Assembly: GCA_965649765.1 (NCBI GenBank)
Contig: OZ287759.1
Span: 11,966,001 to 12,030,000 of the forward strand
Source: Bispira polyomma
Taxonomy: Eukaryota
DNA: 64,000 nucleotides
Direction of reading: 5' to 3'
A program made the position numbers and the translations under genes. The notes beneath the pieces are model-generated. The model did no database searches. It worked only from the letters and a program-made list of their open reading frames with translations, and had not been told where the DNA came from. Positions 1-64,000 of the stretch are shown in pieces (within the stretch, counting starts at the first letter, position 1; every line of letters begins with the position of its first letter).

Positions 1-100
1 TTTCAGCTCTGACAGCTCACAAACAGCTGTCAAAACAAAGACCAGGCAATCAAGTGAAAAGAGGTTGCCCTCAGAAAATAACAGCCAGAGTATCAGCCTA

Positions 101-1306
101 ATGTGTGAAGGCCTATCTGATTCTCCCTGCCCACATCACAGAAAGGGGGAATGTGTCAGATTGTGTCAAGGTGATTTGATGTTGTGTTATGACTGTGAAC
201 ACACAAGATTTCCAAGGGGGGCTGCAAATATAAACACAACTATGAGACAAACCAATACGGAGAAGGAAACCTGCCCTAATCCCATTATCCAACCACTTTT
301 GTCTTATGTTGTATTCTCAATGCAAACAGGCACAATAGAAAACATTAAGAAAGCAGTTCTCACTCATTTTCCAGCTGAGGCAATCAATGAGGCTAAGAAC
401 ACATTATGGTTAGTTAGTGATATGACCATAATAGGAGAAAAGTCAAATCGTCAAGACTCCAGTAAACGATCAGAGAAGGAAGCTCATGTGACTGACTTAC
501 TGTGTGCACTACAAAAATTGGATAAATATAACAAAATGCCTTTGTTTGTTGTTGATGCGTTAAGTCTGGGTATGATACCAAGGGCTCGTCCTGAAGAGTT
601 AAACAGTATGTCATTTATAGACAGACATAATAAACTTGAAGATCAGGTCAGTCAGCTGCAACTTGCTGTGGACAATATACTGGCCCATAGTATCAACTTG
701 CAACAGACTTTAAATAAAGATACAGAGAGGAGCTACGCTTCTGTGTGCCAAAGAAATAGCTTACAGAGTGCTTGTGCTTCCCCTGCACATTCCCCAGTAA
801 TGTCAATGGTACAACACTCCAGCATAAAACCAATACAGACTAGACATCAGAGAAAGACTAATCGGCCAGATAAGAGTGATATCACCACTACAGACAAAGC
901 TTCTCACAGTGTGGACTTTGACTTACCAACTAGTCAGCTTAAACGCATCCGCCGCCAAAATAACAAACGCAATAATATCATTAAAGGAACAGCTAGCACA
1001 GTTAAAGTGAAAGGTGCGCCAGAACCAACCAGGGATTTGTTCATATACAGGGTTGATAAAGGCACAAACACAGAGGACCTACATACACTCATTACTGAAA
1101 ATGGATTCAGTGCCATTCATCTGAACTGTATTTCTAACTCTGAAGCCAAATATAAGTCATTCAAGTTAACCGTGCCAGTATCCCAGTTCAAAAATCTTTT
1201 CATGGATAATATTTGGCCTATTGGTGTATGTGTTAGAAAATTCTTCCCACCTAAGGAAAAAGTCAATGATAGTGATGAAGCTCAACTACCAAATTCAAGA
1301 CAATGA
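101..1306 (+). CDS. LINE ORF1 protein (N-terminal Cys/His finger, coiled-coil, C-terminal RRM-like region)
   Basis: First ATG at 101 in the ORF 65-1306. Motifs CPHH..C...C.....C..C, the heptad region KLEDQVSQLQLAV, and LFIYRV...YKSFKL...WPIGVCVRKF. Lies directly upstream of ORF2. Confidence 0.8.
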   Translation: MCEGLSDSPCPHHRKGECVRLCQGDLMLCYDCEHTRFPRGAANINTTMRQTNTEKETCPNPIIQPLLSYVVFSMQTGTIENIKKAVLTHFPAEAINEAKNTLWLVSDMTIIGEKSNRQDSSKRSEKEAHVTDLLCALQKLDKYNKMPLFVVDALSLGMIPRARPEELNSMSFIDRHNKLEDQVSQLQLAVDNILAHSINLQQTLNKDTERSYASVCQRNSLQSACASPAHSPVMSMVQHSSIKPIQTRHQRKTNRPDKSDITTTDKASHSVDFDLPTSQLKRIRRQNNKRNNIIKGTASTVKVKGAPEPTRDLFIYRVDKGTNTEDLHTLITENGFSAIHLNCISNSEAKYKSFKLTVPVSQFKNLFMDNIWPIGVCVRKFFPPKEKVNDSDEAQLPNSRQ

Positions 1307-4227
1307 CTACAAATTTAAAAATTACCTCCTACAACAGTCACGGTAGTGGCCCTGGAAGATTAGCATATATAGATAGTTTATTGAAAAACACTAACTTCAT
1401 ATTTATTCAAGAACATTGGTTGTTTGATGATCAGATTACTCTGTATGAAAAACATATCTCTGATATTTCTTATGTATTTAAATCTGGTATGAATCCTAAT
1501 ACTATTAATCGTGGCAGACCTTTTGGTGGGGTAGCAATATTATGGTCTAAAAGCATGAAGGACAGTGTTAAACCAATTTTAACTCAATCCAAAAGGCTTT
1601 GTGCTGCTACTGTTAACTTACAATTTGGTACTGTGCTATTGTGTAATGTATATATGCCAACATATTCTGAAAACCTAGATAAGTATACTAGAGAGTACTC
1701 CTCTGTTCTAAATGAAATTGTCTCAATCTGTTCTGTAAATAATTGTAACCATCTTGTTATTGGTGGTGACTTTAACCTTAGTTTTGATAGAAATGCTGAT
1801 ACAAAACATATTAAGTTGTTAACAAACTTTATGGATAAACTGTCACTTAAGTGTCCTTTGAATTTAGAATTGTCAAATGTGTTATACACCTTTGGTAGTA
1901 AAGCTAGCAATGCCAGGTCCATTATTGACCATATGTTGGTGAGTGATAGTCTGTTCAATTATGTCAATGGCTACTGCTCATTTCATGATGTAAGTAATTT
2001 CTCAGATCATAACCCAATACAAGTCGAGCTGAATATCCCCAGTAAGTACGATAATACTACAGTGTGCTCAGATAATTATATACCATTTCCATGTTGGGAA
2101 AAGGCTAATACAAACCATATAGCTAATTACAAATGTAAACTTGGTGTTCTTTTAAAATCTATAAGAATACCACTAAATGCTATATATTGTAACAATGTAG
2201 ACTGTAAACATCATGGTTCAAAAATCCAACAGTTTCATGATGACATTGTGAATGCATGCACTAAAGCAAGTAATAACACTATTCCTGTACGTCGTCGAAA
2301 AGATAAAAAAAGTTCACATAATGTACCAGGGTGGAACGATAGTGTAAAACAATATCATGATACAGCAAAGTTATGGCATGGTATTTGGAAGGAATGTGGT
2401 TGTCCACATAGTGGTCATGTTGCAAAAATACGTAGCCACACCAGGGCTAAGTACCATCAGGCTGTACGTGTGGCTAAACGAAACTGTGACAACATTATTG
2501 CTGAAAAGATGGCTCAGAATTTGCTTAATAAAAATACACATAACTTCTGGAGAGATGTAAGAAATGTCAAAAAAGCAAAAACTTCTATCCCAACTTGTGT
2601 TGATAATACTACTGGCGAAACACAAATTAGTAATTTATTTTGTGAAAAATATAAGTCTTTGTATAATTCAGTATCTTATAGTATTCCAGAGATGTGTGAT
2701 ATTTATAAAGATATTGATGTAAACATAAAGGAGAAGTGTTTATGCTCCAAGTGTTATAATAATCACTGTATTAATGTAATTGATATTCAACAAGGTTTGT
2801 CAAAACTAAAAAGTGGAAAAAATGATGGTCTTACAATGTGTACTTCTAACCACCTGTTAAATGCATCTGTTAAACTAAGTATTTACATAGCTCTTTTATT
2901 TAGTGCAATGATAAAACATGGTTTTACCCCAAGTGGCATGTTGCTGTCAACAGTTATACCCATTCCAAAAAGCAAACATAAATCTTTGAACTCCTCTGAT
3001 AATTATAGGGCCATTGCTTTGAACAGTATACTTGGTAAGTTACTAGATTCAATAATTCTTGAAAAAAATAAAACAGTTTTCTTAACTTCAGACTACCAGT
3101 TTGGCTTTAAAAGTAAACATTCCACCTTAAATTGTTCATTTGTTGTACAAGAAGTCATACAATATTACATAAATAACCAAACTGATGTGTATACTATGTT
3201 ACTGGATGCAAGTAAAGCATTCGATAAAGTACATTATTGTAAACTATTTAAGCTGTTATTAAAAAGAGAACTGTGTCCTGTCACAGCCAGGTTCCTGGCT
3301 GTTATGTATACACACCAATCCCTTCGTGTTAAATGGGGTAATAGTTTATCTAGCACATGTACAATAAGTAATGGTGTAAAGCAAGGTGGTGTGCTCTCCC
3401 CACTATTATTCACTGTATATATAGATCAATTATTAATTCAGTTGACAGATTCTGGTTGTGGATGTCATATTGGGATTGATTATATGGGCAGCTTTAGCTA
3501 TGCTGATGACATCATTCTTTTAAGCCCCACATTAACTTCGTTACATGTGATGCTTAAGGTATGTGATAGATTTAGTGCTGAATACAATGTATCATTCAAC
3601 CCTGATAAATATCAGTTATTACACTATACAGAGTCACAGGCTATAGATGGCTTAATGTTCAATAATATATTTATAAAAACTAAAACAAGTGCTGACCATC
3701 TTGGTATTGTTCTTAACACCTGTGATACTAATGTAAATATAAAGAATGCTACAGACAAATTTTATGTCTGTGTTAATAATGTAATGTCTTTCTTTTCACA
3801 TGTGAATTCCAGTCTGAAGTATAAGTTATTTAAAACATACTGTATGTCTCTTTATGGTGCAGTTCTGTGGGATTATACTACTAAAAATGTAAATTCTTTC
3901 TACACTGCATGGAGAAAGAGTATTAGATATATGTTTGGTCTACCGTACAAACTACACTCTATATACCTACCTTTGTTGTGTGAAGATCTACCCATTGACA
4001 TTCAATTACATAAGCGTGTCTTAAAGTTTGTCATAAGTGCTGTGATTAGCTCTAACAAAGTAATAAATTTATGCAGTAAATTACTCCTAAACGGTAGTCA
4101 GTCTCCTGTATGTAATAGTTTCAACCTGATTGTATATAAATATAAAATTAATAGACACAATGTAAGTTACAACTTCTTCTGTCAATCAGTTAATCGAAAT
4201 ATATGTAACTTGTACAGTGAAAATTGA
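1303..4227 (+). CDS. LINE ORF2: apurinic-like endonuclease + reverse transcriptase
   Basis: APE motifs SYN, IQEHW, GDFN, IDH, SDH; RT motifs QFGF, LDASKAFD, GVKQGGVLSP, YADD. Confidence 0.95.
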   Translation: MTTNLKITSYNSHGSGPGRLAYIDSLLKNTNFIFIQEHWLFDDQITLYEKHISDISYVFKSGMNPNTINRGRPFGGVAILWSKSMKDSVKPILTQSKRLCAATVNLQFGTVLLCNVYMPTYSENLDKYTREYSSVLNEIVSICSVNNCNHLVIGGDFNLSFDRNADTKHIKLLTNFMDKLSLKCPLNLELSNVLYTFGSKASNARSIIDHMLVSDSLFNYVNGYCSFHDVSNFSDHNPIQVELNIPSKYDNTTVCSDNYIPFPCWEKANTNHIANYKCKLGVLLKSIRIPLNAIYCNNVDCKHHGSKIQQFHDDIVNACTKASNNTIPVRRRKDKKSSHNVPGWNDSVKQYHDTAKLWHGIWKECGCPHSGHVAKIRSHTRAKYHQAVRVAKRNCDNIIAEKMAQNLLNKNTHNFWRDVRNVKKAKTSIPTCVDNTTGETQISNLFCEKYKSLYNSVSYSIPEMCDIYKDIDVNIKEKCLCSKCYNNHCINVIDIQQGLSKLKSGKNDGLTMCTSNHLLNASVKLSIYIALLFSAMIKHGFTPSGMLLSTVIPIPKSKHKSLNSSDNYRAIALNSILGKLLDSIILEKNKTVFLTSDYQFGFKSKHSTLNCSFVVQEVIQYYINNQTDVYTMLLDASKAFDKVHYCKLFKLLLKRELCPVTARFLAVMYTHQSLRVKWGNSLSSTCTISNGVKQGGVLSPLLFTVYIDQLLIQLTDSGCGCHIGIDYMGSFSYADDIILLSPTLTSLHVMLKVCDRFSAEYNVSFNPDKYQLLHYTESQAIDGLMFNNIFIKTKTSADHLGIVLNTCDTNVNIKNATDKFYVCVNNVMSFFSHVNSSLKYKLFKTYCMSLYGAVLWDYTTKNVNSFYTAWRKSIRYMFGLPYKLHSIYLPLLCEDLPIDIQLHKRVLKFVISAVISSNKVINLCSKLLLNGSQSPVCNSFNLIVYKYKINRHNVSYNFFCQSVNRNICNLYSEN

Positions 4228-4776
4228 TAAATTATGGTATCTTGAGTGACTGTATCCTATTAAGAGATACAAATAATAAATTTACAGGTAATGAGTTATA
4301 TGACATTATTGAATATGTTGGTACTAATTAAATTACATGTATCATTATATTTGATCACATGATCAAGATGTTATAACTGTATATATGTTTTTGTTGTTCT
4401 TTCTCAAAAAATGTTCCCGCAAATTGTGTACAATATTGTACGATAAATAAATAAATAAATAAAAAATAAATAAAAAAACACAATAATCAAAATAAAATGA
4501 GAAATTAATAAAAATATACTTTGACTGCACATTATTTCCCAAAATGACATTTTAAATTTTTTTGTGTCCCAGTATGAAACAACGTAAGTAAATAAAAGTA
4601 AACTAATCTAAATGATGGTCAAAACGCCTGAAAAAAAAAGAGGGTCGAAACGTACTAAAGGTCAAAACATCTGGTAATCATTAGTACATAATTAAAAGTT
4701 GTCTTTGGGTACTGTTTGTAGATACCCATATCAGGGTTCCTTCTAAAACTCAGGAGGCGATTGCCTACCTCCCAGG

Positions 4777-5244
4777 TAGACCGAGCTTTAGACCGAATAA
4801 TCTGTCCCTATTTAGCGAGATTCCCTGCTGATAATTGGACGGCTGAATCACGAAAAGGGACAGAATGGCCTCTATAAGGAAAACGTAAATTTAAACTAAC
4901 GTAACATGACCGACAGTGTTGTGCCAGTGATTTCGTTTTTATTTTATATTAATTGATCTGTACCTCGTTAGCATAAAGTAACAGAAAATCAGCTACTTTA
5001 TCATATATAAGGAATCATGGAATGTATTTATTTATACCAGATTCTATGTCTTTATATGCCGATTTTGATTTACAACGCTTTCCTATGGAAGCCGTTCTGT
5101 CCCTTTTTGTGAGTCCATTGGCAAAATAACAGCAAGGAATCTTACTAAATAGGGACAGATTATTAGGTCTAACCGAGCTTCTGTCCCTAGCTGGCCCACC
5201 ATCAAAAAAATCAAAGCATCAGCTAGGGACACAAGCTCGGTCTA
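4777..5244. mobile_element. Two nested TAGACC...GGTCTA MITEs, each with a 9-bp TSD (AcademH-like, tentative)
   Basis: Outer element 4777-5244 is flanked by CCTCCCAGG (4768-4776, 5245-5253). Inner element 4789-5171 has ~40-bp TIRs and is flanked by ACCGAGCTT (4780-4788, 5172-5180). Confidence 0.85.
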
Positions 5245-5611
5245 CCTCCCAGGGCGATTAGGAAAAATCGCCTAATATCACCTAATGCACAATATACAGG
5301 GTTAGGAAAACAGCCCAAAATTGCCTAAATCTTGGGTGCCTACTACACCTCGGACTTCTTCTCAGATCTCTGACTTTTCTCGGACTTTTGTGGCGATCGC
5401 CACTACCCCATCCCCCCCTATCGCCACTACCCCTCCCCCCTAACGCCACTGCCCCCCCCCCCCCCTCGGACTTATGGCGATCGCCACTACCCCCTCCCCC
5501 CCTATCGCCACTTCCCCCACCCCCTCAGACTATTGCCACTGCTCCTACCCCCCCCTCATATATTTATATGATTAAAAGTGATTGTAGTTAGTACTAGTAC
5601 CATTCAATTAT

Positions 5612-6040
5612 ATCACAGAACCTAACTTCTAAGGATTACACACATACAGATACACACCTTTGATATTCAAAATACCTTTAACTTTATTGATGTGTGTGCC
5701 ATTGTCTGATTGTAATTAATCAATTTACTATGCAATTCAATCACAGAACCAAACTTCTAAGGATTACACACATACAGATACACACCTTTGATATTCAAAA
5801 TACCTTTAACTTTATTGATGTGTGTGCCATTGTCTGATTGTAATTAATCAATTTACTATGCAATTCAATCACAGAACCAAACTTCTAAGGATTACACACA
5901 TACAGATACACACCTTTGATATTCAAAATACCTTTAACTTTATTAGTGTGTGTGCCATTGTCTGATTGTAATTAATCAATTTGCTATCCCATTCTATCAC
6001 ATGTAATCACAGAACCTAACCTTTAAGGATTACACACTTA
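5612..6040. repeat. 128-bp tandem repeat, ~3.3 copies
   Basis: Unit ATCACAGAACC(T/A)AACTTCTAAGG... starts at 5612, 5740 and 5868, with a partial copy at ~6007. Confidence 0.92.
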
Positions 6041-6178
6041 TGACGATTACCACTACCCCCTCCCCCCCTATCGCCACTGCCCCCACCCCCTTGGACTCTT
6101 GCCACTGCCCCTATCCCCCCTCATATATTTATATGGTTGAAAGTGATTGTAGTTAGTACCATTACCATTCAATTATAT

Positions 6179-8452
6179 CACCTGTATACCTGTTTACCTC
6201 CAATACGGGTAGAAGGCAGTTATGCCTGTGTAAACCCGGTCTTTGCTTGGTTAATTGTGTCTAAAGTTGTGCACATGCTTGGCAGTAGCTGCTTCGTCAT
6301 GTGTAAAATTTTATTGAAAATTAACCCAAAACTTGTCTAAACCATTCTTAAAAATGTTAATATTCTTAGCATTTACAACTTCAGGTAATGAATTCCAGTC
6401 GTCAACTGTTCTGTATCCAAAACTGTGTTTTCGCACATCTAATCTAGATCTTTTCTTGAACAATTTGAAATTGTGACCTCTGCTTTTTCTAGGATTCTTC
6501 TCAAATATTACATTTGAATCTGTTGAAAACACCCCAGTCATGAACTTGTAAACTTCTATCATGTCACCTCTTTTACGTCAATACCTCATTGATGGAAGCC
6601 TCAGAGTTCTTAGTCGGGCTCCATATGATAACCCTTTCAGTGTTGGAATCAAGCGGGTAGCTCTCCTTTGAACACGTTCAATTGCCATGTCATCTTTTAT
6701 ATATTTTGGACTCCAGATTGAGTTTCCATATTCCAACAGAGGACGTACTAATGACTTGTATAGTTGGCATAGTATCTTTTCATCAAAGTTTACAAAATTT
6801 CTTTTTATAACACCTAGGACAGAGTTTGCTTTTTTGACAGATGTATTAATATGTTCAGAGAATTTCAGTTCATTATCAATATGTACACCAAGATCTTTTT
6901 CAACCTTGGTCTCATCTAAATCACACTAACACCCAATTTATCCAGCATTGTATATTCAAAATAAAGATTTCCATATCCTAAGTGCATTATCTTACATTTT
7001 GTTGCGTTGAAGTGTAGTTGCCAAGTATCTGACCATTTACAAAGTGAGTGAATATCTGACTGAAAATTAATTTTATCTTCAACGGACATAATATCAGCGT
7101 ACATCTTAGTGTCATCAGCGAATAAATGAATGTAACTGTTTACAACATCAGGAAGATCGTTAATAAATATTACAAATAATATTGGTCCAAGGACACTTCC
7201 CTGTGGAATTCCACTCTCTCCATGATGAGTACTTTCCGTTTACATTGACACGCTGTTTTCTTTCATTAAGGAATTGCTTTATCCATTCCCACAAATACCC
7301 ACATATGCCATAACTTTTTATTTTATTCAGTAATCGCTGGTGGGAGACTGTGTCGAATGCCTTCGCAAAGTCTAGGTATACTACGTCAACTGGACTACCA
7401 GAATCAAGTAACTCTGTCCATTTTTCCAATACAATAAGTAGCTGAGAAATACAAGACCTCCCTGGGACAAATCCACGTTGCTTTTCATTAAAAAACTTGT
7501 TTTTTAAACATATGTTCAACTACACTGTCCCTTACAAATGATTCCATAACTTTACAAATAACTGATGTTAAACTTACTGGTCTATAATTTTTGTCACCTT
7601 TCTTGAACAGGGGCATAATGTTATCCATCTTCCAGGATATTGGTACACTTCCTTCATGCAGTGATTGGTTGAATAGATGTGCCAGAGGTTTATGAATAAC
7701 ATCACTCATTTCTTTTAACACACGTGGGTGGAACCCATCAGGGCCAGCTGATTTGCTACCTTTTAAATGACTTAGCTTGTTTTTCACCATATCGTCATCG
7801 ATTTGAATATTCTTCAATAATTCCTCGGGTTCTCGATCTTCAGTTTTAGGGACGAAACTTAAGTCTTCTCTTGTAAACACACTGGTGAAGTAATCATTTA
7901 ACAACTCTGCCTTTTGTGCATCGCATTCTATTAAGCTGTCGCCACTTTTTAATACTGAGATACCAGTTCTGGTCATGATTTTCTTGTTCACATAGTTCCA
8001 GAAAGCTTTAGGGTTATCTTTAACTTTTGCTGCAATATCTTTCTCAAAATTCTTATGTAATTGCCTTGTTAATTTACGAACTTCATTTCTTTCTTTCACA
8101 TACAATTTATAGTCCTCAGAATGTTTAGTGTCCATGTACCTCTTCCAAAGTCTATACTTTTTCTTTGTTTTTGACATTGTATATTTATTCATCTATATAT
8201 TTCTTCTTTGGTCCTTCTTTTTGGCACCCGCACGAGGCACACACTTTTCAATCGCATAATTCATAATGTTACTAAATTTATTCCAACACTCTTCTGTATT
8301 ACAGTTTTTAAAAAACTTTTTAAAGTCATAATTTGATAAAATTTCTTTCATTTTTTCATAGTTTCCTTTATCAAATTTATATTTGACATTACTAGAATTG
8401 TTGTCACAAGAATAGCAACTTAGGTTTACATTTAAGACAACATGATCTGAAC
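6179..8452 (-). mobile_element. 5'-truncated, frameshifted CR1-type LINE
   Basis: Fragmented ORFs 7488-8192, 7160-7519, 6916-7104 and 6311-6562 with NPKAFW, SAGPDGFHPRVLKE, YRPVSLTS, LDFAKAFD, RGHNFKL, WNSLP, FKNGLD. Confidence 0.92.
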
Positions 8453-8740
8453 ATCATATGCAATCACAGAACCTAACTTCCCCCCACCCTATCGCCACTT
8501 CCCCCCCCTCCCTATCGGCACTCCCATTTGATTTGTGCATCGCCGTGGCGATCGCCACTCGGATCGCCACAAAAGTCCAAGGTATAGTATGTACCTAAAT
8601 CTTGGGAGGTAGCTCTAAAATTGCATTAAAAATTAAAATCGCCTAAATCTTGGGAGGTATCTGTAAAGAAAGTCAATTTCCAAATTCATTAAACCCTGTC
8701 CACTGCATAAGGTAGAATAGGTGGCAAGTATTTAATTTAC

Positions 8741-8948
8741 CTTGTTTTAAAACCTTATCCCTGGCCTCTTGGTCAAGCACAAGTTCTTTCGGTGGGCGTC
8801 GCTCATCTTTTTTGAATGGATTTTTCCCTGACTTGGGTGCAGAAAACAGCAGAGAAACAGCAGCAATGAACACAACTAACAACCCAATCGAGATTATAAT
8901 CCCAGGGTTGTTAATAAGGAATGAAAGTATACTCATGACAAACGACAT
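8741..8948 (-). CDS. RETSAT: First coding exon of an all-trans-retinol 13,14-reductase (retinol saturase) homologue
   Basis: Hydrophobic signal/anchor followed by NPFKKDERRPPKELVLDQEARDKVLKQG, which matches the RETSAT N-terminal motif ([27 protein letters not shown] in human, from memory). Phase-1 donor G|GTAAAT at 8741/8740. Downstream exons were not found in the window. Confidence 0.85.
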
Positions 8949-9424
8949 GTTGGCTTTTTGCTGTAAAAACCTAAATTTTCAGGACCAGCAGACAGCTTGT
9001 CAGTGTAGGGCGAAGGTCAGGAATCTTTGCCTTTCACCGAACGACAATAAGTGTAGAAAATGTTCGGTTGTTTCTAAACCTCGAAAAAGCCACAGAATTC
9101 CGTCACGAAACGGAAAATCGCCTAAAAATCGCCCAATATATAAATATATATATATATATATATGAACAAAAATGGCACTATGAGTTACCTAAAATCATTA
9201 ATATTCAACCGATTTGTATAATTTAAATACCACTGTAATCCTTATAACAAGGGACATGTATAGATGCCAAAAGAAATAAGCAAACAATAGGTTGAATATA
9301 TATTTATTGACATCAAAGAACATACACAAAGAATTTTTATCAACATACAATTATAGTACACCTAACAACATACATTAATTATTTTAATCAATATGCATTT
9401 ATGTCACATCAAACATGTATTTGT

Positions 9425-9600
9425 ATAATTACTTACTCCCATAACCTTTTAACTATTCCCATAACCTATTACCTACTATGGTAGTTAATTACCTACTCTG
9501 GTAAATAATTACCTGCTCCCATAACTAATTAACTACTCTCATAACTACTTACCTACTCTGGTAAAAAATTACCTACTTCCATAAATAATTATCTAATCTG
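9425..9600. repeat. Degenerate ~20-bp tandem repeat
   Basis: Recurring TAATTACCTACTCT(GG/CA)TAA-like units. Confidence 0.7.
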
Positions 9601-9829
9601 GTGCTAATATTGGTGAATAGAATTAGCTATTGATGTTACTAATTAACTACCAGAAAAAAATGTTGTTTAAATGATAAAAATCTGACAATAATTTCTATAC
9701 AAATAATATTTTAAACGCTAATATGTACATTTTGTATATTATATAAGGTTTCTATGGGTGTTTAAATTATTAAAATCAGACATATATTGACTAAGCTAGA
9801 GTATATTTACTGCAAGGGGTCTGTTACTT

Positions 9830-12410
9830 TATTGGATTTGATCCACAGCAATACAATCCCATCAATTCCAAACTAATCCGTTAATTGCCAAGAATGTCAC
9901 ACAATTTGGAACCCCTGTATAAACTCTAGAAAAAGGGACAACCTTGGAAATGGGGCATGGAAGAAAACACAGCCTTTCTCAAGTCAAAACAAATGTTGTC
10001 TACCTCATCACTGTTAGTCTATTATGATGGCAGAAAACCATTGGTTCTAGCTTGTGATGCTTCACGTTATGGGGTTGGCGCTGTTTTGTCACAGAAAATG
10101 AAAGATGGAACTGAAAGACCCATAGCTTTTGCATCACACACACTCACAGATGCCGAGAAAAACCACTCTCAAATGGACAAAGAGGCACTTGCCGTAATGT
10201 CTGGAGTGAAGAAATCCCATCAGTACATATTTGGTAGACATGTTACTATTCTGACTGGTCACAAGCCTTTATTTGGAATTTTAGGAGAGGAGAAATCGAT
10301 CCCTAGGGTGGTGGCCCCAGAATGTTATGCTTAAGTGGGTATGAATACATCTTATGATACAGAGCTGGAGACCTTGTGGCCTACGCTGATGCTATAAGTA
10401 GATTACCTGTGAATGTTTTAGTTTCTACACACATACCTAAGCTAAGTGAAGTAGACATGCTGCCAGAGACCTTAGACAACAGTTTAGTTTGAGTGAAGGA
10501 TGTAGTTAAATGGACTCGTGGAGATCCCATCATGTCTAAAGTGTGTGACTATTGTTTTGATTTTTTTTTTTTATTTGGATATTTAACGTCCACTCTTGTA
10601 CCTGTTTAGGTTATTTTGGGACGGGTAGTTGGAAACGCTGAAGGAAACACTGCATACAGTTGATCAAGGTTCTACACTGAAACCAGCGGCCCACAGTAAG
10701 GAACTACCACCTTTCCCATCGACGGGATTCAAACTCACGCCGCCCAGAGGTGAGAGACCAGTGATTGTGAAGCGCAATGCTTGCTAACCATTAGGCCACC
10801 ACGGCCCCATGACTATTGTTTGAATGGTTGGCCCTGGAAACTAGAACAAGAAGCAACAACTGAGTTAAAGCTGTATTTTCAGTTTTGCAGTGAATTAAGT
10901 GTGGAAAATGATTGTCTCCTGAGAGGCAATATAGTGATCATACCTCCACAGGGAAGGTATAGTATTGTGAAAGAATTACAGTTCTCACCCAGAAATATGT
11001 AAAATGAAAGTAATAGCTAGGAGTTATGTTTATTTACTTAGAGGAGCAGGTGAAACACTGTAACCACTGTCAACTTAATGCCAAAAATTTACCTAGGGCA
11101 CCACTTCATCCATGGGAATTTCCAGTGGGACCTTGGAAGAGACTTCATGTAGATTACGCAGGACCAATGATGGGAAAATATTTCTTAATAACTGTGGAAG
11201 CTTACTCAAAATGGATTGATGTAGCAATAGTTAGTGCGCTTTTATCCTTAGCTAAGGTAGAGAAATTAAGATCACTCTTTGCAACTTACGGCATTCCTGA
11301 AATGGTGGCTTCAGATAATGGTCCTTGCTTTGTTAATGCAGAATTTGGACAGTTTTTGGATCATAATGGCATCAAACATATTACTAGTGCACCATGGCGT
11401 CCGTCCACTAATAGCCAAGCAGAAAGGGCAGTTCAGACTTTTAAAAACTGCTTGAAAAGTTATACAGAAGGCAGTCGGGAAACTAAGTAGCACTTTTTCT
11501 CTTCTATCAGCATTCCACACTGCATACTACTACTGGACTAACTCCAACAGAATTGTTAATGAAGAAAAGACTGAGAATCTGTTACACACAATGGAAGCCT
11601 AATCTTAATGAACAAGTTCAAAACAAGCCTTGCCACTAAAAGGATTACTATGATATGCACAGCAAGGACAGGTAATTTGAGGTTAGTGATTCAGTCATGA
11701 CCCGAGACTATACCAACAGTAATAATAAGTAGATACAGGGATACATTAGCCAACGAATAGGTTCACTATACTATACAGTTACTTTAAAGGATGGTTCTGG
11801 AATGGTGCGTAGTCATCAGGATCAAGTGATCTCAGCAGATCCATTAGCAGAAAACAGTTACACAGTTGATCCGGAGAACAGCAATATGCATAAATTCCCG
11901 GTCAAGGATCAACCCGAAGTGGAGTTATGGAGATCAATCAGGTAGGTAAAACCACCTGATTGTCTGGATTAATGAGAATAGACTTTCATCTTTAGTGTGT
12001 TAAACTGAGCTCATAATAATAGCGCAATAAAGTTTGTTTAAAGATAATTTATGTGTGAGCCTAGCACCGCATAATTATCATATAAAGTTAGTTAAATCAT
12101 GTTTTGTTTCTTTAAAGTGATTATTCACTGTTGATTAGTGGTTCCAATTTAGTCATTAGTTAACAGACATTATAAATATTGGACATTTAAAAGATTTCTT
12201 TAACATGAAAGGAGGGGATGTTATATATATTGCGAGAGACCTTAAATATGCGGTACGTACAATTGTACGTTAAAACGTAAACAATGTGAATCCTACAGAA
12301 CAACAGCAGGAAGTCAATGAATGGTTTTAAGTCTAGTATTTGTTTCTCATTTATTGCAAATATAACATTCGCTTTCCACTGTTGTATTTAATATTATTAT
12401 TATTATAACA
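9830..12410 (+). mobile_element. Decayed Gypsy-type LTR retrotransposon 3' half (RNase H, integrase, PPT, probable 3' LTR)
   Basis: LACDASRYGVGAVL..PIAFAS (RNase H); CNHCQ, WKRLHVDYAGP, SDNGPCF, AERAVQTFK (integrase); polypurine tract GAAAGGAGGGGA followed by TG at 12219. Confidence 0.88.
10558..10809 (-). mobile_element. tRNA-derived SINE (family 1) inserted in the Gypsy element
   Basis: tRNA-like head with A/B boxes on the minus strand, TSD TGACTATTGTTT. Same family at 44296 and 47514. Confidence 0.88.
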
Positions 12411-12599
12411 GTTCTTTCATAGCGGTTAATCTTGGCAGCTTAAAGCACTCAACAAAACTAGTTAACACATTAAACATAAATTTATTATAAAATACTAAAG
12501 GGCAGAAACTAAGAAAAAAATATAAAATAAGCATAAAACAAATCATCAAGAGAATAAAAATAAACACAAATAGACAAAATTAATATTGTAAAGTAGAAA

Positions 12600-13170
12600 A
12601 TATAAAAATAAAAACAGTAGAAAAGATTTACAACTGATATGCATTTTTAAAATAAAAAGTTTTAGGAAGTTTCTTAAAATTAATTGTATTGTTTGCAGTT
12701 TTATTATTGTCTGGTAATATGTTCCACAGTGCAGGGCCACACTTAACAAATGCCTTTTCCCCAGATTTAGATTTAGTCTTGGACACTTTTAATCTGTGTG
12801 TATGAGTAGACCTGAGGTTTCGTTTAGTTTCTGCTTTTTGCAACAGCTCACACGGGTAGATAGGAGACTGATTATTCAAGCTCTTGTAGACATATGTCAC
12901 TATTCTAAAATTCATACGGTGTTCAACTGGTAGCCAATGCAGTTGTCTTCTAAGAGGCTCAGCACTTTCACGTAGTGGCAATCTGAAAATTAATCTTGCT
13001 GCCTTGCAGATGCTGAAGCTGTCTCAGAAGTGACTTATTGATGCCAAAGAGGAGACTAGAACCGTAGAAATGATGAGAGCCTGAATCAAAGTTTTATAGG
13101 CTTCAGTTGTGAGGTACTGCCTAATTCTAGAAATTTTCTTAATTTGTTGATAATTGCATAAAGCCTTTGG
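12600..13170 (-). mobile_element. L2-clade LINE 3' fragment
   Basis: LHWLPV..R..F....YK.L....P.Y...LL...R.LRS...G..AF...GP.LWN.LP...FKK.PKT C-terminal signature. Confidence 0.85.
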
Positions 13171-14599
13171 TTTCACATTAACAAGACATATCACTGAATA
13201 TTGTCAGTTTATAGTGCTAAAAATAAGTTGAGGTTGTATTTACTTTTTGTGATTTATGCTGTGATATAATTTAGCTAGATTGTTAATGGTTCACCCGTAT
13301 ATATACAAAATAATATTTTCCCTAACAAACAGTTTCATTGTAAGTTATAAACTTACATTGTTGTTGACTAGGTATGCCTTTTTCACTTGTCTTTTTTTAA
13401 TATTAGCCCTAACCAAATACTTCAACAAACATTATATTGAGGACATTATATTTGAGTTGTACAAATGAGCCGAAAGAATTCACAGCATTAAATGTATTGA
13501 AGATTGTCATTAAACTATATTTAGATAATCTGTAGGTTAATAGTTAGGGAAGCTATTTTCCACAGTAAACATAACTATTATTAAACTGCTGTTTGTGTAT
13601 TACATACTGTTCAAAACAGATGTTTTTTTTTAAAGAAACTCCTGCTTTTCTGTAAAACAGTACTTTCTTTTTTAAAAAACAAACTTTTCGTCAACTATTG
13701 TGTCAAAAGTTAATGATTACACTATTCCACTAGATGTCTCCCAGAAAATAACTAACTGTGTGTATCTAAATTTTTACTGGGCTTCAATTTTTCCACATCT
13801 ATCAACTAATGTATGATTTTATATATCTACAATCCATATAGGTCAAGGTGAGTAAGTCAATGAGAGAAACTGGGAATGTGAAGCATCTAATTTTTTATTA
13901 TTATCATTTTGAGTATATCTATATATGTGTGCAATCATAACATACAACAAGTAGATAAAACACTAAAAAAAATATGATCGTAATAATATTATATCACCTA
14001 CATAAAAGCCTATGGGACTGTGTACGTTATAACTCAAATACGTAAACAGTGTCCCAAGGGGATTACATCATACACATAATATTTGAATACAAAATATGTC
14101 AGTTGGTAGATGACACTACCCAATTCATAAGCAATATTGCATTAATAGGTACTTCAATCATAACATTAAATAGCTTTACAAACTGTCCCGGACTCAAGAT
14201 ACCTCTGATTAGTCATCTATAGTCGATAGATGAAATATACAGAATAATAGATTAGCCACCTAAAGTCTATAGATGAAATAGACAGAATAATATTTAATTT
14301 CTTGTGGAAAAAAACCCACACAAAATAAAAACAAAACTGTAATGGCAACTTATAATTCAGGTGGAATTACAATGCCAGATATTTTTAGTATACATATCAG
14401 TGCTAAATTAATTGGATAAAAAGATTACTAAGGGATAAAAGTTGTACTTCTAGGTGGACAAAATTAACTTAATATATTGCCCAATATAGTGTCGTAGTAT
14501 TTTTTCATAAATAGGTAATGGAATGTTGTCATAAAATTTAATGCAGACCTGCTGAAAGTGTGGAGGAAATAGACAATGAGTTTGTATTTACACATGCTC

Positions 14600-16652
14600 A
14601 AACCACATCCTTTGGACCAAAGAAACTTCAAACTTTCAAAAGGGGGCTAGAGCGTTGACAGCACTAGATGTCAGTCCTGGAAGTGACACTGAATGAATTA
14701 CCCCCCTTTTGTCCATCTTGGGCTTTGTAGGATAATGACCACTGGTTCCTGTATGGGTTCCAGGCCTGTCAACATTGGGTGCTTTGTAGGTTAATGAACA
14801 TTAGTTCCTGTATAGGTTTCTATGCCTGTTAGCACTGGGTGCTGCCTATAAAAAACCCTGTTTTTCTAGGAAAAGCATCAAATTCCATTTGCCTGACAAA
14901 GTGCTGTCAAAATTGGTTCTCAATTTTAGGGCCTTACATCTACTTCTACTCCAGCACTTTGGGCAAATGACAAAACAGTTGAATTAAGTTTTAAATTTTT
15001 ATTGTTTTATCTTAGTTTATTTGTGTATATACAAAACCGATTTTAATTCAACAGTGTTATTTGAAGTATTGTGAATGTGTTTTTGTGAATACATGTTGTG
15101 AAAAGTATTATTATGGCTGTACCAATTGCCTATTGTCAGAAATGTGGGGAAAAATTGTACTCTGGATAAAATTAATCAAGATTCTTCACGTGTCTTAAAA
15201 CGTGGACGTGCTGCTGCTACTCAAATGACTGAGACCACTAGAGGTCGACCTCGCAAGCCAACTGACAACACTGACACAGATGCAGTGTTGGATTCTTCCC
15301 TACGTGGGTCGCAGGGTGAGTCGAGCAAGCTTGATTTCATCAGCAACAAGCTGCAAAGCCTCGAAAACCGCGTCAACGATGTGCAGAGGGACCAGAGAAG
15401 TAAGAATGTGACTTTTCCTGACTCCAGGCGTCGCCCTGGACGGCCCGGACGCCCCTCTTCTGAAAGATCCGGTTATATTCCAGATGTGAGCAGTAGGACG
15501 CAGCAGAGCTCCCCTATCTGGGCGGGTTATCATCCTGATAGTGAAGAAGGCGATGAGATCCCAATGGCTGATTGAGATTGGGAGTGCCTCATGGATGATA
15601 TTGAGTCTGAGCGCCGAGGGGGCCTACCTGTTATGACAAGAAGATCCCGAGTTGCTGCCACCGAGAGAGGACGCCAGGGAGAAGATAGACATGCTGACAC
15701 CAGATATTATGATCACCTTGATTCTGAAGATGTCTGGCTACCTAGCCAGCGATATCTACGTACAAACGACTACATTCAACGTCAAGTCGACGCGTGTTTG
15801 CAATGTCATAAAAACAGGTTGGCCTCCTCACCAGAGGATCTAGGTAAGAAACTTAAGTCTGGTTTACAACGTACTGGTGAGCACACTATTAAAAAGCATA
15901 TAAATTGGCCTCATGAGCATTGCTATGTAAATTCAAGTCATAAATATGCTGCATATGAGGAACTGACACCACTTATGTGGTTCCAGGGCTCTTTGCAGTG
16001 CATGATTGAGGAACCTGATAATGTAATAAAAGATAACATGATACAATATGGGGTACAGTTGATGAGGGATGCCATGGAAACTTCATGGTATACCGCTAAG
16101 AGCGCCCATTGTGTGTTGCTCCTTGAAATGGAGAAGGAAAAAATTGATTGGAATGATTTAAGATCAGTTCATGAAATCAGAGCCCGTCTTACCCAGAGGA
16201 CCAATAAAGAAAGTAACCGTGATTCGAATACTCATGTATCAAAAAACAAAGGCAAAAGTGTACCCTGTACTGCATACAACAAAATGTTTCAATTCTACTA
16301 AAAAATTCAATGCACATAGGGAAATCAATTGTAAGGGGGCGGAAAACGGGAAAAACCTCCAGCCAGCTCCAAAATTATAAACATTAAGTCAAAAACTTTT
16401 TGGAACACAGCTTGGCTGGAGGCATCTACTAAAGCAAAAAATGGGGGTAAAATTGACAGTTTAAAATTACAAAATGTTAGTTGTACAAGAACAAAAAAGG
16501 GTAACCAAGGGGAAATTAGGGAAAGAAAATTAAAAATCCCTCCCACCAACACCCTTACAATTGATCCTAAAAAAGTAAATTATGTCTCTAAATGTCAAGA
16601 AATATGTGTACAAAAAGTATGTCAGGTGTCGCAGCAAATCTCTTCTCCCCCC

Positions 16653-16683
<31 letters not shown>

Positions 16684-19250
16684 AGAAAGGGGGATATTGA
16701 TGCAGCACCACTTTCTTCAAACTTACACTCGTTTCTCAATTATTCTGACGTCAACCCAGTCAGTTCTCGGGGCAGCCTCCCTTCAAAAAAACCTATTAAT
16801 GACAAATGTGCACTCTTGCACCAAACCCAAGACAAACAAAAGTTTGTAAAGACAAATGAAAATTTTGGTTTTATGTGCCTATATAAGCCTGTGTACAGTA
16901 TTCCAAAACACAAAAACAACTTTAAGTATAACACATTGGAACAATGGGCAATTTTGTCACATAAAAAAGCCAACAAGTATGGTTGCCCTAATTACCTGGG
17001 AGCTCGAGTACCAGTCCCTTCAGAATTAATCATCCCACAGTGGAGAAATTTATTGAAAGATGACCCAGATATTTTACTCCCAGAAAATTTAGGGTTTGGC
17101 TTCCCCTTGTGTATACAAAAACAAGACTTTATGTGTAATACTATAGCAAAAAACCATAACTCAGCCACACAACATCCACAGAGTGTAGATGTATATTTTG
17201 TAACAGAAAGACTCCACAAAGCCATAGCTGGCCCTTTTAATACCCAACCATTTAGTGAATTGCATTTTCCCCAGTAATGACCCGTCCAAAAAGTGACAAC
17301 ACTCGCAGGATTATAATTGATTTGTCCTGGCCTCACAACAACTCCTCGGTAAACAATGCACCTTTGTAAAAACACTGTATTACAAATACATTGTGACAAC
17401 TTGGCAGGCATTCAAACACTCAACTCGGGAAAAATTAGGGACAAGTCCCTTACACTGATCGCTAGGGCGATTTGGCTAGAAATAGCCATTCAAAATATAA
17501 AGTTAATTGTATCTCATGATAAACAATGTCATAGCTGATTGCCTTTCTAGAATGTTCTCCCAACTACCAATAAAACCAGATACTCTATCACAGTTACAAA
17601 ATAAAACCTGGTGGACTGTAACTGATCATGACTTCAAATTGATTCATTACATTTAACTTTTAACAATTGTAGGTTCTCCACAAGAGAAATATCTACATTC
17701 AGCTGCACTCAAAAGACTTCTGCATGCCCTCACAGAAAAGACTGCACACTCTTATCTACAGTGTATCAGACTATATATAACACTCGCTGTGGCTTTATCT
17801 GTACAGGACTACACCACAACAAAATATATTCTAGTGTTTCTGGAGTTTCTAGCTCGGGCCTTAAGCCCCCTTCTATTCAAAACTACATCTCGGCTATAAA
17901 ATCTTATTTCCACTTATGGGGGTTTCCACCCTTCCTTTTAAACACCGACAGATTACTTTGTTTCTGAAATCCACCCCTTACAACCCACCTCTCTCCACCC
18001 CTTACAACCCTCGTTTGAAGTCAATTATTTCTATCCCCATACTCACAGACATCATTAGGCAATGTGAAACATTCCACAATGCACATGTGTATCAGGCTAT
18101 ATTTTTGACTGCATTTTTCGGATTCTTTAGATTATCAAATTTAATCCCAACCTCACACTCCAGTTTTAACCCTACTAGACACCTCACAGTCCAAGACCTC
18201 GTATGGGGGCATCCTGGGGTCCACATAATACTCAGATGGGCTAAAAACTTTCAACGTTATAATCAGTTCCATGTGGTGCAACTTCCATTTATCCGAAATT
18301 CCATTTTATGTCCTGTCACTGCCCTTCGTGTTATGCTACACATAAATAAGACAAAACCATCTTCTCCTCTATTCATTAATGAAATTCACTCAGGTATTCC
18401 AGTCACTCAATACCAAGTCAGAAAAGTATTACGTCAAATCATTCTAAAGCTTGGCTTGAACCCTCAAGCCTTTACATTTCATGCCTTTCGTCGCTCGGGT
18501 GCGACTTTTACTTTCGACAATAATGTTTACCTCCAGTCCATTATGGTTCATGGGGGTTGGCGCTCTCAAGCTGTCTGGGCTTATCTTAATTCAACACCCA
18601 ATGCTGCAGCAACAGTAGCTACTTCACTCCAACATATTCTACAATAAATACTACACCAAGTCTGGGCTCTTTGGGGCAAATTTTCGTTACATGTTTTCGT
18701 TTTATAGTACTATTACTTAATTATATGTTTATAGTATCTTTTATTATTAATGCGTATTTATGTTAATGTTACCAGCCTTAACCAAGGATGGCTTTAAGGT
18801 GACCTTAGTTTGCATAAGGTTAAAAGTTCAACTTGCTTGCTGGTAGAAATTAATTAATTAATTAATGCAGTGTTTTCATGGTTAATTAATTAAGGCATGC
18901 TCTGTTTTGCTATAAACATCCTTTTACTATAAAGCACATACCTTATAGTTAAATTGTTGTTTTAGTTATTATTAATATAGTAAATTTTAAAGTATAACTG
19001 AAGTAGTGTGAAAATAATATGTCGATAATGTTGTGTAATTTATTAAGCACAGCTAAGTGCATTAGTCAGCTACTTAAGCTGTGATGATACATATTATTTT
19101 CTGTCAAATGTTTGTATATATACTAGTGGTAGTATACTAATTTTAGAACTATATTTGTAGAACTAATAAAAACCCAAAGAGTGCCTTTTATTGACTTGGT
19201 ATTCCCTTCTCTTGTCCTTTACACTCACACCACGAAAGTGAAACTTACAT
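14600..19250 (+). mobile_element. Decayed tyrosine-recombinase retrotransposon (Ngaro/DIRS group), element 1; ends approximate
   Basis: Gag-like frames 15113-16301; RT N-terminal fragment 16582-17350 with a large internal deletion; RNase H remnant (HCDN, IADCLSR) ~17380-17655; YR 17673-18647 with FFRLSNL, WAKN, FHAFRRSGA, HGGW, WAY. Confidence 0.88.
17673..18647 (+). pseudogene. Frameshifted tyrosine recombinase of element 1
   Basis: Catalytic R/K/HxxR/H-W/Y motifs in ORF 17916-18647. The N-terminal part is split over other frames. Confidence 0.85.
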
Positions 19251-20639
19251 TACAGATATTTAAGCCTCAATGGAACGCACATGGACTGAGTACTACAAAT
19301 CAAATAATGGTTTAAAATTCATTTGTGCCATCCAAAAACAATTTATAAAATACAATTTAACAGCTTTGTACTAATGTGCCAATATCTTTATTGTACTCTT
19401 ATTGCATTGAGATATTGTTGTTGTTTTTTGCTCTTTTTGTAATGTATGGTATGATTGTCAATGTGCTTTGTTCCTGTATTATACTTCTATATCATGTAAA
19501 TAAAAATATAGAACAAAAAAGTAAATAACTTGGTAAAAGACCTAATAAAGGGACATACAATCAAAAGTTTAAAAAAACTACTAATAAAGTAAAAAGTTAC
19601 TTTTGACCAATAAGTAACAGTGCATCGTACAATTAAAAGACATTGTTACAATTTATGAACAAACTAATCATTACCAGGTCACCCTGCTAACATCTAGGCA
19701 AAGCTATTCCTTTATTCACATTACATAAAATATACAATCACAGGAAAACATGTAACCCACGTGACTTTTCAAAATTATACAAAGTATATTTTTCTGCTGA
19801 ATAATTCAATTGACGTGGTTACATATAGAGGTAACTTAAGATAAGGTAATATGACGGTATATACTTACCATAAACTTGGTCAAACCCAACATAAACTAAT
19901 ATTTAAAATGTATAATATCTAAATACTGAGGGTGATGGCCTGCTTTACTTCTAAAGCACTGGTCAATATTTCATCTCCAATATGAAAAAAAAACATATTT
20001 ACTGTATTTTTAGCCACATAAGTTTTTATTAAATATATTTTAGTTCATAAACGGTTCATTATAGCTCAAATCTAATTAATAATTACTTTTTTCTGTCAAG
20101 TGTCTAAAATTGTGATACTTTAACATTGAACTCTTTTATAAGTGTAAAGGGTCCACTAAAACTACTTCTATCTTTTTATTTCTGGGCTGTCAAATTAGTG
20201 CATTTCTAATAATTAATGACCTTGTTTTAAAAATTACTCTGTGAAATTTACATTGGTACATTATATTCAGTAACATTTTTTTATTCCTTACTTTGAAATA
20301 TCTTATACATACATTAATAATAATAACAATACAAATTCTTTTTTTTGTGAACACTTTAATCTAATCCTTCAGCTTACTCCTAAAAGAGGAGAAAGTTTGA
20401 GCCAAGCGAACATGATCAGGCAGGCTGTTGCATATGAAGGGGCCATCATGAGCAAGAAAATGATTAAAATGTACTTTGGATTTGTGGATGTGAGGGTCGA
20501 AAGTGGGAACATTAAGATATAATTTATCAGGGTTACTGTGCCTATTCCTGACTGAGCATGTATATTTGGATATATGGGGGATAAAATAGGTGGGTGATCC
20601 AGAATTTAGAAATTTTATATAATTGTTGCAGTTTTGAAA

Positions 20640-20955
20640 ACCTACTGCTGACTAAGGCGTTGGCTTAGATAACGTCAAATTCGCCTGAAATCACGGAGGC
20701 CAACAAAACATGATCTACACACAGATGCAACATGGTTAGAGAAGGAGAATTCGGAGTCCAACAACACGCCAAGGTTGCATACTTTGTCAGCTGGGAAAAG
20801 CCTGCTGCTAAGACAGTTTTTCCTGTTGCGACTTGGAGCCAAACAAAAAAAACTCAGTCTTATCAGGGTTCAGCTTGAGTTTATGTGCTGCCATCAAGTG
20901 TTGTACATCGACAAGGCAGTTCTGTAAGGAGGTGAAAGCTGCCTGGGCACCTTTA
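20640..20955 (-). mobile_element. L2-like RT fragment
   Basis: Minus strand reads ...LQNCLVDVQHLMAAHKLKLNPDKTEF, and NLGV further downstream. Confidence 0.7.
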
Positions 20956-21870
20956 ATTAAGTTACATTTTTATTAACTTGTGCATAGTTATCACTCATTA
21001 CATCCAAAAATAATATTTTCAATACATAATGGACAACTTTTTTTGTTACCTCAACAAACCATTTCGCTATCTCACAACATAGCCTGTTTACTATTTAGTA
21101 ACTTGTAAATTGATGTTAGATTTTTTTATCTAAATTAATAAATTAAAATATAATAACATAGAATTCTATTATCTTACCTTTTTATATCTAAAATGGATGT
21201 ACATATATTCGCAATTCGGGAAGACTTTCAACAATACTTAAAAATACAATTGGTTACTGTCACCTTATGTTTGAGCAGTTAAAGTCAGAGAATAGGCTTA
21301 AATCAGAAGGTTTTTTGAAGCTAATCTTTTTAAAATTAATTTTAAAGAAACTTTTAATTTTTGACAATTTTCCTGCACAAAAAGACAACTGTTTATATAA
21401 ATGCAAAAAAAACAAACAAGAATGGGGCACATGTTTTGATGTGTTTTACTATAGTTGTATATGTTTTCAGAACATATACGTCCACTTTTTAGTTTTCTCC
21501 CTGTTAGTTTTCTAAAATGCTAACATGTTGTGCAAGTTCTTCTCCAGCTGAGTCATTGTGTGATTTTTACCGTGTTCTGTGATGTATAATATCTCGATGT
21601 ATAAACATCTACACATAAAATTTAGACTTTGCTCACTCTACAGTAACAGTTCACTAAATTCCTGTATGATATATCAAAATGTTTTCATCACTTGGGTGTA
21701 TTGCGAAATATAATATCATAGCAAGTTTATTCAGCGCTAGTGTGTATTGCAAAATATCTTATCACACAAACATATTTTTAACCACAGAAAATATGCTAGA
21801 CTTGTAATAAGCTAAGACAAAGAGAAGATTCATACATTCGATTTGATCTGTGTGTTATGCAGGAGAAAAA

Positions 21871-24800
21871 ATGCAGCAGTGCCGCAAGATTTTATATGGT
21901 AAATTTGTTTAATATTTTTTAACATTCTCACATAACGCTTATTTGAAATTTGATGCGTTTCTTTTTAACTAACTGACTTTATTGGCGAAATTATTTTAAC
22001 TGTTACATCTGCAATAACATAATACATGTGATGTGTAGAGATTAATAACAAAATATTTTTCATAAATTAACAATAATGTTACAGAGATATATTGTTTAGC
22101 AGTTGCACAACCCAATATGTACATATACTTTTAGTGTTGCTGGTCAGCTTACTGAGAACGGCAGCAGGTTTAGTATTGACAAAAACACACTTTATATAGT
22201 AATTTATATGAGTAATTTCAATGTAATATGTTAAACAGGGTATTAAGAAAATCTCAACAATTTTTGTCATTGTATAAATGTTTTAGAAGTAATGATAATT
22301 AGTTTATTGCCTTTATCTGAGCAATTACAGAACGACATAATGAAGGTGTTGCTTGAAAGTGATCTAAAAGTCTTTTTCAGTGTATTTCAAAGTAAAGTGT
22401 AAAACCATACTTTGTTAATTTTATGCATATGATTTTTTCAAGAAATGTAAATTACAAGCTCTATTTCCTGTCTACATTGCAGTGTCTGTTCTTTCATCAG
22501 AAGGACAAAGTTTTGCTCTGTCATTTTCCCAGGTCCGGTCAGATTTTAATGAAGGGGATTGTGTAGTATACATCAATGCTAAACAGGACACCAATGTCAC
22601 TATCAACGAGCCTGACGGCTTATCTTACACATATGAAATCTTTGCCAATCAGACCTTCAGAAAATATTACTCCTACCCCATAAGAGTGACTGAAGGAGTG
22701 GAAAACAAAGGCATCTTGATAGATGCTGCTGGCAATATCACCGTGATGCTCTCAAACACCAGAATTGATGCCAACATGGATGCCATATTGGCTCTTCCAT
22801 TGCATACAGACACTCAAGAGTACACCATAGTTTCCTATCCATCCACCAATGATCTTACCTGTGTGTCAAATGCTACCTGCAGTTTCTATTCTGTTAATGC
22901 ATATCAGGATGACACATTTGTCCAGGTGTACAAGCTGATTGATGGTGTGCCTCTGTTTTTACAATCATACACTCTGGGTGTGAACGATGTGTTAACTAAC
23001 AGAACCCTGAATACTGAAACTAACAGAAGCTATGACTTTACAGGGTATTATATCACTGCCAACAAACCAGTCTCAGTCACTTCAGGAAATCCCTGTGCTG
23101 ACACCAACCCCAATGAAATTGCAGGGCCTCTGTGGGCCTCTATATCCTCACACCAGTATGTAGGGAGCAGTTACATCTCACACACAATAGACTATAACTC
23201 TTACTCTGACGACACTATTATACGTGTCATGGCTCTCAGTGATGACACAGAAGTCACATTTTCTGAGGTCGTATACACCATCTTATACAGGGGGAAATTC
23301 CGCGATTTTGTCATAAATTCTTATACCAATGTAGTCATTCAGTGTGATAAACCTTGCAGTGCTGCTCAGTATAGTACTCAGCCTGATGCAAACCCTTCTG
23401 GTGGTGCTGTCTTCATGATTCTTCTGGTTCCAACTGAAGCCTACAGCACTAATGTGCTTTTCAACAAGCCAGACACTAACTCTGTAATATTGAGTGACTA
23501 CATGAGCATTGTGTATCTAACAGAAAGCCCAGACAGTTTTCCCCTATTCTATGATGGTGTAGCCTTGACAGGGTGGACAACAGTAACAGCAGCAGGGTAT
23601 TCTACACTTGAAGTACCAGTAACTGGCTTGCGCGAGGTAGCGCACAGTCTGAGTTCTACACAAAATATTGGCTTTTCAGCGTTGATACATGGTCAAGGAC
23701 AAGGGAGTGCAGGCTATGGCTTTATTGCTGGCTTCAGTAAGTAAGTGATGTAAAAGTTAAATTTCTCAAAAAACTTCTAAAACTGTTGTAACAGAATTAA
23801 AAAAAAGTTGCCCATATTACTACATGTACTTGTGAAAGTCAAAATAATTAATACATTCTTGTTACATTACATATTTCTTGTTACATTATTTTCTATTCAT
23901 TTGATATTAAAACTTGTTTTGGCTATGTCAGGTGCATCTGGTGATGATACGCCAGGTTCAAATGTTACCAGACCCAGTCCTCAGTATAGAGTATCCATGA
24001 CAGGAAATTTCGAAAGTGATGATGGCCTAGACTTTAGTCTGGCTTGTACTGACAGGTATAGTGTGGAAATGAATGATGTGGCATCTGACATGGTCATTCA
24101 GGTGAGTATCCTAAGTACAAAACAATTAAATAAGTCTATAACTTTATAACATAACATAAAATATAAATTGAAAAACAACTTTTAACTTTCCCAACAGGTC
24201 AACGGATTCATAGGATCAAGTTTATGTTCGGAATTAACAATAGAAGATATCAATGTGCTATCTGTATCTACTCCATTTGTCACAAATGGAAATCAGGTAA
24301 ATATTTATGGAGAATGTTAAGTCAGATCTTTTCTGTTATTAATAAATTTGTTAAATACTTTTTCTTTTAGATCCTCTTGGACTGTGAGATTTCATATGGT
24401 TTTATATGTCACTGTATGATTGTATATATAGTTATCTATCATTGCAATATTAATTCTTTGTTTTTAGTTGCATTACCTGACATTGACCAAATGGTTTGTG
24501 ATAATACTTTAACACATTAACTAGAAGAAGCTTTGTATTAAATTTTGGTACCATTTTGTTAAAACCAGGGTTCCACTGAACTGAGGTTTATCCTTTCCCC
24601 AAACCTAAACAGACTTACACAACGCCAGGTTGTGAGCTGTGGGGATGAAATAGGTACTTTTCTCCTTGACCATGAAAACTGGAGAAATCCTATCCTACCA
24701 AAACTACCTACCTGTTCTGCGGTGATCTTCAACTCCATGATGTTTAATGACTCTGGACGAGACTGGCTTTGTCTGAATGCACTGGAAGGTAAAACCAACT

Positions 24801-27422
24801 GATCATGTATTAAGAAGAAAACATTAAATTGCTATTTCATTAATTGTGTGAAATAAGCTGACAATTATTTTAAACATATTCCAGGCATTTTTATTTTTGT
24901 TAAACATATGTATAGAAAAAAGTATTTTTATTAGTAATTTATTAATAACATATAATTAACATGTTAACATGTTTTGTTAGAATATTTAAACCAGCCTGTA
25001 GAACACCATCCTGTAGCTACACAACAAACTACTCTAAAGTATGATGTGAGGCACACAGGTTTCTTTATCACAGTGGATGGTAGTGACCTGACCCCAGGCT
25101 GTGTGGGTGACTACAACGATGGCTTTAACCAGAGTACTTTTTCACAGGTAGGTACAATTACCATAGTACCTTGTCATTTGTTGGGACCATGACAAGAGTA
25201 TCTTTTAATAGATTAATACAATGACCAGAGTACCTTGTAATATGTAGGGACCATAAAAAGAGTACCTTGTAATATGTAGGTATAATAATCAGAGTACCTT
25301 TTACTAGGTAGGTATAACGACCAGAGTATCTTCTAATAGGTAGGTACAGTAACCAGAGTACCTTCCCATAGGTAGGTAAAATGACCAGTATGATAATCAT
25401 TAATTAATAATTATTCATTCGATACATTACTGTGAAATTATTATCCCGACCTGGGTTCTTTAACCTGTCACCCAATTGTTCAGTCTCAGCTCCCTCAGGA
25501 AGCATACTAGCGGTGCTGCCACATACAGGGCACAAAGAATAACACCCTTTGGCAGCTAGGTACCCATTTATACACCTGAGTAGGGAGGTAAAATTACTAG
25601 GTAGGTACAATGACCAAAGCATCTTTTAATAGGTTGGTCTATTGATCAGAGTACCTTGTAATAGTTAGATATAATAGATAGGTACAATGACCAAAGTATC
25701 TTTTAATAGGTCCTCTGATCATAATAGTACCTTGTAATAGTTAGGTATAACAATGTATGTTCTAAAAATGATCAGAGTATCTCCTAATATGTTGGTTTAG
25801 TGGCAGGTTGGTGACTAAAGTACCTAACTCACCCGTGTGCCATATTAATGGTATGATCCGATGGTGTCTTTTGATCATAGTTAAACCGTTTAACCACACT
25901 CTTCATGTAGTTTATTGCAAAACAATACATTTGAACTAGCTAGTAGGTATGCGGAAAACTCATAAATTTTGAAAAAATTAAATTTAAAAGTTAAATTGTT
26001 ATGATAACCTTTTTTAAATTCCACTTCTAGATCAAGTCTGTGGAAGATATGATCACAACCGGTACTATGTGTGCAGGTACTGGAGTGATAGTAGAAACTG
26101 TAACTACCACATTATCAGCCCAAGGCAGTCAGGTAGATGTTTTTAACAATGTGTATATGCACAGAAATCTGTTTATCTGAACGTTTTTGATGTTCAGATA
26201 GATAAAAGCAATATTTCAGTGCATCGGCCCAAGTGTGCAATTGGGGAAAAGTCTGGAATTTTAAAGTTTCAACTTCAGTGTTCACTGATAAATGTACAGA
26301 ACATGTATTAAGTAGTTATTCTTAATAAAATAGTTTCATAGGAAATATTGGTTAAATTTTAAATATTTAGTAATTTATGATGGCAACGTTTGCACGGTGT
26401 TCTTAAAATCAAATAACACTGCCTTGATAAATGGAGCGATTGAAATCAGTTTTTATAACACAAATTAACACTTTAGAATAAAAAAACAGGTCTGTATAGA
26501 AAGGGTATTTATTGTTTCTAATGCTTTGTGTTATGAAGTATAACACAGTGTTGGAATGTTTTGGTAAAATGCTTGATTATCATCCTTGAAGGAATTTTTT
26601 TTTTTTTAACTCTGAGACCTTGGTTCGGTGAATCAGGATGAACAGAGGATCAACGGATGTCGGATGCACAGATTTATTCTGACAATATGTCATGCTTATA
26701 GGGTTCTACTTTTAAAATGTTGCTGGGGCCTATTGTACACATGTTATACATCTTACATGGCCCTACTTTACATATGTTCTACATCTTACATGGCTTTATT
26801 TGACACATGTTATACATCTTACATGGCCCTACTTTACACATGTTATACATCTTACATGGCCTACTTTACTCATGTTATACATCTTACATGGCCTTATTTT
26901 ACACATGTTACACCTTACATGGCCTTATTTTACACATGTTATACACCTTACATGGCCTTATTTTACACATGTTATACACCTTACATGGCCTTTTTTTACA
27001 CATGTTATACATCTTACATGGCTCTAATTTACACATGTTATACATCTTGCAGGGCCCTATGTTATACATGTTATACATTTTACAGGGATCTATTTTACAT
27101 GTCCATACATTTTACAGGGCCCTATTATAAACACATTATACATTTTACAGGGCCCTACTTTAAACACATTACTCATCTCACAGGGCTCCACTTTGAACTC
27201 ATTATACATTTACATTATACATTACAGGGTTCTTCCCACCAGAGATACATCATTGAGCTTGATGATGGCAGCCTGGCACAAGAGGTGTTTAGCTGTGCAG
27301 ATGAGGTTTCCGCCTTCTTGTCTCCTCATAGTAGCTGGGTCCAGCCCATCATGCCTTCAGTTAGTGGCTGTCCTATTCTGGAGTTTGACCCACAAATGTT
27401 CACTGAGGACAGCCAAGAGTGA
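21871..27422 (+). CDS. Secreted IgGFc-binding-domain protein, paralogue A (~755 aa)
   Basis: Exons 21871-21898, 22135-22167, 22483-23736, 23932-24101, 24198-24296, 24569-24788, 24981-25147, 26031-26132, 27228-27422; all GT-AG with consistent phases. Signal peptide MQQCRKILYVLLVSLLRTAA. FCGBP-N-like motifs SEG..F, ENKGILI, DFTGYYITANKPVSVTSGNPCA, GYGFIAG. Confidence 0.85.
25125..25790 (+). repeat. 32-bp minisatellite starting in exon 7 and spanning its splice donor (gene A)
   Basis: Unit TGACCAGAGTACCTTGTAATAGGTAGGTACAA; interrupted by a SINE-like fragment at ~25420-25590. Confidence 0.85.
26690..27230 (+). repeat. 33-bp minisatellite ending at the exon-9 acceptor (gene A)
   Basis: Unit CATGTTATACATCTTACA(T/G)GGCCCTACTTTACA. 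Confidence 0.9.
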
Positions 27423-28160
27423 TTGTGTGTGGAATAGTTTTTCTTTGAAAAAAATGCATTGTCATGTAATTGTCAATAAATAAAATCAAGGTATCTGTTG
27501 TTATTCATTTGTTCTTTAATAAAGGCAGCTATATTTACTATTCATAGAAAACGTGTACAATATTAAGTATTTTATTTTGTTCATTTATTATAGTGACCTG
27601 TTACCAATTTTTAAGAAAATACAGTACACAATAACACAATACACCCATCCCATCATTGAGTTTGTATGCCACTCTAAACATTAACTTACACAAGTGTGTG
27701 TGTGAGTATTATATTTAGACTAATATATAAATACAAGGGGAAATCTTATCTAAATACATACTTTATACACAATACGTAATATATTTTACAGTATTATTAT
27801 CTGAATGGTGGTTGTTTGTAGAATAGTTATTCTTTGAAAAAAGCTTTGTGACTTGTAATTGTCAATAAATAAAATCAAGGTATCTCCAACTGTTGTTATT
27901 CATTTGTTCTTTAATAAAGGCAGCTATATTTACTATTCACAGTAAATGTGTACAATAATAAATATTTTATTTTGTTCATTTATTATAGTGACATATTTCT
28001 AATTTTCCGAAAATACAATACACATTAAAATAACACAGCCAGCCACCATTTTGTGTGTGGGTATTATATTTAGACTAATATATAAATACAAGGGTTAATC
28101 TTTTCTAAATACATACTTTATACACAATACATAATATATTTTATAGTACTATTATCTGGA
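27410..28160 (+). repeat. ~390-bp tandem duplication of the stop codon/3' UTR region (gene A)
   Basis: Second unit starts at ~27805 (GGTGGTTGTTTGTAGAATAG); both units contain AATAAA. The same duplication is present in gene B (36905-37650). Confidence 0.85.
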
Positions 28161-28335
28161 CCCATACACACACATATATATGTATGTCTACAAATATTTT
28201 AGAAAGTTTTTGATAGCAAAAAAGATCAGCATGCAGTATTATCAATTGAATACCCTATTTGTATGAATTGTGTGGAAATTTTCTATAATGTTTCAACCAA
28301 AGCATGGTTCCTAACTGCAATATTTGTACAGCATT

Positions 28336-28470
28336 TTATTATTATTATTATTATGCATTTTTAACGCGCTTTTTTGATGCCAGGCATCTTCTAAAGCGCA
28401 ACAGCAGAATCAGTGATCCAATCGTAAATTCCATGGGCATAGCAAGGTCATAAGGGTAGGGGGGTTAACA
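28336..28470 (-). mobile_element. Short L2 3'-tail insertion
   Basis: Reverse complement of GCGCTTTAGAAGATGCCTGGCATC..GCGCGTTAAAAATGCA(TAA)n; the same tail occurs at 37860-37935, 53020-53075 and 55931-56060. Confidence 0.7.
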
Positions 28471-28842
28471 GCTGGTTAATCAGCAAGCAACCAGACTCGG
28501 TATTAATCACCCCGTAGCATCCGGCGGCAAGGGGCGCAACTCCCTTTTATGCTTCACATGGAAACCTGCTTTAGTCACATAATACACATCATCGTTTTGG
28601 GTAATTTACAATTAATTATCTGTAATCATTACACATGGGCTAAATCCTCTTAAGATGGTCTGGTCAAAACGAAAGATTACATTATTAGGTATGACAAACA
28701 TTTGTTTGAGACTTTTTACCCAAGTTATTGGAATTATTACTACAGACTGACTTATATATCACTCTAGACCGAGTATTCTGGCGCCAATGACAGCTTTTTA
28801 AACTGATGTATAGCCGATTGACGACAGTGCAGCTTTCATAAT

Positions 28843-30170
28843 GGGGCTGTCCTGCTATTCCGATAATAGCTTCCGACTGTCACGAATATACAATCGGGAG
28901 CTAATCAGGACAATATTCGGGACAATCGGTGAGTTGTCCCGACTTATCTGGTTACTCGTGCAAATAACCTGTCATGTTAGAAAACCTCTTCATTTAGATG
29001 ACCTGCTGTTGATAGGTCAGACTTAATCGGGATCAATCGTAATATGGTAACATGTATCTGTACCTTAAAACGACCTATCTTTCCTATCGATATGTAAATT
29101 GAGAGCAAATTTTGCTGTTTTGATAAGGATTAATTGCCCCATTAATTCCAATTGGTCTGGGGCACTACAGGTTATTGTCCACTTCACCCGAGTTATCCTG
29201 TCAAATATTAAGGATAGGTCATAAGAATTGGCTTGATGGTGAAGAAAACTCGGGAATGTCATAAGGATAGGTTGTTAACAAGCTCCTGATTCTAAAGACA
29301 ACTCGGGAGAAGTGGCCGATAAATCGTAAGGACGCCTCGACTGTAAAGATAGCTGGGGAAGACTAACGATAGGTTGGCTGGAACAAAAGATAACTTGGGA
29401 GTGAAAGCGATCACTTGGGGGCAAATGGGGGGCAGTAAGACAGTACACTCGTTTTTCACTAGATTCATCCCAGCTTTTAGAGAGGAAACATTGGTAATTT
29501 TTATGATATATGATTATAAACAGGCTTTTATTTTTTGTTATAGAGAATTAGTGAGCTAAGTTAAACAAATATTGCAATTATGCCAGGAAAAAGGAGAGTT
29601 ACAAAGAAAAGGAGGATATAGCCCATACATGAGGACAAAACAGTCATTGATAATGAGTGAGACCCCAGAACTTTTTCATCAGTTGAACCAGCCGACTATG
29701 GATATCACGGATATCCAGGATACCCAGGATACTCAGGATACCCAGCGTATGCAGGATACACCAGACAGTGAGGTGTCAGCTTTCAGTCGCAAACAGAAGA
29801 AGGGGAAAATAAGTACTGTGTTGTTAACCGATGAGCAGGAGGAGGCTGTGGTGGTCTTCCTGAAGGAGTGGCTCTACATGCTCTGGGAGTTCTACTGCTC
29901 AACCAGGAGATTGGATTACACAGAAGTGATAAAGTGGTTCCAGAGGACTATCTTCGGCAAGCTGAGTGTGGGCAAGTCTGGGCAAGCTGTCCCTGAGTTG
30001 ACGGAGCGACAGCAGTGGGTGAAGACCAACTTCCACTTCTTGAAGCCGCATATTAAACATCAGCTCAACAAGTCTGCGGCCTTCAAATCTATCGCATCAG
30101 CTCCTCAGGGGGCTGACCCTCATGAATATTCTGGTGTGTTTGGGGGTGGGGTGGGGGGATACTCGTAATA
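28843..30170 (+). mobile_element. Harbinger/PIF-like remnant with a partial MADF/Myb-like ORF
   Basis: GGGGC start, ATCGGGA-type subterminal repeats, and ORF 29572-30168 with LTDEQEE..VVFLKE...W...FGKL...KSGQA...LTERQQW...FHFLKPHI. Confidence 0.6.
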
Positions 30171-31307
30171 TGCTAACAAGTTATCATAACATACAACAAG
30201 TAGATAAAAAACTAAAAACAAGATCGTAATAATAATATTTCACCTACATATAAGCCCATGGGAATGCGTATGTCATAACTGTCATACTTAATCAGTGTCC
30301 CAAAGGGTTTACATCATACACATAACATTACAATCAGAGGCCGGTAAGCCCGGATGCCAATAAAACTACTAATAAGGTAAAAGGTTACTTTCTAGTAATT
30401 CAAATGACGTAGTTGCCCAACATAACAAACTGATATTTAAAATTTGTAATTTCTAAATACTGAGGGTAATGGCCTGCTTTATTTCTAAAGCATTGGTCAA
30501 TATTCCATGTCCAATATGTAATAAACAAATTTACTACATTTTTAGCCGTATTGCTCTCTAAGTTTTTCTTAAATACTGTAATAACAAGGAGTTCTATTAT
30601 GATACCTTTTTCATATCTAAAATGGGTGTATCTGTATTCGAAATTCAGGAGGACTTTTAACAATACTTAAAAATACAATTGGTCATTGTTACCTTAGGTT
30701 TCATCAGTTAAAGTCAGACAATTGACTTGAATCAGAAGTTTTTCTAAAAACTAATCTTATTAAAATTAGTTTTAAAGAAAGTTTAAATTTTTGACAATTC
30801 TTCTGCACATAAAGACAACTGTTTATCAATGCAAAAAACAAGCATGGGGTACATGTTATGATGTGTTTTACTATAGTTGTATATGTATATGTATACTTTT
30901 AGTTTTCTCACTATTAGTTTATTGAAATTATGACATGTTGCGCAAGTCGTTAAAAGTAATTTGTCTTCTCCAGCTGAGTCATTGAGTGATTGTACCATGT
31001 GTTCTGTGATGGTGCAGACAAGTATAATGTCTCGATGTATAAACATCCACACATAAAATTTAGACTTCGCTCATTCTACAGTAACAGTTCAGTAAATTCA
31101 CGTATGGTATATCAAATTTTTTCAGCGCTGGAGTGTATTGTGAAATTTCTTATCATATCATTTTTTTAGCGCTAGGGTGAATTGCAAAATATCTTATCAC
31201 ACAAACATTTTTTTTGTAACAGACAAAATGCTAGATATATATTCAGCTACGATAACAAGAGAATTCATACATTAGATTTGATTCGTGTGTAGTGCAGAGA
31301 AGACAAA

Positions 31308-34300
31308 ATGCAGCAGTGCCACAAGATTTTATGCGGTAAATTTGTTTAACCTGTTTTAACATTCTTACATATTGCTTTGTTGAAATTTGATTTGTTTCTT
31401 TTTAACTAATTGACTTAATTGGCAAAATTGTTTTAATTGTTACATCTGCAATAACATGATACAAGTGATGTGTAGAGATAAATAACAAAATATTTTTCAT
31501 ACAATATTATTACAAAATATTTTTCAACAATATTATTACAGAACGTATTTATCTTTATTTTTCTTTCTTACAAACAAATGTATATTTATATTTATATATA
31601 CTATGTATATTTACTTTTAGTGTTGCTGGTCAGCTTACTGAGAACGGCAGCAGGTTAAGTATTGACAAAAACACATTTTATATAGAAACGTTCTGAGTAA
31701 TTTCAATGTAATAACTTTGTGTACACTCAGTGAAGAGCTGCTTCTGTCAATGTTAATACAATTAACAAGGTATTAAGAAAATCTCTACAATTTTTGTCAT
31801 TGTATGAATGTTTTCGAAGTAATAATAATTAATTTATTGACTTTATCTGAGAAATTACAGTACAACGTAATTAAGGTGTTGGTGACCTAAAAGTCAGTTA
31901 CTTATTGTATTAAAGTTAAGTTGTATAAGAAATCACATTTCAGCTATTCAATGCCTTTTTTCAGTGTATTTAACAGTAAAGTGTAAAACCATACTTCGTT
32001 GAATATAATAATTTTATGCATATGATTTAATCAAGAAATGTGAAATACAAGTTCTGTTTCCTGTCTACATTGCAGTGTCTGTTCTTTCATCAGAAGGAAA
32101 AAGTTTTGCTCTGTCATTTTCCCAAGCCCGGTCAGATTGGACTGAAGGGGATTGCGTAGTATACATCAATGCTAAACAGGACACCAACGTCACTATCAAC
32201 GAGCCTGACGGCTTTTCTTACACATATGAAATCTTTGCCAATCAGACCTTCAGAAAATATTACTCCCACAGCATAAGAGTGACTGAAGGAGTAGAAAACA
32301 AAGGCATCTTGATAGATGCTTCCGGCGATATCACCGTGATGCTCTCAAACACCAGAAATGATGCCAACATGGATGCCATATTGGCTCTTCCATTGCATAT
32401 AGACACTCAAGAGTACACCATAGTTTCCTATCCATCCACCAATGATATTACCTGTGTGTCAAGTGCTACCTGCAGTTTCTATTCTGTTAATGCATATCAG
32501 GATGACACATTTGTCCAGGTGTACAAGCTGATTGATGGTATGCCTTTGTTTTTACAATCATACACTCTGAATGTGAACGATGTGTTAACTAACAGAACAC
32601 TAAATACTGATGCTGATAGAAGCTATGACTTTACAGGGTATTATATCACTGCCAACAAACCAGTCTCGGTCACTTCAGGAAATCCCTGTGCTGACACCAA
32701 CCCCAATGAAGTTGCAGGGCCTCTGTGGGCCTCCATACCTTCACACCAGTATATAGGGAGCAGCTACATCTCACACACAATAAACTATAACTCTTACTCT
32801 GGTGACACTATTATACGTGTCATGGCTCTCAGTGATGACACAGAAGTCACATTTTCTAGTCTCGCATACCCCATCTCATACAGGGGGCAGTTCCGCGATT
32901 TTGTCCACAATTCTGATACCAATGTAGTCATTCAGTGTGATAAACCTTGCAGTGTTGCTCAGTATAGTACTAATGTTCAGTCAAATCCTTCTGGTGGTGC
33001 TGTTTTCATGATTCTTCTGGTTCCAACTGAAGCCTATGGCACTAATGTGCTTTTCAACAAGCCAGACACTAACTCTGTATCATTGAGTGACTACATGAGC
33101 ATTGTGTATCTAACAGAAAGCCCAGACAGTTCTCCCCTATTCTATGATGGTGTAGCCTTGACAGGGTGGACAACAGTAACAACAGCAGGGTATTCTACCC
33201 TTGAAGTACCAGTTACTGGTTCACGCGAGGTGGCACACAGTCTGAGTTCTACACAAAATATTGGCTTTTCAGCATTGATACATGGTCAAGGAAGTAATGC
33301 TATAGGATATGGTTTTATCGCTGGCTTCAGTAAGTAACACTTTATGTTGTAAGAGTTAAATTTCTTAATAAACTGATGAAATTGTTGTAACAGAATTGAA
33401 AAGAAAAGTTGCCCATATTACTACTTGTGTTTGTGAAAGTCAAAATGCTTAATAAGTTCTATTTCTTGTTACATTATTTTCTATTCATTTGATATTAAAA
33501 CTTGTTTTGGCTGTGTCAGGTGCATCTGGTGATGATACGCCAGGTTCAAATGTTACCAGACCCAGTCCTCAGTACAGAGTATCCATGACAGGAAATTTCG
33601 AAAGTGATGATGGGCTAGACTTTAGTCTGGCTTGTACTGACAGGTATAGTGTGGAAATGAATGATGTGGCATCTGACATGGTCATTCAGGTGAGTATCCT
33701 TTGTACAAAACAAATAAATAAGTCTATAACTTTATGACATAACATAAAATATAAATTGAAAAACAACTTTTAACTTTCCCAACAGGTCAATGGATTCATA
33801 GGATCAAGTTTATGTTCGGAATTAACAACAGAAGATATCAGCGCACTATCTGTATCTACTCCATTTGTCACAAATGGGAATCAGGTAAATATTTATGGAG
33901 AATGTTAAGTCAGATCTTTTCTTTCATAATTAATTTGTAAAAACTGTTTCTTTCGGATCCTCTTGGACTGTGAGATTTCATATGGTTTTATATGTCACTG
34001 TATAATTGTATATATAGTTATCTATCATTGTAATAATAATTCTTTGTTTTTTGTTGCATTACCTGACATTGACCAAATGGTTTGTGATAATTCCTCAATA
34101 CATAACTAGAAGAAGCTTTGTATTAAATTTTGGTACTATTTTGTTATAACCAGGGTTCCACTGAACTAAGGTTTATCCTTTCCCCAAACCTAAACCGACT
34201 TACACAAAGCCAGGTTGTGACCTGTGGTGATGAAATAGGTACTTATCTCCTTGACCATGACAACTGGAGGAATCCTATCCTACCAAAACTACCTACCTGT

Positions 34301-36927
34301 TCTGCGGTGATCTTCAACTCCAGGATGTTTAATGACTCTGGACGAGACTGGCTTTGTCTGAATGCACTGGAAGGTAAAACCAACTGATCATGTATTAAGA
34401 AGAAAACATTAAATTGCTATTTCATTAATTGTGTGAAATAAGCTGACAAATATTTTAAACATATTCCAGGCATTTTTAGTTTTGTTAAGCATATGAATAT
34501 AAAAAAGTATTTTGATTAGTAATTTAATGATAACATATTAATAACATGTTAACATGTTTTGTTAGAATATTTAAACCAGCCTATAGAACGCCATCCTGTA
34601 GCTACACAACAAACTACTCTAAAGTATGATGTGAGGCACACAGGTTTCTTTATCACAGTGGATGGTAGTGACCTGACCCCAGGCTGCGTGGGCGACTACA
34701 ACGATGGCTTTGACCAGAGTACCTTTTCACAGGTAGGTACAATTACCATAGTACCTTGTCATTTGTTGAGGCCATGACAAGAGCATCTTTTAATAGATTA
34801 ATACAATGACCAGAGTGCCTTCTAATATTTAGATATAATCATCAGAGTACCTATTAATACGTAGGTTTAACGACCAGAGTATCTTGTAATAGGTAGTTAC
34901 AGTAACCAGAGTACCTTCCAATAGGTAGGTAAAATGACCAAAACAATAATAACTAATAATTAATTATTCATTCGAGACATTGCTGTGCCATTATTACCCC
35001 ATCCTGGGTTCTTCCACTTGTCAACCAATTGTTCAGTATCAGCTCCATCAGGAAGCATACTAGCAGTGCTGCCACATACAGGGCACAAAAACTAACACTC
35101 ATTACCGGCCAGGTACCCATTTATACACCTGGTTAGGTATTATGACCAGAGTATTTCCTTATATGTTATTTCAGTGTCAGGTTGGTGAATTAAGTACCTA
35201 ACTCACAAGTGTACAAAATTAATGGTATTGTCTTACAACTACATGTAATAGGAATTATAAAAATATCAATGACAGGATTACTATCTTGGCAGTAGGTGCA
35301 ATACTATTTTGTGATGGTATCTTTTGATCAGAGTTGAACAGTTTACCCACCCTCTTCACATAGTTTATTGCAAAACAATACATTTATCTGAACTAGTTGG
35401 TACGTATGCTGAAGACGACTAATTTATTTGGTAAAAATTAAATTTAAAAGTAAAATTGCAATGGTTTCCTTGTTTTAAATTCCATTTCTAGATCAAGTCT
35501 GTTGAAGATATGATCACAGCCGGGACTATGTGTGCAGGTACTGGAGTGATAGTAGAAACTGTAACTACCACATTATCAGCCCAAGGCAGTCAGGTAGATG
35601 TTTTAACAATGTATATATACACAGAAGTCTGTTTATCTGAGCGTCTCTAAAGTTCAGAGAGGTGAAAGCAATATTTCAGTGCATAGGCCCAAGTGTGCAA
35701 ATGGGTAGAAAGTCTGGATTTTAAAGTTTCAACTTCAGTGTTCACTAAGAAATGTAAAGAACATGTATTAAGTAGTTATTCTTAATAAAATGGTTTTATG
35801 GGAAATATTAGTTAAATATTAAATATTCTGTAATTTATGGGTGAAAAGTCCGGGATTTTAAAGTTTCAACTTTAGTGTTTACTGAAATGTAGCGAACATG
35901 TATGAGGTAGTTATTCTTAATTTAATAAAACAGTTTCATAGGAAATATTAGTTAAATATTAAATATCCTGTAATTTTTTTTCAATGATGGCAACGTTTGC
36001 ACGGTGTTCTTAAAATCAATAACACTGCCTTGATAAATGGAGGGATTAAAATCAGCTTTTATAACACAAATTCACACTTTAGACTAAAAAAAAACGGGTG
36101 TACATAGAAAGGGTATTTATTACTTTCTAATGCTTTGTATTATAAAGCTTAACACAGTAAAATGCCTGATTATTGTCCTTGAAGGAATTTTTTTTAAAAA
36201 CTAGGAGACATCTGTCCCATTCTGTAATTAAGAATGAACAGGTCCAATAAACAGACTTCTTTTCTATATATGGCATACCAGTTCTTATAGGGCCCTACTT
36301 TAAACATGTTATACATCTTACAAGGCTCTACTTTTACACATGCCATACATTTTACAGAGTTCTACTTGAAGCACATTGTACATCTTTCAGGGCCCTACTT
36401 TAAACATGTTATACATCTTACAGGGCTCTACTTTTACACATGCCATACATTTTATAGGACTCTACTTTAATCACATTATACATCTTACAGGGTTTTACTT
36501 TAAAAATAATTTTTCATCTTACAGGGCTCTATTTACATGTATTACTTTTTGCAGGGCCCTACTTTAAACACATTATACATTTACAGGGCCCTACTTTAAA
36601 CACATTTTATTTTTCACAGGGCTCTACTTTAAACTCATTATACATTTACATGGCTCTACTTTACATGTATTATACATTTTACAGGGCTCTATTTTACACA
36701 CACTATATATTTTACAGGGGTCTTCCCACCAGAGATACATCTTTGCTCTTGGTGATGGCAGCCTGGCACAAGACGTGTTTAGCTGTGCAGATGAGGTTTC
36801 TGCCTTCTTGTCTCCTCACAGTAACTGGGTCCAGCCCATCATACCTTCAGTTAGTGGCTGTCCAATTCTGGAGTTTGACCCACAAATGTTCACTGAGGAC
36901 AGCCAAAGGTGGTTGTGTGTAGAATAG
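31308..36927 (+). CDS. Secreted IgGFc-binding-domain protein, paralogue B (~760 aa)
   Basis: Exons 31308-31335, 31621-31653, 32076-33329, 33520-33689, 33786-33884, 34154-34373, 34566-34732, 35492-35593, 36718-36927; open frame ending WLCVE*. Confidence 0.87.
36280..36720 (+). repeat. 33-bp minisatellite ending at the exon-9 acceptor (gene B)
   Basis: Units CATTTTACAGGGC(C/T)CTACTTT... Confidence 0.85.
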
Positions 36928-37673
36928 TTATTCTTTGAAAAAAGGTATTTTGACTAGTAATTGTCAATAAATAAAATCAAGGTATCTCTAACTGTTGTTA
37001 TTCATTTGTTCTTTAATAAAGGCAGCTATATTTACTATTCATAGAAAACGTGTACAATATTAAGTATTTTATTTTGTTCATTTATTATAGTGACCTGCTA
37101 CCAATTTTTAAGAAAATACAGTACACAATAACACAATACACCCATCCCATCATTGGGTTTGTATGTCACTCTAAACATTAACTTACACAAGTGTGTGTGT
37201 GAGTATTATATTTAGACTAATATAAATACAAGGGGAAATCTTATCTAAATACATACTTTATACACAATACGTAATATATTTTACAGTATTATTATCTGAA
37301 TGGTGGTTGTTTGTAGAATAGTTATTCTTTGAAAAACAGCTTTGTGACTTGTAATTGTCAATAAATAAAATCAAAGTATCTGTTGTTATTCATTTGTTTT
37401 TTAATAAAGGCAGCTATATTTACTATTCACAGTAAATGTGAACAATATTAAATATTTTATTTTGTTCATTTATTATAGTGACATATTTCTAATTTTCCGA
37501 AAATACAATACACATTAAAATAACACAGCCAGCCACCATTGTGGGTGTGGGTATTGTATTTAGACTAATATATAAATACAAGGTTTAATCTTTTCTAAAT
37601 ACATACTTTATACACAATACATAATATATTTTATAGTACTATTATCTGAACCCATACCCACACATATATATGT

Positions 37674-37935
37674 AAGCTTTCTCCATTGCAGCTCCCTTGT
37701 TATGGAACATTCTACCAGTTGATCTCAGATCGGTTGATATACCCATCGGTTTTAGGAAAAAGCCTAAAACCTATCTTTTTAACCTTTCCTACATACCTTA
37801 GCTTCCCTCTTATCTTTTCTTATGACCTTGCTGTGCCCATGGACTTTACGATTGGATAAATGATTCTGCGGTTTCAATAGAAGATGCGGAGCATCAATAG
37901 GGCACGTTAAAAATTCATAATAATAATAATAATAA
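37674..37935 (+). mobile_element. 5'-truncated L2 3' end with (TAA)n tail
   Basis: Reads AFSIAAPLLWNILP...FRKKPKTYLF, followed by the family tail. Confidence 0.8.
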
Positions 37936-38037
37936 ATATATATATATATATATATAACTGCATGTAAATACATTTATAAGTATAGATAATAGACAAATAA
38001 TAGATTAAAAAGTAATTGCATATAATTATTGTAAAGT

Positions 38038-38224
38038 AAAGTAATTGCATATAATTATTGTAAAGTCATGTATCATAAGAAAAATTAAACTATCTATACT
38101 TATAAATGTATTTACATGCAGTGTATATGTATACATATAACTGCATGTAAATACATTTATAAGTATAGATAGTTTAATTTTTCTTATGATACATGACTTT
38201 ACAATAATTATATGCAATTACTTT
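38038..38224. repeat. Near-perfect 187-bp palindrome
   Basis: Arms of 94 and 93 bp centred at 38131/38132, with one extra base in the left arm. Confidence 0.92.
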
Positions 38225-39094
38225 TTAATCTATTATTTGTCATCAAATAGTATTAGACAGCAAAAAAGACCAGCATGCATTATTGTCTTAACTATTTGTA
38301 TGAATTGTATTGAAATTTTCTATATTGCTTCAACGAAAGCATGGTTCCTTACTGCAATAACTGTAAAGTATTTTCAAAATCTGCTTTGGTCATAATACAC
38401 ATCATAATTTTGGGTAATTCACAATTATTTGTAATCATTACACATAGGCTAAATCCTCTATAGATGGTCTGATCATAACCAAAGATTACATTATTAGACA
38501 AACATATTTTGAGACTTTTTACCCAAATATAATAGAGTCATTACTGCAGATTGACTCATATATCACTGTAGACCAAGTATTCTGCCACCAATAACAGCTT
38601 TTTAAACTGATGTATAGCTGATTGACGACATAGCAGCTTCCAAAAGCAAAACGTTAAAGAGATAGAATTTATTAAAAATAAACTCATCCCCTTATTCCTT
38701 AAAAGAGATATAGTAGCCGCTTTTCTGTTATTTAATGCTGATATGGTACATATCAATTAATATCAAATAAAAAATAAAACCACATATATTGGCACAACTC
38801 TGTCGGCCATTTTACGTCCCTCCAAATTAACACTGTTTTTGTAGCAGTATCCATTATGTCTCTCGTCAAAATAAGAACAAAAAATCTCGCTAAATCGGTC
38901 TAATATCACTTATATATGAAACTTAAGATTACCCTCTGGCACAAACCATATTCCTTTTGGAAGGTTTTTCAGGTTACATATATTTTCACCATATCAGAGA
39001 ATATGTATATTTACCATAGCAATGTCAGTCACCTCCACTAGTGCAAGCCATATTTAAACCTGTACAGTGCAATCTTCAAGAAACTTTATTTAAA

Positions 39095-39335
39095 CAGTAG
39101 GGCCTTGTAAAATGTATAACGTGTAAAGTAGGGCCCTGTAAAATGAATAACGTGTATAGTAGGGCTCTATAAAATGTATAACGTGTACAGTAGGGCCCTG
39201 TAAAATGTATAACGTGTACAGTAGGGCCCTGTAAAATGTATAACGTGTACAGTAGGGCCCTGTAAAATGTATAACGTGTACAGTAGGGCCCTGTAAAATG
39301 TATAACGTGTACAGTAGGGCCCTGTAAAATGTATA
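39095..39335 (-). repeat. Homogeneous 31-bp minisatellite, inverted relative of the intron-8 repeats
   Basis: Unit ACGTGTACAGTAGGGCCCTGTAAAATGTATA, ~7.5 copies. Confidence 0.93.
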
Positions 39336-39944
39336 GCATGCACAGTGTCAGTATGTCTCCAGAGGTCAATTGACGACCCTTTTTTGTGTAAGAAAGACTT
39401 AAACTTTGGTTTAGGATTCTTTGTAAAACAGTTAAAACAGGGTTGGTCAAAAGCCTAATTTAATCCTTTATGAACACTGCTTTCTATCTAACACTGTAGA
39501 TTAAAAACTATTCCCGATATCTTTTGGTTTGATCTAGCCCCCTCAAACTTAAACAATGTATTCCGATAAAGGTTGCTGCAACGACCCAGTTAGTTAGACG
39601 TACTTGTTTAACAATCGCTTTTCCCAAATCTGTGAGGACCGTGCTACAATTTCTACCATTTTAAAACATGGGACCATCTGTATAATCCTTGTCTTAGGTA
39701 CTGTGCAAATATATACTCTCATCTAGCATTTGTTTTCAAATATATACTTGGCATATACTATCGACATGCTTTCTGGGATGCTCAGCACTAACAATATAGC
39801 TGTTCGCTGATTGTAAAAACGGCAGCCAAGCAGCACCAACACAAGGTGGGGATTGAACCCAGGTCCTGCTACAATGTCAGTACAAGAATGTGGACCAAAT
39901 AATTCTAACTGTGACACCATTAGTACTCGAATCTCACACATTAA

Positions 39945-40181
39945 CCCTTTCGACACTCAAAAAAAAAACCCTATTGCGGGAAACTAAAAAAAACATTTCG
40001 GTTAATATGTTACAGATAGCTGGAGTCACTTACACCACAGACTACTTCGGACATTCAATAACGGCCTGTAAGGAAAATAACAATAATATTTATGTGGGTT
40101 TTGACTGCTTGCTGACAGACTTGGGTTGTGGAAATAACAAATGCTGGCATCTGCTAGCCGATAACATAGGGTTTGAAAGGG
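39945..40181. mobile_element. piggyBac-like MITE
   Basis: TTAA|CCCTTTC...GAAAGGG|TTAA. Confidence 0.7.
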
Positions 40182-40459
40182 TTAACTTGAATTCTCCACA
40201 AACACAATAGATATAGGTAAAGTCTATAGAAAGACCCTCTCATTCTCCTGGTCATAATTTTTTATAGGCCATAGCCTCACATAGTTCACTTGTGGTTGAG
40301 AAAATTGCATACAATTTACATATTCATAATGCAGTTATCGCCGGTTTATCAACACGAAGGTTGCCACCGAGAGATTTCATGGCATTTTGAAATACTTTGG
40401 GACTATGTGGCAGTGGTTATCGGTGTGACTCAGTGTTAACAGCTGTCAGTTGATGCGTA

Positions 40460-40500
40460 CTTTATAAGGGCCGCCTCACTGACTCAGATACCTGACTCCG
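40460..40500 (+). promoter_or_regulatory. Candidate TATA box/core promoter of paralogue C
   Basis: TTTATAAGG at 40461, ~55 bp upstream of the predicted ATG at 40518. Confidence 0.4.
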
Positions 40501-40517
40501 CATACAGCTGGTTAAGA

Positions 40518-43500
40518 ATGAACAGCATGGGGGCTCTCAAACTTATCTGCTGTAAGTAGTTTTTAACTTTCTACCTTTTGTTGTTGTTAATGAAACATGT
40601 TTTTTTATGAAGAGGCTTAAATGAGTCTTTAAAGTTTTTATTTATGTAAATGGCAAAAAAAGGTGTAAGTTATTGAAACAAGCTGATAAATTACTCAGAA
40701 AGTAGAGCAGTTGGCAAATTAACATAGAAGAGGGTAAAATATCGAAATTAATGGACAAGTTTTAAAAAAAGGCATATTTTTTTTAATTTATATCAACAAT
40801 ACTTTGTAATGTTGTATGTTGGTATATTAAATTAAATAAATAAACTGTGAAATAACACTTACAGTTAAGTACAAATGCTTCTTCCCATTCCTAGCATTCA
40901 TTATAAATATATATATTTTACTCCTTCACTGATGCTTTAGATCAGTGTCTGAGTAATATGGAGATGATAAAATTGTGTTACCTACTATATTCACTGTGAT
41001 TTCCACATTGCAGTTTTGCTTATTTTTTTACGTAACCCATATATTGCAGTAAGGAAAACTACATTGGTGTATATTCATGCATTGCTTTATGTTGAATATT
41101 TACACACAAAAAACCTGTGTTCACTGTTCAATGTTTACATTTTAATTCCCCAAAAATATAGAAATATGGTCCATGTCGCAATTGCCATATTCGTAGTAGA
41201 TTCTTTTTAATCATAACTATATAATCATTTCATCTATAGGGTTTATTGAAATTTGTATTTATTGTTCAAAATATATATGAAATGTCACACGATATGTCAG
41301 TTAATTTATATTTTAATAGATGTTGTTTGCATATATCTGTATTTCCATACATTAATCTGATACATCTAAGAAAACCTTTCTGACTGTATTTGTGGATTGT
41401 AATTTGTGCCATACTTAAAGCATATTTGTATCCACCGAAAAAACTCCTGTGGATACTATGGATTAGGCATCGTTACTCCACTGCCACGTCAGTGTGTGTA
41501 GAGATTTTACTGTTACCGCTCTCCTGGGAAAAGTTTTACACCTAGGCTCCTGAAATTTACAGGAAATGTTTTCTTTATTACAAAAGCTTGTCTAGGAGTA
41601 AATTTGACCTCATTTTGAAAAAACAAGATGGCCGCCATGGGTGGTTCTTTGATAATAATCAGGCTTTTAACTGTCTGTTTCTCAGCTGTAGAAGGTTACA
41701 TCTCTTTACGGGTGATATTTTAAATGGATATATATGTCATGTATAAGCATGCAGACATACAACCTTGAATCTCCTCATTCAAGGTTATCCACAGAGTGCC
41801 AAAGTACCGCAATTGACAGATTTGGGCCAAACTTTCCCAAAGTACCTATATCTCGCTTAATATTTGTCTTAGAGGTTTGGGATCTGAAACCAACCTATAG
41901 AAAAATCATGACCAAGGAATCTTTTGATGTGCTGAGATTTGACCCTGGGTCTTTCCTTCAAGGTCAAACAGGGATGGCCAAACCTAAAAGTGTCTATATC
42001 TCGTTTATTTTTGGTCAAAAAGGTTTTGGCTGTGAAACTAACCTATAGGAATTCATAGCCTGAGAATCTTTTGATGTGGTCTCATTTGACCTTGTGCCCC
42101 TTGTTCAAGGTCAAATGCGGATGGCCAAACTTTAAAATGCCAATATCTCACTTATCATTGGTCCCAGAGGTTTGGAGTGCCAAACCAACCTATAGTAAAT
42201 CATGGGCTGGTAATCTTTCGCTGTGCTGAGATTTAACCTTCGATCCCTCATGCAAGGTCAAACGGGTAGGCCAAACTTTAAAGTGCCCATCTCACACTTA
42301 TTATTGCTCCCACAGGTTTACACTTGTGCCATTTAAGGCTTTAGCATAAATGCCCCTTAGGAAATCATAGGCCTCTAGCTTCGGTGCTACCTGGGGTGCT
42401 TGCTACCTAGGGTGCTTTGTCTTTCTGGTGGATACAAATATGCATTGGTTCTCCGATGCGCTAAGGAGGTCCTCAGTGGCCGAGTGGTTAGCAAGTTTGG
42501 CATCTAATCACAGCCTGTCACCTCTATGTGGGTTCGCCTCCTACAAGTGACAAATGCTGTGGGCCTGTCCCAATATGACCCTGGCTGTTGAACAGGACGT
42601 AAAACCCTAAACTTTGACTTTTCTGATGCGCTGTGTCTAGTTTATAATTGTTTTGCCATTAGACATTTTCTCCTCAGAAAAAAATAATCATCGATTAATA
42701 TATTCCTTGGCGACGTCATTCCATCATTTGAGCATATAACAGATTTTTATATTATATAATGTCATATTATTGTATTGCGTACATTGAGGTGACAAAAGAC
42801 TGATTGGGAATGTTATCAGGCTAATATGCATTGTGTTCACTTGAAAAATTAAGAGCTTAAAAACAGTGACTTTCGATTTCATGTGGCTTAACAGCTTTGG
42901 TCATATTCCGACGGCCAGCATTAGTGGAGAGGGAAACCAGTGCTGAAGCACTCCAAACCACCAACCAACGGCAAGTACCTGACAAACTTTCTCACATGAA
43001 TAAGAAATCTGTGGGATTCAAGAGGGGGGAGGCCAGTGATTTTAAAGCAAACGCTTATAACCACAAAGCCACTGTGGCCCTTTAAAAACAGTGATCAGTA
43101 GATCTGAGAGATTTTTGAATATAGGTATATCTAACATGAGAGAACTTTAATGTATTGGAAGGGCAGTGGTGCTTAGAAGTGCCTGCTACACACCATCACT
43201 GGCCTTTCACTTATGAGGGCTTGAATCCTGTTAATTTCTTCATGTCGGACAAGTTTGTCACGTACTTGTCAATGATTTACAATGATTTACAGTGGCTTCA
43301 GCAATGGTTTCTACTATTACTGTATTGAATGTGGTATGTAAAATAGAAAAATGCCCTTAATTTTTGAGGAAATATTTTTCCCACTTTTTTAACGATATGC
43401 TTCCCCAGCGTAGGTATGCCGTCCACTGGGGGGGGGCTCTATTCTGTATTGTATTGTATTGTATGGTTTTTTTCAGTGATACTGTTGACAGTGGCTGGGA

Positions 43501-46500
43501 AGACAACAGGTAAAGTGTGTGTCACGTCAATGATGAGTAATCTTGTGATAACAACTTGCCTTTAGTGCTATAGAGAGACTCATCGCTGGTTTGACCTCAA
43601 GATAAACTGCATTACAAAACATCATGTACACCGGCTGGCAAATTGTCAGTGTCTTCAAATGAGAAGAAAAACGTCACCTTGAGATAAATCTTCTTATCAG
43701 TGTTTTAGTACCGAGAATTTTAGATACAGAACTCAGTAATTGTGTTGTATTTACAGACTAAATGTTTGATAGCTACACTTCGCAATCCACCATATTTTAG
43801 TAGTACCAAGCACTTTGATACACAGTTTTCATAGTTTTAGATTATTCTCCACCTATTATAAACATTTTTAGACACCCTGTGCAGAGAGGAAAAATGCAAC
43901 CCTCTCACACTGGGATTTTACAAATAACTGCTCTTACCAGGGTAGCCTATCTTTACACACCATGAAGTAAAACAATTGTAGCAGCAACAAACATGTATAG
44001 CATTGGTACTAGTAAGGAAAAAAATATTGACAGATCACTAGCAATCTACAATTAGGCCTTGCATAAATATTCATTGTATCTGTCTGTTTCCTTGCTTCCT
44101 ATTTATAGCTGATAGTTAACAGTTTTAAATGTATTATTAAATGAGAAATTGTTACGGACGTATTAATGGTACACAGCTGTGATACACAATATATGTACAT
44201 AAGCATTAAAGGTAGTCGTCATAAAAATGAGTTGTGTAACATAATTACTGAAAGCAGTCGCACATCAGCACTTGCATCAACAAGCATTCTTTTAGTTGAT
44301 TTTTTGAATTGGGATATTTAACATCCACTCTAGTACCTGTTTAGGTTATATTGGGACGGGTAGTTGAAAACGCTGGAGGAAACACTGCATACAGTTGATT
44401 AAGGTTTTGCACTGAAACCAGCGGCCCGCAGTAAGGGTGATGAGTAATCTTGTGATAAGAACTTGCCTTTAGTGCTATAGAGAGACTCATCGCTGGTTTG
44501 ACCTCAAGATAAACTGCATTACAAAACATCACGTACACCGGCTGGCAAATTGTCAGTGTCTTCAAATGAGAAGAAAAACGTCAACTTGAGATAAATCTTC
44601 TTATCAGAGTTTTAGTACCGAGAATTTCCCACACAGGCATCGACAGGATTCGAACTCACGCCGCCCAGAGGTGAGAGACCAGTGATTGTGAAGCTCAATG
44701 CTTGCTAACCACTAGGCCACCGCGGCCCCAGCATTCTTTTAGATAAGCTAAGCAATCTCTTGTGCATCTGTTTTATAACGATGAAGTCACCTAACGGCTA
44801 CTTGCATTTAGTAAAAAGTAAAATAAATTTCACATTGCAAATAGATCCATCAAAGCGACAAGCATTCTTACATTGCAAATTTTAAATTGTTAAGTTTAAA
44901 CCAGTAAATTAGATATGTGCCAAGTAAAGCCCCGGTCCCACCGGATTTACGTGGAGTTATGAACGTCCCTTTTGGCCTTGCAATGTGATGCAAAACTCCA
45001 TGCAAATGCCGTCCTAATGTTTGTTTACCTAATTATTTGCATGACCATTGCAAGATGTAGTGTAATAATGATATGTAACTATGTGTGACTGTGCGTAGTA
45101 CACAAATAAACCACGCTGCATCATTTGCGAATTGCCAATTGCCAATTGTTGAACAGTTCAAATTTCTTGCGTACCATCTCTCACGCAAGGTTAAGTACAT
45201 CCATGCTAACTAACTTAATTTTTTACATGAGAACTAACTGTGTTACAGCCACCTCAGAAGGCAAGAGTTTTGTCTTTGCATTTTCTCAAATACGGTCTGA
45301 CTTTCTGGAGGGGGAATGTGTGATCTATATCAATTCTAAGTTGGGCACAAATGCAACACTGACTGATCCTGATGGTGCCAGCCAGATGTTCTCCATACAG
45401 GCCAATGTCACATATAGTACCTCCTATAGTTATACGTACAGGGTAAGTGAAGGGGTACAAACAAAAGGGTTTTTGATAGAAGCGGTTGGTGACGTCTCCG
45501 TGATGCTGTCTAATTACAGAGACGATAACCATCTGGACACCATCCTAGTGCCTCCTGTTACCGTAGATAGCCAGGAGTACACAGTCATCACCTACCCAGC
45601 CAGCAACGACATCACCTGCATCTCTAGTGCCACCTGTGCTTTCTTTACCGTAACCGCCTATCAGGATGACACAGAGGTCAATGTGTACAAAATGGTGGAT
45701 GGCACTTCTCTGCTGCTGCAAACAGAAACCCTGCAACAGCAACAGGTTCTTACCAACCGGACCACAAATATTGCTGGTGATCGAAACTACGACTTTACTG
45801 GTTATTACATCACTGCTAATAATTCTGTGTCAGTAGCTGCCGGTAATCCTTGTGCAGACACTAACCCTCAAGAAGTGGCTAGCCAAATCTGGGCTACCAT
45901 GCCATTAGACCAGCAAGCAGGAACTACGCATATCTCCCACACTTTAAACTACAACGACTATTATGGTCCGACAATTGTCAGAATCATGGCCTTGGCCGAT
46001 AGCACACTAGTGACCTATGGCGGAAGTGAAACTGTGATTAACTACAAAGGAGAGTTCCTAGAGTACACCCTGACATCAGATGAGAGCGATGTATTTGAGT
46101 GTGACAAACCATGCCGGGCCGCTCAGTACAGTACAAACGTTGCAATCAATCCATCAGGCAGCGCCATCTTTATGGTTGTATTAGCACCGACCGACAGCTT
46201 TGGTCATGACGTTGTGTACACAAGACCTGACGTGGGCGGTTCTACTAGTATGGTAGATTATATGAGCATAGTCTACTTGACTGAGACACCAGAGGACTCA
46301 CCAGTGTATAATGATGGGGTTGCACTCACGGGGTGGACAGTATACGCAGGGCAGGGATTCTCAAGTGTAGAACTAGAGATTTCTGGTTCGAGAGAAGTCT
46401 TTCATACCCTAACAACCGCTTCAAGCAACCCTGGCTTTTCTGCACTTATACATGGCCAGGCCAATGAAGGCAGAGGGTTTGGTTTTATTGCTGGCTTTGG

Positions 46501-49500
46501 TAAGTGAAAAAGACTAAACTTGTTCAGTAATCACGATACTCAGAATATGCAAATATAGTCTAGTTTAACATTAACAATAAAAATTGACAGCACACAGTAT
46601 CTTGTCAGTATATTAATGTAGGAATGCTATCATGCTATAGGTACTTCTGGGGATGATTCTCCAGCACCGATCAGGCCTAACCCCCAGTACAGGATTGCAA
46701 TGACTGGAGATTTCCACAGTGCTGATGGTATGGACTTTACACTCACCTGTACAGACAACTACAGTACAGAAATGAATGACGTGGCGGCATCCATGATTAT
46801 AAAGGTGGGTGTATCTGAAAGCATTCCATTTCAAATGACTGCTATTGCACGGTATATTTATATGTATATATCTAGCATTTGATTCATATTGTAAGGTGAT
46901 TTAAATGTTTAGCCAGGTAAATGAATGTATGGGCTATACACTGAGGAATATGCTGCATTTTCTGGTTTTACATTGTAATGTGAGGACATTGCAATCTGTA
47001 TATTGCCAGTGTGTCACTCCTTTTATTCCGGCATCATCTTAGATACGACCACCTACCGGAATAGGACATTACAATACTTGAATACGATAATGATAGATGT
47101 GCTTTATAATTCACTTTAATAGAGATTAACCGTTACAAAAGTTAGCTTAGATTAGATGACACAATGAGTAATTTTAGGAGGGTTCTTGTATATATTTTAA
47201 GATTGGAGGGGGTTCTTGTTTTTATTTCGGTCAATGATGTCACCTATTACACAATGTGCAGTGCTATGAATTAGGTTTTTGTTTACATTAAGGCCAATGG
47301 TGTCACACCTTACACACTGTAATACTGTAATTCTATGAGAAAGGGGCTGTTTTCATTAAGGCCAATAATACCACTGCTTACACACTGTGCAATGCTAAGA
47401 ATTGGGTTCTTGTTACTCTTTATGCCAATGGTGTCACTCCACACTGTGTAATGCTCTATATTGGGTTCTTGTTTGCATTAAGGTCAATGGTGTCACTCCT
47501 TCCACACTGTGTAGGGGGTCGCAGTGGCCTAGTGGTTAGCAAGCATTGCTCTACACAATCACTGGTCTCTCATCTCTGGGTGGCGTGAGTTCGAATCCGG
47601 TTGATGCCTTTGTGGGACAGGTGGTAGTTCCTTACTGTGGGCCGCTGGTTTCAATGCAGAACCTTGATCAACTGTATGCAGCGTTTCCTCCAGCATTTCC
47701 AACTACCCATCCAAATATAACCTAAACAGGTACTAGAGTGGACGTTAAATATCCAAATTCAAATTCCACACTGTGTAATGCTCTATATTGGGTTTTTGTT
47801 TACATTTATGTCAATGGTGTCACTCCTTACACACTGTGTAATGCTGTGGGGGGTTCTTGTTTATCTTTAGGTCAATGGATTGATTGGCTCTTCCCTCTGC
47901 AGCACACATACCACAAGTCAGATTCAGCTTCTGACAGTGTCAACTCCATTTGTGACTAATGGAAACCAGGTAACATGACACGGCTGTGTCCGTTATTCTC
48001 ATTGGCTGAAAGCCTCGGTAAAAATAACTGTATACACATAGAAAGAAATTTCGTCTGCAGTGTATTGCTGCCCAGTGGATATAGTTCCTTCAATAACGTA
48101 ATTTTGCAGTAAAAAAGCTTGAATCAGGTAATAATTTTATTTTGTCATATTGGAATAGGAAGAACACATTCCAAAACCTGATACAAGGTAAATTTTGAGT
48201 TGCTGCGCCTCTGATTGTAATAAAAATTACTGCATATCATGCTTTGTTATGTATTATTCCTTAAGTGACGAAACAAACAACTTCTTTTATTATGGGCTAT
48301 ATTCGGATATTTGTCAGAACATTCCATCTCTTAATTAAGGGACACAGTGTTGATTTGAGATGTACTCTGGTCATTTGTTCAGATTCTATTATTCTTTTGT
48401 ATGCTTGTCATCCAGCAACCAAAGTTTTTCTGTGTAAAATACTAAGTTGTTGTCTATGGCTATTGTTTTAAAGTATGAGAGTATATGCCTTTCTGAACAT
48501 TGGTTCAACAAATTTTCATACTTTTGTCAGCCACTCTTTGCTATACAGAGGGGCCGCGGTGGCTTAGTGGTTAGAAACACCTGCTTCTCAATTATTAGCC
48601 TCTTAACAATGTGGATTTAAATCCTGTTTGTTCCTTCTAGTAGGAACATTTGTCAGGTACTTGCTAAGGGTCAGTGGTTTACAGTGGCTTCAGCACTGGT
48701 TTCTTTCACCATAATTAAACTTGGCTGCCTTGATATGACCCAAGTTGTTAAAAGCGACATAAATTTCAATTTTAAATTCCAATTCGATTGGTGTTTGATA
48801 GGGTTCGACTGAGCTGAGATTCATCATGAAGGTCAATCTGACAACTATCACCCAGGACCAAGTGCTGACCTGTGGGGACGAGGTTGGAGTGTATTTACGG
48901 GACCATGCTAACTGGATAAATCCTATTCTCCCTCATCTACCTAACTGCCCAGAAGTCGTCTTTAACTCTCAGATGTTCAATGACTCAGGGCTGGATTGGA
49001 TTTGTTTCAACAGTCTGAAAGGTTGTATGCGCATTCAGATTAATATACTCGGCCCATATATCTACATCCATCTGGTATTCAGAGCACTAATCAACCATTT
49101 CCTGACTGCAACAGTCAACTGCATTAGTTACTGTTATTCCCCTAACTGAAGAGAGAGGCTTAAGGATGACAATTTACCAATTTACCAAGGATCTTTAGCC
49201 AATCACTGGGTCATATCAGACCGCCATTTGAAGTGGTCATGTGAGCCACCAGGCAAACACGTGTACAAATTAACATATAGTGTGAAATGCACAAATACTT
49301 ATACATAATAGCATATATATCTCTGTCTGATCCTTTTTTCAAATGTCCAACGGTAGGTGCATGTTTTTATTACTTTGGTTCTGTTAATACTCTATTACTG
49401 AAATTGTTTATATAATAATGATTGAAGCATTTATATAGTGATAAATTAATTTTAAAAAAAAAACATCATCTAAGGCGCTAAATAAACCACTTATATCATC

Positions 49501-52500
49501 TTCACATTTCCCATAAATGACTCTTCCTATGCTTGTGCTAATGCCCTTGTTAGCAGGTTTTCTGACTACTGCAGCTTCCTACTTTTGAGACTTAAAAAGG
49601 TCTAAATTTAAATATTCAGAACAATGTGTATACAGTCATTTGTTGTGCCAGTCACCGCACCAGTAACAACCCTACATCTCAAAGAGTGTCATTGGTTGCT
49701 TGTTAAGTATCAAATTATTTTCAAGGCTAATGTTACCAAATTTAAAGCTGTTCATTTTTGTTAAGTACTCATAGCAGTAGAACAGATTGTCCATCTCCAA
49801 TATTATGACCTCACAATTAGTCTACCCACAGAAGTCAGTTTACAAAGGTCTATCAGGGTTTACAAATTAAACTGAAAAAGATCCTGACAGACTATCAACC
49901 TGGCGCTGTAAATCAATGACTACTGTACTTCGGAAGATGTTTGATATAAATAGCTATATTACTATTACCCTATTGTTTGTTAGATATTGTAAGATCTGTG
50001 TATATCAGAGCATTAAACACTCAGGCTGTCAGGATTTTCCCCTTTAGCTCAACTGTTAGTGTACTCAGCTCTTACTCTCAGATCCATGACAACCCAGAAT
50101 CGTATCCAAGCAGTAACAAATCTTTTTCAGCAGAACCAAGCTATTTAGGTTGTTTACAATATGTAATTTCAATTACCACAGTATTGTATTTCAGACAAGG
50201 TGCGTGGGGAGATTCCTGCTAGAAAGTTACAGACCACTTTGAAATATACAGTGAGCCATGGTGGTTTGTTCAGCACAGTAGATGGCAGTGTCCTGACCCC
50301 AGGCTGTGTATCTGACTACAACGATGTCTTTGACCAGAGTACCTTCGGCCAGGTAGGTACTATGACCAGAGTAATTTGTGAGAGGTAGGTACCATGATCA
50401 GAGTTGCTTGTAATCGATTATTACAATGGACAGAGTATCAAGTAATAGTTAGGTACAATAACCAGAGTACCTTGTATTAGGTACGTACCATGATCAGAGT
50501 ACCTTGTAATAGGTATGTACAATGACCAGAGTACCTTGTAAGAGGTTAATACAGTGGTCAGAGTATTTTAGAATAGATATTTATAAGGGAATCTGTTAAC
50601 TGTAGATACAGGTGGGGGCAGTACAAAGTTATAGGTTGGTATACTTCCTCCTTTTTTAGATATCAGCGTCGTATAGGATGTTTTCATCATTTGGCGCTCT
50701 ATAAATGTTTCAATTATTATCAGTCAATGAATCGTCTAATAAGTACTTACAATGGCCAGGGAAAGGCATAAAAGATAGATATTCTTCTAAAATTAGGAAG
50801 GTACAGCAACGAAAGATACCTTCCCTTATATTATAATTAACCCTGCATAACATGTGTAGTTCTGAGGAAATACAAATACTGTAATATTAGCTGTTATCCA
50901 TGCCACAAGCACACATTCGACAGTGGGTTCTAGAGCTGAGGGCATACACATGTATTTTATAAGGTCACTACCAACAATATTAACCTACAATACTACTACT
51001 CAGCCCGTTAAATATAGTTTTGTATTAATGTTATAGATGGGTCGGGTGGCTATTTGATGACAGATCATTGTTTCTTCGAATATAACAATGTCTGTTAACT
51101 GCAGAACAGTAAACTGGAATTAAGGAATTAAATCTGACCGTGTTTAGAATTATCAGACCCAGTAGACAGAAATCAAGGGGTTAAATCAGGTAGTATTTAT
51201 TAATAGCATACCTATTAGACAGGAATTAACGGGTTTATACAGGGAGTAGTTAGAAATAGCAGACAGAGTAGACAGTAATGAAGGGATTAAATCAGGCAGC
51301 AGTTAGAAATAGCTGACCTATAAGACAGGAATAGGGGGGTTAAATTAGGCAGCAGTTAGAAATAGCAGACCTATAAGACACGAATGAAGGGGTTAAATCA
51401 GGCAGCAGTTAGGAATAGCCGACATAGTGGACAGGAATAAAGGGGTTAAATCAGGCAGCAGTTAGAAATAGCTGACCTATAAGACAGAAATAAAGGGGTT
51501 AAATCAGGCAGCAGTTTTAAATAACAGACCTATAAGACAGAAATAAAGGGGTTAAATCAGGCAGCAGTTTGGAATAGCAGACCTATAAGACAAAAATAAA
51601 GGGGGTAAATCAGGCAGCAGTTAGAAATAGCTGACCTATAAGACAAAAATAAAGGGGTTAAATCAGGCAGCAGTTATGAATAGCAGACATAGTAGACAGG
51701 AATGAAGGGGTTAAATCAGGCAGCAGTTAGGAATAGCAGACACAGTAGACAGGAATGAAAGGGTTAAATCAGGCAGCAGTTAGAAATAGCTGACCTATAA
51801 GACAGAAATAAAGGGGTTAAATCAGGCAGCAGTTATGAATAGCATAGTAGACAGAAATAAAGGGGTTAAATCAGGTCATAGTAAATAACAGCAGAACCAG
51901 TAGAATGGAAGCCAGGGGTTAAATCAGGCCATAGTTATAAACAGCAGACCAAGTAGAATAGAATACAGGGGTTAAATCAGGCATCAGTTAGAAATAGCAG
52001 ACCTGAATGTCTATTCTAGAAGGCTTCAATGCTTTTTTGTTTGACCAAATCTTCCACTATGATTTTTAGGTTCAAAACGTCAATGGTCAGATCAGTACAG
52101 GTGCCATGTGTGCTGATACAGGAGTAACGATCGAAACAGCCACCGCTTCTCTGACAGCTCAGGGCGGTCAGGTACAGTTTAAGAAATACTAACCCTATAA
52201 TTTTTTGATGTTTTTCCTGATCTTGATATAGTTTAAATGGACATTTTATGTTTCCCCCGGTGCTAACAATCTTTACTGGAAAAGAGGATAAATTTGCCTC
52301 AAGCATCTTACAGTCTCTTGTATAAGACATGCCTCAAAGGATGGCAGCAATTATGCAGGCCAGAGGATTTTGCACAAAATACTGAACTTTTTTAACTTAG
52401 GTTTACTGTCATTCACTTTCTTTAATTAAATGTCCTTGTAGTTAACTATAACTGTGACAACTACAGTGTTGAAGAAAATGTCCAAAATGACGAAAAAATG

Positions 52501-52882
52501 ATGAACCAACATTATATTAATGTATTCCATCCTACAAATTATAAAAAAAAGTATATATATACATATATATCAGAACTATATTCCAACTTTATCACACAAT
52601 TAGGTGGGTATATTTTTCAGTTTTAATAACCCTGTATGTAATTATTTTATTACTGCACCCTTTATGCACACACAGGGCTCCTCACACCAGAATTACTTCT
52701 TACTTCTGGGTGTGGACACTTTGGCCCCGGATGTCTTCTCCTGTGCTGATGAGGTCTCTGCGTTTCTGTCTCCGCACACAAACTGGGTGCTGCCTATCCT
52801 GCCCCCAGTGTCGGGATGTCCAAATGTGGAGTTTGACCCAGAAGTCTTTAATGAGGATGGTCAAGAATGGTTCTGTGTGTGA
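40518..52882 (+). CDS. Secreted IgGFc-binding-domain protein, paralogue C (~755 aa)
   Basis: Exons 40518-40551, 43477-43509, 45249-46499, 46641-46804, 47871-47969, 48802-49021, 50195-50352, 52070-52171, 52676-52882. Same phases as A/B and identical sizes for exons 2, 5, 6 and 8 (33, 99, 220, 102 nt). Signal peptide MNSMGALKLICLILLTVAG; AATAAA at 52929. Exon 1 is the least certain. Confidence 0.83.
41420..42640 (+). mobile_element. Helentron-type non-autonomous element (HINE/DINE-like) with internal ~135-bp repeats
   Basis: 17-bp subterminal inverted repeat GCATATTTGTATCCACC (41420) / GGTGGATACAAATATGC (42427), 3' hairpin, CTAG-TT end, and repeated TTTGACC...CAAGGTCAAA units. Confidence 0.75.
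42463..42621 (+). mobile_element. tRNA-derived SINE (family 2) inserted at the HINE 3' end
   Basis: A box TGGCCGAGTGG, B box GGTTCG..TCC, and an imperfect TSD ..GATGCGCT. Confidence 0.75.
42870..43081 (-). mobile_element. tRNA-derived SINE (family 3)
   Basis: TSD TTAAAAACAGTGA; related plus-strand copies at ~43160-43340 and 48550-48790. Confidence 0.75.
44296..44729 (-). mobile_element. SINE family 1 carrying a 190-bp templated insertion
   Basis: 13-bp TSD AGCATTCTTTTAG; the body matches the 10558 and 47514 copies. Confidence 0.88.
47170..47880 (+). repeat. ~63-bp minisatellite whose last unit contains the exon-5 acceptor (gene C)
   Basis: Units GGGTTCTTGTTT.CATTAAGG(T/C)CAATGGTGTCACTCCTTACACACTGTG...; the last reads GGGTTCTTGTTTATCTTTAG|GTCAATGGA. 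Confidence 0.85.
47514..47763 (+). mobile_element. SINE family 1, full length
   Basis: A box TGGCCTAGTGG, B box GAGTTCGAATCC, 14-bp TSD TTCCACACTGTGTA. Confidence 0.9.
48550..48790 (+). mobile_element. SINE family 3 immediately upstream of gene C exon 6
   Basis: GGGCCGCGGTGGCTTAGTGGTTAG head; body similar to 42870-43081. Confidence 0.7.
50331..50570 (+). repeat. 32-bp minisatellite spanning the exon-7 donor (gene C)
   Basis: Same unit type as in genes A and B (TGACCAGAGTACCTTGTAATAGGTA.GTACAA). Confidence 0.8.
51140..52005. repeat. ~60-bp minisatellite in gene C intron 7
   Basis: Unit AAGGGGTTAAATCAGGCAGCAGTTAGAAATAGC(A/T)GACCTATAAGACAGAAATA, ~14 copies. Confidence 0.92.
52280..52636 (+). 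mobile_element. Tc1/mariner 3' remnant
   Basis: Reads MPQRMAAIMQARGFCTKY* (Tc1 C-terminal signature), with a terminus-like ...ACCCTG|TA. Confidence 0.65.
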
Positions 52883-55614
52883 GTGTATCCTCGCCAGCCT
52901 GTAAACCATAGATACCTCCTAACATGGGAATAAAGTCTTTAACATGTACTTTGTATTTTTACTCAATCTGGGGAGAGACACTTTAGTAATGTCCCTGTTT
53001 TGTATTGTACGATTTTGTATTATTATACATGTATCTTAAATGCGCTTCATTGATGCAAGGCATCTTCTAAAGTTCAAAGACCAAATCACGTGTCCTACAA
53101 CATAGCCCAGGCCATTATCAGCGGGCAGTGGCGTGTACGCATCTTTGCCCAAGCGCCATGCTATCCCACTCAATGAACATGAGCAGGTGTCGAGCCAAAG
53201 ACCTTCTGATTACCAGACCTACTCTTCAACCACAGGAGACCACATGCAAGGTGTGGCCAGGGTTCCGCCCACATATATATGCGGATAAACCATTTCTATT
53301 ACACAAGCCCATTAAAAAATGGCGTAATTTTCAAACGGTGGTGTCGTTTGATTAAATGTTTTGAGGTGTTTGAGTGGTGCATTTCCAAGTCATTACTAAG
53401 TAGACACAAGTTTTCTAATGGGTAATTACATATATCTATTTTATCTCGAAGGACACACATGAATTTTTCAGTGTATTTAAGTTAGCCTAAAGCTTTTAAC
53501 ATTAATTTTTGTCACTTTGATTCAAATGATTATCTTCTGACACACTCCACAGTTACTATCTCTTTTTACAGATCCAGTGAGGACATTATCTAACATATTA
53601 GAATAATCCTATAATGATATCAATATGTTTCATGCACATATGGTTTCCAAACAAGAAACAGTTACCCAAGGCTAAAATTACCAGCATTTAAGTGTTAAAC
53701 AAATATCAGTTGACCAGATCCTAAGTTTAATACACTGCTCTATATGATATGTCTTATTTATTATAACAGATTCTATAAAACTATTATCCATGTTTTCACA
53801 GCCAAAACACAATGAAATTTCTGGAATATTGTATCAATCAGGGCCTATATGGAAAACTAAATAATGTGGTTTTCCATCAGTTGTTGCTTTAACATTCTGT
53901 AGATTGCATACATTACATCTGTGCAGACATATGAAAACTTCAATTAGTTCTAAACATTCAAAAGACTTTAGTGGATCATACTGTATATCACTCCATTTTG
54001 TTTTAGTTACTCAACACGCATTAGGGTACTACTGTAAATGAATTGCTAGCTGGGTATGTTACATTTATTTTCAAGGGTATTGCTATTATCATTGAAAGTG
54101 GCATTGTACAGAGGCTATGAATACGAATATTTGATTCTTGTAACATCTCACAGTTTTGCCAGTTATCTAGCAAATAACTCCAATCTTGTAGAATATGACC
54201 ATCCTTAGCGGTCAGTAAAGACTTTTGCATGTACAGGTTGATCATTTTACAAAACCTTAGTTATCACTTTAATTGGTTATATTAGTCAACTGGCCAGGCA
54301 ATATTCTTCTGTGATCATGCCTTTACAAGACAAACTAGGGTTGACGGTGCATTCGGATGGTTATTGGTTGGAATAGATGAACAACTGCAAAATGTTCAAA
54401 ACCCATGAATGGTCGCCTCGTTTTTTGCTCAAAGATGATCACGGTTATTTTCTAAGCTAGAGCTCAAACAAAATCAAAATGCATTATAACTGATTTTAAA
54501 CACAAAAAAAATTGAATGTAATTGTGTCCTGTTTAGTTGTGGATCCTTTAAAATTTTAGCTTTCAAGGAGACCTGGATAGATACCAATTACACAAATATA
54601 TAAATGTGTCCATGTTTGAAGGTGTTTTTGCAACATTTCTTTCAAAAACTGTTATCACTACCATTAACAAAAAGCCTGCACAAGACAAGGAAGGACCTAA
54701 AAATTTTCAATCAGTTTCAAACCTTCAACTGAGTCAGATTTGTTGCATCTTTAAAATAATATAGGCTAGCCATGGTTATACATCTGTCCTGGTACACATA
54801 GCTTTACATATCTCTTACCCCCAAAGTTTAAGTATATCAATGGATACTTAAAACAAATGTCTCGCCAACCTTAAATCCTGGATGTTCTTAAACAGGCTAA
54901 AGTTAAAACTAACACAAAGTGTCTCAATCCAACCAACACAGTTCAGAATTTTGGAGTTGTTTTCGACTCCAGTTCCATGTGTACCAGTGAAGTAGGGTCA
55001 GGGTCAGATAGAGCTTAAATTGAGTAACACTGTCATATGCGGTTCAATATTTGTTCTACTGTTTGTACGGTAATTTGAGGTTTTTATGGTAACTTAAGGT
55101 TACCATAACTTAATGGCAACTTAAGGTTACCATAAATTAATTGACTTTACGGGGGGACTTAAGGTCCCCGAAATGAATAATTTTATTTAAGTAGTTCTAC
55201 ATATAGACAGTTGACATTAAGTTAACTTTCAAAGAACACAATAATAATTTCCTTTAACTAGTTATATATATACATGGATAGAAAGTTGAAATTAATTCAA
55301 CTTTCAAAGAACACAAGCCACAAGATTAAATTTGTTACTGATAACGCAAGCAACATTACAAGTGACAATACTTAATTTTTTAACTTTAGAACACAAGCAA
55401 CAAGATTTAATTTTCAACTGAGAACGCAAGCAACAATACAAGCGACAAGGTTCAATTTATAACTGAGAACACAAGCAACAACATTTCAGTTTTAACAAAA
55501 CTTGTTAATTGTATGAAAGGATATACTGGATACCCGGATAGGTGTATGCCTATCCCACTAACTAGAAGCACCCAAACCCCAATAGTGTAGAAGAAAAAGG
55601 GGAAAGGTGGCACC

Positions 55615-56724
55615 TTATAGGTGCTGCTTGAAAGTATTAGCTACCTGCTGACCGGCATCAACAGAATCGGTGACATACCGCCATACATAGTCGGACGTCC
55701 AGGTGCCATGTTTCTGGATGTTCTGTATACTGACATTGTGATTGAAAGCAAAGGTGGCACCTGATCGTCGGAAGGCATGGAAGGCAAGTCCTGAGTGTTG
55801 CAGGCCTAATTTTGTAAGAACAATTTTGAAATGACCTCGGACCCTGGTGTCAGTGAGCGGAAGCCATGTCTGATTCAGTTTGTATTGGAACAAGGGTGAG
55901 TTGTTGCCCGGAGGTGTTATAGCTAAAGCACTCCCACTTCCTTCCTTACGACTTTGCAATTTCCACGGACTTAATGATTGAACTAATGATTCTGCTGTTG
56001 CGCTTTAGAAGATGCCTAGCATCAATAAAGCGCGTTAAAAATCCATAATAATAATAATAAAAAGCAGCCCGCAAGGCCCTGACAGGGCACAAGGGGGAAT
56101 CCGGTAGCTGAGGAATTGTGAGTAATTTAATGTTTTTGTGATTTTGCATGGTCTTAGACCATTTGACCAGAATGATTGCTTTTCCTGGGTGAAACATAAC
56201 ATCAGCCCGAGCTAGGTGTTTTAAGGCTGAAAATTGTGAGGCCGTATGTGGTACCAGGTTTGAAAGCCTTAGAAATGAAAAGAAACTAAGCAGATAGACT
56301 GCTTTCAACACTTGACCCATGTAGGTAGTATTACAGATAGACACAATATTTTTTAGAGTACTGACATCAATGACCTTCTTGAGTTTGACATGCAATGGTG
56401 CGGCCAATAGGGCAGCCTTCTGATAGTAGGCTATCCTGGGATCACTAAAAGCCTGTACTGGCACATTATGGATGATTGAGTTGGCCTTAATGGCCGACAG
56501 GTAGTTAGCCATTTGGGCTGGTTTGACTGAGTTATAGTGTAGCAATTCTAGAAAGGATAAGAGGTCAACCACTGTGACCTTGGCAAGGGGTTGGTCAATG
56601 AAGTCAGTAAAGGCCACAAATATCCTGTACATGGCATTATAAGCCCTGGTAGTGGAGCTACAGAAGGCTAGAGGTAGCTTTTTGGAGGCGTTGGTGAACA
56701 GCAACCGCTGGACTGGGGTGACAT
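55615..56724 (-). pseudogene. Tyrosine recombinase of element 2, interrupted by a 130-bp L2 tail
   Basis: FLRLSNL, WSKT, LCPV, FHAFRRSGA, HGTW, WRY; insertion 55931-56060 with TSD AAAGCA. Confidence 0.9.
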
Positions 56725-56757
56725 CTGAAATACATTACACGACAGGGATACTTTACT

Positions 56758-58694
56758 TTATATCTGGTCATTTACTTGTAAGTAATCCTGGTTGACATGG
56801 CACCACTGAGTGTGGCCCACCAGGTTATGTAATTGGGCATGATTTTGAGGGGTATCTGACCAACGTGATAACAGGTCAGCCACCCTGTTATTTTCACGTA
56901 ATATGTGGATAACCTTAAGGTCAACATCGTGTTGACTTGCTAGCATGAAAATGTTGCGGGCGTATAACGCTAGAACACTGTCTCTTGTTCTACCAGTGGT
57001 TAAAACACTGACCACTGCCTGGTTATCACATTTTATTAGTATTCTTTGGGCATGCCACATAGTTGAAGAGCCACAAAAATGTTTAGCATTTCCAGAGAAG
57101 CAATATTTTGAGATTGTAGTTCAGTTGGTATAACCAGGGTGTACACTTGGTTGGCATATATCCCCCCCATGCCCGTTAAGCAGGCATCCAGTTCTACCAT
57201 AGCTGTGGTGGGTTTATGATAGAAGAAGGATACGCCATTGAATTTTTCGAGAAATAGTCTGAACCATTGTAAATCCTTATAAAATTCAGGACCTATGGTG
57301 AATGTTTTACTATGAGTATTGCTTCTGAGGAGTTGCAACATCTTGTTGAGGAAGAACCGGGCATACCTGACACATTTAGAGACATACAATAAGGAACCAA
57401 GGAGGGATTGGAGCTCTGTTTTGGTACACCATTTTTTATTAACCCATTGCTGGCATATAGTTTTGATGGATTTTAATTTGTCCTCAGGTATGGAGGTGGT
57501 GAAGTCCATAGTATCTACCACAATACCCAGGCATATAACCCTGGTATGTGGAGGTACTAACTTCTTCTGGCTAAGGGTTAACCCTAATTCGGACAACAAG
57601 GCCTGTAAACGTTCATATGTGTGGAATATTTTGCTGGGAACTGAGCAACATAAGAGGTCATCAATGTAGTTCAAGATAGTGTGACCTTCACCTTGCATGA
57701 TGAACCTAATGGCATCTGAAAGTCTCTGAAAAATGGCAGACCCATGTTTGTAACCAAAAGGTAAGGAGCCGTCTATGTAGTAGCCCTTCCAAAAGAGGCC
57801 CAGTAAATCTATATCCCCAGGGTCTATGGTGATGTGTCGGAAAGCCCTGCTTACATCTGCCTTAAAAATAAAAGATCCCCTTCCCATTTGTAGTACTTGG
57901 TTGGTTATGGTATCTATGGAGGGGTAAGTAAGTACGAAATTTTTATTCAAATAAGCAGATGGGGAGACAGCTGAATTTACAGACTCACCCACAGGCCAGC
58001 TGAGGTCAATTATGACCCTCCTGTTATTCGAACTTGACTTATCTCTGGTCATAAAGGGAGAAGTATGTAAGTCAGTAATAGGGGGTTTATCATAAGGGCC
58101 ATATATGGCCCCCATCTCACATTCCTCCTTGAGGTAGTGGTCCACATGGCTGGGGTACTGCCTAGCTGAAAGGTGGTTAATTTGGTCTGACTTGGCCTTA
58201 AGTTCCCTATTATAGTCAAGGGGAAACCCAAACTTAATTAGCAGAGGGAGTTCCCAGTCCCAGTATTGTTTGAGATATGTCCCCCATACTTCATAATTCA
58301 GTTGTGACTTAACAGGTACTTGTAATCCTTTGTAGTTATGACGGCCATCTTGTCTGAGGTCTCTGTGGAGGTGAAAAATATCTGAGTATAAGGATTGGTC
58401 ATTGGAGTGGTCAGTAATTATTTCCCCCATTTCACTAAGAGGAATAACACCGAATTTTAATTTATTTTGACTGTCCCACAATTTGTAAGTACTACAGTGA
58501 GAGGCATCACGAACGGGCTGTGTGTTATTTTTAACACTATATAAGTCAGAAGTATATTTGTCTGGCTGTATAGTATCAGAGTTCTCTGTCTTAAATACAC
58601 TGTCTCCTTCAATCGCCATTGGTGAGTTACTTGGACCTCTCCCTATACATTCTGTTTCTAGAGACGGCACGGGGTGTGTTTTATTATTTCCCAC
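56758..58694 (-). pseudogene. RT + RNase H of element 2 (one frameshift near 57060)
   Basis: RVIIDLSW, KADVSRAFR, LPFG, YIDD, DAC, E.LN, CDN..V, NRVADLLSR. Confidence 0.9.
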
Positions 58695-59521
58695 ACTGTG
58701 TTAGTCGCGGGTATATTTGTCTGGCTGTATACTATTAGAATACTCTGCAGTACACCCACTGTGTACTTCAATCCCCGTTTGTGAGTTAATTGACCCCATC
58801 CCCATAATTTCTGTTTCTAGAGACAGCTCCACACAGCATGGATAGTGTGGTTTTAAAATACTGAATGTACTAGCTGTGGGATGGGGGGAACACCCCCCTT
58901 TCTCTCATTCGGTAAGTTAACTGGCCTCGTGTTTAGCTTTTGTAAAAAGCGTGGGGATTGTGGTTTTAAAGTAATAGATATACTAACAGTGAGAGGGGGG
59001 TGATTGCCCTCCCTGTCTTCTATTTGCTTGTATGTGCTGACAACATCCCCAGACATATCAATTGCACTCTGTAACACTGCAAACCTATTACAGAGAGGGA
59101 GGGGACGAACTCCCCCCTTTCCTTTTATATGTGGAGGCGGCCCCAGCCAGCATGTCGATTGCTGTTTGTAAGTATGATTCACTGGGGACAATGGATCGAC
59201 TGTACTAACTGGGGCCCTCTCCTCGACTGTGTGCTTTTTGGGAGAACAGATAAAAGGTTTATTACCTGGGGAACTTAATAAAGCAACGTTTTTTTATTAA
59301 ATCTTTGCTGGTATTCTTATTTTTTGGACAATTTATTTTACTTTGTCTCCCAAAATTGCCCACAGTCGCATTATTAAGACACTGATATACACATGCATAA
59401 TTGGAGTGGTCATTCAACAACTTATAACCTTTAAAACTTGAGTTGTACACGTATTTAGTCCTAAAACAACATTAAATTTTTTCCTTTTTCTGAATTTTCA
59501 CTGCATTTTTGCAGTGAATAC

Positions 59522-60523
59522 CTAGTTTTTTGTAGCTGATCTTTTGACACACAATTTCGTTTGGTGAGAACCCTCACAGGTCTCACATACATGTTTAAAT
59601 AGCTGGCCAGCTGTTCTATGGCTAGGGGTAAATTTGCAAGTTCCTTCTTGAAAAAATCTGCAAGTTACCCCTTGGTTTTTGACTTGAGATTTGCTTCCTT
59701 TAGAAGATCCCGAAGTGCTGGGAGCGTTCGCGGCCGCAAGAATGTGTCGCTGGGCATGGGCTCGGTGGATTCTGTCCACCTTGTCCACGTCTGTCCATTT
59801 TAGCCGATCTAACTCCATATTAGTGAGTAGGATTGCGTGGGATGCTTTCGCAGCGTCCCACGAGAAGTCGTGGGCATCATCCATTAGGTTGACTAGGTAG
59901 TCTAGCATCGCCTCGCGCGTTTCCGTCGATTTCTGTTCCTGAACACACCGAATGAAGCCGGCCGTGAACTGCACCAAAGACAGATCATCATATGTAGGCC
60001 TAACTTTTTTATTGCCAGTCAAAACAAAGTTCTGTGGCCAATCTACGCTCTTTTTAATTGGAATATCAGTCCCCCCTCCCCTCTGTGACTTAAGTTTACC
60101 TGAGTTGGTCAATTCGTTCAATTGCTGAAGTTGTAGCAATCTCTGGTCCACTTGGAGTTGAAGGGCTGAGTTCGAGCACAGGTAATCCAGCGTGGGTATA
60201 ATGGGCTCTGCCTCACTAGAACTGCTAGGGTTAATTGGTGTTGAAGTAGTTTCAATTACCTTTGAAGTCCTGGGGACACACAGCGCTGCCTCCGTGACAC
60301 GAACGCGCTCTTCCATGCTGTCCATCTTCTGGTTAATTGCCTGGAGTTGTAGTAGGACCTGATTGGTTATTAAGGTGTCATTAGTGGCCACAGCATGGTC
60401 CACTTCTTCGGCGACAGGAGGTACCACATGCGCTGGCCTTTGTCCTCGAACACAATTTTTCCCCACTGGGCGTTCGTGAGCCCCTGCACATTTTTTACAG
60501 TTGTATTTCTTTCCTTTAGGCAT
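59522..60523 (-). CDS. Gag-like protein of element 2
   Basis: MPKGKKYNCKKCAGAHERPVGKNC N-terminal finger, coiled-coil, C-terminal C..F...C....H....HVC..C...H....C; homologous to the element 1 gag (W(P)..F/Y, W..AK..H.(I/V)LL..ME). Confidence 0.85.
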   Translation of the reverse strand: MPKGKKYNCKKCAGAHERPVGKNCVRGQRPAHVVPPVAEEVDHAVATNDTLITNQVLLQLQAINQKMDSMEERVRVTEAALCVPRTSKVIETTSTPINPSSSSEAEPIIPTLDYLCSNSALQLQVDQRLLQLQQLNELTNSGKLKSQRGGGTDIPIKKSVDWPQNFVLTGNKKVRPTYDDLSLVQFTAGFIRCVQEQKSTETREAMLDYLVNLMDDAHDFSWDAAKASHAILLTNMELDRLKWTDVDKVDRIHRAHAQRHILAAANAPSTSGSSKGSKSQVKNQGVTCRFFQEGTCKFTPSHRTAGQLFKHVCETCEGSHQTKLCVKRSATKN

Positions 60524-61616
60524 GATGAGGTATATTGTTTTGAATTTATTATTGTTCTTTTTTATTTTTAAATTTCGTAGGGTAGAAACACACAAAAATC
60601 CCCAAACTTGTAAAAATACTTTATCCTCTTAACAAAATTTTCAATAATGGCGCTCATACAGGCGCCAATGCTTTATATACTTGCACCCATGACCCCTAGT
60701 GGTTTTATTTTAACCACATGAGACTGGTACCAGAACTGAGAGTGGTGCTGCTAAGGCATCACCCCACCAAAATCTTTCTTTTCTATCGAAATCTTTTTTC
60801 CGCCATGTGTACATGCTATGCAAAAGTGCATGGTAGCATATGTGCATGATTGATGTGAACTCTACATTCAACTTGATAAAATGCACTGCTGACCAATACG
60901 CTTGACTACTGTAATTCCCTTCTCATTGGCCTTTCTAGCTTTTTGGCCTTTAACACACTCCATTAAAACACTCCTTTTGCTAAATAGTCACTACTGATTT
61001 TGCACACAAAATGCACCTCCCGACCTACAAAACAATAAACTTTGGAGTTCATTCAGATAGTCCCAGAGCCAGCACACTTTTATTAACCCTGGAATGGCCA
61101 AATCTGCGCTTGGTTGTATTTTAGAGTAAATTTAGTGCTGAATTCAAAAATGGCCGTCTTACCAAAATCAAGTTTGAACTTTCTTCAAAATTTTGATTTA
61201 AAAGAGGGTACCATCTGTCCCATAAAAAGCCCCCAGAATTTCTAATTATTGATTATTTCATAACTTTGTTACTGTACTTCAGATTAAATCTCATTAATGT
61301 CACTTTCTTTTGTTACTTTAGATTTATAAAGCTTTTCAGCATCGTTTAGTGGCAAAAAGTTCCAATATGGCGGCCATTTTGATATTCCAGATGGTCGCCA
61401 TATATAAAAAGACAAAATTTACATTCTGTGATACTTAGATCATCTTAAACTGAATTAATGTGCTCAAAATGAATATTAATTAATTCAAATCACAAATCCT
61501 TCAAAATTTACATTCTGTGTTAATTGAATCATCTTAAACTAAATTAATGTGCCGACAATGGATAATATTTAATTCAAGTCACAAATCCTTCAGACAACAC
61601 ACGTAATGGTTAAAAT

Positions 61617-61969
61617 TAGGGGTGAGACAGGGGTCCCGGTTTATTACGGGCCGAAATTGCTATTCGAGGACTCGAAAACGTATACGTTTTATAGTAAAAA
61701 TCTGTCATTATCGCCTATAATCCTAATTCACTTCGCGAAAACAATAACTTTGGTCTAATTTCTGCTCCCAACATACATTTTCGTTCTAATTTCTAATATT
61801 CCCCCAGATATTTGCCTTTATTTTTCGATAGATTTTGTTTACATTTGCCGCCATTTTGTTAGACTGGTTTCTAGGATTGGTGCATACTAAATTCGCGGGT
61901 ACCCGGTTTCGGACCGGTTAGACGCTAGCGATTATTCGGGCCGTTTTTTTAGGGCCCGTCTCACCCCTA
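61617..61969. mobile_element. hAT-type MITE
   Basis: TIRs TAGGGGTGAGAC / GTCTCACCCCTA with an 8-bp TSD GTTAAAAT. Confidence 0.88.
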
Positions 61970-62329
61970 GTTAAAATTGGTTTAAATGACAAGTACCGTA
62001 AATTAGTTGGGGTTTTAAACAAACTTTATGACAGAATTACAATTCTACATATTACGTTTTATATTGGATGTGGAAGTTATTAAAGTGCTGATGTAGCAAA
62101 ACTACATATTATGATGTATACTACCAACAATGGTCATGTGCTGTACAAAGTTTTTTTTACATATTTCCCGGTTCCACTGTTTGTCAATTGTTTGTTTCAT
62201 ATTAAAAAGAGTTTCTAGTAAAATGAATTTAATTGATCATTCATTAGATGATTCTCAGCCTTCTCCATCAATATCAAACATATCACTATCATAAAGTCTT
62301 TCCAAGAAACGCTGTGCACCACTGTGTTA

Positions 62330-62930
62330 TCGTTATAATCACTGTCATTTGCATGCTCATTAAATGTATCCAATTAAGATACTGGCCAAAGACTGGGGCA
62401 TGTGATCGCCAGCATACCAGTTTATAGTGTAACAATCATCCTGCAAATTTAAGCCACTTTTTATAGGACTACACAAAGTGGGAGATCGCAAAAGTCACAT
62501 TTTCCATATAAAAAAAAACATAATTTACTCTCTTTATTTTGTTTTTAGGCAAGAGTTGGCTAGGGGCAATGCACTAAGATTAAGTCCCTTAATTTTTTCA
62601 AGATGGTTTGTGTAACTGTGTGGTACATATTTATCTTTAACATCAAATATCTGACGATAGATGAAGATTTCTTGGGATACCCCTATGGAGCACATACAAA
62701 TGCTTGAACTGCTTTCATACATTCTTGGTAAACCTCATGGCTATTTCCCAATATGGACAACTATTGTGTATGTTCTGTTGTCTTGAGCAAAAGCTTTAAG
62801 GGTTGCACTTTGTCTTTATTCATGAAGGCAGCAGTATAGTCACAGCCTGACAATGAGTGCAAATTAGGAAGGGCACAAACTTGTGATGTTTCTAATTCAT
62901 CCAACAGCCAAGACACATTAATATATCACC
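62330..62930 (-). mobile_element. Academ-type transposase remnant (XPG-like C-terminal region)
   Basis: Minus strand reads VCALPNLHSLSGCDYTAAFMNKDKVQPLKLL ... IKGLNLSALP; broken frames. Confidence 0.65.
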
Positions 62931-64000
62931 TTGAGTTTTTTTTACTACTATGCCCTACATTCAGCAAGGCATTTGACATATGATTGAAATATCTGCTGTG
63001 ATAAAGTAGAAGTACAAACATAGTAGTTACAGTGATTATGACGATGACAATGAAAACATGGTGCCATCTCAAAATATCAGCATTTGCCTGTTTCTCCCAT
63101 TCTAAGATGAGGAACTTGAAGAATGATGTTTTAAACACATCAACACAAAAAACACAACACTACATATCCTGATTAAACTAATGGATAATTTATTCACCGA
63201 AAATAGAAGAGGACTATATTTCGATTATAAAGGCGATCAATTATGCTACTTCCTTTGACCAAAAAAAATCTTGTTTTGAGACTATTTTCCCAAATTCCAC
63301 CATCCTGGCATCTAATATTTTCCCAAAAAATGAACATGTAGAACTGGTGCCTATAATGTGGCCCAGAGCCCTGTCATATGGGGAAAAAGCAGGATATTCT
63401 TGGCACCTATTGTGAAGTATAGGCTCAGTAGCAAAAAAAAACAGGGTTGTAAGTTGTTTTGTAAAAGGGTAAAACTAACATTATAATTACTGAAATATTT
63501 GACTTCATTTTTATTGTAAAAACATACTACATAAGTTTCTGAATTATACGAGACCCTGTTATTAATGCAGATGTTACATTCTAGCTCCTAATCAAGTGTA
63601 GATAAGGCCAAACTGATTACAAGACAATAACAGGATATGTGATAAGATAAGCTATGGCAAAGATAGTACTGGCTAGTTACGTGAATATATGAACTGATCA
63701 ACAATATACATTTGTCACTGAAACTTACCTTAGTGTAATACATTATAAGGTAATTTGCATTAATTATAAATTAAGTGGTGATTTCTAAGTGGCGAGTTTT
63801 TGTCTCCAAAATAATGAATTGGTGCCTTTAATGTAGTCCATAGCCATGTCACTTATTTGTTATTATTTACAGAAATTCTATGTAGCTTTTTGCACTCTAC
63901 TAGAAACTGTTATCAATGCAGATGTTACATTCTAACTCCCTTCAATATGCAATATTTAACTCTATATCAACTGCAGATAGTACTGCCTAGTTCCTTACGT

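Follow-up and report, generated by a model that had tools for sequence, protein, structure and literature searches.

Tandem FCGBP-N genes of Bispira polyomma end in paired copies of a mobile five-cysteine module, a candidate disulfide assembly tail

Three tandem genes were distinguished in the window, i.e. the whole 64,000-nucleotide stretch of Bispira polyomma DNA that was analysed (contig OZ287759.1, positions 11,966,001 to 12,030,000). Each joins an FCGBP-N (IgGFc-binding) domain to two copies, A and B, of a five-cysteine module that, on sequence evidence, moves between proteins as a C-terminal domain and is found in many architectures. We give an even chance to the reading that the products are likely secreted FCGBP-N proteins with a C-terminal assembly tail, in which the odd cysteine bonds a second copy of the module, within the same chain in proteins carrying both A and B.

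The gene models are set out in Table 1. Throughout the modelled exons of genes 1, 2 and 3, AG acceptors and GT donors were found. The intron phases are 1,1,1,0,0,1,0,0 in genes 1 and 2 and 1,0,0,1,0,0 in gene 3, whose model starts at exon 3, with exons 1-2 and the signal peptide lying outside it. Splice phases and the A/B alignment both agree with the initial annotation of exons 4-5-6 and 7-8-9 as homologous phase-1/0/0 triplets. Modules A and B share 28-31% identity (BLAST E 1e-20 to 1e-27; z 27-39 with 500 shuffles) in six of nine pairs, the three pairs with gene 2 module B being left out. Gene 2 arose from gene 1 by tandem duplication not long ago, the two sharing 86% DNA identity across 4.6 kb, with dS about 0.10. 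In genes 1 and 2 hydropathy places the N-terminal FCGBP-N domain behind a hydrophobic leader, and past residue 30 no hydrophobic window exceeds 1.6 in any of the three translations, in keeping with the earlier statement that no transmembrane segment is visible.

Table 1. Features of the three tandem genes (positions within the window)
Feature	Position	Strand	Remarks
Gene 1	21871..27422	+	755 aa, 16 Cys; nine exons
Gene 1 exons	21871-21898, 22135-22167, 22483-23736, 23932-24101, 24198-24296, 24569-24788, 24981-25147, 26031-26132, 27228-27422	+	
Gene 1 exons 1-2, predicted signal peptide	21871..22167	+	hydrophobic stretch at residues 6-25; hydropathy maximum 2.04 at residue 7
Gene 1 exon 3, IgGFc-binding (FCGBP-N) domain	22483..23736	+	PF17517 E 6.9e-30
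Gene 1 module A (exons 4-6)	23932..24788	+	five Cys
Gene 1 module B (exons 7-9)	24981..27422	+	four Cys translated
Gene 1 premature TGA	27420..27422	+	replaces conserved Trp codon; C-terminal W-x-C lost
Gene 2	31308..36927	+	760 aa, intact; nine exons
Gene 2 exons	31308-31335, 31621-31653, 32076-33329, 33520-33689, 33786-33884, 34154-34373, 34566-34732, 35492-35593, 36718-36927	+	
Gene 2 module A	33520..34373	+	profile match and A/B alignment
Gene 2 module B	34566..36927	+	five Cys
Gene 3 putative first exon	43894..43941	+	inferred; start-codon context resembles genes 1-2
Gene 3 from exon 3	45249..52882	+	733 aa; seven exons placed
Gene 3 exons	45249-46499, 46641-46804, 47871-47969, 48802-49021, 50195-50352, 52070-52171, 52676-52882	+	
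Gene 3 IgGFc-binding (FCGBP-N) domain	45249..46499	+	PF17517 E 1.8e-21
Gene 3 module A	46641..49021	+	profile match and A/B alignment
Gene 3 module B	50195..52882	+	five Cys; last Cys one residue ahead of stop

The head domain scored 104.7 (gene 1), 113.2 (gene 2) and 77.1 bits (gene 3) with PF17517, against a curated cut-off of 25.6. The assignment of all three as FCGBP-N genes of a putatively secreted type is upheld; secretion itself, like the disulfide pattern, dimer and mucus role of the window proteins, is something that we infer. A word-based protein search with exon 3 retrieved just three exon-sized relatives. No Pfam match to VWD-C8-TIL repeats was obtained in exons 4, 6, 7 and 9, the gene models stop after module B, and a PTS domain and VWD units, the criteria for gel-forming mucins, are absent from the three translations. 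The lack of VWD/TIL had been taken as unusual, a view that falls away, since invertebrate FCGBP-N proteins are as a rule without VWD, as reported in PMC4948705. Those proteins resemble the window genes in their N-terminal FCGBP-N domain, secreted type and tandem expansion; an oyster set comprises five tandem genes (PMC6337334). Unlike them, the window genes carry a C-terminal pair of uncatalogued five-Cys domains, of which the accessible parts of PMC4948705, PMC6337334 and PMC11237159 make no mention. Vertebrate FCGBP and the amphibian PRIT glue proteins have the same head domain, whereas the window proteins lack their VWD-C8-TIL repeats, tandem heads and disordered glycosylated repeats; PRITs have also lost VWD and function in skin secretions (PMC11237159). 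FCGBP-N proteins are contained in mucus and adhesive secretions (PMC6337334, PMC11237159).

Five cysteines per module, as originally described, were found in five of the six modules, but gene 1 module B ends before the fifth. The TGA responsible reads TGG in genes 2 and 3. Contigs from all three DNA runs (two samples of one study, perhaps the assembly's own source) carry identical letters at this site, and an assembly error is thus not supported. Between genes 1 and 2, dN/dS is 0.24 for module A, 0.34 for module B and 0.66 for the FCGBP-N head, while comparisons of the modules with those of gene 3 give 0.09-0.17 wherever dS can be measured; these ratios indicate purifying selection on the modules.

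A HMMER profile scan among 1.84 billion protein clusters revealed 155 clusters elsewhere at E<=0.001, including at least one false match (P0131, a simple repeat) and one cluster left out of inspection (P0129). A word-based search with a third-exon profile and longer lengths had given 0 of 7992, a miss later overturned by the full scan. A named match from the transcriptome of a polychaete gut parasite points to annelids, as do matches to erythrocruorin linkers and a haemocyanin search that, with a silent control, gave no match; the range is taken as spiralian, likely annelid. In intron-free ORFs the module is the sole domain after a signal-like N-terminus (P0065, P0086, P0108, P0113, P0134), or it occurs behind CUB (P0054, P0143, P0141), SRCR (P0070) or CUB-SRCR-VWD-TIL (P0082), and in tandem (P0007), in every case at the C-terminus. 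All six spliced modules of the window are matched over their full length by a profile built from 10 intron-free ORFs, with E values from 2e-17 to 2e-21. The module was rightly called unrecognised: it has no Pfam match, and PDB sequence searches returned nothing credible. Neither of two ESM Atlas queries gave a usable match, and literature searches found neither the domain nor the architecture.

The five cysteines are invariant in 10 of 10 intron-free ORFs, five of which are complete single-module proteins, and the mature chain of most of these has no other cysteine, so one cysteine is left without a partner inside the chain. In 2 of 85 further fragments, which may be pseudogenes, and in gene 1, Cys5 is missing while Cys3 and Cys4 are kept; this loss pattern, the sole pointer, hints that Cys5 may be the odd one. 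The window genes encode likely secreted acidic glycoproteins with an FCGBP-N head, which would bind mucus, microbes or surfaces, followed by two five-Cys modules of predicted SEA-like fold. Of the five cysteines, four would be spent on stapling the module itself and the remaining one on a bond to another copy of it, such that single-module proteins would form disulfide-linked dimers, A-B proteins would contain a fused module dimer closed within the chain, and gene 1, its last cysteine lost, would have a free thiol. A free cysteine might just as well be buried, attach to some other protein or connect separate chains. The suggestion that an odd cysteine mediates oligomerisation stands in part: single-module proteins retain five cysteines, but an own-genome A-B pair, with 10, could satisfy the odd one within one chain.

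The module might instead be the effector or ligand binder (e.g. antimicrobial, metal-binding or involved in thiol redox), with the N-terminal domains merely targeting it. Its occurrence alone as a complete small secreted-type protein, its stronger constraint relative to the FCGBP-N head and the invariant Trp, Pro and Phe close to Cys4 fit such a role, which we nevertheless regard as highly improbable, given that invariance is confined to Cys, Trp, Pro, Ile and Phe columns, with no conserved polar catalytic residues, and that fold searches single out no enzyme.

Within the B. polyomma genome, 24 of 25 module matches group into 12 pairs, all in the order A then B with a short linker between the modules; a match at C10:14.28 Mb had an E value of 0.26, and additional searches of this genome revealed no further module loci. 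Exons on the same strand upstream of the pairs encode IgGFc_binding (two loci), Lectin_C (four), Trefoil (one), Ig plus Trefoil (one) or no recognised domain (one). The linkage of upstream domain to pair is one of genomic adjacency for most loci; at one locus a single open frame spans the end of Lectin_C and the start of module A. None of five other single-exon FCGBP-N loci that were fetched has the module within 14-28 kb downstream. The initial annotation had presented the module as a trait of a lineage-specific FCGBP family; it appears instead as a mobile C-terminal domain of many architectures, in this genome and in others, and the tail may have been swapped onto many binding heads via exon shuffling at the phase-1 border.

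The invariable A-B order and short linker suit an obligate intramolecular pair. They argue against a polymer tail, in which both odd cysteines of an A-B protein would face outwards and link chains into disulfide-linked strings or gels, and in which proteins with a single module, like gene 1 with its one free cysteine, would be dimers or chain caps. The cysteine arithmetic is identical for this and the intra-chain dimer, the partner domains are typical of mucus, and in genes 2 and 3, and in many homologues, 0-3 residues separate the last cysteine from the C-terminus, a placement like that in polymeric secreted proteins, where the mucin cystine-knot and the IgM tailpiece provide analogous tail cysteines. 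Considering also that the window proteins have no PTS domain, we rate the polymer tail as rather unlikely.

A fold was predicted with AlphaFold for homologue P0065 (pLDDT 89.2, pTM 0.80; element order E-H-E-E-H-E-E), which is 28-33% identical to the window exons and stands in for the window's own spliced module; a model of the third exon by itself was poor (pLDDT 63) and was not used, and eight misaligned N-half exon rows were dropped from the fold alignment. The predicted fold is beta-alpha-beta-beta-alpha-beta, ferredoxin-like, and the top structural matches are all ferredoxin-like, the best overall (Z 8.8) being a polymerase palm. Foldseek yielded no match at E<=0.001. Three SEA entries stand among the top 50, at ranks 22, 32 and 47: Gpr126 (Z 6.6, rmsd 3.8, 105 aligned), a transmembrane protease (Z 6.3, rmsd 4.1, 96 aligned) and MUC16 (Z 6.2, rmsd 3.7, 106 aligned), with Z values tied with many unrelated ferredoxin folds. 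The earlier guess of a SEA/ferredoxin-like fold is accordingly sustained for the ferredoxin-like part on P0065, but the SEA scores do not rise above those of unrelated folds.

SEA domains (PF01390; MUC1, MUC16, Gpr126, Notch NRR) resemble the module in being extracellular, in their ferredoxin-like sandwich, predicted for the module, and in lying beside CUB or mucus domains; their co-occurrence with CUB and mucin segments is documented (PMC6954182). The module differs in its length of about 140 aa, its five invariant cysteines, a Trp/Pro-rich insert that precedes the last strand, and its C-terminal place in soluble proteins, SEA being membrane-proximal. PF01390 matched none of the 16 full-length homologues, 16 third exons and 8 N-halves, and a GSVVV-type cleavage motif (as defined in PMC6954182) or furin site is absent from the beta2-beta3 loop, where the window modules read GSTEL/GSSHQ. 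A GS begins 9 of 16 own-genome third exons, its G being the first codon after the acceptor; as GS is not conserved among 17 other aligned modules, it was rejected as a SEA autoproteolysis site. A divergent SEA domain acting as protease-resistant spacer or glycan/matrix anchor, its fifth cysteine incidental (buried or attached to other mucus proteins), would account for the extracellular fold, the SEA entries and the company of CUB and mucin segments. We consider it improbable, in view of the shared Z values and missing Pfam match, and because five cysteines stay near-invariant even in stand-alone proteins with nothing to space, which argues that the odd cysteine matters.

The top extracellular structural match after Foldseek re-scoring is thyroglobulin region 1267-1444, the hinge before the type 2 repeats (Z 8.3, 144 aligned, 11% identity), a lead only, with rmsd 5.8, a tie with enzyme matches and no sequence link found. 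Derivation of the module from the domain preceding Ephrin_rec_like/thyroglobulin type 2 repeats found no support when 3661 peptides drawn from 33 partly covered loci were scanned with a profile (best E 1.2 vs 0.78 in reversed controls).

With 155 clusters and no fewer than seven partner domains, the uncatalogued module marks a gap in the annotation of invertebrate mucus and innate-immune proteins. Tentatively, and well short of an even chance, it may be a new domain for covalent assembly, widespread among spiralians or at least in annelids, a five-cysteine SEA-like tail exon-shuffled onto FCGBP-N, C-type lectin, CUB, SRCR, VWD, Ig and trefoil heads, whose shared disulfide handle would let worms dimerise, polymerise and even mix mucosal recognition proteins, with one-handle proteins such as that of gene 1 as caps. 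The 140-residue stand-alone proteins make the linking-handle idea directly testable. Should the idea fail, the module would still define a new branch among extracellular domains of ferredoxin-like (SEA-like) fold; should the odd cysteine prove to be a handle shared for linking, invertebrates would have in the module a counterpart to the polymerising tails of mucins and antibodies.

Six-frame translation and self-comparison of the window distinguished three paralogous genes on a common strand, genes 1, 2 and 3 (see the table). All introns used in the gene models are GT-AG (edges placed from the sequence and checked by script), with phases 1,1,1,0,0,1,0,0 in genes 1 and 2, and the same phases from exon 3 onward in gene 3. 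Exon 3 encodes the IgGFc_binding domain (FCGBP-N, PF17517; E 6.9e-30 in gene 1 and 1.8e-21 in gene 3), here called the head, and exons 4-6 and 7-9 encode modules A and B, which form the tail. The homology of these exon triplets, proposed in the initial annotation, was borne out: the phases are as claimed, and A and B share 28-31% identity (z 27-39 against shuffles) in six of the nine A-B pairs, the three pairs with module B of gene 2 being left out of these figures. The three proteins have a pI of 4.2-4.4 and 5-9 sequons, and hydropathy revealed no hydrophobic segment beyond the leader in any of the translations, as expected from the annotated lack of a transmembrane segment. The claim of five Cys per module holds for the gene 2 product (760 aa, 18 Cys) but not for module B of gene 1, whose product ends at 755 aa with a TGA and thereby loses its last Cys. 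This stop codon agrees with contigs of all three DNA runs (two samples from one study, possibly the source of the assembly itself).

Features of the window and related loci (window positions unless prefixed by L037 or L015, which are other stretches of B. polyomma DNA)
Feature	Position	Remark
Gene 1	21.9-27.4 kb	
Gene 2	31.3-36.9 kb	
Gene 3	43.9-52.9 kb	start codon probably at 43894
TGA of gene 1	27420-27422	in place of a conserved Trp codon
190-bp direct repeats	43531-43720, 44438-44627	97.9% identical; flank the likely first exon of gene 3
Tandemly duplicated 3′ end, genes 1-2	27419-28158, 36905-37650	last coding bases plus ~380 bp
32-bp minisatellite	25126-25388, 34801-34940, 50331-50565	start of intron 7, all three genes
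33-bp and 63-bp tandem repeats	26729-27166, 36283-36723, 47211-47511	directly upstream of exon 9 (genes 1-2) or exon 5 (gene 3); similar to the acceptor site that follows
Transposon-derived frames	1-4224, 6314-8453, 9930-11487, 15102-18644, 55618-60628	
Fourth FCGBP-N paralogue	L037:482-1748	0.5 kb past the window; split over two frames
Piece like the middle of module B	L015:5026-5139	E 0.29; upstream of the first FCGBP-N gene on contig C10

The minisatellite unit repeats the final bases of exon 7 together with the donor site (80% mean column identity), resulting in a series of decayed donor look-alikes. A fourfold repeat of an exon start, similar to the tandem repeats preceding exons 9 and 5, occurs elsewhere in the genome, at C7:41.988 Mb. 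Judging by motifs, the transposon-derived frames represent a LINE that is nearly complete and has two long ORFs, a second LINE in broken form, integrase pieces of Ty3/Gypsy type, and a pair of DIRS-type elements carrying tyrosine-recombinase frames.

Genes 1 and 2 (dS ~0.10) are recent duplicates. Comparing the two gives a dN/dS of 0.66 for the head, 0.24 for module A and 0.34 for module B; in comparisons with gene 3, the values for the modules are 0.09-0.17 wherever dS is not saturated. The window genes are thus under selection, and the tail is more constrained than the head.

With one third exon (the last of a triplet) as query, 25 of 26 candidates in the B. polyomma genome were matches, and 24 of these pair up, two each, into 12 loci; two other queries revealed no further locus. 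In the DNA around each locus A precedes B on one strand, the first exons of A not being visible at C7:41.97 Mb. A Pfam scan of the upstream DNA (matches in 13 of 14 genomic pieces) placed IgGFc_binding exons before the pair at two loci, both on C10, Lectin_C exons at four, Trefoil at one, and Ig together with Trefoil at one. The head-module junction lies within one open frame only at C7:51.79 Mb, and head assignment elsewhere denotes adjacency. No module follows any of five other FCGBP-N loci within 14-28 kb downstream. Heads and tails are therefore freely combined, and the module is mobile rather than a feature of this FCGBP family. The 28 kb downstream of the fourth paralogue contain no module, and the piece in L015 is perhaps a remnant of another copy. 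The genome also contains at least 151 Ephrin_rec_like (PF07699) matches, with large clusters on contigs C5 and C6 (L056-L085).

Among 1.84 billion representatives, a profile of 16 third exons matched 155 clusters at E ≤ 0.001 (62 at 1e-10), mostly exon-sized fragments. Thirty clusters or their relatives were inspected. Several homologues are complete ORFs on contigs of ~1-4 kb, which we take to be transcripts. The module can stand alone after a signal-like leader (P0065, P0086, P0108, P0113, P0134, P0161, P0162) or follow two CUB domains (P0054, P0143), SRCR (P0070) or four CUB-SRCR-VWD-TIL (P0082), and it also occurs in tandem (P0007); P0015 and P0050 each have a module whose end abuts directly on the next module, with no intron between. 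A ten-ORF profile matched each of the six spliced window modules along its length (E 2e-17 to 2e-21), with zero offset at the splice junctions in the joint alignment, which independently supports the exon triplets, though not the exon 3-4 junction. Profile-profile comparison also linked both module halves. Only one of 30 representatives looked up bears an organism name, coming from a transcriptome of Siedleckia nematoides. As this species is a gut parasite of a polychaete (PMC5480980), the sequence probably derives from host RNA. The range of the module is likely annelid-centred. Erythrocruorin-linker matches are present in the B. polyomma genome.

The AlphaFold2 model of P0065 (61-row alignment; pLDDT 89.2, pTM 0.80) comprises strand 25-36, helix 42-68, strands 79-91 and 94-105, helix 111-126, and strands 145-147 and 153-159, a predicted ferredoxin-like sandwich with a Trp/Pro-rich insert preceding the last strand. 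No Foldseek match to this model was found at E ≤ 0.001. In structural comparison of the whole model, one of 48,161 chains reached Z 8, a polymerase palm (Z 8.8, rmsd 3.6, 92 aligned); the match list consists of generic ferredoxin-like folds, including three SEA-containing entries at Z 6.2-6.6, and Foldseek re-scoring added thyroglobulin 1267-1444 (Z 8.3, rmsd 5.8). Searches of Pfam, PDB sequences and the ESM Atlas gave no match; the module is not in Pfam, in line with its being called unrecognised in the initial annotation. Of the SEA/ferredoxin-like fold suggested there, the ferredoxin-like topology is retained in the model, but the module has neither a SEA sequence match nor the cleavage motif. 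SEA domains are cleaved in the β2-β3 turn (PMC6954182), where the GS opening exons 6 and 9 also falls; this GS was rejected as a cleavage site, since polar residues come next and it is not conserved. In its working the module would resemble a SEA domain, from which it may be descended. That the tail is a passive SEA-type spacer or anchor, to which the modelled fold would also be suited, seems improbable to us.

The five Cys are invariant in all ten full modules, and none is missing from the 23 rows of the joint alignment, the fifth of gene 1 lying behind its stop. Among 85 further third-exon fragments, Cys4 occurs in all, Cys3 in 83 (the other two seem to have ends derived from introns) and Cys5 at its column in 82 (one shifted by one, two without it). 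In a secreted one-domain protein, five invariant Cys leave one unpaired or bonded to another chain; strict A-B pairing in B. polyomma gives ten, so that closure inside the chain is possible. Judged from topology rather than coordinates, Cys1, at the start of helix 1, plausibly pairs with Cys4, and Cys2, where that helix ends, with Cys3 of helix 2, leaving the terminal Cys5; a Cys3-Cys5 pair with Cys2 free is a plausible alternative. We give an even chance to the following reading. The proteins would be secreted; the FCGBP-N head would bind a target in mucus or at surfaces, and would diversify; the tail would be a SEA-like unit stapled by disulfides, and its spare Cys would bond two modules, between chains in single-module proteins and within the chain in fused A-B. 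It is doubtful that outward-facing Cys instead polymerise chains. That the module is an effector domain in its own right we consider very unlikely.

Invertebrate FCGBP_N usually occurs without VWD and in varied architectures (PMC4948705), and IgGFc-binding proteins are reported from oyster mucus and adhesive contexts (PMC6337334) and from frog glue (PMC11237159); the head and its tandem expansion are therefore ordinary. The window proteins likewise lack VWD, but their tail is an uncatalogued module pair. No description of it was found in the literature covered, most subscription papers being outside this scope, and the available parts of PMC13478489, bioRxiv 10.1101/2025.06.18.660348 and PMC13078365 contain nothing on it. 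We regard the observation as real: the module represents an uncatalogued family of mobile SEA-like domains with five cysteines, in this case paired and fused to FCGBP-N. We tentatively propose that it may serve as a shared covalent assembly handle.
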